DNA of 64,000 bases. It comes from Marsupella aquatica (taxonomy: Eukaryota > Plantae > Marchantiophyta). A model generated the notes under the pieces. The model had not been told where the DNA came from. It ran no database searches and worked only from the letters and a program-made list of their open reading frames with translations. A program made the position numbers and the translations under genes. Shown here one piece after another: positions 1 through 64,000 of the stretch. Numbering within the stretch: position 1 is the stretch's first letter; each line of letters opens with the position of its first letter. The stretch is from contig OZ316891.1 of assembly GCA_973895155.1 (NCBI GenBank), forward strand, positions 16,061,137 to 16,125,136, in the 5' to 3' direction.

Positions 1-1763
1 GGATCACTCACTCCATCTTCCCTGCCCCCTCGTTTGATATAGTCATCCCTCAGTGCTCCCCACTGCCTGATCTCCTCTTTGGTCACTCGTGCCGGGGGTC
101 CACGTTGCTCAATCTCATTGCCAAAGTGTGCAATCAGTGCCTGTCTTTCTCTGTAAGGGTGATCTGTCTTCAGAAAACGACGATGGCCCATGTATATCAC
201 TTTCTGCAGGGCTCTGGAGTACTCACTGGTGACATTGCGCCCACAGATAGTACAAGCACAATATCCTTTTGTTGTTTGGCCTGATATCATCCCATGGGCT
301 GGGTAGTCAGCTATAGTCAGAATGACAATGGCTCTAAGGATGAATGGGTTTAACCTCCCAAGCCTCTGTAGGACATCATATGTGAGAACTCCTTCCTCCC
401 AAAGCTTTCTCAATTCCTCCACTAGGGGAGCCAGAAACACATCTATGTTGGCAGATACAGCACTGTCTGGCCCTGGTATCAGTAGGACCATCAGAACAAA
501 AAATCGCTTTGTAGTCATCCAAGGAGGAAGGTTATAATTCAAAATAGTTACAGGCCAGCATGAAAATTTGTTGTTCTTGTCTCCAAATGGGTTTACCCCA
601 TCCAATGACAGCCCAAGTCTGACATTCCTCGGCTCAGCAGCAAATTCGGGATACATCTCATCTATGAGTTTCCATTGCCTTGAATCTGCAGCATGTCGTT
701 GTAGCCCATCATCACTTTTCTTGTCAGTTGCCCAAGTCATCATCTCCGAGATGGCACGGCTTCTGAACATCCGCTGAAGTCTGGGAATGAGTGGAAAATG
801 ACGAAGTACCTTGGCGGGAACCATAGACTTTCCTGAGTTCCGATACCTGTGCTTCCCACACTTAGGGCATGTCAACGATTCTTTATACTCCTTTCTGAAA
901 AGAACATGCCCATCAGGACAGGCATGGATCGAATCATAGTTCAATCCAAGATTAGATATGCATCTTTTTGCCTCGTACATGTTCTTGGGCAAAATATTAC
1001 CATCTGGTAGCACAGTTGTTCGCAAGAATGCCAACAACTCAGAAACCAAAACGTTGGGGACATTGTGGTTGCCGCAAATGTTCAGGAACATGATGACAAA
1101 TCCCAGTTTAGAACATTTGCTACCGGGGTACAAAGACTTCCTGCCTTCCTGTATTTGCAGGGGAGAGCCAAACATCCCATCATGCCCAGGGGTTTCCTGC
1201 CCTATCTCAAACTCATCAAGAGGCTCTTCGACAGGGGGCACACTTGCATCTGCAGCCGTATCCTCTTCATTGTCCAGCCCATCATGAAATGCATCCAAGT
1301 CTTGGAAGATGTCTCTCACCATCTCTTCCACATGAATTCCTTCGTCACGTGGTGCTGCCTGAGCACCATCCCGTTGGAGAGCTGACAACCCACAGAGACC
1401 AGCTACAACATTTTCAAATGCACCAGGCAGAACCTCACTTGCCCGTCTTGCAGCATTGGCAGCATCAAATTCTAACCTCCACTCCTCGTCGGAAGAATCT
1501 TCCTCTGCAGGATCATTCCAAACTCGATGTCGTGGATCTCTTCCATGAACCGCGATATGCCGCCAAACCTCATTCAGACCCCTGGTACGGGATCCTTGGC
1601 AGATTGCACAAGGACATCTCATCCTACTGGCTCCTGAAAGTCTGGTTCGTAACCTTTCACGCTGCCAAAGCTTATTATCATGGCGTGATATCCTTGTGGG
1701 ATGATGCAAAGGCAGTGCCTGTGCCCTGGGCTGGGTCTGGGGAGGGTGGTGACCAGGGTGCAT
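1..1763 (-). CDS. CACTA Tnp2/TnpD transposase (Transposase_21), runs off the window start
   Basis: Manual translation from ATG 1763 gives the RCPCAIC...RHIAVHG transposase-associated Zn motif and, in the same frame, LSLDGVNPFG...WPVTILNYNLPPWMTTKRF. Absent from the ORF track, consistent with no stop before the window edge. Confidence 0.93.
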   Translation of the reverse strand, partial: MHPGHHPPQTQPRAQALPLHHPTRISRHDNKLWQRERLRTRLSGASRMRCPCAICQGSRTRGLNEVWRHIAVHGRDPRHRVWNDPAEEDSSDEEWRLEFDAANAARRASEVLPGAFENVVAGLCGLSALQRDGAQAAPRDEGIHVEEMVRDIFQDLDAFHDGLDNEEDTAADASVPPVEEPLDEFEIGQETPGHDGMFGSPLQIQEGRKSLYPGSKCSKLGFVIMFLNICGNHNVPNVLVSELLAFLRTTVLPDGNILPKNMYEAKRCISNLGLNYDSIHACPDGHVLFRKEYKESLTCPKCGKHRYRNSGKSMVPAKVLRHFPLIPRLQRMFRSRAISEMMTWATDKKSDDGLQRHAADSRQWKLIDEMYPEFAAEPRNVRLGLSLDGVNPFGDKNNKFSCWPVTILNYNLPPWMTTKRFFVLMVLLIPGPDSAVSANIDVFLAPLVEELRKLWEEGVLTYDVLQRLGRLNPFILRAIVILTIADYPAHGMISGQTTKGYCACTICGRNVTSEYSRALQKVIYMGHRRFLKTDHPYRERQALIAHFGNEIEQRGPPARVTKEEIRQWGALRDDYIKRGGREDGVSD

Positions 1764-2196
1764 TGTAACAGGCTGGGAGCTCTGCAGTCATGGACAGCAG
1801 TGAACAAGGATGCCTAATGGTGGTATTTGTGTTCCATATATCCCTGACTGTATCTGCCAAAAGAGTTAACATAACGTGTACTAAATTCTCACAAACCCTA
1901 AACCACCCCAAAAGAAAAAAACAGGTTCGCAAGTAGTGTACCTATTGTCAAGTGAATGACACAAAATTTCTAAATGTTGGAGGGTGTCACCACCTCCTCC
2001 GCTGTCCTCAAATGTACCGCCTCTGCATGTACGTTTACAGTGACACCCCCAGGCAGCAGGAAACAACAATCCGCCAACAGTAAAATAAGCCCAACTGCCA
2101 CCAACCATAACAAGGTACATTAGTTCAAAGATCACATTTATTTCAATGATCTGATTTATACAAAAAAACTTGTGTCCAAACTGATGCTACTACTCC

Positions 2197-3075
2197 TCAC
2201 TCTGATTCAGAATCGCTAATGACCCATTCCTCACTTGTTGTCTCATAGTCCTCTCTGTAAGGATCCTGACCCTTCCGTGGCCAGGCCTCAAAAAGATCAT
2301 AGTCCATTGGGTTTTGACGCTTCCCAGCTGCTACTGATTCCACAAGCCAAGCATATGAAACCACAAACACATTATGGGACATGACATAAAAGCGAATGTC
2401 TCCCTTCCCAAACTTGCGGCAGGCTTTGGGATATGACTTAGTAATGACATGAGTGGTGTCCTCTGTTATATTCTCCTCCACTGTCCCACCTAGGTCAAGC
2501 ACTGTGGACTTGTACACTTTGCACTTAACCTCTCCAATTCCCGCCTCCACAAATACCATGCTCAGCCCTTTCAGAATGGGGGTTGGTTGCTTCGTCTCCT
2601 CAGCCAACATACTCTTCAGCCTTGTAGAGCTCTGTCCTTTGTTGAGTACAGGTCCATATTGGAGATCAGCAAGCCGTGCCTTTGCTTCCCAGACTTCTTG
2701 TTCAGCCCAAGCTGATGCAGTAGCTTCTTCATCCTCCCACAACTCATATTGCTCAGTATCCTGTACAATCTTATGTGCTATGGAATCTGTGATCCAAGAG
2801 GCCTCAACTACTTTTAGGCCTTGCTTAGTAATTGCAGAATTCATGTAGGACCATGACCACTTCTTTATCACTGATAGCCATGTCCCTGCAACAACATGTG
2901 TAGTCTCTGGAGTGATGTCCTGAACTACAGTGCCATGGAGCTCAGAGAATCGTTTCTGTACAGTTGGCCAATGCACTTTGGTCAACCCATGCTGGCCATG
3001 GACCAAAATCGCTCTGACCCCTGTAAACACTGCTGGGTGGTCACACTTTCTACGTTTACCAGGCTCCATGTACAC
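2197..3075 (-). CDS. Tandem BRCT-domain protein (CACTA cargo)
   Basis: Two BRCT repeats: GTVVQDITPETTHVV...VVEASWITDS and LGGTVEENITEDTTHVI...VVSYAWLVES. Open 292-aa ORF, preceded by a splice acceptor. Confidence 0.85.
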   Translation of the reverse strand: MYMEPGKRRKCDHPAVFTGVRAILVHGQHGLTKVHWPTVQKRFSELHGTVVQDITPETTHVVAGTWLSVIKKWSWSYMNSAITKQGLKVVEASWITDSIAHKIVQDTEQYELWEDEEATASAWAEQEVWEAKARLADLQYGPVLNKGQSSTRLKSMLAEETKQPTPILKGLSMVFVEAGIGEVKCKVYKSTVLDLGGTVEENITEDTTHVITKSYPKACRKFGKGDIRFYVMSHNVFVVSYAWLVESVAAGKRQNPMDYDLFEAWPRKGQDPYREDYETTSEEWVISDSESE

Positions 3076-3661
3076 ACACCCTACGTGATGACAGTGAATT
3101 TTGGAAGAATGGGTTCACCTGACAATACAAGGACAACAAAATTCCTGCTTTTTGAGTTGATCTGGCCCACTGGTGCTCAGGTCCGATTTTGATAGGTACA
3201 AGGGATATGTGAACAATACGTACTAGGCACCTGCACGGATGCAGGACATTGTTTGAATATATACTACAAAATCCATATCCGTGGTGAAATGAAGTGCAAC
3301 CAACTTGTCATGGCACATACATATTTTGTTGTAAAGGAGGATACATTCAATGACAAACTTATAGGGCAATTTGATTAATTGCATGCCTGATAATTTATAC
3401 GCTTACAACTTAGAAGTCCTGTTTTAATTTAGCAGTGTGATGAAAGTGTTTATGAAAATGACCACTCAGCCTAAATACTTCCAAGAAGGCTTGTAAGGAT
3501 AAGTTTGTATAGGCATGTACCCAGCCACTGACGCCAGAGCACAAGATAAGTGCTGCCTATATAAACTCGCCTACCCAACTCCTTTTCAAAATTGGAATCT
3601 CTGCAATCTCAAAAAATAGTACATCCACATCAGGTGCACTGTGCATGTACAATGTTCAGCT

Positions 3662-4342
3662 TCACAGCCAAGATATGTGATCTCTCACAGGAGTGCGCGA
3701 GGTAGGATCAATGGCATGGCGATGACAATAAAATATCCATCGATCAACACCATGTGCAGAGTGATCATAGATTTCTCTGTCACAAGCATAACCCTCTGCT
3801 TGATGATCTTTCAGGCAATGATAGTGCCACATAGTGGGACACCTAGCACAGTGGACTATGTCAGTCCAGTAGTCATCATCATGCTCACCACATGCCTTGC
3901 ACCTATGAAGTGGGCAAGCTGTGGCATGAGCAGGCAAACACTCAAAACAGAAAAATCTCACACAAAAACGGTCTGGACATTTCCTAACATTTGCTGCAGC
4001 ATCAACAGAGCCCTCATAGGACCCCAACTTCCCACACTGTGCACACTTAGCCTGCTTCTCCAAACAATCAGTGCACATCCAGTCTCCCTGGTGTGTTGAC
4101 GGGAGGCCCACCCCTGGACAGTTGTTTTCTGCAGCAAGGTCAGACTCCGGGTTGAGGTGGAAATGCCTCATGCAAGGGCCCTCACAAATGACCAGGCCCC
4201 CACCATCGTCACAAATGGCACAACAATGAGCTGCCTTCTGGAAAATCTGACTTGCAGAGAAGTTAGTAGCATCTGCCCCAAGTACACCTGTGTTTCTCAC
4301 CTCTGTCACACGCTTTTTGGCTTGAATTTTAGGCCGTGCCAT
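3662..4342 (-). CDS. EDM2-like composite PHD-finger-only protein (CACTA cargo)
   Basis: CAICDDGG..ICEGPCMRHFH...CTDC...CAQCGKLGS...CPLHRCKAC...CARCP..WHYHCL...IFYCHRHAID...TPVRDHI follows the PHD cassette of plant EDM2, including its TPVRDH end. Basic N-terminus (KKR). Confidence 0.85.
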   Translation of the reverse strand: MARPKIQAKKRVTEVRNTGVLGADATNFSASQIFQKAAHCCAICDDGGGLVICEGPCMRHFHLNPESDLAAENNCPGVGLPSTHQGDWMCTDCLEKQAKCAQCGKLGSYEGSVDAAANVRKCPDRFCVRFFCFECLPAHATACPLHRCKACGEHDDDYWTDIVHCARCPTMWHYHCLKDHQAEGYACDREIYDHSAHGVDRWIFYCHRHAIDPTSRTPVRDHISWL

Positions 4343-4353
4343 GCCTGCGCATG

Positions 4354-4497
4354 AGATAGACTCTACAATTTAGCAGACTGCACAGAAAGTAATATATATT
4401 TAGCATTTAAGGTACAAAGGCATTTAGATAGACTCTACAATTTAGCAGACTGCACAGAAAGTAAAATATATTTAGCATTTAAGGTACAAAGGCATTT
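4354..4497. repeat. Tandem duplication, 2 x 72 bp
   Basis: AGATAGACTCTACAATTTAGCAGAC...AAAGGCATTT starts at 4354 and 4426. Confidence 0.95.
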
Positions 4498-5112
4498 GCT
4501 ACTGCAATGAATTGGAATGGCCACACAAGGATGCAGAGCACACATACTTTTGGTATGTTGAGCCCACACACAAAACTGATCCCCTAATACAATTTCTCCA
4601 CCAACACCTCAATTTTAATTGTGGCTATGATTCACCAAAGGAGATCTGCAACAACATTTCATGCATTTGAATCACATACAATAGTCGTGACATGTAAAAC
4701 AGGCATTCTTCGAAGAGGATTGGTATGAAGCAGTGTCATAAGGGTTGAAATTTATACATCCTAAATAGGTTATGATAGTGGCTGAGACAAATAAGTGAGG
4801 CATAAATCATTTTGCATATTATCACATGGCCCATTAATTCATTCAACGTTGCAATGTTCACCAGGTTAAAGCAGTCATGAAAGCAGTCTTTCAATAGAGA
4901 CTTTTATGCGAGTTTGCTAGCCTCTTAAATTAGGATATTTTGCTTAGTGCAGGCATAATAGGATATAAGTTATATACTGTTGACCCTAAACCCTGGACCC
5001 AAAATTGCTCATACATCAAAATTTTAAGTAAATATCCTCTGTGTTGAAGTCAGAGTGTTAAGCTATAGGTCAATGGTATCTGGTCTGTGCATGCGGTGTG
5101 ACAAGTGGTCCT

Positions 5113-5562
5113 CTAGAGCATGTGATCCAAACATGTGTAGACACCAAAGTCACCGGTGGTGGGGTCTGGGAGGGCAGGACAAGTGACATCACCAGGCACA
5201 CTGCAGGATGGCGAGTGGTTCCAAATGATACATTGTGCTCTATGCAAAAATCGGCATCCAAGAGAACGGTCATCCAATTCTGGGCCAGAAGCCCTACAGG
5301 CAGGACAGTCATATTGGCAACTGTGTACACACCCTTGGCACCTAATTTGTGGCGGGTCATGTACAAGAGACACAAATACCAAGGATGTCGGGAAGGGTAC
5401 TGAAGCAAGTAGAGGCCGGCTGTAGTTGTTCCTGGAAACAACAGGGTACTCAAAGTACCATGCAGACTGGGCTGGAAGGATCCCAAGTCTGACATACTCA
5501 AGGCGCAACATCTCTGCCTTGCGTGCAAGTCGCACATGTTCAGCGTTGCGGGTCCTCACCAT
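5113..5562 (-). CDS. Unknown 149-aa Cys/His-rich protein (possible CACTA cargo)
   Basis: ATG-started ORF, co-oriented with the other cargo ORFs, with CQGC-x3-C-x3-CPAC and further C/H residues. No family recognised. Confidence 0.4.
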   Translation of the reverse strand: MVRTRNAEHVRLARKAEMLRLEYVRLGILPAQSAWYFEYPVVSRNNYSRPLLASVPFPTSLVFVSLVHDPPQIRCQGCVHSCQYDCPACRASGPELDDRSLGCRFLHRAQCIIWNHSPSCSVPGDVTCPALPDPTTGDFGVYTCLDHML

Positions 5563-6557
5563 AAGTGTTGCTTTTGTTGTGATGTCCTCTGTTCACGTCC
5601 TTTGATGAGCAAGGTGAGCAGGAGGTCGACTTGCCTCGCCAACAGCAACCACCTAAACTAATCAGTTCCCACTCAACTACAGGTCATAGTATACACATAG
5701 CATGAAACGTGCATAGTACATATTTGATTCTGAGTTTATGAGTTTCCTAAGACAAAGAGCTTGGTGATAAACCCATATTCTCGATGGACATGTATATCAA
5801 TCGTATTAAAATCCTGTTTTTTCATCCAGAAAGACCGAAAGTCTCACCTTGCAGGTTGCAGCAGAGAGAAAATTCACTGGTTGTCGTGTTGTGCAAGTGA
5901 ACCTCCACTGATGCCCCCGGTGTAGCCCCTCAGATGCAGGTGACACTTACCAACTCCCAAGTTGCCTGGTCTAACAGAAAATGCTTATATCTTCAGAACT
6001 TTATAGAGCAAGTACATGATCACATACTTCTGGATCTATTCATATTTGGAACTCTTGCCAACTACAACTCCCATTATGCACAAGCTCACATCAACAGAGA
6101 AAAATACAGAATGCATACTTACTATGGCTCTAAGCACCTTCACTACCTTGTTGAACCCAGTCCTGAAGTCTTTTCAGCGTGTTTGTTGTGCTGTCTCCTT
6201 TGGCACCCAACACCTTAGTCCTTGATGTAACAGAATGCGATTTTACAAGTTAGATGCTTTGGAACCTTCTATGGTCTTAGCTGAATTGATGTCATCGTAA
6301 GTGGTGAAAGACAAGGAAGACGAAAGCTGGTTGAAGAGCTGTGGACAACACACTAGCATGAAGTGCTTCAACCAATCCACTGCCAAACGGAACTCTTACA
6401 CAGTCACATTCTTTCAGTAAACAGAAACTCAATCAAACTTCATAATCAAAGTACAGACTCTGAAGGACCAAAGGAGGATGTTGTGAGTTTCTCTGTTGTT
6501 TAATGTGTTACCCTTCTAGTTTCGAAGTTAGCAAATGCTGAATAATGTGTCTACCAG

Positions 6558-6897
6558 ATCTTCGAAAAGAAGCCCACCACAATTAAGAACTTTGGTATCT
6601 GGGTGAGGTATCAGAGTTGTACAGGTTATCCCAACATGTACAAGAAATATTGTGATACCACATTAAACAACCACACAGCAGATGTATGATGAGATGGCTT
6701 CTTGTCATAGAGTTCGGTTCCCTTGCATCCAGATCATCAAGACTACGACAGTCCCTGTCTCTCTGTGCAAGCGAGAAAGTACCAAGCAGTTCCATGATTC
6801 AAAGATCAAGTTCCCCTTGACGTACCGCAAGATTCAACCTCCATCGCGAAAGCTAAAGACGACTTACAAGGCCACCAAGCCCAACACATTTGTTTGA
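6558..6897 (+). pseudogene. RPL18A: Captured last exon of 60S ribosomal protein L18a (eL20), frameshifted
   Basis: Acceptor CTACCAG|ATC, then [24 protein letters not shown]...[21 protein letters not shown]...[17 protein letters not shown]...[15 protein letters not shown]. Confidence 0.93.
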
Positions 6898-8736
6898 GTA
6901 GTGCGGGTGTAGGTTCCCAATTTTGAAACAATTTGGCTCATTTTATGTCCCGAGGGACTCCAGGAGTTTATGTATTGAGTTTCTAGGTCAAGATGCTTAA
7001 TATAAGGAAATTCAATTATCACCTCGTTCCCAACTTCTATTAATTGAATATACACAAGCTGGAAGCAAGAAGACAAGCCACAATCTAGCATCTTAGCCAA
7101 ACACAATCGTCCCGACAAAGCAAAACTCAGCTGGACAGAAGTCACTCGGATCCACAAAAAATTGAAGATTCACCTCCAAGCCGGAGGCCGATCACTTCAG
7201 TACAGCAGCTTCTGGACGGAACAAACTCTGCTCAGCCCCACAAAAACACAAATGTTAAGGCTCCAAGTCAGAGCTCACAAACAGAAACTCAGATAAATAA
7301 CATTCAAAATCTGTCCAGGTTTGTGCAAAGTGTACATATTCATTCTTCTGGAATGAACACGCAATGCATACATCGCCTAGACACAGTCATTATAAATCAT
7401 TGGGCAATTGGGGACCACTAAGCAGGTGTGTTCCTATTTCGAGGCTACAAGAAAGGATAGAGTGACACCAAACTGAAGAGTACACCAAAAGAAAAACAGC
7501 AAGAACCAAAGTCAATCATGTGTGGATATTTTGCACATGGGAAGTTCCCCTGAAGAAGCACCAGTTGCTAACATTGTCACCCGAACCACACCCAGTTTAT
7601 TACCTCAATGTCTTCAGCCTCAATATCCAATCCTCAGCCCCCTGGTGCTTCCGTGTTTGTTCTGAAAATTTCTGTGATGAAATAATTATTCAATACATTC
7701 AATAGCAAAGAGAACTCAATCACAAAAGAAAAATAGTTAGTGTGAATGCTAATTTCTCAACACTTAACTAAATTCAAACCACCAATTCAAGTAGTAAGTT
7801 TCAAAAACTTGCCTTTACATGAAGAGAAACCAATTGGCCATGCATGTTACTAAAGCAATAAACAAATAATTAGGCTCAACCCCGGGCTCAACACACAGGC
7901 AAACTACTCGAAACATGCTGCTGAGAAGTAACATTTTTTGAATGTCAGACTATGTGTAAGTGCCATGATCGTGCTCCTACGTTTCACAAGGAGGGCTGGC
8001 CCGAAAGGGAGAAGCAACAATGTGGAGTCTATACACGTAGCACAAATCCCAGTTTAGAAGGGTGGATGAAGTTCAGACAAGAGTTCAGAACTTGCCATTT
8101 GAGATTGCCAATCTGAACTTCACATTCAGACAGGACTTCATCCAGTTCAGGAGTTCAGATAGGAGTTCAGACAATCTGAAGAGGACTTTGGACTTGAATG
8201 AGGGACAGCGTGGCCATATAGTTATCCTTGTGGCCTTCAGCTGCGTGTCTCAGGCTGAATTTCACTTTCCAGTTTCGAGAGTTCTGAAGGTCTAGTTTTA
8301 GTAACTTCCTCCTGACTCGACTTGGGAGCATTCTCCCTATTTGCTAGCTTGTAGTTAGCTTTGACTCCTGTGAGCTTAGTTGACGACCCTCTTGAGATAT
8401 TAACAATTAGAACAAACACAAGTTGTCAAGACAGATTCCACCGGAGCAAAAAGTCCAAAATCAGGTGAAAGAAAACCTAAGGAAAGTCCATAAGAACGAA
8501 AGTAGGAAGGCAGGTGCACGGGCCACCGAGAAAAGTAAAGGATGCATGTGATTAGTGGGGAGGGATCTTAGCAAAAATAGGGGAAAGCAAGGGAACTTGC
8601 TGCTAAAATCAGCTGAACGATTGCACGGTTCCTATAAATTTAGTGGACCTTAAGGCCGTCTGTTCAGCCCCCCACCCCATTGCCAGAGCACGGGGCACAA
8701 GGCATGTTCTGATACAGGGAGGAGCAAAACAGTCAT

Positions 8737-9782
8737 GTCAAGCAAGAAATGTGGAGAGACCAATCAGTAAGCAAAAATAGGGGAGAACATACATACATGA
8801 TCAGCAGCAGCAGGAAACAAGAAAGATGATTTTGGGTGGCATCTTAGGGTCGGGGACACCACTGCAACACCGGGACTTAGGATATGAGTTGTTCTTAATC
8901 TGCTAGTAGCATCCGGCAGGCCGGCGACCCATGGCAAAAGGGCAGAGCAACAATCCGCTAAAACTACCGAGTCTCACCTTTGCGCTACTGACTGTCACCT
9001 TTGTCCAAGGTAGCTAGTAATAGCAAGTTGAAGTCCCGCTCCAAGTTGTCGGCTTCCACTCCAAGCTCCCTAAAAGATTGTGGCCTCAGGTCCAAGTCGT
9101 TAGCTCGCACGCGCAACTCCCTAAACCTACACACAGCGGAAGCTTAGCTCACCAACAACTTGCAGAAACAATGACCTCCCCTCTGAAACTGATAAAAACA
9201 CCTGAATACAAATAGTGAAGCACGAGGACAGAACAGGGAGAAGCGTTTTGCAGTTTGGGACGACAATGCTAGGAGTGTATACACTTCGGGCAACAGGGAG
9301 GTCCAATAATAGTTTGAATCTGACGGATGAAGCTCTAGGCGAATGAGCTCCAGGAGATTGGGTGCATGATTGAGTAGGCAATTGTAACAGCAGGCACCTG
9401 GCGATTGAAGGAAGCAGCATTCGGCAATGGACCTAGGCAGCTCGCGAATTTTGCTCAGCAGCGATGTCACCTAGACCCTAAACACGCAATGCATACATCA
9501 CCTAGACAACTATACTTGCAGCCACGAGGTGAGTCCGCGATAGGGGATTGAAGGAAGCAGCAAGTCAAGCAAGAAGCGTGGAGAGACCAATCAGTAAGCA
9601 AAAATAGGGGAGAATAGACATACATCAGCAGCAGCAGGAAACAAGAAAGATGATACTCTGTTCCATCTTAGAGTCGGGGACACTACTGCAACACCGGGAC
9701 TTAGGATATGACTTGTTTTTAAACTGGAGATAGCATCCAGCAGGCCGGCGACCCATGCCAAAAGGGCAGAGCAGCAATCCGC
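8737..9782. repeat. Diverged ~220-bp direct repeat (8737-8958 / 9564-9782)
   Basis: GTCAAGCAAGAA...GGAGAGACCAATCAGTAAGC...GGCAGAGCARCAATCCGC is present twice. Confidence 0.9.
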
Positions 9783-11727
9783 CATGTAGCGATAGGCGAG
9801 AGCAGCGATTACGACGATGAAAGATGGTCAAAGCTGAAGCAAAACCCCTAAAGATGCAGCTTGGCCATACTCTCTTTCCTCACCTCATAGCGCTAGGCAT
9901 TCAACCTCCCTCTTCAATGAACCTCACAACAGCTTGAAGGTCGATAGATTTTACCTCGTCTCCTGAGCAGAAACGTCTGCATTAGCTGAACAGAGCCCGG
10001 AACAGAGCTATCGCATTTAGCCTCCCGACTCCAAAATTGAACGCAACACAACCTCCAACTCCCAATGGCAGCTCAGTAGGTTGATCAGCTCGGTCAATGC
10101 AGGTCAGTCGACCTCAATAGCCACACTAGAAGCTCACCGCAAGTCACTCAAAGGTCAGACTAGAAGCTCCGCCGCCTTCACACCGTAGCAAAAAACAATG
10201 AGACCAATATCGAGCAAGGCGACCCTGTTTGAATATTTGGCGACCATCAGGCTCCACCCCTCCTTTCTCGCTACCGTTCCCCCATGTGATGGTTAAGCTT
10301 CTGAGGACACAATCAATCGCACAAATGTAGCTTAAAGCAGGACCTCACTAAGCAGACTATCGGTTAGGACCTTATAGACATAGAGATAGATAGGTCAATG
10401 CAACCTTACTTGGGCCGATGCAGCATGTCTCTTCACAATGTGAAGCAGCGCAGCATTCCTCCACCTAGCTCGCAGTGATCCTCCGCCTTGCTTGCAGTAA
10501 CCAGCCTCCGCCTAGCTAGTTTGCACTGTCACGGCTGCAACTTTTTGTGCAATGACTTGGCCCTCCTACCAACTACGAGCTCCCAAAAGTATGTCGAGCA
10601 GATGTACACTCAGGCACCACCTCGTAGAGCTCAACTCCAAGTCGGCAGCTCTCACTTGAAACTCAATAGCAGCTTAGCTCACCAGCAGGTTGAAAAGCGA
10701 CAATGGACTCCCCTCAAAACTGATTGGCAGACCTCCACACTGACGCTCGTAGCAGGCCCAATCCTAAACACATTTGCACCCTAAAGTCCAGTCGCGCTCA
10801 AACACTTTCAAACGACCCTGCAGGAAGTTCGCGAAGAGTGCAGCTGGAATGAAGGTCGTCGACTCCCAATTTCCCTCGCAAAACCAACCTCTGCGGCACA
10901 CTGACCCTGAACACTTAGGGCAAGTAGTACCCCCAAAATCTCTCGCAAAACCAACCTCCAAGGTACACTGACCCTGAGGGAAAGTAGTACCCCTCACATG
11001 TGGGCAGCCATCGAGTGACTTAGCAAACAGGTTGGTTTGGACATAAAAGAACCAATGCAAATGACTTAGCAAAAAGTTCAATGTGGGGAGAGTGCACTTT
11101 GGTCAAGAACAAGGCCAAATATAGTCAGGTATGAATCCACATTATAAGTGAAAGTACCCACCATTCTGATGAAAACCCCCATATTTATACCCATTATATT
11201 TGGACTTATTGAACCATGAGTGTGCAATATGTAGTTGCACCGGGAGTTGCATATTAGGGATTGGCATCCGAAATTGGCTAATGGGGTATGCATGCTGACG
11301 GAATTTTAAAAAATGATGTCCAATTCATATTGCACTATTGTGGAGTAACTAACATAACTTACCTATTTCTTACTTACTAGTGTTACAATAGCGACATTGG
11401 ATAAAGTTGTAAGCATGACTTCCCACAACCTCACCAAAACTTAGTTGGTATGATGTAACTAACATGACACCCACAAACTTGGAGTCGCATATTTATGAAG
11501 GTCTCGCACAAGTCACATAGGGGAGGGTCTCAGAATGGGTGGTTTTCTTCTAGTGACACCTGGGACATTGGACAGTGGCGCATGATTTACTGTACTCGCC
11601 ATGTCATCCCAAAGGGTTCTGATATCCCTAGTACCCATGACTAGACCAGCATGACTGCTACTAATTCCACCATCTTATAACTTGAACCTTTTTTGTAGTG
11701 GAACCATAAGACAACCTAAATTATATG

Positions 11728-11871
11728 AACTTAAGTATTTGGTTGAATGCTATGGATTGACTTAAGTATTTGGTTGAATGCTATGGACTTAAGTATTTCG
11801 ATGAATGAAATGGACTTAAGTATTTGGTTGAACAAAATGGAATTTTGATGAATTGAAATGGACTTTAAGTA
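11728..11871. repeat. Degenerate tandem repeat, ~27-31-bp unit (ACTTAAGTATTTGGTTGAATGCTATGG)
   Basis: About 4-5 visible units sharing the ACTTAAGTATTT core. Confidence 0.85.
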
Positions 11872-12023
11872 AGTTTCATTGACTACAATAGATTGAGTGT
11901 TCTGATGACATTGTGAATGGTTGACTTGAGTCCTGACTTTTTCCATGTCTGTCCATTGTTGTATGACAGGTTCATGTACCTAATCCCTATCCCTTACTTT
12001 CACAGCCTGTATAACTGTCCATC

Positions 12024-13534
12024 ATGGCACACCTAGGCATGAGCTCTGTCAGATTGGTAGAAAAGGGTGAGGAGGGAGGAAAGCCTGATACACCAATCTG
12101 TGTCATGTCCTTCAAAGAAGGGCAAACTTTGGCAGATTTTTGTTTGAAATGTGTTGGTGCAGTAGAGTTTGACTTTGATTTTTGGGATGAGAGGTTGCCT
12201 GGTCGAGTCCGGCACTTTTCAGAGAAGACTATTGGGGTGACTGAACTTCAAAGAAAAATTTACTTGATTGCAGAGTTACCCTCAGTTGCCTTGCCTGCTG
12301 AGAGGGTCACTATTGGTTCCTCTCATTCATCTGTTGCCACTATGTCCAATGTGGCAGGCACGACTCCATTGTCTCAAGGACAAACACAAGGGGTGCCAGT
12401 ACAGGCTATTGTGCAGCCTATCACAAGCTCCTTTGAGTCTCACCTCATGTCTGAGGTTGCATCAAAGGCCTGGAATCGTGAGTGGTTGAAGCTGCCATCC
12501 TGGGTGAACCAGAAGGGCTTTGGTGAGCACAAGTGGAAAGTGCGAACGTGGGATGAGGGAGGGGAGTGTCAAGGTCATCTAGAATGCTTAGAGTGTAGGG
12601 AGACTTATGGGAATGCAACCAATTCACAGGTGCTCAAGTCCGTCGCAAATTGCTTTAGCAATTTCAAGACAAAGCACTTGACCAATCCTAAACACAAGGA
12701 GAATTGGTGTAAGCGAAGGGGTTTATCTAGAGCTTTGGTGACGGCTGCTGACACTATACAACAACCACTGTTTGATCATAGTATGCAAATAGGGGCTGGT
12801 GTGGAAATAGTGGGAAAGTTGAATGCAGAGGTAGGTGGGGTGGTAGAAGTGTTCTCTATCACACCATCTCCCACTGATCCAACATTTGCACAAAGGTCAT
12901 TCCTGTTTAAGGTCAGATGTACAGTCTGTGGCAAGCTACATACTGACATGTGCCCTAAGAAATCCAATGTGGAACACAATTTAAGGCAACACCTTGTCAG
13001 TTGGGATCATATGGATGCACTTGAGAATGTTGTCACCAGTACACAGGCTGCACTGAGGGCAGGGAAGAAGGGGAGACCAAGGAAGCCTGATGCTTGTGAT
13101 TTGTTTCCATCTCAAAATTCTATTATGAATTTCTTTAAAGAGGATAGCTCTGCTGCAAGGAGCAGTTCAGGCAGAGGTGGGTTGTATTCCTCCGTTGAGC
13201 CAAGTTTAAGTTTGCTTTGTTGGGGCCTGTGGGAGTCAGAGGTCAAGTGGACAGGGGATTCTATGGCTGTGAAGGGCATACTTGATGATCAAGAGGGAGG
13301 AAATGTCTAGGACTATGACCGTACCACCTGTGTTGAGGTTTTCAATGTAACTAGCCAATCAGTTGTTGGTATATAGGGTTGTTTAGGCACAAGCAATGTC
13401 ATAGGGTGTCCATTAATGGAGGTGGTTTTCAAAACCTCACTTGCACTCTATGTGATTCTATAAAATGCGAAGATGATTTTTGTGGCAGGGTGCACGGGGA
13501 AGCGGAAGCATTAGTGTAGAGAGGAGACAGGACT
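12024..13534 (+). pseudogene. P-like transposase, segment 1 (two C2H2-like Zn fingers)
   Basis: 428-aa ORF with CLEC...KHL...H and CTVC...NLRQHL...H. Decayed coding continues to the LTR insertion site and resumes at 33687. Confidence 0.65.
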
Positions 13535-13723
13535 TGTGACACCGCCGGTACGGTGGGTAATGAGTGATTTGGCCTAACGATGCTTAGCACGCATGTTAGG
13601 GGTATCTTAGGCCGTAATTATTAGCATAACGACAATATTTAGGTAGCCATTATGAGTAGGAAATGATTAGTCAATAAGGGGCATTCGTGTTCGGGCTGGC
13701 GGCGGGTCGCCATTTGCACGTCC

Positions 13724-14486
13724 AAGTACCTTTCCTTTAAATGTTTTTTACCATTTTTATTACTTTGAGGGGCCACGCAAACCCCATGGCCGGGGGGAAC
13801 AAAACAGAAAAACAACCACCATGGCAAGCACAGCAAATCGCCAACACACACCAATGCAAACGGTTTACCAGAAGCACCCATAACAAGTATCCTACCAGCT
13901 ATCTGGCGCAGTAGACCAACCTCACCCCCAAAATATACTTATCCTACAACAATCCAGCAGCCTAACCAGCCTACTATCCCACATTCAGTCAGTCTTGCTC
14001 TATCCTGATGTGATCCAGCAATCCCTACACCTCAACCATGTGAGCCTTTCTTCATTGATGATCTCTTTCACCCGTAACAGCCTAGTGCATCTGCTGCATG
14101 CCGGCAGTGTCAACCCAACCGCAATAACCTGATCCACCGCCTTCGAGAGAGTGAAGCGAATGTCAAATCTCCGGGCCCCGCCCTGCTTGAACATATGCTC
14201 ATTACGTCCCAACCAAATCATCCACAATATCTGGTATAAGACAAACATTTTAACAACCTTCCTATAATCCTTGCGCACCACATAATTAATCATCCCAAGC
14301 AACCCCCCAGAATAGTCCGCAAATATGCCCTCAAAGCTTAGAGAACAGAGCTGCCAACATCGCTGTGCATGTTGACAAGTCAAGAACAAATGTGGAATAT
14401 TCTCTAGTGTGCTTGGACACAGCTTGCACTCACCATTACCTTTACCAATTCTGGCTACCCTAACCCCCGTGAAGAGCCCAGATGTC
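13724..14486 (-). mobile_element. 5'-truncated LINE (L1-like ORF2 zf-RVT C-terminus and 3' UTR)
   Basis: CKLCPSTLENIPHLFLTCQHAQRCW...LWMIWLGRN. AATAAA and an A-rich 3' end on the minus strand. Flanked by a 120-bp direct repeat (13604-13723 / 14487-14606). Confidence 0.85.
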
Positions 14487-14890
14487 ATCTTAGGCCGTAA
14501 TTATTAGCATAACGACAGTATTTAGGTAGCCATTATGAGTAGGAAATCATTAGTCAATAAGGGGCGTTTGTGTTTGGGCTGGCGGCGGGTTGCCATTCGC
14601 ACGCCCGGGTTGCGGGCGTGTAATGGGCCCTCACCTTTCCCCCTCGGGTCCGTATAACAAACTTCGGGAGGCGGCCACTGACACGAGCTGACCCGGACCA
14701 GCGGAGTGGCCGGTACACTGCAAGCGTGAAAGGCTCAGCCTATAAGCGACGAGGAGGCGTTGGGCAATCGACAAGCTCTCAGGGTATAAAAAGGGGGCCG
14801 ATCCTTTGTAGTGCACCAGTTATTTAGTCCACTTGCTAGCTTTGACCCCAGTTCTCTCGCTTATCCTTAGTTGCCTTCTATCTCCTCTGA

Positions 14891-15386
14891 ATGTCGCACA
14901 CAATCCTTTCCAGTTCGGCCATACGATTCTGGACGCAATTCTTGTCTATCGAAGGGCACTTGGCCGACTCATTGAAACACGACAACCCACGCCGATACAA
15001 AATTGAACGCGAATATGAGAGAGCCATCCGCCTAGCAGGTTGCCACCACTATTTCCTTAACTTTGATTACCCGTCCCAGAGCGAGCTTTACCAATCCAAA
15101 GAGATATCAGGGTACTTCTTCAATGGAGGCAAATATATGTCTTCTGGGAGGCACTACTTCGGCTTCCGGACGAGGTCTTCAATATCCCGGGCACGATCGA
15201 CTTACAATGGCACCACTTTGACCACATCCCCGCTCGGGTCTAGGACATCATTAACAGTGAGTCCAGCACTACCCAGTCTACAAGGGTGTCTACAAGGGCA
15301 CCTGTAGAATTTCATGGCAACCGTATCATTGACTACCGGTGCCAGCCCAGCTGTGCCCGTGCTCGCACCAGCACCAGCTCAGGCTT

Positions 15387-15418
<32 letters not shown>

Positions 15419-15897
15419 CCTAGCCAAACCCTGCCACCAGTCGCCCCGCCCATACAGGTGAGATCCGTCATCAACGCCGTAGATCTGAGCGACGACAAAG
15501 AGGCTACGTTACCCCTGTTTAGGCGGCCCAGAGGAGCAAACACTCAGGGAGTCGGGACTACATCGCCCCCTCCCCAGGCTTGGACCCGAGTAGCGGCTCC
15601 AGCAGACAACACGGTGACCGTAGCCACCCCGGCCCCAATACTAACGACGGTGGCACTACCTATACCCAATCGAGAAGATGGGGAGGTGTCACCCTCCCCG
15701 AGCCAGTCTCGGGGAAAGAAGAGGAAGGAATCCGCAGTTGTATCGGGTTACCCATGGCCACGGTAGCCGCAGCCAAGGTGACAATGCACCGCATGGGGGA
15801 GAACGTGCATAAGAACATCCTCCACCCCAAACATGCGGTGTACTTGAAGACTCAGGGGTTTGAGCACCTCGCCTCTCTCCCCTGGAACACCTGCAGG
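14891..15897 (+). pseudogene. LTR-encoded ORF of solo LTR A, 5' part (resumes at 29808)
   Basis: MSHTILSSSAIRFWTQF...GFEHLASLPWNTCR, frameshifted; homologous to 35231-36260. TATAAAA at ~14785. Confidence 0.85.
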
Positions 15898-16139
15898 TAT
15901 GACATGGGTAACGTGTCACTTAACCGAACCCAGGTCGTAGATTAGGTTTTATACGGTCATAGGACCGTAGCCGTAGCGTAGAATAGCACGTATAACCGTC
16001 TATTGCCATTATGAATAGATTAGGAGTAGGTTTAAGTTGACCAAATGATTACAAATTTAGGAGGAGGATTATTACGCGCGACCGAGGTACGATGGCGGCG
16101 GTGGAGTCACTAGAAGAATCCGAGGTGAACTGAGACCGC

Positions 16140-16460
16140 AATATGTGACTCATTTTGGGTCATGTGACTTCATTGTGACTCAACGTGACTTGACCCACGC
16201 TGTGACCCTTGGAGTTGCAAAAGTTGAGACCAAAAAATGGAAGTCACTATTGATACTGGGCTTTGCAACTTGCTTGATACCCATTTGTGACTGATCTGTG
16301 ACTTTATTGTGGAGTCTAGCCTTGTTTCTACGTGACTGCAATATGACTTCAGCGAGTCACATAGTAAGTCACATACATGACTTACCCGCATTCAACAACG
16401 ACTAGCGTGTGACCATTTAGTATCACAGGAGAGACCAATGGAGACCCTGGCCCGTGTCAC
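16140..16460. repeat. CACTA subterminal (T/C)GTGAC(T/C) motif array
   Basis: More than 10 copies in both orientations next to the TIR, as expected for TnpA binding sites. Confidence 0.8.
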
Positions 16461-16961
16461 ACAACAGAACCATTTGGGACTCTATATACTCATGTTTATA
16501 ACTAATAAGGTTCACATGCAAGTTATAACCATGACTAATGAACACAGAGGGACAGTTCATAAGGAGAGAGAGCACTCCACATTACAATACATAGAAACTG
16601 ATGTTCTAACTTTAGAAATATAACACATTGAATACAAGAAATGAACATAGCATGAATGACATCCACATGAAACAAAGCATCATATAAGCAGATCCTACAT
16701 AAAACATTCATAAGAATTAAACACAATCACAATCTTGCTAAAAAATGAAGATCATTTGAATTCCAATGGAATAGTTTACAATGTGATCAATGTAATTCAG
16801 ACAAAATAGGAACTCATAATTGATGACTGCAGGATGAGATAACTGAAAGCACATGCATGATACTATGAATCTCCAAGAGGACATGATTCTTGTACTGCTT
16901 CTTGACATCTAAAATCTACATAACATGACTCACACTACAAACAAATAATGGCATGACATTG

Positions 16962-19900
16962 TTATGGATCCTCTATGAACTTGCTTGGCCATAATACCAA
17001 AGAACCTGCAGCATCTCCAAGTGTCTTTTGAGGAGGATCATCATTTGTGTTTGGAATGGGAAGGACAGCTTTAGGTTTCACTAGTAATGTGACTAACACT
17101 ACTGAATAACTTGGGGGAATCCTCTTGCCATGGAACGTTGTGGAACCAACCTGCACTCTGCCAAATCCTACTCGTGTTCCACTCTCATCAACAGCTAACA
17201 AGCCACTTTGTCCCTCAGCATTAAGTGCTTTCCCCACTTCCACTTTAGATCTTTTTGCCAGCACCGTTCTTGGAGGTTTGTATGAAACCTTTGACGTGGC
17301 TTTGCTCCCACCAGCAGACTTGCTTCGTGTGCGCATGCTTCCTCTCTTCACAGTAGTGAAGCTAGGCTCAGTAAGTTCCTCTGTTAGGACTGTCACAGTA
17401 GCAGGTTCATCACCTGGGAGTGTCATACCAACTAACTCTTTGGTTGGATTTATCTCAACAAGAGGCACACCTGTCATTGAGAATGATACATTCTGCAAAT
17501 CATTTATCTCTGCAATGGAGTCAAGATCTACATAGCATGAATCTGGCTCAATGGTATCATTGTCATGCTTGCTGATATCCTCATTTGCCCCAACATTGAT
17601 ATCATCCACTCCCTTGCCAATGTCATCCTCATCCAAACATGGTTGACTGCCCTCTGTCAAACAAGTTGCTTGTACAGACTGCAACTTTGTTGCCTCTAAA
17701 TTACAGCGAGTATTTGCCAGGTTCTCATATTTCTTCTCTGTAGCACCTGTCTTATTCTCTATGGACACAACAACCACAATATATGTTACTGAAAATAACA
17801 CATTCAACAAACAATGTCAATTCAAACTATACATTTAATAATCATATCCCACACAGTTGTAAAGGCCTTACCTTCAAGCCTACATGTCGTTGGCATGCCA
17901 AAAGAGTGCATCGACTTTGCCACCTCAAGTGGTGATGGTGGAACTCCTGCAGAATTGGAATCAATTTTATCTCTCACCGACACAACAGCTTCCATTAATG
18001 TCTTGAAGTTCACATGGAACAAGTCAATCAATGAATTCAAATGTTCATTGATCTCTGGAAGACATGTTTCGACAGCCTTCAAACGACCACTTATCTCTGT
18101 AAGTGAAGATCCACCTCCCTACATGACACATGGGTATAGGTTCAATCACTCCATATGAAATGTTGGGCAATATATGCACAATCAATGTTATATACAGTGT
18201 ACACCTAAAATTCAACGCAGGTCATTCAATTACCAATCAGAACTCATATAACTTACATGCTTGGAGGATTCAGATGCACCCTCTTGAGCTCGGGTGTTCA
18301 CAATTTTGGCCCTCAACTCTTCTTTTGAAGGGCTTTGCCCCAATTGGGTTTTCTGCACATGCATGGCAAACACAAGTTATCGATCAATATTCAGGGAACG
18401 TACACTAAAAAACAAAGTTTACATGTATGGGTTTACACTAAAAAATAGTACATAGTGTAGCATAAATTACATAGCTAGGCCATTCATTCTTACCAAACGT
18501 TTAGCTGTCGGTGTAGTGCCGGTCCTTCCTGTCAGATTAGGGTTCTGAACACTCAACCTGGCCTCGGTCATCTGTGAACTCTTCTTTTTTGAAGCATCTA
18601 TTACAAAATAAGCTACTAACCTTGCCCACACTTTATCATCACAACTGGCTGGTGGAGGCATATCTGGCTTCTCCCCACCTTCCTTCCAAGCCTTATGCAT
18701 TCTCCACCTCTCTTGCTTGATGATTTTACCTACTGTACTCTCTAGGCAACCTATGTCCACGCCATCATCACTGCCCACATAATTCCATTTGCCAGCAACA
18801 TTTTCACATACAGTCTTCCAATCTTTTAGATGTTGTTTTTTAAAATTAATAACACTCACATCTAACCAACGCAATACTTCAGCTTTCAAATCAGCATGCC
18901 ATCGGTTCTTGCGAGGACACTCAGCATCCACCCATTGTCTCTCATTCAACTTTACGTTCCCTTTCTTTGTCACCTCCCCTCGTGCACTGCTCTCGGTAGT
19001 ACTGGGCGTTGTATTGGCCACCCCTTCATTCACCCTACCTGGGGTTCTGAAGCCACCTGGGAAAATATAATGCCATTCATGCTTGAGAACTACATACAGC
19101 AGAATGGATGACAGCAACATTCAATGCTTCACTTCAAGAAAAATTCTTCAAACATACATACCTGTAGCTCTGCCTGTAGATGCCTGTGCAGGGACTGCAC
19201 TCTGAAATTGTTGCGACCCTGGACCACCTGTCCAGCCTAGTACAGGGGCCGAATGATGTCACTTTCTAGGTATGTGTGTGCAAACATATGTACTGAAAAC
19301 TAAGTACAAACTGTAGGAAAACAACTGAACATTCACCGACATACCTGTCCCCCTTCCGTGCTGCATCTGCATAGGGGCATTAGTGAATACTTGAGTCGAT
19401 GGTTCGACTGTCCAACCTGCACACATACATTTTCTATCATTATACATGTGCAAAATCCCCCCCCCCCACGTGAATGGACTCCAGATATAATGAGTTCTTC
19501 CATTGCTGACAAGATCAGACATTACTTGCCCCTCTTCCAGCGTTTGTAGGTACTGTATTTTGATATCCTTGCCAATTACCTTCACCACCTTCCCAACCTT
19601 GTTCATTCCACGACCCACCACCATCCTCCCAACCTGGTTCAACCCATGTTTGTCCTTGTGGACATTGGAACTGATCATTACTAGCATTTGCCCAATCAGG
19701 TTGGGCAGAATCTGCATGCAATGGTAGGTGGACAGAATTTCATGTTGTCTGAATCCAATACATCCCAAACAATGTCAAAAATTGATATGCAGTCTGAAAT
19801 TCAGGAGTGCCATGCCTTCACAAAGAACTGGCATATAGATATATACTCACATCCCCATGGTTGAGGTGGACGTCCAAACCCATGAGACTGTGGGTTTGGA

Positions 19901-20455
19901 CCTGCTCTGCCTCTACCATGGGCATAACCTAGAGCTTGCCCCCTGCCATAGTATTGGGCACCAGCCTGGGATCTACCACTACTACCACCTCGCCAACCTT
20001 GATCAAAGGTCAGCCCCCCCTGCTGGTATGGTGCATGCAAAGGCTTTGAAGGCAAAACAAAACTGGTAGGACGCTGCATCACATCACCAACTACAATGTC
20101 AAGAACTAAGCAAGGTACATATGTGTAGTACTGAACATATGAAACCTCCAAATAAGAGTTTTTAACTCAAACCTTGTTGGGAAAACTACTTACCTGTTTC
20201 TTTTGGGGCTGCTCTGCAATGTATTCATCTTCATAACCCCCATCCTCATCCATTTCCTCTGGAAAATACTCATCATCTGTATCTTTTTGTCTAGTGTCTG
20301 CACCCACCTGTGCAGCATCCATGTCATCTCCACATTCTGCCATTGTAGGTACCACCTTCTTGCTCAACCTTTCACTCCGACGCACACGCCCAGAGATAGT
20401 GTTGGACACCCTTCTTGCATACTCCTTTCGTTTCTTTGAAAATTCTGTGGTTCTG
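16962..20455 (-). CDS. Multi-exon TnpA-like gene (Ptta/En/Spm-type domain plus C-terminal En/Spm Tnp1-type domain); exon bounds approximate
   Basis: WARLVAYF...KKKSSQMTEAR...NLTGRTG (18467-19120) and VGFGRV...FHGKRIP..YSVVLV...LPIP...TLGDAAGSLVLWP (16962-17810), separated by GT-AG introns. Confidence 0.75.
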
Positions 20456-21044
20456 CAACATTCCAATATGAGAATACAATCACAATTTCAGTGCCACATT
20501 GAACTATTCATGTCACACAAACTCACTGCAGGATCATATTAGGATCCCCAGGAATCCTGCCATCTTGCATTGCATCATTCATTTGATCATCAAGCGACTG
20601 CGGTGATTCTTGTAGCAAGTGGCGAACCTCCTCTCTTTTTCTGCATCAACAATGTTTTAGTCAGGCACCAAAACGCATTGACTCCGATTCAAGACTGTAC
20701 ACGTATCGGATGTGATTGCAAAGACACCCTTTGGCCAAATGCTGATGGTCAAGAGAAAACCATCTGCACTAAGAGCTGAATAGTCAAGCATATGGAAGCC
20801 CCCAAATTCCGAAACGACAAGACCCATGGGGGGCGAAGAATTTACAAAGCCGGCATGGAAGTAAAAGATTTCAGACAGATAAGATATCTGAAGGAGAACT
20901 CTTTGGGAGAAACAATTACATCCATCGTAAAATACACCAAGATTGAAGAAAAACAAGCTGAATAGGCAGATTACAGGAATGTAAAAATTCACATCAGAAA
21001 AGGAATAATATGAGGCTGGCTATAACAACCAAAATAAGATCTCC

Positions 21045-21308
21045 TGACCTCCAGAAGTCAAGGGATTAGCATTTTGGGCCACATTTTCCTTTAGAAATAT
21101 CTACAGCTTGGTTATACACTACATTAGTGTGCGTACAACTTTGTAGACAGGTGACCTCCAGAAGTCAAGGGATTAGCATTTGGGCCACATTTTCCTTTAG
21201 AAATATCTACAGCTTGGTTATACACTACATTAGTGTGCGTACAACTTGGTTATACACTACATTAGTGTGCGTACAACTTGGTTATACACTACATTATTGT
21301 GCATACAG
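21045..21308. repeat. ~107-bp duplication followed by a 32-bp tandem unit
   Basis: TGACCTCCAGAAG... starts at 21045 and 21152; CTTGGTTATACACTACATTAGTGTGCGTACAA x3 at 21213-21308. Confidence 0.92.
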
Positions 21309-22104
21309 CTAGACCGGTTTGTCAATCCTACGAATGCTTTGAAGCTTCATGCCTTCCACTACTTCTAGGAGACTCCTGCAACTTCCACCATCCTGTTGAG
21401 CATCGTGTTCGGCAAGGACCGCATTTGTTGTCTGAAATTTTTGCAGAATTGCACAACAAGACCAACCTGTGATGGCAAAAGGGCTGTGTGCGCGAAGAGT
21501 GTCTAAGTAGGGCACGTTCTTTTCTTCGTCAACCACAGCACCAGGTGGTCCACCATCACTGTACAACATTCTGGTGGCCCTTGGATCATACAGTTCTGGG
21601 TATAGTTATGGTCGCATGCAAAGATCTTGGACCCCTGGCGTTGAAAGAGAGAGTGAGAGAGATCCGATTGCGCCCTTACGGCATTCTTTCATTTCATTCC
21701 TTCGGTGCCTAATCGATTATCCCACTGCCGCCCACCCATCAACGTGACACCAATAATTTTCTCACATCATTGCTGCACTGATTCACAACACTATGCTATA
21801 ACTACAGAGGGGGAGACGACAGACGGAAGCAATCAAGAGCACCTGGGGGACCGTGGTGTCTCTCTCACCATAGTAACCGAGCTTCCAATCCTGCAGCGTG
21901 TTTGGACAAATATACTAAACAGAGGTAGTCATGTTTTCATTAATTTGGATGAAAAGGCTCTAGAGCAGCAACCACATAAGATTAACGGAGCGTCTTCATT
22001 GTAAAGATTCTTTCCGTCCTCCAACATAGCATTCATCTATACGTTAAAGAAGAAAGAACAACGAGAATTTCAGTGAGGTGAAATAGGAGGACAAGGATCC
22101 ATAG

Positions 22105-22450
22105 GCAAGTTTGCAAAGGCCTTTGCCACCGTCACACCATCCTTCTTAACTTCACGATAACCAAAACTTTGCTCTGTACCACATTTCGACCTTGGAAAAG
22201 AGTTACAGATTCACAAAGCAATGAGTGATTGGTACAAGGATGTCACGCACCTACGACACACCTAGACATAATTTTATGAGGGACGGACAATAATTACGTT
22301 AAGCAGATGTCTTCTACACCTTTGGGCCCATGGTAACCTTCTCAGCATTCGGTAATTCATCAACACCTTGGAGTGTAAGAGCCCTCGAATTGCCTCGACT
22401 CCAAACCTGGTATCCTTCGATCCATAAATTTGCACCAGTTTCGACCTGCT
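22105..22450 (-). pseudogene. HSP60: Captured, decayed mitochondrial chaperonin-60 exons
   Basis: YGSKDTRFGVEA / RALTLQGVDELPNAEKVTMGPK [intron ~22192-22319] GRNVV / EQSFGYREVKKDGVTVAKAF matches the GroEL/Cpn60 N-terminus, with frameshifts. Confidence 0.85.
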
Positions 22451-22924
22451 GCATTCTCAACTCCGAATCAGACCAACACAAGAGCATCTGTCTGGTAACT
22501 GCGTTAAGGACAAACGCTCAGGGTCAATTGCTACGATCTAAAAACATAGTACAGATGGACGGAGAGTTACAATTCACCTCCAATGCTGTAATTCGAGAGT
22601 ACGAGGTTGTGAACACTACTTCTTCACATGCTTCCTAGTTAGTATAGTACGACTATGTCTGCTAGCGACTCTACAATCTGCCGGATGGATAAAATCTACC
22701 GGCAGTGGATGGAATCTTTGGAATTGGGAACTGAATAGTCGAATCTATCCAGGACCAATTCAATAGTGAACTATTTGGACAGGAGGGTCCGTAGTGCACA
22801 TAGATACTGGAGTAACCTCACTTCTCATCGCACTGTTGAACGAATCAAGAAGCATAAAATTGCCAACTTCAAGAGAAAAAACACACGACCTACTTCATGG
22901 TTGACTGAAAGAAAAGCCACCCAC

Positions 22925-23037
22925 CTGCCTGGCCGCAATTTGAGTGTAGCGGAGAAATTTGTGAATGTTCCTGTACTCTCTGGAGACAAGGATTCACCTC
23001 GCGTCCAATTATCAAACGACCCCATCACTGTGACGTC
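22925..23037 (-). pseudogene. PTST1: Captured CBM48 exon of a PTST1-like (PROTEIN TARGETING TO STARCH) gene
   Basis: AG|DVTVMGSFDNWTRGESLSPESTGTFTNFSATLKLRPGR|GT resembles the PTST1 CBM48 exon. Possible decayed upstream exons (NVKTEL ~23535) extend toward ~24560. Confidence 0.75.
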
Positions 23038-26000
23038 CTGGCAAACAAAAGCATTAGTATAGAGAAGGAAAAGAACGACAACAAAAACCAAGATCAGATC
23101 TAATTTCAACAGGGAACCTATCAAATACTACTCAATACAATAAGGGCCAACTCGCATGTGTGCGTCCTCAAAAATGCGGCCCTTGGCCTACGCAAAAAAC
23201 AACCCTTGATCATCAGAAGCAAGCAAGGCATGCGATGGATCAAGAAGTCAATGCAGTTGCCCCCGGTGAATTTCTGTGATTCCCTCCGCCCTCGTGCACT
23301 TCATTGTGGTTGCGCCCCATAGTTAAATTATTGTTGAGAAAACTGTTGCATGCCAATCTGAAGAACACGAAAACAATTTTGCCTCTGCAGCTCTTTACGA
23401 GTAGTCATTCTGAGCTGGGACAGGGCAGAAAGGACACGCAAACACATTGTCGTCATTCGTTAATGCCAGGATCTCATATTCGAGGTAAGGTAAATACAGA
23501 GTGTTCATGCATGAACCTGCATCTTGGCAGCTCAGTCTTGACATTGTACTTGACAATCGGACGTCTTAGAGAATTGAGATATCTCTTAGGACAATTGAAA
23601 CTCAGGCACTCTCTTCAGTACTATCGAATCCAAGATGCGAAAATGGATACTGAGATGGCAGCTCAAAGCAGCTTTGAAGCAACATAAAAAACCTTGGGAT
23701 AAGGCTACCACCGGAGGACCCCAGGTTCTGGATAGTCACTTCCAGAAAGCAAGTGGGTTCCAAGATCATGGAACGCCGTTGTGTGGAAGCCTACACACAT
23801 GTGTTCGCTATCACCCAAGGCAAAGCCAAAGGATCTTGCTTGAAACTCTTTCTCAAGATGTTCAAAATCATTGTTCTCTGCCACGGGTGACTCTTCAGAG
23901 CCCTGAAATTATTCGATAGTCACGCCTACTACGATTACCGCCTCATCAGTGAGCTAGAAGCAAATCTTTTGCAAGATGAAGCAGGCCGAGGAAGGATCAG
24001 CAACTTAGTTGGAGAATCGGAAACTCCAGCTATAAAACACATATTCCCGGATGATCGCTACACCAGCGAACGTTCACAAACACGTCCTAAAGTATCACAA
24101 TATTGTCACCAATCCTCACTTCCTTATAGAATACAACGATTTCTCCGTGGATTATTTGGTGCACAGTGACACGAGGGGAAGAAATGATGAAGAAGCAAAA
24201 TATGTTTTCAAAGGCATAACTCTATAAATCCAAGCTCCCAGTTCGCAAATCCATCTTATTCCACTACGTACCATGACCAAAATCTCATACCCTAAAAAGA
24301 TGCCCTGCAGCTCCCATACACTACTTTGTCCCAAAATACAGATCCCGGCTCTTACACAAACCTCAAGAAAAGATAAACCCAGGACCTGATCACCTCTTCC
24401 GCTTACTACGACCGTGTCCCAGCAGGGATTCCAAAGACGAAGACAAAAGAAAATGCACTACAAGATGGGGTGAATAATCGACTGACAGCCAAGAATAGAA
24501 GAGCAAACGAAGAAAACCCACCTTGCAACACTCACAAAATGCTGTCGCAGGCTCTGCATTGTCGCAGCCCGCTGACTGCCCGTATCATGAATTGCGCATG
24601 AAGCACTACTGTAAAACTGCAAAACCAGCAACTTAACTCGGACGACAGGCTGAATGACAGTTACTTTCCAAAGCTCTCGTTGTCTTTGCACGCCCTCACA
24701 CCACTCAACTGTTGAAGGGCCACGCAGCAAAAACCTACTTTTCCATAGCGATTGAAGCTCATAGTCTAATGCTTTAATCTACGTCCTAAGTGAAAGTTTG
24801 CAAATCGAGCAAGGTGACCCTGTTTGAATATTGGCGACCATCAGGCTCCACCCCTCCTTTCTCGCTACCATTCCCCCATGTGATGGTTAAGCTTCTCAGG
24901 ACACAATCAATCGCACAAATGTAGCTTAAAGCAGGACCTCACTAAGCACACTATCGGTTAGGACCTTACAGACATAGAGGTGACATAGAGATAGATAGGT
25001 CAATGCAACCTTACTTGGGCCGATGCAGCATGTCTCTTGACAATGTGAAGCAGCGCAGCATTCCTCCGCCTAGCTCGCAGTGATCCTCCGCCTTGCTTGC
25101 AGTAACCAGCCTCCGCCTACCTAGCTTGCACTGTCACGGCTGCAACTTTTTGTGCAATGACTTGGCCCTCCTGCCAACTGTGAGCTCCCAAAAGTATGTC
25201 GAGCAGATGTACACTCAAGCTCGACCTCGCAGAGCTCAACTCCAAGTCGGCAGCTCTCACTTGAAACTCAATAGCAGCTTAGCTCACCAGCAGGTTGAAA
25301 AGCGACAATGGACTCCCCTCAAAACTGATTGGCAGACCTCCACACTGACGCTCGTAGCAGGCCAATCCTAAACACATTTGCACCCTAAAGTCCAATCGCG
25401 CTCAAACACTTTCATTGCCCCCTACAGGAAGTTCGCGAAGAGTGCAGCTGGAATGAAGGTCGTCGACTCCCAATTTCCCTCGCAAAACCAACCTCCGCGG
25501 CACACTGACCCTGAACACTTAGGGCAAGTAGTACGTGCCCCAATTTCTCTCGCAAAACCAACCTCCAAGGTACACTGACCCTGAGGGAAAGTAGTACCCC
25601 TCACATGTGGGCAGCTATCGAGTGACTTAGCAAACAGGTTGGTTTGGACATAAAAGAACAAATGCAAATGACTTAGCAAAAAATTCAATGTGGGGAGAGT
25701 GCATTTTGGTCAAGAACAAGGCCAAATATAGTCAGGTATGACCCCACATTATAAGTGAAAGTACCCACCATTTTGATGAAAACCCCCATATTTATACCCA
25801 TTTAGATTTGGACTTATTGAACCATGAGTGTGCAATATGTAGTTGCACCGGGAGTTGCACATTAGGGATTGGCATCCGAAATTGGCTAATGGGGTATGCA
25901 TGCTGACGGAATTTTTAAAAATGATGTCCAATGCACTATTGTGGAGTAACTAACATAACTTACCTATTTCTTACTTACCAGTGTTACAATAGCGACATTG

Positions 26001-26501
26001 GATAAAGTTGTAAGCATGACTTCCCACAGCCTCACCAAAACTTAGTTGGTATGATGTAACTAACATGACACCCACAAACTTGGAGTCGCATATTTATGAA
26101 GGTCTTGCACAAGTCACATAGGGGAGGGTCTCAGAATGGGTGGTTTTCTTCTAGTGAGTAAAAATCCATTAGGAGAATCACGCTTGGACCGAGGCGCCGA
26201 CTTCAACTCATTATCGACGACCAAAACGGCCAGGCCTCCTCACGCTCGGGCTCATCCTGGCACCTCCATAAGAGAGGAGCCGATGGCGTTGTGAGCTATT
26301 TGCTCATTTCTACCTTTTGGAATTTGCGGACGCTGCCATTCACCCGCCTTTTTGCTCGAATCAAGCTGACCTTTACAAGGAGATTATCGAGGGACAAGAG
26401 CAGAATGTGGCGAGATTTAGTCAGGACGAGCAAGGCCTCCACAAGCACGAGGACCAGTCGGGTGGGAACGCGGACTCGACGAACCGGACTACAAGGTTAG
26501 T

Positions 26502-28817
26502 ATGACCCTTACAGCCTTGGGATTTTGGACCTTGTTTGGCGAGGTAGGTGCTAAGTTCTCCGAGACTTACTGGTACTCTTGTCCCGAGAAATCCGCTTAC
26601 AAACAAAGATACGCGAAGCTGGTGGCCAAGGTAGCACTGGTTAATTGCGAGAAGACAACCATCACCAGGGATTCCAACTACAACGAGTTGCGAGACTACA
26701 TCACCGAGCTATATCTCAGCGAGGAAGGGCTTAGATCGGTAGCAGAGGCAATTCTTGAGGTCCCAGCAAAGTTCTTTAGGCTAAAGGGCAGCCAGCGGCT
26801 TACTCAAGCGGAGTTTGACAAGATTCCGGGGTACCTAGACCAGCAGATCGCAGCCAAAAAGCGCCAAGAAGACATCAGCAGACAACGGGAAGCGGCGTGT
26901 AATCTTACTTTCCTCGGGGAAAGTTCCAACGCCTTTGACTGGGATATGGCCACCCCAACACCACCAGCACCTCAGCCGATGACCACCGGCGTACCTCCGA
27001 ACCGGTCCCAAGTCCGACCAGTGATCAACACAAAGTGTTCTTTGGGTTCCGAGCGAGTTAGTCCGCAACGCGAGCAGCGTTCTCGTAAGCGGCCAAGGAC
27101 GACGCCGGCCCCCGAATCAACAACGCAAACCAACGCCGCGCCTGCACCTGCCCTGGCAAACCCCCCGGCCAACTAGACCCGACGGCCCCCGGATAACCCG
27201 AAGTCCAACTTATTACAGGTGATCCGCGTCCCCGAAGTAGTCTGGATCACGATCAAGAAACTCGAACACGCGGACTATCTCAAGGAGCATAAGTTGGAGC
27301 CGTTCGCTCACTTGCTATGGAGACCATGCACCGCCGGGCCAAAGGAGATTTGTGAGTTCATCTCCAATTTCGACACCAACGCATCGACCACTAAGGTTTT
27401 AGGGCAGACCTTATCACTCACGGAGCATCGGTTGGCACAGATCTTCTACCTGCCAACCGGGCCGGTGCCGGTTGAACTCCAAATTTGGGATAAGGAGTAT
27501 ACACCTCAGCACTTCAAACCCGAGGGTAAGATGAACAATGGATACAAGCAGGGGTCGTGCACCAACTTAATCTGCATGGAGCGGCTTAACTTCATACGGA
27601 CTACCGTACACATGATTGAGCCACGATCCGAGATCTCCCTCTGCACGATCGTGCAGGTGGAACAATACAAACGGCGGAATTGGACCCAATTCTTTTACCG
27701 AAGATTCTCGGGGGAGCTGAAGCGGGCTCAGGGTGGTATGGCTATTGCGGGGAAGACTTACTTGGGAAGTCATATCGCCATCATCCTCGCCTGGTACAAG
27801 GCACGGCGGGAGGCCAGAGGAAAGAATATGGCCACCTCAGCCCCGACTAATGTCACCCCCGCCCCAGAGGAGGCAACCCCGAGCGCGCGGACTACCGCTC
27901 CTCGGCCAAACCCCGAGCCGGAAGCCCCGACTAATACTCCGTCACCTCCTCCTGTTGAAATTCCGCCGCCCCCTTCCTTCGAGCCTCCGCTACCCGCGGT
28001 ACAACCACCCCCAATCCCTCCACCACCTGCAGAAACCTTCCCCTCCCAAGCGCAGACTACGGAGGAGATCGTTGCCCCGCTCGAGGAACCGCCGGTACCC
28101 GAGAGGATGGAGGACTACCAAGTAGCCCCGGGGACCATGGCCTACGACCTGGTCCAGAAGTTTAGCCAGACTATGTCTGGGGAGCTGGTGATGTACATCG
28201 GAAAACAAGTCTCGGCGTACTTTCAACCAGCCTTCTTCATGTTAGAGCACCAACCACGGATCGTAAGCCGCTTGGACGAAGAACTCATGGCAAAGGGGAA
28301 TGAGATCGGGCGCCTCCAAATGCTGGTAGAGCACCTTGAGGAGGAGGCCACTACCCGCCGCGAGGAGTTAGTCCGCACCATCGAACAGAGGGATGGACTA
28401 ACGCAGGAGTTGAGCGGAGCGCAAGCAGATCTCAAGAAGCTGGATGACACCGTGCTTCAATTGCACTCAAAATCTTTGGCTCGGGTTACCAGCCTGACCG
28501 ACCTCAACAAACAATTCCTGCAGGTAGCTCAACAGGTAGCTAGTCTTTCCGCCGAACGGGATAAATTGCTGGCGCAGGACCAGACCCATCGCGACTCCAT
28601 TAACCAGCTCAACCTGGAGGTAGTGCGGCTCCAGACAGAGGCCGATGAAGTTGCAAACAAGGCGAAGGAGGCGGTGCGGGACAACAAGGCCTTAGAGGAT
28701 CGCGTTGCCCTGCTTGTCCTCCAGCGGGGAAAACCTGGGCCCACCTCTAATCAAGGCGGCTCGCGGTCTCGCCCCGAGAGGGGGACAAACCCTGGTCCAA
28801 CCACAACACACACATAA
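26502..28817 (+). pseudogene. LTR-encoded PMD/Transposase_32-like + Pro-rich + coiled-coil protein (LTR B), one in-frame stop
   Basis: ORFs 26502-27176 and 27219-28817 share a frame (~770 codons). LEPFAHLLW...EFISNFD...LTEHRLAQIFYLPTG...NGY...ERLNF.R...HMIEPRSEIS...GKTYLGSHI. Confidence 0.85.
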
Positions 28818-29807
28818 GGGGTGGTTAGCAAAGGGTGGAAGCAGGCGCTGCGCGAGGCAGTTGAGTCAGCGGCATCTTTTGGTTAAGCGTAACGACAGAA
28901 TAGCTATCATTAGGCGCCGATTAGCGGCAGTAGGAAGAATTAGGACCAAATCAGTTAGGAGCAGCCAGTGTAGGATGGAGTCCATCAACGGACCAGATTT
29001 TGTCAGTAGGCTTAGCTGCTGCCATTCCGGTTAGCACTCTTGTCGTCAACGGTCAACCAGTTAGTACGGCACGGCCAGTTAGTCAGAGGGTATTTAGTCA
29101 ATAGGTATTGCCCCGAAAGGTAGTATCCTCCGGTTCCCTTCCGCAAATGTAGTATTTAGGCTTCCTCTTTCGCTATGGAAGGGGGAGAAGGCTTAGTTAT
29201 CTCGGCAGAAGAAAAGGCGAGACACAGGGAGTCCCGGCCTGAGTAGGGTCAGAGCGCACCAAGGAGTGAGAGCTAGAGTCGAGCTTGCTGGGCAAGTGCA
29301 AGGCGGGGCCTCGTAGAAACTGGGCATCGACTGCCGTTGGGCCTGCTGACCCCCTTAGAAGTCGAGTCAACCATGTAAACTGATGCTTCGCTGAGTAAAT
29401 GTAGTCTTTTCCCTCTAATGTTTCCTCGAGCAACTGGTGTTGTGTGTATGCTTTGTCTGGGCAAAGGCGCCATTTCAAGGGACGTACCGGGTGCGGACTA
29501 ATGGTAGGGATTGCCACCCATTGCATGTCACAAGGTTCTATCGCATTGATGGCTTGAAAGCCCCAAGCCGGGAGTTAGTCCGAGTCACTAACTAAGGGAA
29601 AATTCCAGCGGTGGAAAATAAAATATACCTATGACTAGTACGAATTGCGTAAGCATTATACCAGTAAGTTTATCGACTTAGCCCAACTTAGGGCTAAACG
29701 GGGCCACTACACACCTCCTTGCCCGAACCCTCACCCCTACTGGTGGTCGAGGTTGCGCCATGGAACTAAACTGGATTTAAGGCCCAGGTTAGGGACGCGA
29801 TAGCAGG

Positions 29808-32800
29808 TACTACAGGGAGGACATGACAAAATTCGTCAAGAATTATGACGACGTCCGTCAACATACTCGGTTGTGGGGGAGGAATATGTCCCTCACAGAG
29901 GAGCGGCTCAGGATGATATTCGGGCTACCCAAGGGAGATCACCGAGTCGAATCACGGGCTCCCAGGGGCAAAGGAGCCAAGTACCAATCCTCGAGTTTTC
30001 CCTCCGAGGGGTCAGTGGACAACGGGTTCGTGATGAGGACCTGCCTCATCCGCGAGATAGCCGAGCGATTGGAGTTCCAGAGGTACGCCCTCCACATGAT
30101 GGAACCCCGGGGGGAGATCTCCGCCGCCCAAGTTAACCAGGTCGAGAACTATCGACCTAGGAAGTGGGCGTCGTACTTCGCTAAGAAGTTCCATGAAGAG
30201 ATGGAGCGGCGAAGGAAGACGCTGTACATTGGTGGGAAGGCGTATTTCGCTAGCCACATCAAGATCATTCTTGAGTGGTACGCCCGGTTTGATCGACGAA
30301 CCCTTCCCCGTGTCAACGTTACAAAGCTGGTCCCGGCTAGGTGGGTTTTCCAGGCCTTGGAGAGACGGCCCCAACCCGAGGCCCGAAGTCCAGCGGACAC
30401 GCCAGCTTCACCCACCCCCCCTCCACAAGTAGTTGTAGTAGTAACCGAAGAGGTACCGGATGGGTCGGTTGTCGCAACCATTGATGCGACCCAACAAGCC
30501 GGGCTAAGTAGAGAAGTCGGTACGACGGAGGTCTTACCCGAGCCAGGGTCTCCCAAAGACCCACCGGTGGCTATTTCGGAGGACCGGGCATGGCTGCAGG
30601 AGGACACTCCAGCCCCTTCCAACGTTACGTCCCCAGGGCTGGACGTCACTGCCCCGGCCCCCGCGCGTGTTGATGTCTGCCCGTGCCCAACTCCGGACAG
30701 GCACAACCTGGACCACCCGGAACTCTTCGTACCGGGTACATTTCTGAACGGGCTTCTGGGAGATTTCTCTCATCAAATTGCTCGGGATACCGGGGAGTTC
30801 ATGGCCCGGAAGGTAGCCTGTTTCTTCAATCAAGAGTTGGTTGCCATAGTAAAGGCAGGTTGGGCCCAGTCAGAGGCCCTTCAGAGGATAGAGCGGTACC
30901 GGGTGGAATCTGTGTACCTAAAGAACGAAGTTGCAGCTCAAGAGGCTGAGCTTCTGCAACTACGACCCAAGGTTGCAGCCGCCGATGAGTTGTTAGCAAA
31001 GGCGCACGCTCTTACCGCCCTAGCCGAACAGGCCAAAGCTGGGAACGAGGCCGAGATTACACGACTCCGGAACCAGATTGATAGTTTGAAGAATCAAACT
31101 GTCACCTGGCAGAAAGACCTGGAGGAGGCCGAGGAACGGGCCCAGCGGGACACGGCGGAGATAGCCACGCTGCAGGCCGAGGTGGCGCGGCTCTAAACCG
31201 AGGCCGAGAAGCAGGACCAGCTGGCGGGTAAACTGACGAGCGACGCCCAGCAGCTGGAGGAGGCATGTCATGAGGCAACAAAGGAGACAAACGCGGCGAG
31301 GCAAGAGAACGAATCTCTGCTGGACCAGGTCCAGCTCCTCAAGGCGGACAATGACAGGCTTCGAAGGCAGCGGGATGGCCGCTCCCATTCGGGCGGCTCT
31401 GGCAAGCGTGCCAGGCATTAGCAGCGGAGTAGGAATAGATTAGGATTAGGACTCGCTTAGTCAGGCTCTTGGGACAGGCACCTGTGTGACGCCAATGACA
31501 TGGTCCTTATTTTGTAATCTGATTAAGTAGGTTGCTGTATGCAAGGAGTAGCTATTGATATTGCATAACAATTAGCAAGATGGCAAGAATAAGGGCAATC
31601 ATGGCGTTAAGAGTAGGGAAATAAAAGCTATGTCGCGGGTGGTCGATGACCATATCTCTTTCAATATGTCACCAAATCCGGATCTGTAAAGAGCATTGGA
31701 AAGATCTGGTCAAGGCGAGTAAAATCGATATAAAACACTTGAGAAACGGAGGTGTATTAAGAAAGGTCTGGCGGCCACGCAGGCCTCATCCACCCCACCT
31801 CCACAAGTAGCCGTAGCCATGGCCAAAGTGGTACCAGACGAGGCAGTAATCGCGACCTTAGACGCGATCAACCAGGCCGGGCCGAGCGCCTAAGTCAAAG
31901 TGGTAGAAGACTTGGCCGAGCCCGAGGGTCCAGAAAATCCACCAATGGCTATTTCGGAGGAAAGGACGATGATGGAGGAGGACACTCCAGCCCCTTCCAA
32001 CACTACATCCCCAGGGCTGGATGTCACTACCCCGGCCCCCGCGCGAGTTGACGTCTGCCCATGCCCAAATCCGCACGGGCACAACCGGGACCACCCGGAA
32101 CTCTTCGTACCGGGTACATTTCTGAACGGGCTTTTGGAAGATTTCTCCCAACAGATTGCCCGGGATACCGGGGAGTTCATGGCCCAAAAGGTAGCCTACT
32201 TCTTCAATCAGGAGTTAGTTACCGCGGTAAAAGTAGACCAGGCCCAGTCGGAGGCCCTTTCTGAGGATAGAGCGGTACCGGGTTGAGTCCGTGTTCCTAA
32301 AGGATGAAGTTGCGGCTCAAGAGGCTGAGCTTCTACAACTACGACCCAAGGTTGCAGCCGCCAATGAGTTGTTAGCAAATGCGCACGCCCTTACCGCCCT
32401 AGCCGAACAGGCAAAAGCTGGGAAGGAGGCCGAGATTGCACGGCTCCAGACCCAGGTTGACAATTTGAAGAACCAAACTGTCATCTGGCAAAAAGACCTG
32501 GAGGAGGCCAAAGAGCGGGCCCAGCATGACACTGCGGAGATTGCCACCCTGCAGACCAAAGTGGCACGGCTTCAAGCCAAAGCCAAGAAATAGACCCAGG
32601 TGGTGGACAAGCTGACAAGCAATGCCCAACAACTGGAAGAGGCATGCTAGGAGGCAATTGAGGAGACGGACGCGGCAAAGTGAGAGAACAAATCTCTGCT
32701 AGACCAAGTCCAGCTCCTCAAGATGGACAACGATAGACTCCGTAGGCAGCGGGATGGCCGCTCCCACTCGGATGGCTTTGGCAAGTGCACCAGGCATTAG
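29808..32800 (+). pseudogene. LTR A ORF, 3' part, with an internal duplication (copied patch up to 31763)
   Basis: ORF 29823-31196 and fragments at 31900-32593 encode the same C-terminal region twice. Confidence 0.85.
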
Positions 32801-33686
32801 CGGAGGGTTAGGCTTAGAATAGAACTAGGAGTAGCTAAAACAGGCTGTTAGGACAGGCGTCGACCAGAAGATAGCGGCGCTGACACATTAGCCAGCCTGT
32901 GTAGAATAGGTTAGACTAATAGGACAAGCCGTAACCAGCTTAGGGAGGATATAAGTTAGCGTAGATTTGGGCACGAGGCCAGGCTGGTCCTCAGCCCTTA
33001 GTATTTAGCAGCCCCCCGATAGAGGCAAGGGGGGGATTTTAGACTCAGAAGTTGGCCATTCGCGGTACGCGTGGGGAGTCCCGAACTCGGTGAAGTATCA
33101 GAGTGCCAAGGGGAGGGTATACGACTAAGCTTGTTGTGCGAGTGCGGAGCCGGGCTCTGTTGTAGTGTATACTCCTCAACCTTGGGCCCGTGCGTTCACG
33201 AGGTGTCGGGTCAACCAATCGTAAGTGTATGATCATAAATGAATGAAATCCTTTCCCCTCAACTCCTTCGTGTAAAATCAAGATTTATGTTTATGTCTAA
33301 ATGCATGTATGAGTCTCGTGTGCAAGTATCAATGCCGGGCCGAACACGTTATGCCAACCATGCACGGGGTGCAGGTTACGGATACGGGGTTGCGAGCCGG
33401 GGTTGAGCACTTGTACTAATGGATCCGGATCGAAGGCGATAACACGAAAGCTTAGAAGTCCGTAAGCCGGGGTCGACCCCGTGTTGACTAAGGTACGTTC
33501 CGGCGGCGGAACACAAACTATACCTAGGAGGTGTCTCTACATAATAGTAAGTGCACTTAGCGCTAGTTTACGTGAGTTAGGAGCATTCAGTGCGTCCCTC
33601 CCTGCCCGAACCCTCATATTTATGAAGGATGTGCCTGTCTAAGCCAAAGCCTGGGTTAAGGCCTAGGTTGACGACGTGACAAGACT

Positions 33687-34763
33687 ACACAGGGTGGGAT
33701 GAGGTTGGCATACTTGACCAAAACCGAACTGAGGGAACATGTTGGTAACCTCACTACTTGCTTTAGGAAACAGTGTTGGCTGTTGGCACAACAGGCTCAG
33801 AAAATTTGTGCCTTGAGTGTTAGGCGAAAGAAGCTAGAAGATTTATTAGGAGTATCCCATGATAGGAAAGATTTAAGACTGTTTCTGAGAAATATTGTGA
33901 ATGGACATAGGTGTGGTGCTTTTGGTGGCAAGTAAGGGTTGTGGGATTTCCTGACAGATGTAGCTAAGAACTTGCAGAGAGTTGCTAACAGTTATCGATG
34001 CAGTAAGAGAACCAAGGCCTTTTCCCAAGCCATGTTCCAGTCAAATGAAGGTAGACAAGTGGCTCATTGTTTCCAGGCAAACCTAGGTGGTCCAGGTCTG
34101 AAGACCTTGAAACGTGATAGAGCAAAACTACCACCCTTTAGAGCTGGCATTCAAAAAGAGATATTCCAGGAGGTGTGCACAATACGAGGGTTTTCACCGT
34201 GACAGCAAATAGCAAACAGATTTACTGTTACGAGCAAAAAAATTCCTGTTACGAGCAAACTAGACAATCTAAAAATGTGTCTTTAAAAGTTACAATTTTC
34301 AAAATAATTTAAAACATGACAATTTTTTGCTAGTGTAAGGCGATACTATTACTAGCTCCGGGCGCTAGCCAAAAAATATCGACTCACAATTTTTTTTTAA
34401 TATTTCTTCCCCCAAAAAAGTTTCAAAAAAAAATTCCAGAAAAAATTCCAAATTTTTTTCCACCCGTGTGCTGTTACGAGTAACTGTTTGCTGTTTGCTG
34501 TTTGTTGTCACGATGGTTATCCCCGCAGAGTACTATGTGCATCAAAGCAGTCACTTGGAATTTCAGGAGATGTACCAGTAATGTTTGCCGAGGATGAAAC
34601 AAGGATAAAAGAGAGACCCAAGTTTGTGTTTTTGTCTTTGTAGTAAATTAGCTTGTTCTTTTGAATGTGTTGGATGAGTTTGCACATCATGAGCTGATGT
34701 CTGTATTGTATTGTGTGTGACAAATGGAAAGCTAAATATGGCACCCTCATTGGTTTCTGTGGC
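33687..34763 (+). pseudogene. P-like transposase, segment 2 (first catalytic Asp)
   Basis: LWDFLTDVAKNL...GPGLKTLKR...IFQEV [MITE] ...VPVMFAEDETRIK [decayed intron] WKAKYGTLIGFCG. Confidence 0.7.
34185..34525. mobile_element. MITE, ~340 bp
   Basis: Imperfect TIR CGAGGGTTTTCACCGTGACAGCAAATAGCAAACAG / CTGTTTGCTGTTTGTTGTCACGATGGTTATCCCCG. AT-rich core. Removing it restores the transposase frame. TSD ambiguous (CACAATA/CAGAGTA). Confidence 0.75.
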
Positions 34764-37700
34764 TGTGACACCGCCGGTACGGCGGTTAATGAGTAATTCG
34801 GTCTAACTACGCTTAGCACGCACGTTAGGAGTGTCTTAGGCCGCTATTATTAGCATAACGATAGTATTTAGGTAATCATTATGGGTAGAACATCATTAGG
34901 CAATAAGGGGGAGTTCAGGTTTGGACTGGCGGCGGGTCGCTATTCGCACACCCGGGTTACGAGCGTGGAGGGGCCCCTCCCTCGGGTCCGTATAACGAAC
35001 TTAAGGAAGCGGCCACTGACACACGCTGACTCAGACCGGCGGAGTGGTCGGTACACCACAAGCGTGAGCGGTTCAGCCTATGGGCGTCGAGGAGACATCG
35101 GAGGATCGACAAGCCCTCAAGGTATAAAAGGGGAGCCAACCCTTTGTAGTGCACCAGTCCATCAGTCCATGCGCCAGCTTCGACCCCAGCTCTCTCGTTC
35201 GCTCTAAGTCGCCACTACTATCTCCTCTGAATGTCGCACACGATCCTCTCCAGCTCGGCCATTCGATTCTGGACGCAGTTCCTATCTATCGGAAGGCACT
35301 TGGCCGACTCATTGAAACACGCCAACCCACGCTGATACGAAATCGAACACGAGTACGAGAGAGCCATCCGCCTAGCAGGACAACACCACTACATCCTTAA
35401 CTTTGACTACCCGTCTCAGAGCGAGCTTTACCGACCAGCAGAGGTATCTGGGTACTTCTTCAACGGAGACAAATATATCGGTTTCTGGGAAGCATTGCTT
35501 CGGCTTTTGAACGAGGTCTTCAATATCCCGGGTACGATCGACTTGCAACGACATCACTTCGACCACATCCCTGCTCAGGTTCAGGCATCAACAACGAGTC
35601 CAGCACTACCCGTTCGACAAGGTCGTCTGCACTCGCTTCGGAGAACTTCTACCAGCACCTACAGAGCTTCATGGGAACTCGGCCATCAACCAACATGGCC
35701 AACTCAGTCGTACCCGTACCCATACCCGTACAACCTCAGGCTCAACCTCAGGCTCAGCTTCAGCTTCAGCCTCAGCCGCAGCCTAGCCAAACCCCACCAC
35801 CGATCGCCCAGCCAGCACAAGTATGCTCCGTCATCAACGTTGTGGATCTTAGCGATGACGACAAGGCTACCCCACCCTTGACCAGGCAGCCCAGAGGAAC
35901 AAGCGCTCAAGGGGCCGACACTATATCGTCCCCACCCCCTGCTCTGACCCCAGGAGCGGCCCCGGCAGACAACATGGTGATCGTGGCCGCCCCGGGCCCG
36001 TTCCTAACGGCAGTGGCACTACCCAGGCCCGATCGGGAGGATGGGGAAGTGTCACCTTCCCCGAGCCAGTCACGGGGGAAGAAGAGGAAGGAATCCGCCA
36101 CTGCATCCGGGTTACCGTTGGCCACGGTAGCCGTAGCCAAGGTGACGATGCACCGCATGGGGGAAAACATTCACAAAAACATCCTCCATCCCAAGCATGC
36201 GGTGTACCTGAAGACTCAGGGATTCGAGCACCTCGCCTCCCTCCCCTGGAACACTTGCAGGTACTACGGGGAGGACATGACGGAGTTCGTCAGGAATTAT
36301 GACGACGCGCGTCAACATACTCAACTGCGGGGAAGGAGTATGTCCCTCACGGAAGAACGGCTCAGGATGATCTTTGGGTTACCTGAAGGTGACCATCGAG
36401 TCGAATCACGGGCTCCCGGGGGCAAGGGAGCCAAGTACCAATCTTCAAGTTTTCCCTCAGAGGGAGCAGTGGACAACGGGTTCGTGATGAGGACCTGCCT
36501 CATCCCCGAGATAGCTGAGCGACTGGAGTTCCAGAGGTACGCCCTCCACATGATGGAACCCCGGGGGGAGATCTCCGCCGCCCAAGTTATCCAGGTCGAG
36601 AACTATCGACCTAGGAAGTGGGCGTCGTACTTCACTAAGAAATTCCATGAAGAGATGGAGCGGCGAAGGAAGACGCTGTACATTGGCGGGAAGGCATATT
36701 TTGCTAGCCACATCGAGATCATTCTTGAGTGGTACGCCCGGTTTGATTGACGAACCCTTCCCCGTGTCAACGTTACAAAGCTGGTCCCAGCTAGGTGGGT
36801 TTTCCCAGCCTTGGAGAGACGGCCCCAACCCGAGGCCCGAAGTCCAGCGGACACGCTAGCTTCACCCACCCCACCTCCACAAGTAGCTGTAGTCGTAACC
36901 GAGGAGGTACCGGATGGGTCGGTTGTCGCAACCGTTGATGCAACCCAACAAGTCGGGCTAAGTACAAAAGTCGGTACGGCGGAGGTCTTACCCGAGCCCG
37001 GGTCTCCCAAAGACCCACCGGTGGCTATTCCGGAGAACCGGACATTGCTGCAGGAGGACACTCCAGCCCCTTCCAACATTACGTCCCCAGGGCTGGACGT
37101 CACTGCCCCGGCCCCCGCGCGTGTTGACGTCTGCCCGTGCCCAACTCCGGACAGGCACAACCTGGACCACCCGGAACTCTTCGTACCGGGTACATTTCTG
37201 AACGGGCTTCTGGGAGATTTCCCTCATCAAATTGCTCGGGATACCGAGGAGTTCATGGCCCGGAAGGTAGCCTGTTTCTTCAATCAAGAGTTGGTTGCCA
37301 TAGTAAAGGCAGGTTGGGCCCAGTCAGAGGCCCTTCAGAGGATAGAGCGGTATCGGGTGGAATCTGTGTACCTAAAGAACGAAGTTGCGGCTCAAGAGGC
37401 TGAGCTTCTGCAACTACGACCCAAGGTTGCAGCCGCCGATGAGTTGTTAGCAAAGGCGCACGCTCTTACCGCCCTAGCCGAACAGGCCAAAGCTGGGAAC
37501 GAGGCCGAGATTACACGACTCCGGAACCAGATTGACAGTTTGAAGAATCAAACTGTCACCTGGCAGAAAGACCTGGAGGAGGCCGAGGAACGGGCCCAGC
37601 GGGACACGGCGGAGATAGCCACGCTGCAGGCCGAGGTGGCGCGGCTCCAAACCGAGGCCGAGAAGCAGGACCAGCTGGCGGGTAAACTGACGAGCGACGC

Positions 37701-37938
37701 CCAGCAGCTGGAGGAGGCATGTCAGGAGGCAACAAAGGAGACGAACGCGGCGAGGCGAGAGAACGAATCTCTGCTGGACCAGGTCCAGCTCCTCAAGGCG
37801 GACAATGACAGGCTTCGAAGGCAGCGGGATGGCCGCTCCCATTCGGGCGGCTCTGGCAAGCGTGCCAGGCATTAGCAGCGGAGTAGGAATAGATTAGGAT
37901 TAGGACTCGCTTAGTCAGGCTCTTGGGACAGGCACCTG
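34764..37938 (+). repeat. 5' LTR (3'-truncated)
   Basis: Colinear with 43713-47557 up to GGCACCTG. I count 9 differences, all transitions, in the first ~190 bp. Confidence 0.93.
35231..37875 (+). pseudogene. LTR-encoded PMD/Transposase_32-like coiled-coil protein, 5' LTR copy (~880 codons)
   Basis: ATG 35231 (MSHTILSSSAIRFW) lies downstream of TATAAAA (35123). Two TGA stops at CGA positions and one small frameshift. Ends ...GGSGKRARH*. Confidence 0.88.
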
Positions 37939-39097
37939 TGTGACGCCAATGACATGGTCCTTATTTTGTAATCTGATTAAGTAGGTTGCTGTATGCAAGG
38001 AGTAGCTATTGATATTGCATAACAATTAGCAAGATGGCAAGAATAAGGGCAATCATGGCGTTAAGAGTAGGGAAATAAAAGCTATGTCGCGGGTGGTCGA
38101 TGACCATATCTCTTTCAATATGTCACCAAATCCGGATCTGTAAAGAGCATTGGAAAGATCTGGTCAAGGCGAGTAAAATCGATATAAAACACTTGAGAAA
38201 CGGAGGTGTATTAAGAAAGATACGGCCTGATTAGTGTGACGGGTTAACTTGTGGTCGGAATTAGCGGATTCGGCTTCAGTTTCGGGTTAACCCAAGCTCG
38301 ACCACGGCTTAGCTTATGTGAGCATGGCTTCAGCTTAGCTCAGGTCAGCACGGCTTCAGCTTAGCTTAGGTAAGCACGGCTTCAGCTTAGCTTAGGTAAG
38401 CATGGCTTTAGCTTATCTCAGGTAAGAACGGCTTCAGCTTAGCTCAGGTCAGCACGGCTTCAGCTTAGCTCAGGTTAGCATAGGTAAGCTCGGATTCGGG
38501 CTCAGCTTAGGCTAGGTTAGCGGATAGCGGATAGCGGGTAGCGGCCTAACCCGAGACCACGGGTTAGCTCTACTTGGGTTAGATAGGAGAGCTAGGTTAG
38601 CCAAACTCGGGTTAGCTATATAACTCGGGTTAGCGCAGCAGTGAGTACCCCCTCTCGGTTGCGGGGGCATAACTCTCAGTGTATTTGACCAAATCGGCTA
38701 TAATTGACCTCGTTGGAAAGAGGAGCTCAAGCCGCTTCCAACGGTGCTATCCACGCAGCAAATGGTTGAATAGAGAAATCGGGAGAGGAGGCGCAAGCTC
38801 GCAAAAACCATGGAGGAGAGCCGAATCCGAAGTACATAGCCAATTCGAGATAGAAATAAAGTTGCGAGTTAGGGTTCAGTAGTTAGAGATAGTGGCGGCT
38901 CTGTTAGGGCTGGGATGGGGCTCCAGCAGCATAGTATCCACCCATTTGGGCTCAGTATGAGAGTATATAGAGCAGCCCCCGATAGAGGCAGAGGGGGGGA
39001 CTTCAGTTGTGTGATCTCACTTAGACTGAGCAGCAGGGAGGAGCTCTGTGCAAGCAAGGCTGGACTTGGACGCTGCGTGTTGGGGAGAGCGGGTAGA
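37939..39097 (+). mobile_element. Truncated LTR C of another family inserted in the 5' LTR; right boundary approximate
   Basis: New TGTGACGCC start exactly where the two LTRs diverge. Contains TATATA + GCAGCCCCCGATAGAGGCAGAGGGGGG, similar to 33002-33035. Fused directly to mid-gag. Confidence 0.7.
38322..38477. repeat. 26-bp tandem repeat x6
   Basis: GCACGGCTTCAGCTTAGCTCAGGTCA units, head to tail. Confidence 0.93.
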
Positions 39098-42000
39098 ACT
39101 GCGTACCCCTACCCAAACAATGGCCGGAGTTTCCAGGTTATCAGTAACCCGAGCATCCCTCCTAAGCCAGGGATTTGGCGATCCCCGGTTTGTTATAACT
39201 GTGAAAAGCCAGGACACTTTGCGAGGGAATGCACCAAACCAAGACGTCAGGGAGATGGCCGAGGCACCCCACTATGTCAAGTCTGCAAAACGGAGGCTCA
39301 TTCCACGGCCAACTGTCCGTTGGTAATCGCTGCTTGAACGAGCGCAGCTAGATCGGCCCAGGCTGGACCGTCCACGAGCGATGCAGTCGTCCAAATGATT
39401 GCTGTATAATGGCAAGATGACAACACCGAGTGGGTGAATCTGGTGGACGTGGCGGAACACCCTAATCCATTGGATGAGGCCGAGTGCTACCAAGTGTCGA
39501 CAAGGGCCGAACGGAAGGAAGAGAAGACGGAGGAGAAACAAAGGAAAAAGCAAGATACTACTCCGGTGCAACCAGCGATAGATATACCCCCGGAAAAGGA
39601 CGATGACTACTGACGGGACGACTCGAAGCTATTTTTCCCCCGCATCAAAGAATTGGTAAAGAAACAGCTGGAGGCTTACGAAGCTCGGGAATACCAGAAG
39701 GCAATCGATAAGGACATCAAAGCAGCCGAGACAGCCCGACGACAGGAGCAAGAAAAGCAAGATAAACAAGAGGAAGCCAAGCAGCAGCCGAAGGAAGAAA
39801 CGAAGGAGGACTATGATATTAAGGAGGACGTGAAGAGTTGCCCGGTTACAGCGATGGTGGGGCAACTACTGCAGAACAACCCACAGTACAGACGGCAACT
39901 AAGGGAGTTGCTCATGGGTCGCCGAAGGGGGAGACTACCCCGAGTTGGGATCACGGACTGCAACATGATATGCGAGGACCTTGGAGCGCCGGACATCTCG
40001 ATTGAAATTAATAACTGTACCATCAAGATGGTTCTTGTAGACGGAGGAGCGGGAGTCAACATCATGACTGAAGAAACGTTAGTCAAGTTAGGATACCTCA
40101 CGTATCAACCCACAGCCTGAGCTATCAGATTAGCAAACGGGGCAAGGGTCCTCCCATTAGGCACGCTCACACGAGTGCTCACTCTGGTGGGAGGGGTGGA
40201 GTTCTATCTCAACTTCCTAGTCATGAGGCCGGTTCGTCCCTCCTCTTACCCGGTTCTTCTGGGCAGGCCGTGGCTGTACGGTGGCCGCGTAGTCACGGAT
40301 TGGGGAAAGAAGGAGCTACGGTTCGGGAAACCCACCGTACGGGTATCATGGGCAATGGACGATTATCAGGGAGAAACCCCACAAGGACCCGAGGAATATG
40401 ATTCGGAGACCTCGGAGGAAGAGGAACTCAATATGATTGAACTCATCTCGTCCCTGTCCGAGGAAGATGTCTTCGGAGTTGAAGCAACCCGCGAAACACA
40501 TCTCCTAAATTACCCGAGGGCTGCCATTGAGTCCACCCCAAGCAATCTACTGCCGGGGAGGAGGAAACGCACGAACAACTTGTTGAGACGGAGGACATGG
40601 CTCCAGCTAAGCAGGAAGCCGAGGCTGCTTCTACCATTGCAGAGCCTCGTGACCACGAACCAGCCCAACAACCGCCTGAGGCCAAAAACTCGAGACCGAG
40701 ACATAAGAAACGAGTCTCATGGGATCCGTCCATTCCGCAATTGGAGGAAGTAACTCCAATCCCGAAACCAATCCCGGTTCCACCCATGTACGGAGGAGTT
40801 CGGTTAGCTAAGCTTGATGCGAGCCTGGACCCGAGCCTGCGAAACCAGGTTGAAGTCATCAGGAAGGAGCACTACCGGAAGTACACCATTGGGATGGACA
40901 AATCTTTTGACCTGGGCCACGCTCTGACAGGGGAGGCTGAAAAATCCATCCAAGCTTTGCTCAAGGAATATGAAGATGTGTTTGCATGGAGTCATCATGA
41001 TTTAACAGGCGTCTCCCCCGAGTTGGGAGAACACACGATCGATCTGAACCTAGGAGCCCATGCGGTACGGCAGCGACAACGTCGCATGAACCCGAGGTAC
41101 TCCATCTTAGTGAAGGAGGAAATTGATCGTCTCCTCGCCGCCGATATCATCTACCCGGTAATGGCCAGCGACTGGGTCTCTCCCATTGTCATTGTACCAA
41201 AGAAGGGAGGTACGGATGGAAAACCTAAGATTTGTATTTGTCAGGACTACCGTAAGCTGAACGACGCAACCCGAAAAGACCATTACCCATTACCATTCAC
41301 GGATATGGTTCTAGATATGGTAGCCTGAAATGAAATCTATACATTTCTTGACGGGTATTCAGGTTATAACCAAATCTGGATTCGCCTCGCGGATCAGCTC
41401 AAAACAACTTTCACTACGGAGTGGGGGACTTTCGCATTTCGGAGGATGCCTTTCGGTCTGTGTAACGCCCCCGCCATGTTTCAGCGCCTTATGATGAATA
41501 TCTTCCACAATTTCCTATGGGAATTTCTGGAGATATTTATCGATGACTTTGCCATCTTCGGAACCGTTGCCATGCACCCCGAACACCTAAGACAAACGTT
41601 GCAACGATGCCGAGATGTTAACCTCAAACTACATCCCGCCAAATGCTTCTTCGGGGTAGAGGAGGGGGTGTTACTCGGGCATCGTGTGTCCAAACGGGGC
41701 ATTGAGGTGGACCAAGAGAAAGTTGCAGCCTGGATGGCAGTGGTGTTCCCCATGGATCAAAAAGCAGTACGATCCTTCTTGGGCTGCGTAGGGTATTACC
41801 GTCGGTTCATTAAAGATTTTGCTAAAATAGCTTTGCCCCTTACAGAGATGATGAAAAAGGACGCGGTGATCAAGGAGACCCCAAGGAGACGGGTTGCTTT
41901 CGAAGAACTCCGTAAAAGACTCACCACCGCACCTATCATGGTCACTCCAGACTGGAACAAGGAGTTCCACGTGTATGTCGACGTGTCAGGGTTCTGTATC

Positions 42001-43699
42001 GGGTCTGTGCTTAGTCAGCTTGATGCGGACGCGATCACCCCATCTACTTTGCTAGCCGTCAATTATTCGCAGCTGAAAAAAACTATTCCCCCACGGATCG
42101 AGAGGCACTGGGCATAATCTACTCATGTAAGAAGTTCTGACACTATCTGCTTGGCTACAAGGTCATCTTCCACACGGATCACGACAGCCTGAAGTACATG
42201 GTCAACAAAGCAGACGTAACGGGACGGATAGCCCGTTGGGTGCTACTTCTCCAGGAATTTAACTACGAAGTTCGGGTTCGGCCAGGAAAGGCACACCTCA
42301 ATGCCGACTTCTTTTCACGGCTGGACGGCATACCAGTCGATCAGCCAATTGATGATATTTTTCCGGATGAGGAGTTGTTCCACGTAGGGGAGGGGACACC
42401 AACATGGTACGGCTCAATAATCACCTTCCTTTTAATGGGCCGCATCCCTGACGGCATCAATCAGGAGACCGCCGCTGTGTTTTTACGGAAAGCCGGGCCT
42501 TACGTCATGATACAGGGTCACCTACATAAGGAAGGTATTAATGGGAAGTTACGATGTTGCTTAGAGTATAAGGAGACGCTTATCGTGATGCGGGCCCTAC
42601 ATGAAGAAGAAGCTGGAGGCCATTTTGCGGCGGTCACGACAGCCCAAAAGATTCTGGACTCGGGGTATTGGTGGCCTACGTTGCATCGGGATGTACAGCG
42701 CTTCATTAAGGGCTATGACTTGTGTCAGCGAGTTGGGGCCCCGAGGCGGGCTCATCATCACCCGCTCACATCTGTGCTTCCATTGGCACCATTCGAAAAA
42801 TGGGGAATTGATTATATCGGGCCGTTTACTCCCGTTACCCGAAGGCGAAGATGCAGGTACATCCTACTAGCTATTGATTACTCCACCAAGTGGGTCGAAG
42901 CGCGGGCTACGGTAAAGGACGACGCCGCAACCAGTGCCAGATTCTTATACGAACAGATTTTCACCCGATTCGGCCCGCCCTTAGAATTGGTAAGCGACCG
43001 TGGAACCCACTTCCTCAATGACACCGTAGCCCAGCTTACAGAGCGTTACCTAGTCAAGCACCGCAAGACTACCCCGTATCATCCTAAAGCCAACGGGATG
43101 GCGGAGAGAGCAAATGGTATCATTGGGAAGATCCTCAACAAAACTGTAGCTGCGCACAAAACGGATTGGGATGATAAGTTGTATGCAGCGGTGTACTCGT
43201 ATAATCTAGCTTACAAAACTACTACGAGTCACAGCCCGTACTTTCTTGTGTTCGGCCAACATTCGTTGGTGCCCGTCGAGTTTGAAGTACACACTCCATG
43301 GGTCAGCATTCGGGATCGCTTACCTGAATCTGAAAGTTCGTCAGACCGAGCTTATCAGATTGAAGCCTTGGAAGAAGCACGGCTACTAGCAACTCGACAC
43401 GCCGTGAAGAAATAGGCAACTTCGAAGAAGCAGCACGACAAAGGACTACGGAGGGTCGATGTCGTGGCAGGCGATCTAGTCCTTCTGTACGATAGTAGGT
43501 ACATGCAATTTCCAGGGAAGCTTCATACCCGGTGGTTAGGGCCCTTCCTTGTCAATCAGATCTACCGTAACGGATCTTTGGAGCTTGCGACGTATGCCGG
43601 CGATTTACTCCCCACGCGAATCAGCTACGATCGTGTAAAAAAGTACCACCATCAAGATGACGACGCCGAGAGTGATGTTCGCGAGGACGCTTCACAATT
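39098..43699 (+). pseudogene. gag (C-terminal part) and pol, with stops and frameshifts
   Basis: Two Zn knuckles (CYNCEKPGHFAREC 39191, CQVCKTEAHSTANC 39275); protease VLVDGGA (40040); RT DYRKLN / YSGYNQI / FIDD (41536); RNase H FHVYVD...RWVLLLQEF; integrase WGIDYIGP...SDRGTHF...NGMAERAN; WLGPF motif. Confidence 0.95.
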
Positions 43700-44174
43700 A
43701 AGCAGGGAGCTATGTGACGCCGCCGGTATGGCGGTTAATGAGTGATTCGGTCTAACTGCGCTTAGCACGCACGTTAGGAGTGTCTTAGGCCACTATTATT
43801 AGCATAATGACAGTATTTAGGTAATCATTATGGGTAGGACATCATTAGGCAATAAGGGGGAGTTCAGGTTTGGACTGGCGGCGGGTTGCTATTCGCACAC
43901 CCGGGTTACGAGCGTGGAGGGGCCCCTCCCTCGGGTCCGTATAACAAACTTAAGGAAGCGGCCACTGACACGTGCTGACTCAGACCGGCGGAGTGGCCGG
44001 TACACCACAAGCGTGAGCGGTTCAGCCTATGGGCATCGAGGAGACGTCGGGGGATCGACAAGCAGGTATAAAAGGGGAGCCAACCCTTTGTAGTGCACCA
44101 GTCCATCAGTCCATGTGCCAGCTTCGACCCCAGCTCTCTCGTTCGCTCTAAGTCGCCACTACTATCTCCTCTGA

Positions 44175-47100
44175 ATGTCGCACACGATCCTCTCCAGCTC
44201 GGCCATTCGATTCTGGATGCAGTTCCTATCTACCGGAAGGCACTTGGCCGACTCATTGAAACACGCCAACCCGCGCCGATACGAAATCGAACGCGAGTAC
44301 AAGAGAGCCATCCGCCTAGCAGGACGACAGGCCTCATTCACATTTGGAGGACCCAAAAGGAACCTCACACTCAAAAGTGACCATAGTTTATTATGCTTTA
44401 GGATATCATTTTTAGGGTGTAATGAGATGATATAGAAAATTTGATGTACTATACTTAATAAACATCCTATAGGTTGGTAACATTCATTAAACTATCTAGC
44501 ATTTTAGACTTTGAAGCTTTCCTTATATGTCCTTCAAAGATTGATAAAAGGACTTGTCACGCAACGGGTCACATCATTTCAGGACTCAAAAGGACTCTAA
44601 AAAATGCATTTTAGATAATGAAATTTTACCAAAGCATGCATACTAATAGCATAATCTTATATTTCAAAACTTAAATAGTGACACACAGTAAACCTTTATA
44701 TACAGGACAAAAATAATCAGTAATTTTGGCTTATTTAGGGCCATCAATAACAGGATCCCTTAAAACAGTTGAAACTTTGATGTATCTACACGGTGAGGTA
44801 GGTTACACCATGCAAAATAGTCTTGTGAAAAAATTAGACTTAAATGTCTTGAGATAAAATCATGATGAACCTTTTTCCATGTTACGAAAGTCATTTTTCA
44901 CTAAAAAAGCATGTTTTTGAGTCCTGAAAGTGGTTCCTGCAAGGTACACCCAATTGTGAATGAGGCCGACACCACTACATCCTTAACTTTGACTACCCGT
45001 CTCAGAGCGAGCTTTACCGACCAGCAGAGGTATCTGGGTACTTCTTCAACGGAGACAAATATATCGGTTTCTGGGAAGCATTGCTTCGGCTTCCGGACGA
45101 GGTCTTCAATATCCCGGATACGATCGACTTGCAACGACATCACTTCGACCACATCCCTGCTCAGGTTCGGGCTATCATCAACAGCGAGTCCAGCACTACC
45201 CGTTCAACAAGGTCGTCTGCACTCGCTTCAGAGAACTTCTACCAGCACCTACAGAGCTTCATGGGAACTCGGCCATCAACCAACATGGCCAACTCAGTCG
45301 TACCCGTACCCATACCCGTACCCATACCCGTACCCGTACCCATACCCGTACAACCTCAGGCTCAACCTTAGGCTCAGCTTCAACTTCAGCCTCAGCCGCA
45401 GCCTAGCCAAACCCCACCACCGATCGCCCAGCCAGCACAAGTACGCTCCGTTATCAACGCTGTGGATCTTAGCGATGACGACGAGGCTACCCCACCCTTG
45501 ACCAGGCGGCCCAGAGGAACAAGCGCTCAGGGGGCCGACTCTATATCGTCCCCACCCCTGCTCTGACCCCAGGAGCGGCCCCGGCAGACAACATGGTGAC
45601 CGTGGCCGCCCCGGGCCCGTTACTAACGGCAATGGCACTACCCAGGCCCGATCGGGAGGATGGGGAAGTGTCACCTTCCCCGAGCCAGTCACGGGGGAAG
45701 AAGAGGAAGGAATCCGCCACTGCATCCGGGTTACCGTTGGCCACGGTAGCCGTAGCCAAGGTGACGATGCACCGCATGGGGGAAAACGTTCACAAAAACA
45801 TCCTCCATCCCAAGCATGCGGTGTACCTGAAGACTCAGGGATTCGAGCACCTCGCCTCCCTCCCCTGGAACACTTGCAGGTACTACGGGGAGGACATGAC
45901 AGAGTTCCTCAGGAATTATGACGACGTGCATCAACATACTCGGCTGCGGGGAAGGAGTATGTCCCTCACAGAAGAACGGCTCAGGATGATCTTCGGGTTA
46001 CCCGAAGGTGACCATCGAGTTGAATCACGGGCTCCCGGGGGCAAGGGAGCCAAGTACCAATCTTCAAGTTTTCCCTCAGAGGGAGCAGTGGACAACGGGT
46101 TCGTGATGAGGACCTGCCTCATCCCTGAGATAGCTGAGCGACTGGAGTTCCAGAGGTACGCCCTCCACATGATGGAACCCCGGGGGGAGATCTCCGCCGC
46201 CCAGGTTATCCAGGTCGAGAACTATCGACCTAGGAAGTGGGCGTCGTACTTCACTAAGAAATTCCATGAAGAGATGGAGTGGCGAAGGAAGACGCTGTAC
46301 ATTGGCGGGAAGGCGTATTTCGCTAGCCACATCGAGATCATTCTTGAGTGGTACGCCCGGTTTGATCGACGAACCCTTCCCCGTGTCAACGTTACAAAGC
46401 TGGTCTCAGCTAGGTGGGTTTTCCCAGCCTTGGAGAGACGGCCCCAACCCGAGGCCCAAAGTCCAGCGGACACGCCAGCTTCACCCACCCCACCTCCACA
46501 AGTAGCTGTAGTCGTAACCGAGGAGGTATCTGATGGGTTGGGTGTCGCAACCTTTGATGCGACCCAACAAGCCGGGCTAAGTACAGAAGTCGGTACGGCG
46601 GAGGTCTTACCCGAGCCCGGGTCTCCCAAAGACCCACCGGTGGCTATTCCGGAGAACCGGACATTGCTACAGGAGGACACTCCAGCCCCTTCCAACGTTA
46701 CGTCCCCAGGGCTGGACGTCACTGCCCCGGCCCCCGCGCGTGTTGACGTCTGCCCGTGCCCAACTCCGGACAGGCACAACCTGGACCACCCGGAACTCTT
46801 CGTATCGGGTACATTTTTGAACGGGCTTCTGGGAGATTTCTCTCATCAAATTGCTCGGGATACCGGGGAGTTCATGGCCCGGAAGGTAGCCTGTTTCTTC
46901 AATCAGGAGTTGGTTGCCGCAGTAAAGGCAGGTCGGGCCCAGTCAGAGGCCCTTCAGAGGATAGAGCGGTACCGGGTGGAGTCCATGTACCTAAAGAATG
47001 AAGTTGCGGTTCAAGAGGCTGAGCTTCTACAACTACGACCCAAGGTTGCAGCCGCCGATGAGTTGTTAGCAAAGGCGCACGCTCTTACCGCCCTAGCCGA

Positions 47101-47494
47101 ACAGGCCAAAGCTGGGAACGAGGCCAAGATTACATGACTCCGGAACCAGATTGACAGTTTGAAGAATCAAATTGTCACCTGGCAGAAAGACCTGGAGGAG
47201 GCCGAGGAACGGGCCCAGCAGGACACGGCGGAGATAGCCACGCTGCAGGCCGAGGTGGCGTGGCTCCAAACCGAGGCCGAGAAGCAGGACCAGCTGGCGG
47301 GTAAACTGACGAGCGACGCCCAGCAGCTGGAGGAGGCATGTCAGGAGGCAGCAGAGGAGACGGACGCGGCGAGGTGAGAGAACAAATCTCTGCTGGACCA
47401 GGTCCAGCTCCTCAAGGCGGACAATGACAGGCTTCGAAGGCAGCGGGATGGCCGCTCCCATTCGGGCGGCTCTGGCAAGCATGCCAGGCATTAG
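44175..47494 (+). pseudogene. LTR-encoded protein, 3' LTR copy, interrupted by a MITE
   Basis: MSHTILSSSAIRFW...; 514-aa open stretch at 45593-47137; C>T-derived stops. Confidence 0.88.
44330..44967. mobile_element. MITE, 638 bp, 4-bp TSD
   Basis: TIR GGCCTCATTCACATTTGG / CCAATTGTGAATGAGGCC; TSD GACA. The empty site is visible in the 5' LTR (~35377-35392). Confidence 0.93.
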
Positions 47495-48396
47495 CAGCGG
47501 AGTAGGAATAGATTAGGATTAGGATTGGCTTAGTCAGGCTCTTGGGACAGGCACCTGCCTTAGGTACATCAGCGCTGCCATGCTGTCCAGCCTGCGTAGA
47601 TTAGGATCTTCTAATAAGACACAGCCGTTTTCCGGCCTGACTGTCAGCTTAGTTAGGACCTTAGTCAGCGAATCTTCGGCGAGAGGACACCCCGTCCCTC
47701 GGCCCTTAGTATTTAGTGCACCCCTCGGTAGAGACAAGGGGGGTTTTTAGTTTCAGAGTTGGACGTCCGCGGTATATGTGGGGAGTCCCGACCTCTGGGA
47801 ATGAAAGAGTACCAAGGGGGGGGGGTAGGACTAAGCTCGCCGGGTGAGTGCAGAGCCGGGCTCCGTTGTAGTGTGCACCCTCGGCCTTGAACCTGTTCAT
47901 TCTGGGGCTGTCGGGTCAACTAAGTGTACGCATATGTTCTCTTTGTAGTAAAATCCTTTCCCATCATTTTCCTTTGTGTAAATCGAGATTGTATGCATGT
48001 CCGCGTGTATGTGTGTGGGTTTCTCGTATATGGGTGGCAGCGCCAGGCCGAACGCACTACCCGAGACGTGCACAGGGTGCAGCCTGTGGGTAAGTGGTTG
48101 CGAGCACGGGTTGAGGACCTGTATCATCGAATCCGGATCGAAGGCGGACAGCACGAAGGCTTAGAAGCCCTTAAGCCGGGGTCGATCCTGCTATCGACTA
48201 AGGTACGTTCCGACGGTGGAACACAAACCATACCTAGGAGGTGGTTGTATTTAGCAGTATGCGCACTTAGCGCTAGTTTATGAGAATAAGGTGCATTACG
48301 TGCTTCCCTTCCTGCCCGAACCCTCAGATTTACGAGGGATGTGCCAGTCTAAGCTGAAGTCTGAGTTAAGGCCGAAGCCGACGACGTGATAGTGGC

Positions 48397-49429
48397 CCCT
48401 TAGAGGAGCACACATGTTCTTTTGGCTTGGAAGTACTGGTTGGAGCAGGTACTGAAGGGTATGACAAGATTGTAAGTACTTTTGAGCAGTATGCCAAAGG
48501 CATGTATGCTAGAGTAATCATTGTCAATCCTCTGCATGCAAAGATGCCTAAAGTGGCATTGTGTGTTGTACCAAAATGTAACAAGTTTAAAGCTCCCTAG
48601 GTAAGAGAGCATTGGGTGCAGCTAAAGTCCATGTGGGACACACGTTGTAGAGACAGTGTTGGTCCTTTGTTGGGCCATGCTAGTGATGGTGATGCTTGTC
48701 GTAGGAAATTGATGATGGAAGATTATACTGCTATGAATGGTTCCTTTCCTAGGTATAGTGTAGGATGGGTTGGGTGACAATACTCAGTGTCCATACTTCC
48801 AAATGGAGATTTATATGGTTTTGGAGACCAAGACCCACCTCACAATGGCAAAAAGGCAATTAACCCATTGGACCGAGTGTGTGCTATGTTAGTTCTTGGT
48901 GATCAACATGCATCTTTGTCATATGTCACATATATTTATAACCATTATGCAATTCATGAGCATGGTTTGCATTGGGATGATGTGAATAGGACATATAGAC
49001 AAAACTGGGCTGGCCCACAACAAATAGCTTCCAAGAGAGTGCAGGCCTGCCTGCAGCATATGTATGAGCGACGAGATGTTTGTCATGATAGAAGCTTTGG
49101 GACCATGATATACTTGGAGGTTTGTGCAGACTACATAGATATTTTCTTCTCTGTTAAGCATGACCTAAGAACCCGTGTTATCTTGGCATCAAAGGTATCT
49201 TGGTTCTTCCGATTGTGGAGGCTATGGTTGAGGTATGGTGATCATTTTGTGACAAGAAATGCTGGATCTATCACAGAGGAGAACATGATTTCTGTGCATG
49301 CTTTCCATGATATCAACATGTCTTGTCATTTTGTAGTATTGTTAATTTGTGCCTTTCAAGACAAGTTCCCATATCTAGAAGTTCCATTTCTTGTTGGGAT
49401 CAGATTGTTGTGAGATATTTTCAGCAAGG
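48397..49429 (+). pseudogene. P-like transposase, segment 3 (catalytic core)
   Basis: IIVNPLH...GHASDGD(48685)ACRRK...GDQDPPH(48832)NGKK.INPL...RQNW...GSDCCE(49412)I-FSK. Confidence 0.78.
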
Positions 49430-52400
49430 TGTGGTGCGTCCCATGGCTCCCCAAACCCAAGAAAACCCCCTTGCTCAAGCCGATTCCCGCAGGTTTCGTC
49501 CTTGGCGAGGCCGTTTCTGTGGCTTAGCGGCATGGGACGCTGCTAACTCTCCTTCTACTACTATTAACATTTTACACACATATACTGGACAGATCCTTCA
49601 TCGGGTCATGAGATACTTAGCCGGCCTATTCTAGGCCTTCCCTTGTATTCCTCTCCTGGTCTTCCATTAGGTATGTTTGGATTCCGCCGCCGGAATGATC
49701 CCCAATTGGCTTGGTTAAGCCGCTAAGACCTCTCTCAGCTCGACACATCCAACTCTCACTCCCTTGCTACTTCCCTTCATTGATGTGGGCACTCTTCACA
49801 CAAGTTAATGCGACACACAAATAGCAAAATGACTCCTTCTGACTGAGTTATACCATGCACTTGCCATACAAACAGTACATCTCATACACAAGCTCTGCGA
49901 ACTAAGCCGTGAGGCCAACTCTATTCAATTCTTAGGCATGAGGAAACATGAATATACACAAGGGTCACTGTATAACTAACCGAGAGCTTCTCTTACTACT
50001 TGATCCCAGCCTTGCTGGTGCAACTAAAAACTTGTTAAAGAAGAGGCCCTGGACTCCCGCTGCCCAGGTATTTATCCTGGCAGCGGATCTGTCCAAAACT
50101 TTGCTGCGTAAGCTTAATCTATCCTACCTGTAATCTACCTAACTGTACAACGAGGCAAGAGCACAAGTGTTGCTCTTACTAGAGGATCCGCCATCCCACT
50201 AATCTAAGTGTTAGGGCTGTCTCCTAGTCTTGATCCTAATCCTAAACTTGGAGATCTGAGCCCGCCCTGCCCACTCACGCCTCCTACCTCCACGTCCACC
50301 CTTCCTTAAAGGAACGATGCCCTTGCACCGTCACAACACTGGTGGCGGATCCTCAATGGATGCCACCAACGCTTCCCCCGCAGCCACTACCGTCGGTCCG
50401 TCCTCTGACAGATTACCTGCCCCGGACCGAGTCAACTCTTCATCGGCTTGACTGGGTCCACCCTCGGCTTTGGCCCCAGCATCGGTTACGGCCCTCGATA
50501 CGGCTTCGGCCTCCCCGGCATGTTCTACTGGAGGATCTGGTATCTCGGCTTCATCAATAGCTATCTCGGCCTCGGCCTTGCCATCCCCACCTTTTTCAAT
50601 AGGTGGATCTACTGCCGTAATCATGCCGGAGGTTGGTGCCGGGTTGACCTCCTGGGTCACAACGGCTTGGTAAGCCGTATAACTCCCAGACCCAAAAGGT
50701 TTCCGCTTCTTCTTCTTCCCTGTTTCGGTAGCTGGTCCCTTCCCCTTGCTACCTACCTCCGGCACCGGGGCGTGTGTCTCGGCTTGTGTTTCGGCCAGTA
50801 CCACTCCTGGTAACGGAGTTCCCACAATTGGACCAGATGAAGCTAAGCACTTAAATACTGCGGCCTATTTCTTCAGCTGCTCCGTTGGGTTGTCGGCCCG
50901 TTGCTGTAAGTTCTCCATCTTTCTGGTGGTTTCCTCCAACTCCTCCTGGGCTTCCTCCAGGTCCTTCCGTCCCTCCTGCAGCTCCTTTCTGGCTTCCTCC
51001 AATTCCAATTTTAAGGTAGCCCTCTCCTCCTGGGTTGCTCTTAGCTCCTTGTCGAGCTCCGCTATGACCTCAGACTCCATCTTATTCATCTTGGCATAAG
51101 TCTGGTTGAGCTGGTCATCCTTCTCACGCAGGTCGGCCTTGAAGCTGGCCATCAGGGATGCAAGCTCCTGCTGCAGCGCAATAATCCCTTGATAGGATTT
51201 CCCTAACTTGGCCTCCTTTTGCTCAAGGGCTCCACGGATATCCTTGAGCTCTCCTTTCAATGCCCTCTCCCTTCTCTGAGTCTCCGCCATGGCCCGGTTG
51301 TTGGTGGTTATGTGGGCCTCCTCTACGTCCCTCAGCTCTTGCTTCCACTTTTCCCTGTCCTTGACCGCGCTGGCCAACTCTCCTTGGGTCCGAGTCAGTT
51401 TATCCTTGATAATCAATCTGCCAGACTGAGCGGCATCCAATTGTCCTTGCATGATGTTTAGCTCATGCCGCTTAATCCGCAGCTCATCTTAGGCTTTCTT
51501 GGCCACCTACAGGTCTTCCACCTTGGCTTCCATCTCCCTAAGCTGCCGGATGACCTCGTCCTTCTTGCTTCTCTCCAAAGCCACCGCTTCTTCTAATCGG
51601 TGCTTCTCCAACATCTCCCTCTGGAAAAAAGGTCCCTGCTCCAACTCCTCCCCAAAGATGCTGAGCGCCAGGTCCCCACACATCTCCCCATACTCCATGG
51701 CTCTATCTTTAGCATAGGTGGAGTAAGTAGAAGTCATCGGCATCAACCACCTTGGCCTCTATTCCCAAGCCGCCTTGCGGATTTCTTCTACGGTGGCAAG
51801 AGGGTTGCTTCTTTTTTCGGCAAGCCGCCTGATGTCCTCCGGCCAATCTCCTCTTGGTAAATCTTTCTCCCTAGCCAGGGCTGCTTTCTCTTCCTCCCTA
51901 AGTCGCTCCTGAAATTCTTGTGCCGTCTGCTTTATGCCGTCAAAGCTCAGGGAGCAACCTCTGGTGGGGGAGACTCGGGGCTACTCTGCTGGGTGGGGTC
52001 CCCTCGAACTACTCTTGGAAGCGTGAAGATAAATCGGCCACAGGTCCTTACTCCTGGAACATGATGATCCGACCCATAGCCGGAGTTATCATTGCTGTAG
52101 TCCTCTACTGCCTCCTCCACTGCTTGGACTCCTGGCTTCCCCCTCTGTTCCCCTGGTCCTGCCGTGAAAACGGCCTCACAGATCACGGGCTCTTGTTCCT
52201 CCTCTGGTTTCCAGTCCTTTCCCTCTGCTTTCCGCGGGAAGGAGCCTTAGGCTGCTCTGCCTCCGATTCAGGGCTTGAGGCTCCCACATACATTCGAACT
52301 CCAGGCTTGTGTTCCGGCCTCCTGCTCTCCTTGGCTCCAGTAAAGGGGTTTTCCCTCCTGAGTTGGCTTAGGCCGGCCTTTGGGGCAGTGTCCTGTACCG

Positions 52401-54139
52401 GTGCCGTTGCCATTGCTGGTGCCGTTCTCTCCTTCTCCAACAATTTCAGCAGATTCTGCATGCCTGATTGTTGCATCGGCAAGTCTTCTTTGCTTGGTCG
52501 AAACACCTGCTCGATCGTAGGACTGGCAGGCTGGTTGGGCTCTTCTGTTGCCGGCCTCTGCTCCGGAACCTCCTCTGGTGCCCTTGCCGATAGGGGAAGT
52601 ACTGGGGCAAAGATTTGACTTCTGGCATACCGGCACAACAGCGGCATGTGATAGCCAAGATGGGACACGCTTCCCACGCCGATCACCTGCTGTTCCTCCT
52701 TCAAGATCTTCTTCAGTTGGTTGAGGAGGTACCCGTTGTAATCTCGGCTTGGGTCTGGCCTTTTTGCCAGGTAGACCTGAGCCTTGCCAATCTCTGCCCT
52801 CGGCAAGTTACAATGCATGGTCACCCGCAAGAAATCGATCATCTCTCCAATGTGCGGGTTGGTGCAGGTGTTCCGGAAGAAGCCATTCTTCGTTGATGGT
52901 CCTGGGAACGACCGGAACTCCTTGTCAGGTAAGGTCTTCCTGGTATCAACCTTGGTCTTATTACCCATCGGCAAGCCAAACACCTCGGCAATCACCCGGG
53001 GAGTGAGATAGAAATCCTTCCCATACACCCTCGTGGAATTGGTCTCGGGTTCCCATGATCCCACAAATTCTAATAAGTTTGAGTCCGGCACCTCTAGCTT
53101 CAGCCATGGTAATCTTACGAAGGCTTCCAAGCCGGATCCGGCCATGAAGCCTTGGTACTTCTTGGTCTGCATGGCCGTAAAGCATGCATCCTCCTCCCGT
53201 GCAAAATGTAATTGCACTTCCTCTGGTAGGGTCGCCGCCCAGCCTTTCCAGGTGTCATCCTTTGTTGGAATGGCATTGATGGGATCGACCACCTCCTCTT
53301 TGGCTTCTCCCTGCCTCCTATTCTGCTGCTCTACTGGCTTCCTTGGTGCCGTTGACCTCATTCTTTTTGCTGGGGTGGCCTCTTCATTGTTGTTTCCTTT
53401 CCTCTTCATCTCGGCTACCGTGGATGTTTCTCCTAGCACAGTTGCCTTTGTCCACCCCTCCGTGCTACCCTTCAACTCCCAGTGCGCGTCGTTGCAGCGG
53501 TTGATGGCTTCCCAAATGCCGACAATTCTGTCTTTGCAAAACAGAAGGTCATCAAGCTGATTGGCAGTAGGAGTCCACAAGAACTCGGCCTTGATGAGTT
53601 CTCCTCCTAAGAAGGCGAGCTTCTGCAGCTCCCACAGTTGAGTGAGCTCTTGCCATTCTCGAGCTGCTCTCTCTGATTCTTCGTCCTCGTAAGTCCTAAT
53701 GTACTCAGTTGCCCATTTGAACAGGCATCCCCAAAAATGTGCCGCTTGATTGACGTTGCTCATACCTTGCTTGACTCGATCGTTGGTATCTGCTCCCGCC
53801 CCGAGTGCTTGCCTAAGCAACTGACAGTAGTTGGCCTTCTGTAGTTGTCTGCCCAGTTCGTGCTTGCAAATGAGCCACCATTCCTCGTGAGCGGTCCTTA
53901 CCCTTCTCCTCCTCTGGTCTTTCCTCCCGTTGGTTACCCCTAGCCGCCGATGCTTAGCGCGCCCTAACCCTAATCGTGTTCTCTCCCCCAGCGTTCTTAC
54001 CTCCGGTCACGGCCCGGGTTCCATAGTCACCCTTAATTGTTTATATTTTCCTTGTTTTTGTTACTATACTAATGTGTTTATAGGGTATATCTCCGTTTCC
54101 CCACTTAACTGGCCTAGTGATTCCTGGCTAGGCATCACA
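49430..54139 (-). mobile_element. Solo LTR D, 4.7 kb, third gene-containing family
   Basis: On the minus strand TGTGATGCC...GGGACGCACCACA. Perfect TSD CAAGG. The host frame rejoins as FSKVGGMSGNERNY. Confidence 0.92.
50331..53763 (-). pseudogene. LTR-encoded PMD-like coiled-coil protein (LTR D), decayed
   Basis: MSNVNQAAHFWGCLF...GLEAFVRLPW...EFVGSWEPETNSTRVYGKDFYLTPRVIAEVFGLPMG...NGFFRNTC...PRAEI, then coiled-coil fragments at 50865-51746. Confidence 0.82.
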
Positions 54140-54144
54140 CAAGG

Positions 54145-55642
54145 TAGGTGGCATGAGTGGCAATGAGAGAAATTATGACTTTGGATCTCTACTGGACAGT
54201 GCAGTGGGACTGAATCGACTGGTTGGATTAGAGTATGGACCGGAGGGATTGAAGATACGTCAATCACAGGATAAACAAGATCATGTTTGGGCAACTTTAC
54301 ATCCTTTGGATGAAGGAGAACGTACAAGCTCCAAATTTATTTGATTACTCTGCAGTTCAGACTAATGATCTGGTTGTTGATGCTCTAAAGGAAGGTTTGC
54401 AGGAAGCAAAGGATTTGTTGTGCAAGCTGAACATGTCACCAAGGAGTTCTTTGCTGCAACGAAAAGATGATGGTGGGTTCATCCTTGGGAGGTGGAGGCA
54501 GAGACTTGGCCAGATACAAGTGTATGAAAGAGGTTGTGTTATGTGATGATGCTGAAGACACAGTTGAGCATCGATCTACTGTAGGCCCTAGACCTGAGCC
54601 CCCAATTGGAGAGTTTCTAGAGTTTGATGATCCTGAAGAAGATCTCAATCAGATCTCGGGGGTTTCACTTCCACAAAAATGGCATATCACGTGCGACAAA
54701 GGATAGGGTCATTTTATTGGTTCTAAAGGAAGACTTAAGAATTTTTGTAGAAGAACAATAAGGTCTTTTAAATTCAATTTTGAGACTTATAAGAATATTA
54801 GGGTCTTTTTAATCCAATTTTTAGAATATTCCAAGAATATTCCAACTTTATAGGGGTTAAAAAATTTAAAAATTTTCTTACATTTTAGGGGGTCCGAGGC
54901 CTAAAAACGTCGCAGGCGATGGGGAGGTCCCCATATAGTGAGACCCCCGAGAATCAGATTGATTTATGGGACACTCTAGACAGTTGTGATTGTATTGAGC
55001 CATTAATAGTTGATGATTGTGAGATTGAGGTGGACATTGACCCATTTTGTGAGATGGAAACACTAAGGCATGTCTTGGCTGGAGTTCAAGCAGACTTAAC
55101 TGATGTATAGACACCCGGGTCAGTGGTTTCTATTGTAACTTATAAGGGAAGGACTATCTACAAGTCCACTCTTGTGAGTCAATTGTGCTGCAATCCTTTC
55201 ATGTTAGAGGATAGCCTAGAAGACCTATTACACTACTGGTAAGGAGAAGGAACATGGTGACTCTATGACTTGTTTGGTTGACATTGGTATTGATATAGCA
55301 GTTTTGTTTGAGTCTACTGTAGAGGTTGGTCCTTCTACCAGATCATCCAAGTCAAAGAAGAGGAAGGGAAGAGATAAAGCGCCTACTATTGAGGCAATAT
55401 CTGCAAAGAAGGAATATTGGTTGGGTAGGATTGAGTTTATGATACAGAAGAATGGCTCCCATTGGGTCAGACATCAAAAAGCAATAGATCTACTGGATAG
55501 CCTGTACCTGCAGTTGGACAGAGTGGAAGTGTGTGCTGCTTGCAGTGTAATTGGTACAAATCTACTGGTAACAACAAAACTTTGTTCACTTATGATGCAA
55601 TGGATGGACAATGGATTGATATTGAGATGTGTTAAATTATGA
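54145..55642 (+). pseudogene. P-like transposase, C-terminal segments
   Basis: GGMSGNERNYDF...LNRL; decayed coding rejoins across the MITE and continues to YWLGRIEFMI. Confidence 0.6.
54655..54951. mobile_element. MITE, 297 bp, 8-bp TSD, same family as the P-like host
   Basis: TIR CTCGGGGGTTTCACT / AGTGAGACCCCCGAG; perfect TSD AATCAGAT. Confidence 0.93.
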
Positions 55643-56659
55643 AATATATATACACCAACAAAAGATGATTGAATTTCTCTTAAGCCAATGTGGCTTATTA
55701 TATGTTGTACATTGGGGTAGTTGTAACTACCCTCTCCTAGTCTTGTGTCTCTTTATATCTAGGTATTGCATACCTCTTTGTATCATATGGACTAAGGGTT
55801 AAATATATTCTAACAAGATGGAAATTTCAAATGTGAACTTGACAATGAAGTCTGGGGTAGTTGACAAAGTGTATGTACTATATCCAAATGACTTGCAGGC
55901 TTTGACCACATACATTCAGAGTGTGAGTAAATTGTGATATATACTTGACTATTGTTTATTGAAATTAGTTTGTTGTGTGTGTATGTGACGCATGTTTAGG
56001 GTTAGTGGGAGGGAGTAGAGTGGGGGATGGCGAATTGGAAAATTGAGATGTATGCTCAATCAGGGGTTCAATTCCCCTCCATCATGTGAACATCATCATG
56101 TTGGGAGCTTGTGAATTAAGGTAGAGAACCGATGCCTCGAATAGGTAACCCATAGTGTTTGGTTACCTATTCATGGTATCGGCATCCACCATGCTTCACT
56201 ATTCAAGAGTGAGAACTACAAGTTGTTAGATGATCATGAATGCAATTTACAAGATATTCAACTTCATGATCTAACTACATCAAATGTATTGGAAATGCGT
56301 ATCAATTTGTACAATTGGCTCTACACTATTGAGGAACTTTACTTTCCTTAATAGGCATTTTTTAAATCATCATAAAACTTTACATAAAGTTTTATAGGGG
56401 TAAACAATTCAAAAAATGGCCGCTTTTCAGAAAGTAAGGGAGTGGGGAAAAATAAAATCACTTAAAAGTTAGGGGGTCCAGACCCTAAAACATCGCACAT
56501 GATGTAGAGCCCTACATACAGTGACCCCCCCGAGCATAGCCAACCTTGCCAAATTCAAAGCTCCATCTTCAAGGTACTCGAGTGGTGGCAATGTCTTTCA
56601 TGACCAAGAATTAGGAAACTTAGAACTCTTCCACCATAGAAACCGGCGATATAGCCATT

Positions 56660-57285
56660 TTGTTTAGTATTAGAATCGATGTTCAAGCATTCCTCCAATG
56701 CAAATCTAATGTGCACAATATGCACTCTCTATCCTCGCACTCATACGCTTGAAATGCTAGAAAATAGACTCTCATGGGAGGGCGAGCCTCTGTCTTATTT
56801 ATAGTTGAAGCCAAACCACGTTGGTCTCTTTACAAGACTAGAAGATACTAGAACTTACTAGATTTTATTTTATTACCACAATAAATTCTAGAACTTACTA
56901 TTTTACCATGACAAATTCTAGAAGCTACCAGAATTTATCTTTTTATTATGGTAATTTTTGAAATTACTATTTATTATGGTAGATTCTAGAAGTTACTAGA
57001 ATTTACCTATTTTACTATGTTAAATTCTAGAAATTACTTTTCACTATGATAATTCCTAAAAATTACCAAGACTTAAAATTTAACTTTGGTAGAAGTCAAA
57101 ATCTACTTGTTACCACATAAATCTCTACTTTTATATTTTCACACAAAACCAAGTTATTCAATTCTCCATATAGTCTAATTTCCTTACGACACCGAAGGGA
57201 CACAATGGTGGGAACACAAGACTAAGTCAAAAGACTCCTGAGCAAGAAACCCCACTCCCTAGGGAGGGAGTCGACTATCAACTCA
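56660..57285 (-). repeat. Possible degenerate LTR-like fragment with AT-rich subrepeats
   Basis: CTATAAATAA on the minus strand (~56795-56804) and repeated TTCTAGAA-TTACTA-TTTTA units at 56838-57070. No TSD found. Confidence 0.35.
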
Positions 57286-57911
57286 TGAATGGAACTCTAG
57301 ACTCACTGAATGCATTGAAGAGGAATAATCAGGGGAATGGGTCTTTGACTCGCCTGGACCCCGAGGGCATCTAGCTTTGAGTCTGGGCCTCCGAGGGATG
57401 TGATCCCTTTAGTAGAACACTTCAAATTATGCCTGGCTCTTTTATGGGAGAGGATAAAATGGCCTCCTACCACGGGGATTCAGATATAGAGATATCAGAA
57501 TATGATGAATATATCTTGCACAACCAGGCTGGGGTATTTACAAACGACAAGAACCAAGAAATAGTAACAGCAAACAGTTACTGTTACCAGGAGAAATGGA
57601 AAAAAGAACATGGGATTGAGCTCCATTATTTGGTCAAGAAGTTAAAAAAACACCATCAATAAACCCCATTTTCAGTCATTTTCAATACCACCATCCAATT
57701 GTCAAGGAAAGTAGGGGCCATTAGAATAAAGGTGTTGCCGAAAACCGGTGATGGCCAGCACACAACGGTAGTATGTCGGCAGGGAAGGGCAAAATTTAGG
57801 TATTCATAAAACAACGAAAAAGATGGAGATTCTACGTAACGTCAATCGAGAAGAGAACAGTAAACTTAACGACCAATAGAAAAAGGCGTTGCCAAAACAT
57901 GTGGATATTAG

Positions 57912-60900
57912 CAGCGCCCAGCGCTAGTATGCTGGAAAAGATTGTCCGTCACATCAATCGAGAAGTGAACACAGGAAACTCAATTTGAAGCATTTCCAAC
58001 AAACAGAGGCAATGGCAGACATTGAATATTTTCAGCGATGGCCACTACATTAAATGTCGGACCTCAAGAAATCAACGTCTAAACACGGAACACAATGACC
58101 ATAGGCAGCGCTCGGCGCTAGCTCAAATCTAGGAATCAATGAATGACCATGAAAGAACAAGAGAGCCGATCCAAAAGTGCATTCCTTAATTCCAAAATTG
58201 GTCAAAACATATAACCGGTATTACACCATCCGTAGATCATCTTCAAATCAACCCACGGCAAAACATGAACATAAGCAGCGCTCGGCGCTAGCTAAAATCT
58301 AGCTATCTTAAATGTAGCCCGACCTGGCCCGTATGTGCTTTATCTTGACCTGAGCCGCACATAACAGTGCCGCTGATCCAAAATGGGCCAAAGATGGAGC
58401 CGGAAATACATAAACTTAGAATCACCCATAGAAGAAATCCCACGGTCCAAGACGAACAAAAGCAGCGCTCGGCGCTAGCTTAAATGGAAAGCCTATGGCC
58501 ACTGAAGCTTGTGTCACTGAAACCATCTCCGTCGTGATTAACTTCAGCTCTGCGACTGGCAGTCGTCGTCGATGCCCGCCCTGGCACGTCTGTAGTTTTG
58601 CTTGAAACCTAGACCCCTGAGACACACATAAGAAGATGAGGGGCGCCAAAACTCCGAACTCTGATTCCCGGGGTCTGGAACATTTGTATCTAGGAAGTCA
58701 ACACGTCCCAGTCGCTCTTGTACTCGTAGCTCAATAGGCTGAATACCATCAGCAGGAACAAGAGAATGAAACGAAAAACGATCAACCACTGCGAGCGGAG
58801 TGTCCCGGTCATTAATCCAAGGTAAGTTCCTCTCCCCGGGACTAATCGCCTCATCATAAGGAAGAGAAAAACAATTCCGGAAGGTCGAGGTCTCGCTGGA
58901 TGTGTCACCATGAATGGACTCGAAGGAGCTAAAGTGACTCTCGTCCGGTCAAACTCTGGAAGGAGCAAAGAAGGCAAGCATCTCCTCCAAAGACATGATC
59001 TCCTTCTTCTCCATCTGGTGGGCACTGGTAAACGCAATCGAAGCTAATGACAAGACCGGTGGTGTTGAAATGACTCGACTTGAATTAACAAAGGTTGTGT
59101 TCGAAATACCTTGCAACAGCGACCCAATGGAGAGTTTAGGTTTGGAGATCCAAAAAAACGTATCACAGAAAGGTTCAACGCAAAAAGGACCGTTGAGAAA
59201 GAGACGACTGTTCTGGTAGCGACAAAATATGCGGGGCCAAGGAACGGACGGAGGATTCAAAATTCGCAAGTAGAAAAATAGACGTTTGGGGAGCGCCCGG
59301 CGCTAGTAAGGGAAATAATGAATTTAATCCATTTTATTATCAATGTAATGTAAACAAATCATATGTAATATGATAAATAAATGGATTAAGATAACAGCGC
59401 CCGGCGCTGGTAAAATGTAAGCCAAAAAAACTCTTTAAGAATCGGACGATTTCGATTCGGAGCTCTGTGACCTCTCGGTAGAGACCGCCTCATCATCTAC
59501 ATACTTGCTCCTACAAACGTCATCTACATAAGGATTTCGGACAAATTTCCTATCAACTCCTCTTCGTAGCCGGAGACCTTTGTTTTCCCAACAAAGAGTC
59601 CTCTGATTGTCTTCCATTCTTGCAGCATTCTCAGCGTAAGAGGGTAACACAAATGGTTTCTCCGGAGTGACAATTTCAAAACGAGCTACCTTTCTTCTGA
59701 GTTTGAAGCGTCTTCTCGTATTCCATTCGGACCTGGGTGAGAACAGAAGTTCGTCAACCGATTGTATGAATGGATATCACAAAGCCATGAAGGAACTGGA
59801 AAGGAGAAAGAAGCTTACGAGTTTCAGAACATTACTCGGAAGAGTCATCGCTGTCACTCTGGCCAGCGGATTGTTCCTGACCCTTCCCCTCAGGTGTGCC
59901 ATCTTCATCTTCGTCTGCTGTACCACCACTTGACTCATCGTCAGAGTCAAAATTGAGTACAGAACGGAGCTTGTCCCTCTTTTTCTTTTCGGGTGGCTGA
60001 ATTGGGGGTGGCAAAGTTTCGACTTCCTTTGGAGAAAGTAGATCTAAGAACACCTTGGAACCAGTCTCAACGAAATCTTTCCTATTCTCCACTCCAATTA
60101 CAAACCTCCCAGAATAGTCTCCAGCTACAAAAGAGCTGCCCGACCCCACTGTCCAATCCATGAAAATATCCCTAGGACGAGTGATGAGCTCAATCACAGA
60201 TTGCATGAATCCAACAGACAATCGGGCATTTCCAGCAAATTCCATCTCAGGTGTTGGACCGACGTTGAGAGAGGGAAGTCCAATTAAATTTGTTATTGAG
60301 GGATCTTCGGTGGCAGACAGAGGTCTAAACCTCGAGTCTTTTGGCACCTTCCCTTTTTCAGACAGTCGAGAGAAGACGTCCAGCCTCAGCGTGAAGATCT
60401 GTAATATAACCCAAGCAAGGTATGTCAATGGATGCATTTGTAGACAATTTTTTAACGGCAAACCAGATGTCACGATGAGAAATTTACCTGTCGATCAGTC
60501 TTCGGCGCGTACATTGGAACTGACATGACAACATTGTGTGACGAGATGCAATGAAACTTCTTTGAATCTTGACAAGCCGATATAACCTGAGACATCGGAT
60601 CGTATTCCCCGTTATGTAAAATGGCCAACATTCCGTCATCAGATAAAAATGGGTCCATTCCACGAAAGAAAGATGTGGCCAAAGTGTGGTCAGGGACATT
60701 CCATTTAGGAACTTTTCTGTCTAGCAGAGATGGTTTAAGTCCTGTTGGAAGGTAAATGAAACCCGCGTGGACCCCAAACGATCTCTCCTTTCCACCACGC
60801 ACAACGCCCTTCTCTCGAAAGCCAGACTTCATGAGATCCTTTCCCCACTTCTCTACACCATTCACCCAGTCAGGCTTCTCCCCTTTGTTAAACGTTGAGT

Positions 60901-62860
60901 CGTAGAATTCTGAGATGCTAGATTCAACAAGGCAATGCCTTGAAAGTCTACTCTTGAAGTCCCCGACTTCGCGTTGCAGACCTACAGCAGCAGCACTTTC
61001 TCGAGAAGAAGATCCACCTTCAATGGTCCTTTTTCTCTTCTTCCTTGTACTGGTAGCATCCACTGGAGCGATCGCCTTCCCTTTGTCGGTGGGAGTAATT
61101 GGATCGGATGGTGCTCCGGCATTGGCTTCTGAAGCCTCTGGGGTGGCATCTATCTTTGTATCTCCGCTCCCCACGGCGTCCAACTTTCTTCCTGTTCAAA
61201 TGGATGTCGACGTGATATCCGTCAATAAAGAGACAACGACAATGCTAACGCCCAGTGCTGGCCAAACTATCATAAGACTTGGCCTTAAATATACATCTTT
61301 CCGAGTAATAAATACCAATCCTGTTTCTAAAACAATGATTCTCATAACAGTGCCAGGCGCTAACAATGTAACAGATTTGGACATAAGCAGCGTCGGGCGC
61401 TAACCAAAGGATATTGACAGATATTGACTGCCATAGCAGCGCCGGGCGCTAACCAAACGAAACAAATTATACTTACGTTTTTTCCCAGATCTTGTTGATT
61501 CACTTGGGGCCGTAGTATCTGCTTTTGCTTTGGCACGAGGCTTCCTGCTTCGGTCAACATGAACAATTGTTGTCTCGCATATTGTTTGCAATTCTGTTGT
61601 GGATTGATCCACATCGTCCAAAAGCCCCTGCTTCATGTCAGAAACAACGTTGACTGGAATCTGGGACTTAGACAGCTTATGGAAAGCATCCTTTTCTCTG
61701 TGATCAAAGGGCGAGTCCCATCTATCTGTATCCAGGTACCATGGACAATGGGTTCTCTCCCATTCACTCAAAGGTCTTGCTGGGAAGATTCCCTCGGTAG
61801 GATACATAGAATACAATTCAACTAAAGAATTACTCTCCGGTATGACAGTCCACTTGAGGAAGGCTACGGGATACGCCCAGAAGTAATCAGGATTGGTAGC
61901 CTCCATGTGGATGTAAAAATGGTAGAGATACCGTTTTGCTCACTTCTGGTTCTTCAAAGAATAATCCTCTTTGTCAGGATACTTCGAGGGCCACATTGTA
62001 TTAAAAAACTTACCCTTGACAGAGTCACCATATTTCCTAAAATCATTCGTAACTATTTCAATGAGAGATTCGAATGATTCACATGCCCAATCTTGTAAGC
62101 GATTCACGGGAATGGTTTGTTGGACCTCTCGTAGATCACATTGCAACATCCCCACCGCAATCCCTTCTACATTATTCCATGGAATCCAAGTGTGACACCA
62201 CTGTTTGACTGGATCATCATTGACGCTATTCGGATGGAAGAATTGTCTCCGGAGCTCCGGATTGCAATGTGCTACAAGCAAAGTACTTCGTAGCTTGGCG
62301 TCAAGAGCCGAAACAGCTGTAAAAAGCCTGGCCCGGTCCATGGTACACAACATGGTATCTGGTTTCTTCTCTCTCTTATTCCTCTCCGTGACAGCATACA
62401 TCTCTGTGCACGTAGATAGAAAGTCCTCAAACTCTGGACTCAACAAAGGAGTGATTTTCAAGGTCTTAACTGCCCATTCCTTGGTTGCTTCCTTCATCAT
62501 AACGGCATGCCTTATGGAAACCTCCTCGACCGACCAAGGGGTACCGAGGGTCGCAGCGGACTCCATGTCAATCTTGAACTGATTCGAATACGACTTAATC
62601 TTATCCTGACATAGAATGTACAAAAGAGCCTCCTGAGGCATCTTCTTTGTGTACCAGGATCCTTTTCACGTCTTCACCCTGATCTGCTCAAACTTCTTGT
62701 AATTTGCAGGGTCGATGAGCTTACTATAGTACTCCAGGTCGTGCATCAAGATCCGCTTAATTCGATCGGCATCTAGGATCCAGGAGGGTTCCACAACTGC
62801 TTGTCCTAGCCTGAAATAAAAGAACGAAATGAGAACATATAAGCAGCGCCGGGCGCTAGC
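57912..62860. repeat. Dispersed palindromic motif CAGCGC-N3-GCGCTA (at least 11 copies)
   Basis: Copies at 57912, 58106, 58276, 58463, 59292, 59395, 61246, 61348, 61388, 61437, 62844. Confidence 0.88.
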
Positions 62861-63731
62861 AAAAAATTGCCTCGAAAAGTTATGCTAGAAAGAATGAACA
62901 ATTCATAATGACTCACGAAGTTCTGCACCAAAGGGTATCTTACTGGTTAACGGTGTGCATAGCCGCTTCGATTTCTATCAGCGAACTCTTGTCGCCATTG
63001 AAAACAGTACAAAGCACACGCGGGTGGTACTTTGGGTTTTCGGGACTCTCTTGAGTGACAAGAGTCCACGAGTAAAGCCTATGGTTCCCGTCAAAAACTG
63101 AGAACATTATGTCTTTCAAAACTAGAAAATCTGGGTCGGCAGCATATTCTTCCTCAAATTTCTCGTTCTCAGATGTCCATATTGGATCCCAACTCTCATG
63201 AATTTCTTGAGTATAGGTGAGAAGCGCTCCCTCAGCATCGGTAGGCTGAACGTAAAACCTCATTCCAATCGAAGAATTGTATCCCATGCTATGGAAAGAG
63301 TCTTTTAGCTTGTCGATGGAAGAACTGTCTTTCTATAGAGTTCGGACAACCTCCATATGCACCAATCGACATAGTGGAATTCATGGAGGCTCTTTGTCAA
63401 ACCCTCTGAAATCCTTCCCAAACGACATGACATGTTTTGAAATAAGATCCGTCTCGGAAAACGAAACATCTTGAATCGCAAATGTGTCAAGATTCTCCAT
63501 CTTCTTTCTCGCTGGTTTGGCAAACGAAATACTTGAGATTGGAACAAGCGATGCGGTGGACCTCGTTACTCGACGCGTATACACTGAACCAGAGAATGAA
63601 GACTCAGAAGACTCGCAATACCCACGATCCTGATCCCCATCCACACTATACCCCCTCGACGAGGAGGGGATTGCATCCATCGTCTTTACGATGAAAGGTG
63701 TACGAACGGAATCCTCACGACTAATTACCAA
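59435..63731 (-). pseudogene. Five-exon ParB/Srx-like + amino (N4C/N6A) DNA-methyltransferase-like gene with premature stops
   Basis: Exons ~63731-62944, 62810-61477, 61191-60488, 60399-59836, ~59763-59435, mostly with GT-AG borders. FSVFDGNHRLYSW is ParB-like. FMQSVIELITRPRDIFMDWTVGSGSSFVAGDYSGRFVIGVE is the SAM-binding region of beta-class N6_N4 MTases. Confidence 0.72.
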
Positions 63732-64000
63732 TTCTCCATACCATATTAACAGTTGCGTCCGTATTATATCCGATCAATGAGCGCTATTCCCCTCTTTGTA
63801 ATCGGTTGGAGAGACGTTACTCATTGCGAACGACAAGATTCAATTTAATTTATCAGTGACGGAAAGCGACAACTTAGAAATTGCGATAAGTATTAATGTG
63901 AACTAAGCTAAAATGTTTGCGTGATAATCACGCTGAACATTAGTTACCGTTAAAAGTTACCGTTGTCTCAGCACCTTGCGAACAAACATGCAATGCCAGC

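What the first reader, a model, noticed from the sequence alone, without database searches (positions are those of the whole stretch)
3662..4342. CACTA transposon carries an intact, PHD-only EDM2-like protein
Seen: an intronless, open 226-aa ORF covering only the composite PHD cassette and stopping right after TPVRDHI, with a basic N-terminus. Known: Arabidopsis EDM2 PHDs read H3K9me2-containing marks and, with ASI1/AIPP1, promote full-length transcription through heterochromatin. Inference: the element keeps a heterochromatin reader as a decoy, an anti-silencing factor, or a means to process its own long transcript. The nearby RPL18a capture is decayed, whereas this ORF is intact.
Basis: partly seen in the sequence, partly recalled or inferred. 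Interest (0 to 1): 0.8.

Follow-up and report, generated by a model that had tools for sequence, protein, structure and literature searches.

The report
Transposon-borne PHD and BRCT accessory genes
A plant cut-and-paste transposon carries, just ahead of its transposase, an intact small gene for a zinc-finger module related to the chromatin regulator EDM2 and a second intact gene for a DNA-repair-type BRCT module, and these likely serve the transposon as chromatin and repair adaptors, though probably not by reading histone marks the way EDM2 does.

Summary
The 226-aa ORF (4342→3662) is open, covers only an EDM2/NSD-type PHD cassette, and lies inside a CACTA element (5' TIR at 11555, Tnp2 transposase at <1–1787). 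It is not a one-off capture. It belongs to a family of 217–245-aa stand-alone proteins (37–82% identical) that forms its own clade (100/100), is only 30–35% identical to host EDM2-like proteins, and keeps 164 of 168 predicted zinc ligands. Variants among copies show no stops and a synonymous excess (pN/pS about 0.4).

The functional reading needs revising. The acidic residue just before PHD1 is present in 50 of 50 full EDM2 proteins and 0 of 16 family members, PHD2 is remodelled, and EDM2's other domains are absent. The nearest named relatives are weakly the methyltransferase-less liverwort paralogs, and PHD-only host paralogs also exist.

Best reading: a long-maintained transposon accessory protein, likely a chromatin adaptor for the element's own machinery. 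Binding, expression, and transposon linkage of the distant relatives are untested. I found no such CACTA cargo in 10 literature searches.

The parts
1..11555 (-). CACTA element carrying the cargo; 5' end at 11555, 3' end beyond the window start
   Evidence: TIR, Tnp2; continuity from TIR to transposase is inferred, not bridged by a contig
11545..11555 (-). 5' terminal inverted repeat (11 bp, starts CACTA)
   Evidence: 3 exact copies against 0.05 expected; the same TIR bounds the sister element
10209..11555 (-). 5' terminal region shared with the sister element (24804–26157)
   Evidence: 95.4% over 1363 bp
3662..4342 (-). PHD-cassette ORF, 226 aa (basic N-terminus, EDM2/NSD-type PHD1–PHD2–PHD3, stop right after the cassette)
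2197..3069 (-).
   Evidence: Pfam BRCT E 2e-13, two stretches; internal repeat E 1e-11; stand-alone relatives of 294–295 aa at 60% and 54%
3..1787 (-). Tnp2/TnpD transposase, open to the window edge (595 aa seen)
   Evidence: Transposase_21 E 1.8e-70; Transpos_assoc E 1e-4
4354..4497 (.). 72-bp tandem duplication just upstream of the PHD start codon
   Evidence: two copies, 99%
5113..5562 (-). 149-aa Cys-rich ORF with a basic start, unidentified; possible third cargo gene or non-coding
   Evidence: no Pfam hit, no usable Atlas hit and low recognition score
6330..6897 (+). Decayed RPL18a fragment, antisense to the element's genes
   Evidence: Ribosomal_L18A E 1e-5; frame change and stops
16108..26156 (-). 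Sister CACTA element, complete with TIRs and AGT target-site duplication; TnpA-like pieces but no Tnp2, PHD or BRCT gene
   Evidence: Transposase_24 only E 0.007, below cut-off; tblastn finds single copies of Tnp2, PHD and BRCT in the window

Best explanation
This CACTA element carries an intact, conserved gene for a stand-alone PHD cassette, which likely acts as a nuclear adaptor linking the element's own proteins to chromatin. Shown: the ORF lies between a CACTA TIR and the transposase, on the transposase strand, beside an intact tandem-BRCT ORF, and it belongs to an old, distinct, constrained family. Inferred: an ancestral element took the cassette from an EDM2-like host gene of a seed-free plant (best but weak candidate: the methyltransferase-less paralog group seen in liverworts), shortened it and kept it. 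Inferred: having no catalytic or recognisable sequence-specific DNA-binding domain, it works through partners, most simply the element's TnpD/TnpA, helping them reach or stay on nucleosomal DNA at the element's ends or at target sites. The BRCT protein would do the same towards break-repair factors. Its histone preference has probably shifted from EDM2's. I put about 0.75 on 'maintained accessory gene of the transposon' and about 0.45 on this adaptor mechanism.
For: Placement. Family: 5 of 123 candidates pass, all 217–245 aa, 37–82%; 0 of 340 longer candidates pass (weak evidence by the tool's own note). Clade: 8 of 8 short rows together at 100/100 on a stem of 1.98; best long relative 30–35%. 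Constraint: 164 of 168 ligand positions kept against 560 of 1127 other positions; of 40 displayed variants (10 more not shown), 16 synonymous, 24 non-synonymous, 0 stops, pN/pS 0.40, p 0.005, or 0.047 with a strong transition bias; both variants in ligand codons are silent; the 12 displayed indels of 129 all lie outside the Tnp2, BRCT and PHD ORFs. Transposon-like behaviour: contigs 87–89% identical at depth 2,600–2,900 sit beside contigs at depth about 30 in one run; 13 of 19 relatives are partial or broken; none of 8 clusters looked up has an annotated NCBI/UniRef member. Precedent for PHD fingers on transposition proteins: Rehavkus transposase (PMC6446971, passages) and a Chlamydomonas Gypsy polyprotein (PMC9940879, passages).
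Against: No binding, localisation or expression data. The genomic context of every protein relative is unknown, so linkage to CACTA is shown for this copy only. No contig bridges PHD to transposase or TIR, and in run X1 the terminal 7.7–11.1 kb lies at about a third of the depth of the core (474–498 against 1514–1799), so the core may occur with other termini. The pN/pS estimate is crude: best-supported rows only, neighbouring changes in one codon counted apart, differences private to this copy included. Three low-depth contigs have gaps in the ORF (table 8). The complete sister element has no PHD or BRCT gene. Database ORF calling favours intact copies.
Confidence: 0.45

Rival explanations
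1. One reading: the protein reads H3K9me2-containing chromatin like EDM2 and acts as a decoy for, or a recruiter of, the ASI1–AIPP1–EDM2 complex, so that the methylated element is transcribed to full length.
For: Homology to the EDM2 cassette over its whole length including the C-terminal motif. EDM2's PHDs bind H3K9me2 and the complex promotes distal polyadenylation (PMC7472560, passages; PMC7529245, passages). The element is CG-depleted (0.23–0.39 in its ORFs), as expected of methylated DNA. The transposase is the most distal gene behind about 10 kb of element sequence. The acidic pair inside PHD1 is retained. Placement with canonical EDM2 is not rejected (AU p 0.35).
Against: Acidic residue before PHD1 absent in 16 of 16 family members and present in 50 of 50 methyltransferase-bearing EDM2s; PHDs that bind unmodified H3K4 use acidic residues for K4 (PMC10124903, passages; that this position is one of them is my recall of AIRE/BHC80). 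PHD2 is remodelled. RFD, acidic and methyltransferase-like domains are absent. Nesting with angiosperm EDM2 is rejected (p 0.01). I could not find which EDM2 region binds AIPP1 in the papers I could read.
Confidence: 0.2
2. A passenger: an old captured fragment that is open here mainly because this copy is young, with the constraint inherited from a small host PHD-only gene family from which it was captured.
For: PHD-only or nearly PHD-only host paralogs exist: Marchantia MPTK1_4g03050 (280 aa) and grass proteins. CACTA elements commonly capture gene fragments (PMC8978399, passages), and this one also holds RPL18a. Copies in run X1 are nearly identical to the window (0–1 differences over 364–549 bp). 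Only 6 of 19 relatives are complete.
Against: No annotated host gene closer than 35% was found. High-depth variants 87–89% identical carry no stops or listed indels and a synonymous excess. RPL18a in the same element has decayed while this ORF and the BRCT ORF have not. Start and stop positions are conserved across 37–82% identity.
Confidence: 0.2
3. A VANC-like anti-silencing factor that acts alone: the remodelled zinc fingers and basic N-terminus bind the element's DNA or another ligand rather than histone tails and reduce its methylation.
For: Net loss of acidic and gain of basic residues at the N-terminus. VANC and TnpA are transposon-encoded accessory activators (PMC5735166, abstract; bioRxiv 10.64898/2026.08.24.746577, passages and section 6). 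A 72-bp tandem duplication lies upstream of the gene, and VANC targets are tandem repeats.
Against: No similarity to VANC or to TnpA's helix-turn-helix domain appeared in any search; this element family has its own TnpA-like gene (weak). A two-copy duplication is not an array.
Confidence: 0.15

Closest known systems
EDM2 and EDM2-like proteins (Arabidopsis EDM2/ELP1; Marchantia MPTK1_2g00350)
   Same: The 2½-repeat atypical PHD cassette with its C-terminal TPxRDH motif; 30–35% identity.
   Different: No RFD, acidic or methyltransferase-like domain; acidic residue before PHD1 lost; PHD2 His→Cys with a much shorter spacer; separate clade; encoded in a transposon.
Liverwort methyltransferase-less EDM2-like paralogs (Marchantia MPTK1_1g03210 and MPTK1_4g03050; Calypogeia and Riccia proteins)
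   Same: Protein ends at or soon after the cassette; sister group in the best tree (68/73, not starred); top-scoring long hit.
   Different: Only 32–34% identical; they keep the acidic residue (6 of 6) and the PHD2 His; annotated host genes, mostly 619–768 aa.
NSD2/NSD3 PHD cassette (PDB 7cro, 7crp; Pfam PF23011, PF22908, PF23004)
   Same: Same three-finger arrangement.
   Different: Part of a large SET-domain enzyme; lacks the plant C-terminal motif.
CACTA/EnSpm elements with extra genes or domains (Spm TnpA/TnpD; Peptidase_C48-bearing CACTAs; 4–5-ORF Chondrus elements)
   Same: TIR, 3-bp duplication, Tnp2, and accessory or captured coding sequence.
   Different: The main texts of the three CACTA/giant-transposon papers searched contain no 'PHD'; two were also searched for 'BRCT' with no hit. 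Their supplements were not read.
VANC of VANDAL (Mutator-like) elements
   Same: Small separate accessory gene maintained by a plant DNA transposon.
   Different: VANC is a sequence-specific DNA-binding anti-silencing protein with shown activity; here the module is a host-derived PHD cassette with no activity shown.
PHD fingers of other transposons (Rehavkus transposase, Chlamydomonas Gypsy-7a, CR1-like elements)
   Same: A PHD finger carried by a mobile element (CR1 seen only as a reference title).
   Different: Single fingers fused to the transposition protein, not a separate EDM2-type triple cassette.

Membership tests
CACTA/EnSpm transposon | Terminal inverted repeat beginning CACTA | tested here: met
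   TIR at 11555; the same TIR at both ends of the sister element
CACTA/EnSpm transposon | 3-bp target-site duplication | tested here: inconclusive
   Met for the sister element (AGT/AGT); the cargo element's other end is outside the window
CACTA/EnSpm transposon | Tnp2/TnpD transposase (Transposase_21) | tested here: met
   E 1.8e-70
CACTA/EnSpm transposon | TnpA-like gene (Transposase_24) | tested here: inconclusive
   Weak match in the sister element only, E 0.007, below cut-off; would lie beyond the window in the cargo element
EDM2 | 2½ atypical PHD fingers | tested here: met
   PHD2 is remodelled
EDM2 | N6-adenine methyltransferase-like (ELP) domain | tested here: not met
   Stop codon right after the cassette, conserved in relatives
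EDM2 | N-terminal RFD and acidic regions | tested here: not met
   40-aa basic N-terminus; 1.4 against 7.5 acidic residues in the 15 before PHD1; DNMT1-RFD found only in long proteins
EDM2 | Phylogenetic placement inside the canonical EDM2 clade | tested here: inconclusive
   Rejected with angiosperm EDM2 (p 0.01), not rejected with all canonical EDM2 (p 0.35); best tree is with the methyltransferase-less paralogs, 68/73
EDM2 | Binding to H3K9me2-containing histone tails | not testable with these tools
   No histone sequence or assay available; structure model too poor
EDM2 | Association with AIPP1/ASI1 | not tested
   No host AIPP1 or ASI1 sequence was in hand
VANC-type anti-silencing protein | Sequence-specific DNA binding and hypomethylation of cognate elements | not testable with these tools
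   Needs experiment; no VANC-type family hit in Pfam

The most novel reading that the evidence does not exclude
A CACTA lineage of seed-free plants has built a two-gene accessory module from host parts: a re-engineered EDM2-type PHD cassette that brings the transposition machinery to chosen chromatin or shields the element from silencing, and a tandem-BRCT protein that recruits break repair to its excision and insertion sites. This would be a plant DNA transposon with separate, host-derived chromatin-reading and repair-recruiting subunits.
Probability: 0.25. Interest if true: 0.85.

Novelty: new variant of a known kind. Interest (0 to 1): 0.6.

Why it matters
Few transposon-encoded factors that deal with host chromatin are known in plants, mainly VANC and TnpA, and these bind DNA directly. 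A maintained, host-derived PHD cassette would be another route. Pairing it with a BRCT protein would link chromatin access and break repair in one element. The 226-aa protein is also a small natural variant of the EDM2 cassette with defined changes (lost acidic residue, shortened PHD2), which makes the question of what EDM2-type PHDs recognise easier to test.

Tried and rejected
No genome is held for this window, so copies, synteny and codon-based dN/dS could not be examined. I first took the CACTA-like end at 11700 as the element's terminus; the shared 1.35 kb and the sister element showed 11555 to be the end. Depth was not used as a copy number. Structure models were poor (PHD pLDDT 48.8; BRCT 34.1); the PHD fold search gave nothing at E ≤ 0.001, only weak PHD/PZP rows, and the BRCT model was not searched. 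The second BRCT reminded me of the plant DNA polymerase lambda BRCT (recall only); PDB searches gave only weak Rtt107, ligase IV and BRCA1 hits and no polymerase lambda, so its origin is open. Viral contigs: 0 of 42 and 0 of 128 pattern matches confirmed. The metagenome scan gave 11 loci of 221 matches, none of the short family: a grass EDM2, grass PHD-only proteins and unrelated PHD genes. Trying to show frameshifts in broken relatives through the window's other frames failed, so frameshift and intron read-through are not told apart. The 109-row careful tree did not finish; the quick tree was used. Rows P0037, P0127, P0043 and P0004 were left out of the careful tree; the 33 rows were picked by hand from about 160. 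Lei et al. 2014 (PMC3890799) is not held. No complex prediction was run. Earlier-findings look-ups by sequence, place and full wording were empty.

Full report
Observation. Pfam assigns three NSD-type PHD models, each under its curated cut-off. A six-sequence profile hits the NSD2/NSD3 cassette in the PDB at E 1e-10. The Atlas's best cluster (0.92) is a streptophyte PHD_NSD cluster. The C-terminal motif is shared with plant EDM2-like proteins and not with the non-plant NSD-like outgroups, so 'EDM2-like' is right.

The element. A Transposase_21 frame runs from 1787 to the window edge on the same strand (E 1.8e-70). An 11-bp sequence starting CACTA occurs three times in the window against 0.05 expected. 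Two copies bound a 10-kb sister element (16108–26156) with an AGT duplication. The third ends at 11555, and the 1.35 kb inside it is 95% identical to the sister's corresponding end. So 11555 is a real CACTA terminus. Reading inward from it, the order is a decayed antisense RPL18a fragment, a 149-aa unidentified ORF, the PHD ORF, a tandem-BRCT ORF and the transposase. The other end is outside the window. No contig spans PHD to transposase or to the TIR. In run X1, near-identical contigs over transposase, BRCT, the spacer and the RPL18a start have similar depth (1514–1799), while those at 7.7–11.1 kb have about 474–498. The core block therefore behaves as one unit, but it may also occur with other termini. 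The tool warns that depth is not copy number.

Not a one-off capture. Five of 123 candidates passed in the protein search, all 217–245 aa, at 82, 75, 53, 37 and 38%; none of 340 longer candidates passed (weak evidence). A profile search gave 564 hits, 150 listed. From I assigned 19 proteins by eye to the short family. Six are complete, one reaches the end but starts late, seven match part-way and run on into unrelated sequence, and five are partial. None of the eight clusters looked up has an NCBI or UniRef member. In seven near-complete relatives, 164 of 168 predicted zinc-ligand positions are kept, against 560 of 1127 other positions. Contigs from four runs laid on the ORF gave 50 variant rows, 40 shown: 16 synonymous, 24 non-synonymous, no stop. 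The neutral expectation is 21% synonymous (p 0.005), or 27% with a strong transition bias (p 0.047); pN/pS is about 0.40. No indel was listed, although three low-depth contigs have gaps. Over 1–12000 the 12 displayed indels of 129 all avoid the three ORFs. This is moderate evidence of constraint, not a codon-model result. Five of the 12 listed runs, from three coded organisms, hold half or more of the region's words.

Ancestry. The short proteins form one clade in every tree: 7 rows at 99 in a 109-row quick tree, 9 rows at 99, and 8 rows at 100/100 in a careful 29-row tree with four long rows left out. The best long relatives are only 30–35% identical. The best tree joins the family to a group of liverwort EDM2-like paralogs that lack the methyltransferase-like domain (Marchantia, Riccia, Calypogeia; names), but at 68/73. 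Joining it to canonical EDM2 is not rejected (p 0.35); nesting it with angiosperm EDM2 is (p 0.01). The stem is long, so the donor is unresolved. PHD-only EDM2-like proteins also exist as annotated genes in Marchantia (280 aa) and in grasses, so the architecture alone is not new.

What changed in the cassette. An acidic residue lies within four positions before PHD1's first cysteine in 50 of 50 proteins with the methyltransferase motif, 6 of 6 liverwort paralogs and 60 of 66 others, but in 0 of the 16 short-family rows that could be scored. PHD fingers that bind unmodified H3K4 use acidic residues for K4 (PMC10124903, passages); that this position is one of them is my recall. The acidic pair inside PHD1 remains, so H3 binding is not excluded. 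In PHD2 the His ligand (50 of 50 in EDM2) is Cys in 11 of 16 rows, the rest being truncated or unscored, and the following spacer is 7 residues in 8 of 8 against a median of 27 in 106 long proteins. EDM2's other domains (PMC7529245, passages) are absent. Carrying over EDM2's H3K9me2 reading and its ASI1/AIPP1 partnership (PMC7472560, passages) is therefore unsafe.

The BRCT neighbour. ORF 3069→2197 has two BRCT repeats and stand-alone relatives of 294–295 aa at 60% and 54% (2 of 1261 candidates), with 126 invariant columns among four sequences. Its source gene was not identified. Two intact host-derived interaction modules directly ahead of the transposase, beside a decayed RPL18a, suggest selection for accessory function. 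Whether the relatives of either protein lie in CACTA elements could not be checked.

Mechanism. Shown: position, intact frame, family, constraint, altered residues. Inferred: a small nuclear protein with no catalytic part must act through partners, and the simplest partners are the element's own TnpD/TnpA, which it would help to engage nucleosomal DNA (0.45). Rivals: an EDM2-like H3K9me2 decoy or recruiter (0.2), a passenger from a small host family (0.2), and a VANC-like DNA-binding factor (0.15).

Novelty. Ten full-text searches listed no paper on an EDM2-type PHD or BRCT gene in a CACTA element; I judged most hits from the listings only. A 2026 preprint that compared 962 Spm protein structures mentions 'various accessory proteins' but has no 'PHD' in its main text (10.64898/2026.08.24.746577; passages and section 6); its supplements are closed and may list such domains. 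Reviews of giant transposons and of Chenopodium CACTAs have neither 'PHD' nor 'BRCT' in their main texts (PMC6431247, PMC8978399; passages; supplements not read). Repbase and most subscription papers were not searchable. PHD fingers in transposons are known (PMC6446971, PMC9940879; passages), as are accessory anti-silencing genes (PMC5735166, abstract). PMC3632883, PMC10241880 and PMC9292364 were read as passages for background. Earlier notes of this scan on a PHD-partner transposon and on cargo-rich CACTAs are unchecked analogies and not support.

Verdict. A real feature and a new variant of a known kind: a CACTA element with a maintained, remodelled EDM2-type PHD gene and a tandem-BRCT gene. 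Interest 0.6.

Noticed in passing
window 2197-3069 (-): Intact 290-aa tandem-BRCT ORF between the PHD gene and the transposase, with stand-alone relatives of 294-295 aa at 60% and 54% identity. Source gene not identified.
   Followed up: partly
window 16108-26156: Complete sister CACTA element with 11-bp TIRs, AGT target-site duplication, short subterminal repeats at its left end and a spliced-looking TnpA-like gene, but no Tnp2: likely non-autonomous.
   Followed up: partly
window 11556-11700: A second, different CACTA-type end 145 bp outside the cargo element's TIR; the element seems to have inserted near the end of another CACTA.
   Followed up: partly
window 5113-5562 (-): 149-aa Cys-rich ORF with a basic start, overlapped by a 155-aa ORF in another frame; this bin had the highest summed contig depth in runs X1 and X3. 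Unidentified.
   Followed up: partly
window ~4345, ~3082, ~1854 (-): A possible splice-acceptor AG lies shortly before the PHD, BRCT and transposase frames, which would fit alternative splicing from one upstream promoter. No RNA evidence.
   Followed up: no
window 12024-13310 (+): 428-aa ORF with CxxC/HxxxH-like motifs and no Pfam hit, preceded by four 27-31-bp tandem repeats (11719-11841); probably another transposon.
   Followed up: no
L002-L007; proteins P0033, P0035, P0043, P0054: PHD-only EDM2-like proteins with a basic N-terminus also occur in grasses (P0033 is from Eleusine) and group with angiosperm EDM2: an independent truncation.
   Followed up: partly
window 26400-54000: Several related 94-96% repeats with long coiled-coil ORFs, probably nested retroelement-like sequence.
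   Followed up: no
window 59400-63800 (-): Chain of 130-240-aa open stretches on one strand that may be a broken or spliced gene; not identified.
   Followed up: no

Follow-up and report, generated by a model that had tools for sequence, protein, structure and literature searches.

A long gene inside the LTRs of a Ty3/gypsy family and two probably related families in Marsupella aquatica

Gene-bearing LTRs in the window

The window, a 64,000-nucleotide stretch of Marsupella aquatica contig OZ316891.1, contains five gene-bearing LTRs belonging to three families (A, B and D), with LTR lengths of 3.9–4.7 kb and 5-bp TSDs, jointly occupying 21 kb (Table 1). Family A is anchored by a decayed Ty3/gypsy element (34764–48391) with RT-RH-INT order between direct LTRs, TG..CA ends and a perfect TSD (GTGGC/GTGGC, 5/5). 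As the same sequence flanks the decayed gag-pol, lying directly after integrase and a purine tract, A is a proven LTR, and its gene sits wholly within the LTR, at both ends of the element. The tract (AAGCAGGGAGC, just before 43713) is short, and the solo A flank is likewise purine-rich by chance. The two LTRs diverge by 3.2%, and this copy is missing the 5′ LTR tail and the PBS. Pol runs into the purine tract and 3′ LTR without space for a further ORF between them, and none was seen at the 3′ end of the internal region. A profile scan found RT_RNaseH followed only by Integrase_H2C2, with no aRH (the Tat clade mark); there is no chromodomain (the chromovirus mark), pol stopping at the LTR after a GPF-type motif (last stretch read by eye).

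Table 1 Positions of LTRs, genes, motifs and insertions in the window
Feature	Positions	Strand	Details
Family A solo-type LTR	13535–33681	+	TG..CA; TSD GGACT/AGACT (4/5); mosaic of A2 subfamily and patch; split by LINE fragment and LTR B
LINE 3′ fragment (zf-RVT)	13720–14487	-	120-bp duplication; inside LTR A leader
5′ part of A2 ORF	14891–15897	+	N-domain, linker, core start; cut by B
Family B solo LTR	15898–29802	+	TSD GCAGG/GCAGG (5/5); 3853 bp own sequence; inside A ORF
CACTA element nested in B	16108–26156	.	TSD AGT; weak Transposase_24 match on minus strand
B ORF	26502–28817	+	771 codons; one internal stop; N-domain, linker, core 27225–27809, Pro-rich linker, coiled coil ~28200–28715
Tail motif in B	29603–29631	+	
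Patch from neighbouring 5′ LTR and adjoining downstream sequence	~29950–31765 (left edge approximate)	+	93–100% identity
A2 linker, coil (broken) and LTR tail	31763–33681	+	
Tail motif in A2	33498–33526	+	
5′ LTR of full A element, tail missing	34764–37938	+	TATA-like box 35123; ORF 35231–37875 (stops and one frameshift)
LTR-like sequence X, TG-starting, different from A	37939–39130 (right edge approximate)	+	26-bp tandem array; stands in place of the LTR tail, the PBS and the start of gag
Decayed gag (zinc knuckle)-PR-RT-RH-INT	39130–43712	+	purine tract 43700–43712 abuts 3′ LTR
3′ LTR of family A	43713–48391	+	4045 bp plus 634-bp MITE-like insertion (44330–44963); ORF from 44175; core 45773–46366; coil to ~47490
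Tail motif in A 3′ LTR	48208–48236	+	
Family D solo LTR	49430–54139	-	4710 bp; TSD CAAGG/CAAGG (5/5); landed in host ORF
Tail motif in D	49668–49695	-	
D ORF	50331–53763	-	~1140 codons, interrupted by stops and frame breaks; N-domain, core 53202–52612, linker, coil ~51900–50870, low-complexity tail

An earlier note on this DNA had described one TSD-flanked LTR of each family lacking gag-pol. Coordinates and TSDs were borne out for all three (A 4/5, B 5/5, D 5/5), and their spans hold no gag-pol match (27 window ORFs scanned). The statement fails for family A as a whole: the A protein placed at 45593–47137 lies within the 3′ LTR of the decayed full element. Termini are TG..CA except in B, where TA..TA is expected from C-to-T decay; B measures 3.85 kb after subtraction of its 10-kb CACTA insertion. 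At the D insertion site the host reading frame continues across the empty site, and the D edge is sharp and of high depth in 4/4 DNA runs, 19 contigs exiting into unlike flanks (agreement 0.38). No PBS occurs among the 24 loose ends listed at the A and D ends, a further 222 lying beyond the listing.

The note had also raised internal-deletion derivatives bounded by short LTRs as an alternative for B and D. Neither carries short terminal direct repeats, and both share the 3′ LTR tail motif of A, which on sequence grounds identifies them as solo LTRs, not deletion derivatives. That they are not LTRs of gag-pol elements but independent non-autonomous units, or deletion derivatives with short LTRs now decayed, is quite improbable: the 64-kb window holds no internal region, gag-pol partner or PBS for B or D, and the D end yields no PBS among the loose ends listed, but terminal direct repeats are absent, layout and tail motif match the proven LTR, and the 5-bp TSDs accompany TG..CA ends.

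The solo A copy is a mosaic. Its ends and 4/5 TSD fit a single LTR, with a middle patched from the neighbour: the identity profile gives an older subfamily, A2 (76–92% to the full element), interrupted by a ~1.8-kb patch and resuming at 31763. Identity reaches 100% over 31303–31752, including 281 bp of non-A sequence, suggesting gene conversion or an assembly chimera. A two-LTR deletion derivative spanning 13535–33681 was rejected, the duplicated parts being just 81% alike.

Homology and selection among the encoded proteins

The ORFs of A, B and D are 770–1140 codons long, filling ~60–75% of the LTR. Their ~195-residue cores share 23–39% pairwise identity (A–B 39%; A–D 26%, BLASTP E 2e-22; B–D 23%, E 3e-20), with scores reached by 0/500 shuffles in all three pairs. 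The gene is, by sequence, homologous across the families, as had been proposed, and 26 invariant columns agree with the core motif quoted earlier. Between families only 20–34 bp pieces of DNA align, in keeping with the description of the DNA as barely alignable. Of the wider shared layout claimed for the proteins, part stands. An N-terminal FW motif is present (AIRFWTQF, ALGFWTLF, AAHFWGCLF), but the domain around it is clear for A–B (0/500 shuffles), weaker for A–D (1/500) and not significant for B–D (19/500). Long heptad regions are likewise present in the proteins, but in this copy frame breaks put the D coil into a different frame from the core, and with borderline likeness to the A and B coils (1/500 and 8/500 shuffles) it is not demonstrably homologous. 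All three proteins have basic NLS-like clusters; transmembrane-like stretches are absent from 9/9 pieces (best 19-residue hydropathy 1.43).

Comparison of A1 with A2 gave dN/dS of 0.17 (0.07–0.33) for the N-domain, 0.14 (0.06–0.27) for the pre-core and 0.03 for the core start. Mismatches in the ORF concentrate at codon position 3 (14/11/27, 8/6/24 and 53/40/87 by position), unlike those in leader and tail (21/20/22 and 67/76/62). These patterns uphold the earlier claim of conservation by selection: the gene has, judging by its substitutions, evolved under purifying selection in A. The linker-plus-coil value of 0.32 is inseparable from decay by dN/dS alone, because the same estimator yields 0.40 (0.24–0.75) for plain post-insertion decay. 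C-to-T changes between the two A LTRs amount to 5.9% at CG, 4.1% at CHG and 0.6% at CHH, and all five gene-bearing copies are interrupted, with CG/CHG decay. Silencing pressure on the LTRs, as read from these signatures, is real.

Searches for related sequences and folds

The core has features that we take to liken it to the PMD/Athila/Transposase families: a helix with EF..N/W, a β-hairpin, LT..I..FGLP.G and a later F...H..P..EI. The resemblance to PMD, ATHILA ORF1 and Transposase_32 proposed in the earlier note gained no Pfam support, with no match to PF10536, PF03078, PF20167 or PF04195 at E ≤ 10 from the three whole cores or 15 sub-stretches. AlphaFold models of the core, from 3- and 6-row alignments, both place a helix, β-hairpin and helix before a helical block, at pLDDT values (44.8 and 37.2) too poor for fold comparison. 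The first of them, at this quality no fold test, gave no match in BFVD at E ≤ 0.001, none in the PDB by Foldseek, and a best Z of 4.1 in VIA (rmsd 3.5, 68 aligned). A PDB profile search returned two chance rows only, and Rfam had no match in 26000–55000. Word searches of a 5.8-billion sequence set found no homologue (209 candidates for the B core, 7994 for a three-way profile run on longer proteins, 220 for the D core at E ≤ 10), nor did those of metagenome, viral and prokaryote contigs; since they require common exact words, these negatives say little below ~35% identity. PMD membership is thus unproven; our tentative reading is an accessory gene of PMD/Athila-ORF1/Transposase_28 type that moved into U3.

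Layout of the LTR gene and its possible role

A tail motif, TTCC-RRCGGY-GGAA..TACCTA, has four occurrences in the window, one per LTR tail for the four tails; because the pattern was derived from these very LTRs, its recovery in 0/100 shuffles is no independent test. TATA-like boxes lie ~650–685 bp from the 3′ end in 4/4 tails, followed in the usual order by AATGAA-like motifs within the last 700 bp. The clearest TATA (TATAAAAGGG) is an upstream box, 108 bp 5′ of the ATG in A; the downstream box is TATTTA in A and B. U3/R/U5 borders drawn from such features are motif-based. The layout agrees with the earlier description of self-contained gene cassettes, each with a TATA-like box, an ORF and the LTR's own putative promoter/poly(A) region. 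Their spreading as solo LTRs is not supported, because solos have neither PBS nor PPT and all window copies are broken and methylation-decayed.

Comparable accessory ORFs are common in plant gypsy elements, and all those we found described lie in the internal region. Their commonest domains are PMD, Transposase_28 and Athila ORF1 (PMC6317226); in Retand, TRP28 is combined with Smc-like coils (PMC11963269). Those of non-chromovirus Ty3/gypsy elements (Ogre, PMD PF10536; Retand, Transposase_28 PF04195 with Smc coil; Athila, ORF1 PF03078) resemble ours as selected ORFs with globular domain, linker, long coil and no assigned function (PMC6317226, PMC11963269 and PMC7264820). They differ in being internal, either ahead of gag or in the stretch from pol to the PPT, and so lost on solo-LTR formation, whereas here the ORF is inside the LTR; nor do the A, B and D cores match their domain profiles. 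Retrosat2/RIRE3 and Ogre share LTRs of 3–5 kb, many solo LTRs and an extra ORF (PMC3485330, PMC6317226), but their ORF0 lies between 5′ LTR and gag-pol. Phygy/Selgy non-chromoviruses, compared with family A by description, likewise have a polyprotein that takes up the whole internal region as far as the 3′ LTR and show neither chromodomain nor aRH, but are described as short and without extra ORFs (PMC6317226).

In our literature search, no plant LTR with a gene inside it came up. Retroviruses offer a parallel: MMTV sag lies in U3, nef and foamy bel overlap it, and the accessory gene is duplicated with the LTR. Those are animal viruses whose genes encode ~300 aa or merely overlap U3; the proteins are unrelated to ours, which span 770–1140 codons in a retrotransposon LTR.

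Tentatively, we favour a reading that is possible rather than probable: the LTRs A, B and D come from three Ty3/gypsy families related to one another and hold a selected accessory gene, likely in U3 and likely under its own promoter, whose predicted product would be a nuclear coiled-coil oligomer that binds its own family's DNA and counters silencing as VANC does. DNA binding, oligomer state and anti-silencing role are suggested purely by analogy. VANC is reported to strip methylation from its own family (PMC5735166) and to resemble the PMD protein MAIN structurally; models make coiled-coil pentamers of both VANC and the Athila domain (PMC13547354 for resemblance and models). MAIN/MAIL reportedly act against Polycomb and bind DNA motifs (10.1101/2024.09.27.615353). 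The likeness of VANC (from VANDAL, a MULE) and of MAIN/MAIL PMD proteins is one of proposed action, as element-encoded, coil-oligomerised nuclear anti-silencing factors (PMC5735166, PMC13547354, 10.1101/2024.09.27.615353). They are angiosperm DNA-transposon or host genes, likened to the A, B and D proteins by analogy and not by sequence or fold. Tandem repeats are frequent among VANC targets, whereas these LTRs showed no tandem target array specific to their family, which counts against the favoured reading.

Under the favoured reading, the gene would have been captured once into U3 in a common ancestor of A, B and D, as the common position and tail motif suggest. Reverse transcription would give two gene copies per new insertion; LTR–LTR recombination would then remove gag-pol and keep one copy between the upstream TATA-like box and the LTR's poly(A) region, so that a young solo LTR could supply protein in trans for as long as it escapes methylation and mutation. 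Selection would work via replicating full elements, solos being leftovers and not vehicles. A bolder version, which we hold doubtful, has an old plant Ty3/gypsy clade moving a PMD/VANC-fold anti-silencing gene into U3, the host's main route of LTR-element removal, recombination to solo LTRs, leaving self-contained cassettes in their thousands, each able to express a counter-silencing protein that acts in trans. If true, VANC would have its first counterpart in a retrotransposon and gypsy PMD-A a relative outside the angiosperms, and the gene would bear on whether host MAIN/MAIL arose by domestication from retrotransposons.

The protein might instead serve the replication cycle, by exporting or packaging RNA, by bringing the integration complex into the nucleus or by tethering integration to chromatin. 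Purifying selection and NLS-like clusters fit this equally, the integrase has no chromodomain, the LTRs here are nested in other repeats, and such roles have been proposed for plant extra ORFs (PMC7264820); we judge it unlikely, given that the ORF has its own upstream TATA-like box, suggesting expression apart from gag-pol, and that the nearest architectural analogues of known function are chromatin factors. An envelope-like or movement protein is very improbable: sense orientation, a place downstream of pol in genomic RNA and a long coiled coil recall the env-like ORFs of Athila and Bagy2, but the pieces scanned have no transmembrane-like stretch and the basic clusters are of nuclear type. 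Were the upstream TATA the main promoter, R would be ~3 kb and the genomic RNA would begin with the ORF as its first cistron, making it a 5′ ORF of Ogre/Retrosat2 type lying in the repeat rather than an independent U3 cassette. The clarity and position of that box, and the TATTTA form of the downstream one, speak for such an arrangement, which is nonetheless improbable because the tails keep their motifs in normal order and strong-stop DNA would have to reach ~3.7 kb, an unusual length.

By lying inside the LTR, a gene is present in double dose and persists when a solo LTR forms, altering what removal of an element means. Having the same protein with different LTR DNA, the three families offer a natural specificity test of the anti-silencing idea. 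With standard LTR finders and gene callers, the solos would be overlooked or taken for unknown genes. These LTRs are also very deep in the DNA runs, a depth that is no copy number; together with their share of the window, it suggests that they may form a large fraction of the genome.

Family A and the solo LTRs B and D

Family A, a Ty3/gypsy family and one of three divergent families considered here, proves that the gene-carrying repeats are LTRs. In its full element (subfamily A1), the integrase is followed by a short purine tract and then, directly abutting, by the 4,045-bp 3′ LTR, leaving no internal extra ORF; it is inside the repeat, at both ends, that the long ORF lies. These LTRs differ by 3.2% over 3,169 aligned bases. 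The 5′ LTR lacks its final ~830 bp, and neither the PBS nor the start of gag is left; X, a different sequence, stands in their place from 37939.

Features of the stretch, in window coordinates
Feature	Position	Strand	TSD	Content
LTR A span	13535–33681		GGACT/AGACT	
LTR B	15898–29802		GCAGG/GCAGG	
LTR D	49430–54139	−	CAAGG/CAAGG	
Family A full element	34764–48391		5/5	Decayed gypsy; zinc knuckle, RT, RNase H, integrase
X	37939–39130; 31485–31765			Fourth TG-starting, LTR-like sequence; 26-bp tandem array 38307–38480
CACTA element	16108–26156		AGT	10 kb, inside B
CACTA right-end copy	10209–11555			1.35 kb, 95% identical to the element inside B
Further CACTA-type start	10124			
BRCT/PHD ORFs	2197–5592	−		Twin BRCT domains (E 2.5e-13) adjoining NSD-type PHD fingers (E 5e-5), among repeats
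ORF run	59832–62665	−		One weak N6_N4_Mtase match (E 3e-4, below cut-off), no other family
MITE-like insertion	44330–44963			634 bp, AT-rich, in 3′ LTR ORF; inverted ends GGCCTCATTCACA
Direct repeats	8734–8958; 9561–9782			225 bp, 88% alike, 600 bp apart
Open frame	12015–13310	+		431 aa
Open frame	48778–49413	+		211 aa
Small mobile piece	34177–34524			348-bp insertion between solo A and full element; absent from contigs of 3/4 runs

The A, B and D spans have the ends that the earlier note had assigned to them, with duplications of 5 bp. B, a solo LTR, splits the reading frame of A, and the sequence on either side of it corresponds to the uninterrupted site of other A copies; D interrupts a host ORF whose frame runs on across the site. 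Depth at the D edge rises more than tenfold in four DNA runs, and 19 contigs of run X1 exit that edge into dissimilar sequence, with an agreement of 0.38. A genuine terminus present at many insertion sites should behave in this way. Without its CACTA element B measures 3,853 bp; D measures 4,710 bp. A search of both for short terminal direct repeats found none in either, which removes the note's own refuting case, that B and D are deletion derivatives bounded by short LTRs. Its suggestion that solo LTRs are gene cassettes, possibly spreading a factor, is not supported as stated: they have no PBS or PPT and are unable to spread by themselves.

The A span is a mosaic. Its background, the older subfamily A2, shares 76–92% identity with the full element when compared in 150-bp steps. 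It is interrupted by a patch (~29950 to 31765) with 93–100% identity to the 5′ LTR next to it, including 281 bp of X at 100%; A2 then picks up again, duplicating 1.1 kb. Either an ectopic conversion of recent date or a chimera in the assembly would account for the patch. All gene-bearing LTR copies (5/5) are broken by stops, frameshifts or insertions. The B ORF has one internal stop, where nearly all aligned contigs of two runs differ from the window copy, so this break is peculiar to that copy.

Homology of, and selection on, the encoded protein

The gene lies within the LTR, is homologous across the families and has evolved under selection. A common protein, as the earlier note had proposed, is borne out for the ~195-aa cores of A, B and D, which are homologous by shuffle tests and BLASTP. 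Local alignments of the cores give identities of 39% (A–B), 28% (A–D) and 26% (B–D), with z of 31–63 and 0/500 shuffles reaching the score of each pair; BLASTP matches the D core to A at E 2e-22 and to B at E 3e-20, and 26 columns are invariant across all three. The remainder of the layout described as shared stands in part. The N-domain preceding the core is clearly similar between A and B (0/500 shuffles), more weakly between A and D (1/500) and not significantly between B and D (19/500). A pre-coil motif is common to A and B (3/1000) and not to D (385/1000 and 80/1000), and the D coil, beyond frame breaks, bears a borderline likeness to those of A and B (1/500, 8/500).

Selection on the protein, likewise suggested in the note, is supported by low dN/dS between A1 and A2 (0.17 for the N-domain, 0.14 pre-core and 0.03 at the core start) and by an excess of third-position differences, which each of the three ORF segments shows and both non-coding segments lack. 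Linker plus coil gives 0.32, with post-insertion decay at 0.40 by the same estimator. Conservation is highest at second codon positions (58, 55 and 48%) and lowest at third positions (40, 34 and 31%). Stop-free runs of 546–607 codons exceed the maximum of 200 shuffles (231–338).

Affinity, origin and possible role

The observation of gene-carrying LTRs is real. In the literature covered, the main texts of mostly open-access papers, we found no report of an ORF inside a plant LTR. Genes in the U3 of animal retroviruses are a precedent. Ogre, Retand and Athila carry extra ORFs with PMD (plant mobile domain), Transposase_28 or Athila ORF1, which either precede or follow the polyprotein (PMC6317226, PMC7264820, PMC11963269), and Retrosat2 has its ORF0 outside its 3.2-kb LTRs (PMC3485330), whereas the A, B and D ORF lies inside the LTR. 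Nothing decisive came from PMC3601003, PMC12885004, PMC10508981, PMC7156037 or 10.64898/2026.05.04.722472.

A likeness to PMD, ATHILA or Transposase_32 was not borne out by Pfam: whole ORFs, the three cores and 15 sub-stretches gave no match to these or to Transposase_28, and protein searches and contig scans, which depend on exact word matches and are weak under roughly 35% identity, returned no homologue. Both predicted structure models have pLDDT <45, and fold searches, with the first model only, gave nothing informative. The motif order and the predicted helix, β-hairpin, helix start of the core resemble those of the PMD/Transposase_32 type. This likeness is a lead rather than a test, and we lean slightly towards the core being kin to that fold group.

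B and D are arranged like A: a leader of 0.4–0.55 kb with a TATA-like box, then the ORF, then a tail of 0.9–1.0 kb with a second TATA-like box 646–685 bp from the LTR end. The motif TTCC-RRCGGY-GGAA..TACCTA occurs four times in the window, one per LTR tail, a pattern fitted to these same four tails. That B and D are something other than LTRs of gag–pol elements is very improbable, and a long-R layout, with the ORF at the head of the genomic RNA, is improbable. A single capture of the gene into U3 would predate the family split; each insertion would then yield two gene copies, and LTR–LTR recombination would leave one, between an upstream promoter and the LTR poly(A) region.

By analogy, the protein may tentatively be read as a nuclear, oligomeric, family-specific counter-silencing factor, because its nearest architectural analogues act so. 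VANC, a VANDAL-encoded factor, demethylates its own family (PMC5735166) and is structurally like MAIN, and both it and the Athila domain have been modelled as coiled-coil pentamers (PMC13547354); MAIN/MAIL combine motif binding with opposition to Polycomb (10.1101/2024.09.27.615353), and PMD-A is gypsy-encoded in angiosperms (PMC5418596). Basic clusters lie upstream of each core. An action in the replication cycle is the less likely alternative to counter-silencing; an env-like role is barely credible, and a search of the A, B and D protein for a transmembrane-like stretch found none.

Setting and neighbouring features

The window is repeat-dense eukaryotic DNA with LINE, CACTA and Ty3/gypsy pieces. 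C-to-T differences between two sister LTRs affect 5.9% of CG (51/859), 4.1% of CHG (32/786) and 0.6% of CHH sites (11/1983), a pattern that is the signature of plant-type methylation. By composition and element type, the host might be a non-seed plant.

X seems to have no long ORF, is deep in DNA runs and matches, over 37 bp, the TATA-proximal hairpin of A2 (38971–39006 vs 33007–33042). The BRCT/PHD ORFs may be transposon-borne chromatin-reader genes, and the ORF run with the N6_N4_Mtase match may be a methyltransferase-carrying element. The two open frames, in the repeats hosting A and D, have no Pfam match; by eye they are zinc-finger-like and transposase-like.

Follow-up and report, generated by a model that had tools for sequence, protein, structure and literature searches.

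Our data imply that a Ty3/gypsy retrotransposon of the liverwort Marsupella aquatica carries a long protein gene inside its LTR. In the window (the whole analysed stretch of 64,000 nucleotides from contig OZ316891.1), positions 34764-48391 are a single such insertion (element A), flanked by the TSD GTGGC, and the gene occupies two thirds of its 4-kb LTR. That the gene is located inside the LTR is in our judgement nearly certain. As its core domain is predicted to fold like VANC21, a possible cargo of these LTRs is the elements' own de-silencing factor. The full reading is that a bryophyte Gypsy clade may have moved a VANC-like gene for sequence-specific anti-silencing into U3, which would make every solo LTR that host-driven deletion leaves behind an expression cassette for de-silencing in trans; we give it a probability of roughly 0.3.

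The insertion and the other LTR units of the window

The features are collected in Table 1. The two LTRs of element A are 96.8% identical over 3,170 columns. A preliminary description, made from the sequence alone, had reported a repeat starting with TGTGAC, a 5-bp TSD and a purine tract ahead of the 3' copy, and all three were recovered: the repeats start at 34764 and 43713, the TSD is perfect, and the tract lies at 43700-43712, directly after integrase. The TG...CA-type end that it gave is present in other copies, but the focal end has decayed to TA (GTGATA). Its TATA box at 35123/44067 (TATAAAA), the second TATA-like site downstream (at 47710) and the ATG at 35231/44175 were found as well. 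The ~2.6-kb sense ORF stands in part: a frame of 880 codons exists in both LTRs, but it is broken in both. Contigs of the empty site join 34758 to 48392 with five shared letters in three of the four runs, and 13 contigs (3 runs) depart from the reference at 48389 with CA and dissimilar flanks.

Table 1. Coordinates of the features in the window
Feature	Position	Strand	Remarks
Solo LTR B	13535..33681	+	sister subfamily, ~80% identical, interrupted by nested insertions; flanks GGACT/AGACT
Solo LTR C	15898..29802	+	nested in B, itself interrupted; TSD GCAGG
Left TSD GTGGC	34759..34763	.	flank comparison and empty-site joint in contigs
5' LTR of element A	34764..37938	+	shortened, final ~830 bp missing; self-BLAST; K2P 0.033 vs 3' LTR
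TATA1 (TATAAAA)	35123..35129	+	candidate LTR-gene promoter; also at 44067
LTR gene, 5' copy	35231..37875	+	880 codons, broken; stops 35333, 36748; frameshift ~35586
Core domain, 5' copy	36124..36747	+	VANC21/PMD-like fold predicted from 3' copy, 45743-46402
Piece of LTR E	37939..39090	+	different, ORF-less LTR in place of 5' LTR end; right border approximate
gag remnant (zinc knuckle) and PR-RT-RH-INT	39100..43700	+	decayed; Pfam; colinearity with L001 pol
Pre-PPT motif (conserved) and polypurine tract (PPT)	43677..43712	+	adjoins integrase; same module in 11/51 related loci
3' LTR of element A	43713..48391	+	4,679 bp; 4,041 bp without TIR insertion; self-BLAST, termini
LTR gene, 3' copy	44175..47494	+	broken; TIR insertion 44330-44967; stops 45369, 47135, 47375; frameshift ~45555
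TIR element	44330..44967	.	638 bp, non-coding; 4-bp TSD GACA; within 3' gene copy
TATA2 and GC hairpin	47710..47740	+	candidate genomic promoter (U3/R border)
Right TSD GTGGC	48392..48396	.	identical to left 5-bp flank
Solo LTR D	49430..54139	-	4,710 bp, TGTG...CACA; TSD CAAGG

The domain order PR-RT-RH-INT, seen by Pfam and by colinearity with the pol of the related locus L001, is that of Ty3/gypsy. The focal element is dead, not intact: its pol contains stops and a frameshift, and the match between its LTRs stops at 37938. From there the piece of LTR E takes the place of the last ~830 bp of the 5' LTR, of the PBS and of most of gag; it holds a 26-bp tandem array and, at 38964, a TATA with hairpin resembling TATA2 of copy B. 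No PBS-like word was found anywhere in the window, the focal PBS having been lost along with the 5' LTR end, and the contigs aligned to the LTR end revealed no PBS common to the copies (loose-end agreement 0.57-0.6). A search of the DNA found no tRNA gene, and Rfam gave no match in 34500-54500. Substitutions between the two LTRs affect 6.0% of CG, 4.1% of CHG and 0.6% of CHH sites, the pattern of methylated DNA.

The preliminary description had also claimed that the gene lies within the LTR and is retained in solo LTRs, and three TSD-flanked solo LTRs bear this out. TSDs are perfect in three of the window's four LTR units and carry a mismatch in the fourth. Homologous gene sequence is found in solo LTR B as pieces (from 14891, and 31766-32800), in C at 26502-28817 (771 codons with a single internal stop at 27174) and in D from ~53763 to 50331 with a broken 3' half; the gene cores from two of these three units are 23-37% identical. 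A further copy at 29803-31765 was rejected as independent support, since its identity to the 5' LTR rises from 85% to 100% and it shares the same foreign junction, which marks it as a recent conversion tract.

One could argue that the true LTR is short and the ORF internal, and that the 4-kb unit represents a local duplication or else a separate or non-autonomous element. The shortened focal 5' copy without PBS fits this, and the conversion tract indicates that copying between neighbours occurs locally. However, self-comparison detects no terminal direct repeat within the unit, the PPT lies immediately ahead of it, and TSDs flank the pair as well as the three solo units. Additionally, the layout recurs in L001, where gag and pol are intact, a PBS is present and the LTR termini match, the start of its 3' LTR being the reverse complement of its own 5' LTR end; this relative keeps the gene in the LTR, where short true LTRs with an internal ORF had been named as the result that would speak against the claim. 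We regard this alternative as very improbable.

The LTR gene, its candidate promoters and its probable origin

With X placed at each break, translation of the 5' copy yields 880 residues. The encoded protein comprises an N-terminal helical domain, a disordered linker with a basic cluster, the core domain, a Pro-rich linker, a coiled coil and a basic tail. The preliminary description had proposed dN/dS of the ORF between copies as a check, with values near 1 and no intact ORF in young copies as evidence against the gene. Over 742 codons, the ratio between subfamilies A and B is 0.28 (0.21-0.34), rising to 0.41 (0.33-0.50) once transitions are corrected for, and the differences at codon positions 1, 2 and 3 number 108, 95 and 195. 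Control frames gave 0.95-1.68 in four of five cases; the fifth shares third positions. Between the two LTRs of the focal insertion the ratio is near 1, as expected under decay after insertion. Therefore, the LTR gene was under purifying selection between subfamilies. Naturally intact proteins exist as well: the homologue P0221 (906 aa) is colinear and matches at 28% (E 1.7e-100) across residues 8-879, and L003, L004 and L005 each have an intact ORF.

The position of the gene relative to U3 depends on which TATA box starts the genomic RNA. The gene probably lies in U3, with a putative promoter of its own, as the sequence landmarks suggest: TATA1 is conserved in copy B (at 14785), and TATA2 is followed by a T-rich zone ~470 nt ahead of the 3' LTR end. 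Genomic RNA would start after TATA2, and the gene would thus be carried in the 3' U3 and copied into both LTRs in each round. A separate mRNA of ~3.2 kb would start at TATA1, end in the poly(A) zone of the LTR itself and could be supplied by 5', 3' and solo LTRs. In L003, no TATA-like word was found ahead of the ORF.

Alternatively, the gene could belong to R/U5: TATA1 would be the genomic promoter, the ORF the first cistron, and TATA2 would drive gag-pol separately or not at all. Such a layout would resemble a 5' extra ORF of the Ogre type absorbed into the LTR, and TATA1 is closer to the TATA consensus than TATA2. Against it, in 4/4 LTRs the 120-nt window richest in T is found 3' of TATA2, 465-490 nt ahead of the LTR end, the TATA2-hairpin is present in the ORF-less LTR E, and in L002 a TATA box stands ~150 nt upstream of the PBS. 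Furthermore, the internal homologues sit 3' of pol, adjoining U3, and placement in R/U5 would presumably require a strong-stop DNA of 3.6 kb. Thus it is not likely that the gene lies in R/U5.

The homologues bear on the origin of the LTR gene. A word-based search with the core, or with residues 1-540 of P0221, returned none; they were recovered by a full HMMER scan, and those with names are from liverworts, several being annotated as unnamed Calypogeia proteins. Locus searches confirmed none of 49 pattern matches for the core in metagenome contigs and none of 10 for integrase in viral contigs. Among 51 integrase-related loci, eight carry the core downstream of integrase: five inside the LTR (after PPT-TG), two in the classical, Athila-type internal position before the PPT (L007 and L010), and one ambiguously. 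A PBS is present in L001, L002 and L007, one TGGCGCC type being common to them; the PBS of the Athila clade is of the tRNA-Asp type.

With five LTR-located and two internal homologues among related loci, the gene most likely moved from an internal position into the LTR. We consider it probable that the LTR gene derives from an internal extra ORF, and it is most likely a relocated relative of the very internal extra ORFs with which the preliminary description had contrasted it. In an Athila-like ancestor, the 3' extra ORF of the internal region would have ended up downstream of the working PPT. A simple switch to an extra PPT upstream is one conceivable route. PPT-like tracts do precede the internally placed ORFs of L007, L010 and L045, but the sequence around the focal PPT is that of the downstream module, and in A-D no relic of such a module follows the gene. 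In an integrase tree of 18 of the 51 loci under LG+G4, all elements with the PPT at integrase are joined with support 80/92, and a mixture-model tree of 23 of the 51 loci, from which L021, L027, L045 and L048 were left out for frameshifts, is compatible with one or two origins. In the core tree L001, L003, L004 and L005 group with the internal L007 and L045 (100/100), separate from the window's proteins.

Fold of the core and the anti-silencing proposal

The core was modelled with pLDDT 92.9. Its best PDB match by Foldseek is VANC21 (prob 0.98, TMq 0.56, E 0.023), and VIA-align superposes 204 of 220 residues on VANC21 with Z 8.1 and rmsd 4.2, the next of 48,161 chains reaching Z 2.4. VANC21 is the only significant structural neighbour of the core, at 10-12% identity, with an E-value above 0.001 and a Z in the tool's 'common' range. 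We therefore place moderate confidence in the predicted VANC21-like fold. A profile of 54 sequences retrieved no VANC21 row up to E 1 from the PDB sequences, where no match beyond coiled coils appeared, and the viral fold search gave no clear match (best E 0.011, TMq 0.23). Pfam returned coiled-coil noise only for the window's LTR proteins, and PF03078, PF10536 and PF04195 matched neither these nor the homologues; PF20167 (Transposase_32) matched five of 42 homologues weakly, below cut-off, and none of the window's proteins. Atlas look-alikes of the core include PMD and DUF1985 clusters at 0.77, which is a lead only. The N-terminal domain (pLDDT 84.5, 11 sequences) has no clear structural match by Foldseek (best E 1.9) or alignment (best Z 5.7, among many helical bundles), and its Atlas matches of up to 0.89 are unnamed clusters.

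The shared fold does not establish function. The proposal that the protein is a chromatin anti-silencing factor, which builds on this structural prediction, has in our opinion somewhat less than an even chance. The protein would enter the nucleus by means of its basic cluster and oligomerise via the coiled coil, and the core would bind the element's DNA and counter methylation or Polycomb silencing. The published account of VANC reports a structure shared with the PMD of MAIN/MAIL1 and a predicted coiled-coil oligomerisation (PMC13547354).

It could be that the gene is a genuine LTR-encoded accessory gene with another role, such as tethering of integration complexes to particular chromatin, binding or export of the genomic RNA, a particle scaffold formed via the coiled coil, or simple activation of transcription, and we hold this for a serious, if less probable, possibility. 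The fold similarity is moderate and tells nothing on activity, the N-terminal domain is without structural match, and the extra ORFs of plant elements have no known function (PMC7264820). Moreover, 6-mer counts in the non-coding LTR sequence stayed within the shuffle maximum in all four families (A, B, C and D), so that a VANC-type, family-specific target cluster is not seen in the focal family. On the other hand, the sole solved relative, VANC21, is described as a sequence-specific DNA-binding anti-silencing factor (PMC10398659), and LTRs of the related clade do contain motif clusters and tandem duplications: in four of the five loci L001-L005 short CCGG-containing words in the non-coding LTR lie above all 40 shuffles. 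Clusters of TTAG were rejected as the protein's target; the word was chosen by eye, and its excess is non-specific since it also occurs in the ORF-less LTR E and in the LTR of L007, whose ORF is internal.

The opposite activity, a self-restraining repressor that silences in the manner of MAIN/MAIL1 and lets solo LTRs keep limiting copy number, appears improbable. Host PMD proteins of related fold, MAIN and MAIL1, are reported to promote TE silencing (PMC5418596), and solo LTRs would go on supplying such a factor. Nevertheless, a later study has MAIL1/MAIN counteract Polycomb silencing at their target motifs (10.1101/2024.09.27.615353), and the family is very abundant, with thousands of contigs aligning in the runs examined. 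The intact proteins listed above make the anti-silencing idea testable.

Comparison with known systems

The extra ORFs of plant Ty3/gypsy elements are described solely in the internal region (PMC7264820), in agreement with the preliminary description. The OTA elements (Athila ORF-1/env-like 3' ORFs, Ogre plant-mobile-domain ORFs, Retand TRP28 ORFs) share with the focal element a sense gene 3' of pol encoding a globular domain and a coiled coil, a 5-bp TSD and very long LTRs; here, in contrast, the LTR itself contains the gene, solo LTRs included, and the host is a bryophyte. The Athila clade lacks archaeal RNase H and a chromodomain, and Pfam likewise matched neither in the PR-RT and RH-INT intervals of the focal element nor downstream of its INT, decay limiting sensitivity. 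In Athila the extra ORF follows pol and precedes the 3' PPT, whereas the focal element and five loci have it after the PPT. The focal element may alternatively belong to Phygy or an unnamed bryophyte clade. LTRs of non-chromoviruses are reported to reach ~5 kb (PMC6317226); we found no plant LTR-encoded gene in the literature searched, though the supplements of that paper may list ORFs within LTRs. In liverwort genomes, LTRs that span 4-4.7 kb and contain long ORFs are likely to be overlooked or mis-called as host genes. The formation of a solo LTR is usually viewed as removing what an element encodes; here it would spare a gene together with its promoter and poly(A) zone.

VANC21 (PDB 9LNJ/9LNK) is, like the focal protein, an accessory protein encoded by a TE, and both have a coiled coil and disordered parts. 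VANC is, however, encoded by VANDAL Mu-like DNA transposons (MULE) and not by a Gypsy LTR; the focal protein has an extra N-terminal helical domain, its family shows no target-motif cluster, and its activity is predicted only. In the literature surveyed, sequence-specific anti-silencing is established for VANDAL DNA transposons alone. The structural match would tie the extra ORFs of plant retrotransposons to anti-silencing; if true, this would be a retrotransposon anti-silencing system and would suggest a role for the Athila-type 'env-like' extra ORFs. VANC has been described as dicot-specific (PMC13547354), and Gypsy elements as carriers of PMD-A (PMC5418596). MAIN/MAIL1 and Gypsy PMD-A are structurally linked to VANC in print, and the PMD is presented there as a surveyed angiosperm family; the focal gene is from a bryophyte, located in an LTR and without PF10536 match. 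If the proposal is true, the VANC/PMD fold would have been present in early land-plant retrotransposons, rather than VANC stemming from a captured angiosperm MAIN gene.

Complex retroviruses also encode genes in U3 (MMTV sag, HIV nef, foamy virus bel2/bet), which lie within or overlap the LTR and are duplicated at replication; they act on animal immunity and are several-fold shorter than the focal LTR gene. The likeness is in layout only, with no homology implied. Rice Retrosat2, RIRE3 and RIRE8 combine LTRs over 3 kb with an extra ORF0 (PMC3485330), as the focal element combines long LTRs with an extra ORF, but ORF0 lies upstream of gag-pol, outside the LTR, and the LTRs are described in that account as regulatory only.

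The terminal repeats and borders of element A

The gene carried in both LTRs of element A, the focal Ty3/gypsy insertion, is a real feature and represents a known class of extra gene at a new location, for which we now have a first structural clue to function. Comparison of the window with itself revealed a direct repeat at 34764-37938 and 43713-47557; its second copy is split by 638 bp and extends further, to 48391, with a tail 78% identical to a copy at 31763-33679. In three of four runs, contigs connect 34758 directly with 48392, with five letters in common. They fix the borders of the element, although these empty sites may be paralogous, since the flank itself is repetitive. At the right end, 13 contigs from three of four runs depart from the reference at 48389, at CA, into differing flanks. 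The 3' LTR is therefore delimited by the extent of the repeat, the GTGGC flanks and the departing contigs; a purine tract precedes it, directly 3' of the integrase.

TATA boxes and start codons lie where the preliminary description had placed them. The long sense ORF that it reported in the terminal repeat is indeed present in both copies, but its reading frame is broken in both. The PBS expected after the 4-kb repeat is present in the relative L001 but lost in A, where a piece of another LTR has taken the place of the final ~830 bp of the 5' LTR, of the PBS and of most of gag. The pol of element A is decayed. The LTR pair differs by 95 transitions and 7 transversions over 3,170 columns (K2P 0.033), and the changes fall for the most part on CG and CHG sites, affecting 6.0% and 4.1% of these against 0.6% of CHH sites, as expected of methylated DNA.

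The domain order PR-RT-RH-INT, with no aRH or chromodomain match in element A, agrees with the definition of Athila in PMC6317226; on these features, A may belong to Athila. The closest named pol (66%) comes from the leafy liverwort Calypogeia fissa. A three-sequence profile collected 90 proteins, and the 20 clusters looked up belong to Calypogeia (5) and Riccia (1), the rest being unnamed or hypothetical.

Coordinates of features in the window
Feature	Position	Strand	Remarks
Element A	34764-48391		GTGGC on both sides
5' LTR of A	34764-37938
3' LTR of A	43713-48391		4,041 bp once insertion removed
TIR element	44330-44967		638 bp, AT-rich; 16-bp TIR beginning GGCCTCATTCACA; 4-bp TSD GACA
Piece E	37939-39090		ORF-less LTR piece beginning TGTGACGCC, as family A does; 26-bp tandem array
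Unit B	13535-33681		nested; flanks agree 4/5; ~80% identical to A
Unit C	15898-29802		TSD GCAGG; 771-codon gene with one internal stop
Unit D	49430-54139	minus	TSD CAAGG; 4,710 bp
Tract inside solo LTR B	29803-31765		identity to A's 5' LTR climbs from 85% to 100%; same foreign junction
Repeat pair	10209-11559, 24804-26157		1.35 kb each, 95% identical; probable LTRs of a different family (minus strand; TGTCAC at ~11559 as start)
BRCT ORFs	2197-4369	minus	tandem BRCT domains, weak NSD-type PHD finger matches; probably host gene or transposon cargo
Transposase-like ORFs	16962-19774	minus	weak En/Spm (Transposase_24) match; nested in solo LTR C
Methylase-like ORF	59832-60494	minus	weak N6/N4 DNA methylase match (E 3e-4, below cut-off), odd for plant repeats; adjoins more long minus-strand ORFs, up to 62665
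431-codon ORF	12015-13310		Cys/His patterns resembling zinc fingers; no Pfam match

Position of the gene in related elements

The proposed retention of the gene in solo LTRs is borne out by units B, C and D, all of which are bounded by LTR ends and flanking duplications and contain a homologue of the gene but no gag-pol; the core, a ~200-residue domain of the encoded protein, is 37% identical to that of A in C and 23% in D. The tract inside solo LTR B appears to have been copied recently from the neighbour by gene conversion or repair, which would have duplicated ~1.4 kb of the LTR.

An integrase-based scan yielded 51 loci, 28 of them with at least 1 kb of downstream sequence. The core profile was found in sense orientation downstream of the integrase in 6 of the 51 (8 after one iteration), and in 11 loci the beginning of the LTR can be recognised by a module of conserved motif, PPT and TG. 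In L001, L003, L004, L005 and L011 this module lies directly 3' of the integrase and the core comes next, thus the gene is within the LTR; frames open from the first ATG span 630, 606 and 852 codons in L003, L004 and L005, and in L001 gag and pol are intact and the first bases of the 3' LTR are reverse-complementary to the last bases of the 5' LTR. In L007 and L010 the ORF comes before the module, so the gene is internal; L007, assembled as a circle, has an LTR of ~1 kb and the same PBS as L001. The sequence of L045 breaks off within the ORF, which is preceded by a PPT-like tract lacking TG. L002, L008, L013 and L041 have the module at the integrase, yet no core was seen in them, and three of these contigs stop less than 1 kb on. 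In the comparison of L041 1428-1499 with L003 3240-4849, L041 is 97% identical to L003 until the LTR gene begins and then skips ~1.6 kb, which suggests a copy missing most of the gene, with just 69 bases past the junction.

The second TATA-like site, further downstream, is accompanied by a GC hairpin in A, B, C and piece E, and D has a weaker look-alike only. T-richness peaks 465-490 nt short of the LTR end in 4/4 LTRs, and in L002 a TATA box precedes the PBS by ~150 nt. By inference from sequence, these three signals favour a genomic transcript that would begin 3' of the gene, which would put the gene in U3 and not in R/U5. The TATA-hairpin of E is 86% like that of B across 42 bp, and E is at high depth in the runs; it may be a short-LTR sister family. 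The 51 loci contain no match to it.

In midpoint-rooted trees the internal-ORF elements (L010; L007 with L045) branch outside those with the PPT at the integrase, which form one group (80/92, LG+G4) that a mixture model leaves open. The core tree, with long branches, places L001, L003, L004 and L005 with the internal L007 and L045 (100/100), apart from the window proteins. The simplest reading would be that the LTR gene was captured from an internal 3' ORF, in a single or dual origin. Extra PPTs are reported for Athila4/Calypso linkers (PMC2829016), and PPT-like tracts lie upstream of the ORF in L007, L010 and L045, which makes a switch to an extra PPT a candidate route of capture; however, the focal PPT of A carries the context of the downstream module, and no relic PPT module was found 3' of the gene.

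The main text of a review (PMC7264820) puts additional ORFs in the internal region, and the available part of PMC6317226 describes LTRs that reach ~5 kb as well as additional ORFs on either side of the polyprotein, with no mention there of an LTR location. The ORFs of Retand lie antisense in the internal region (PMC11963269), and Retrosat2 ORF0 lies upstream of gag-pol (PMC3485330). The portions of PMC12885004 and PMC12859917 at hand contain nothing on an ORF inside an LTR, and we found no plant LTR-encoded ORF in literature on LTR ORFs or liverwort lineages, covered mostly outside subscription papers.

Constraint on the gene and architecture of its protein

The dN/dS comparison suggested in the preliminary description indicates purifying selection on the ORF between subfamilies but not between A's own LTRs. 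Across 742 codons, A versus B gave 0.28 (0.21-0.34), or 0.41 (0.33-0.50) when transition-corrected; the three codon positions account for 108/95/195 of the differences, and the first 115 codons from the ATG gave 0.16-0.27. Four of five control frames lie at 0.95-1.68, the fifth being an antisense frame with common third positions. The LTR pair of A gave 0.60 (0.38-1.08), transition-corrected 0.92 (0.59-1.42), which is neutral decay. An intact homologue of 906 aa, P0221, on a 3,633-base contig, aligns to residues 8-879 of 880 (28%, E 1.7e-100).

The protein begins with a helical domain of ~120 residues, kept in A, B, C, D and seven homologous proteins, four of which helped to make the profile; it has no clear structural match. 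Next come a disordered linker that contains a basic cluster, and then the core; C-terminal to the core are a Pro-rich linker, a long coiled coil and a basic tail. PF20167 (Transposase_32) matches 5 of 42 homologues, all below cut-off (E 1.6e-7 to 0.006), and Atlas clusters of DUF1985 and PMD at 0.77 are a lead only. The model of the core (54 sequences, pLDDT 92.9) has a single neighbour among solved structures, VANC21 in complex with its target DNA. Foldseek gives this match a probability of 0.98, a TMq of 0.56 and an E of 0.023, with the following row at E 1.9; VIA-align gives it Z 8.1 and rmsd 4.2 with 204 residues aligned, and the runner-up Z 2.4. The match to the model is of moderate strength, yet it spans the whole domain and has no competitor; no match of core and VANC21 was seen at sequence level.

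A possible anti-silencing role

By analogy, the LTR protein would act in the nucleus and in trans, as an anti-silencing or activating factor, a role to which we give slightly less than an even chance (about 0.45). It is favoured by what is published on related systems: VANCs recognise short motifs within the non-coding tandem repeats of the transposon family that encodes them and clear silent marks (PMC10398659), VANC is similar to the PMD of MAIN/MAIL1, with coiled-coil oligomerisation predicted (10.1101/2024.04.02.587720, PMC13547354, 10.1101/2024.09.27.615353), and PMD-A is carried by Gypsy elements (PMC5418596). CCGG-containing 6-mers exceed all 40 shuffles in the non-coding LTR of L001, L002, L003 and L005, but not L004; one such 6-mer is present 37 times in 2.3 kb of L002 against at most 17 in shuffles, and the LTRs of L002 and L003 contain tandem duplications of 250-280 bp. 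These words and duplications in the L001-L005 LTRs would support the anti-silencing role as candidate binding sites. Against it count the non-coding LTRs of A, B, C and D, with no such cluster above shuffles, and the ORF-less E and the LTR of L007, which likewise exceed their own shuffles.

TTAG is in strand-biased excess upstream of the TATA boxes in the LTRs of A, B, C, E and L007 (e.g. 9 in 212 nt versus 2.3 shuffled), and absent as an excess from the unrelated repeat at 10209-11559; the excess is general and hence lends no support to the anti-silencing role.
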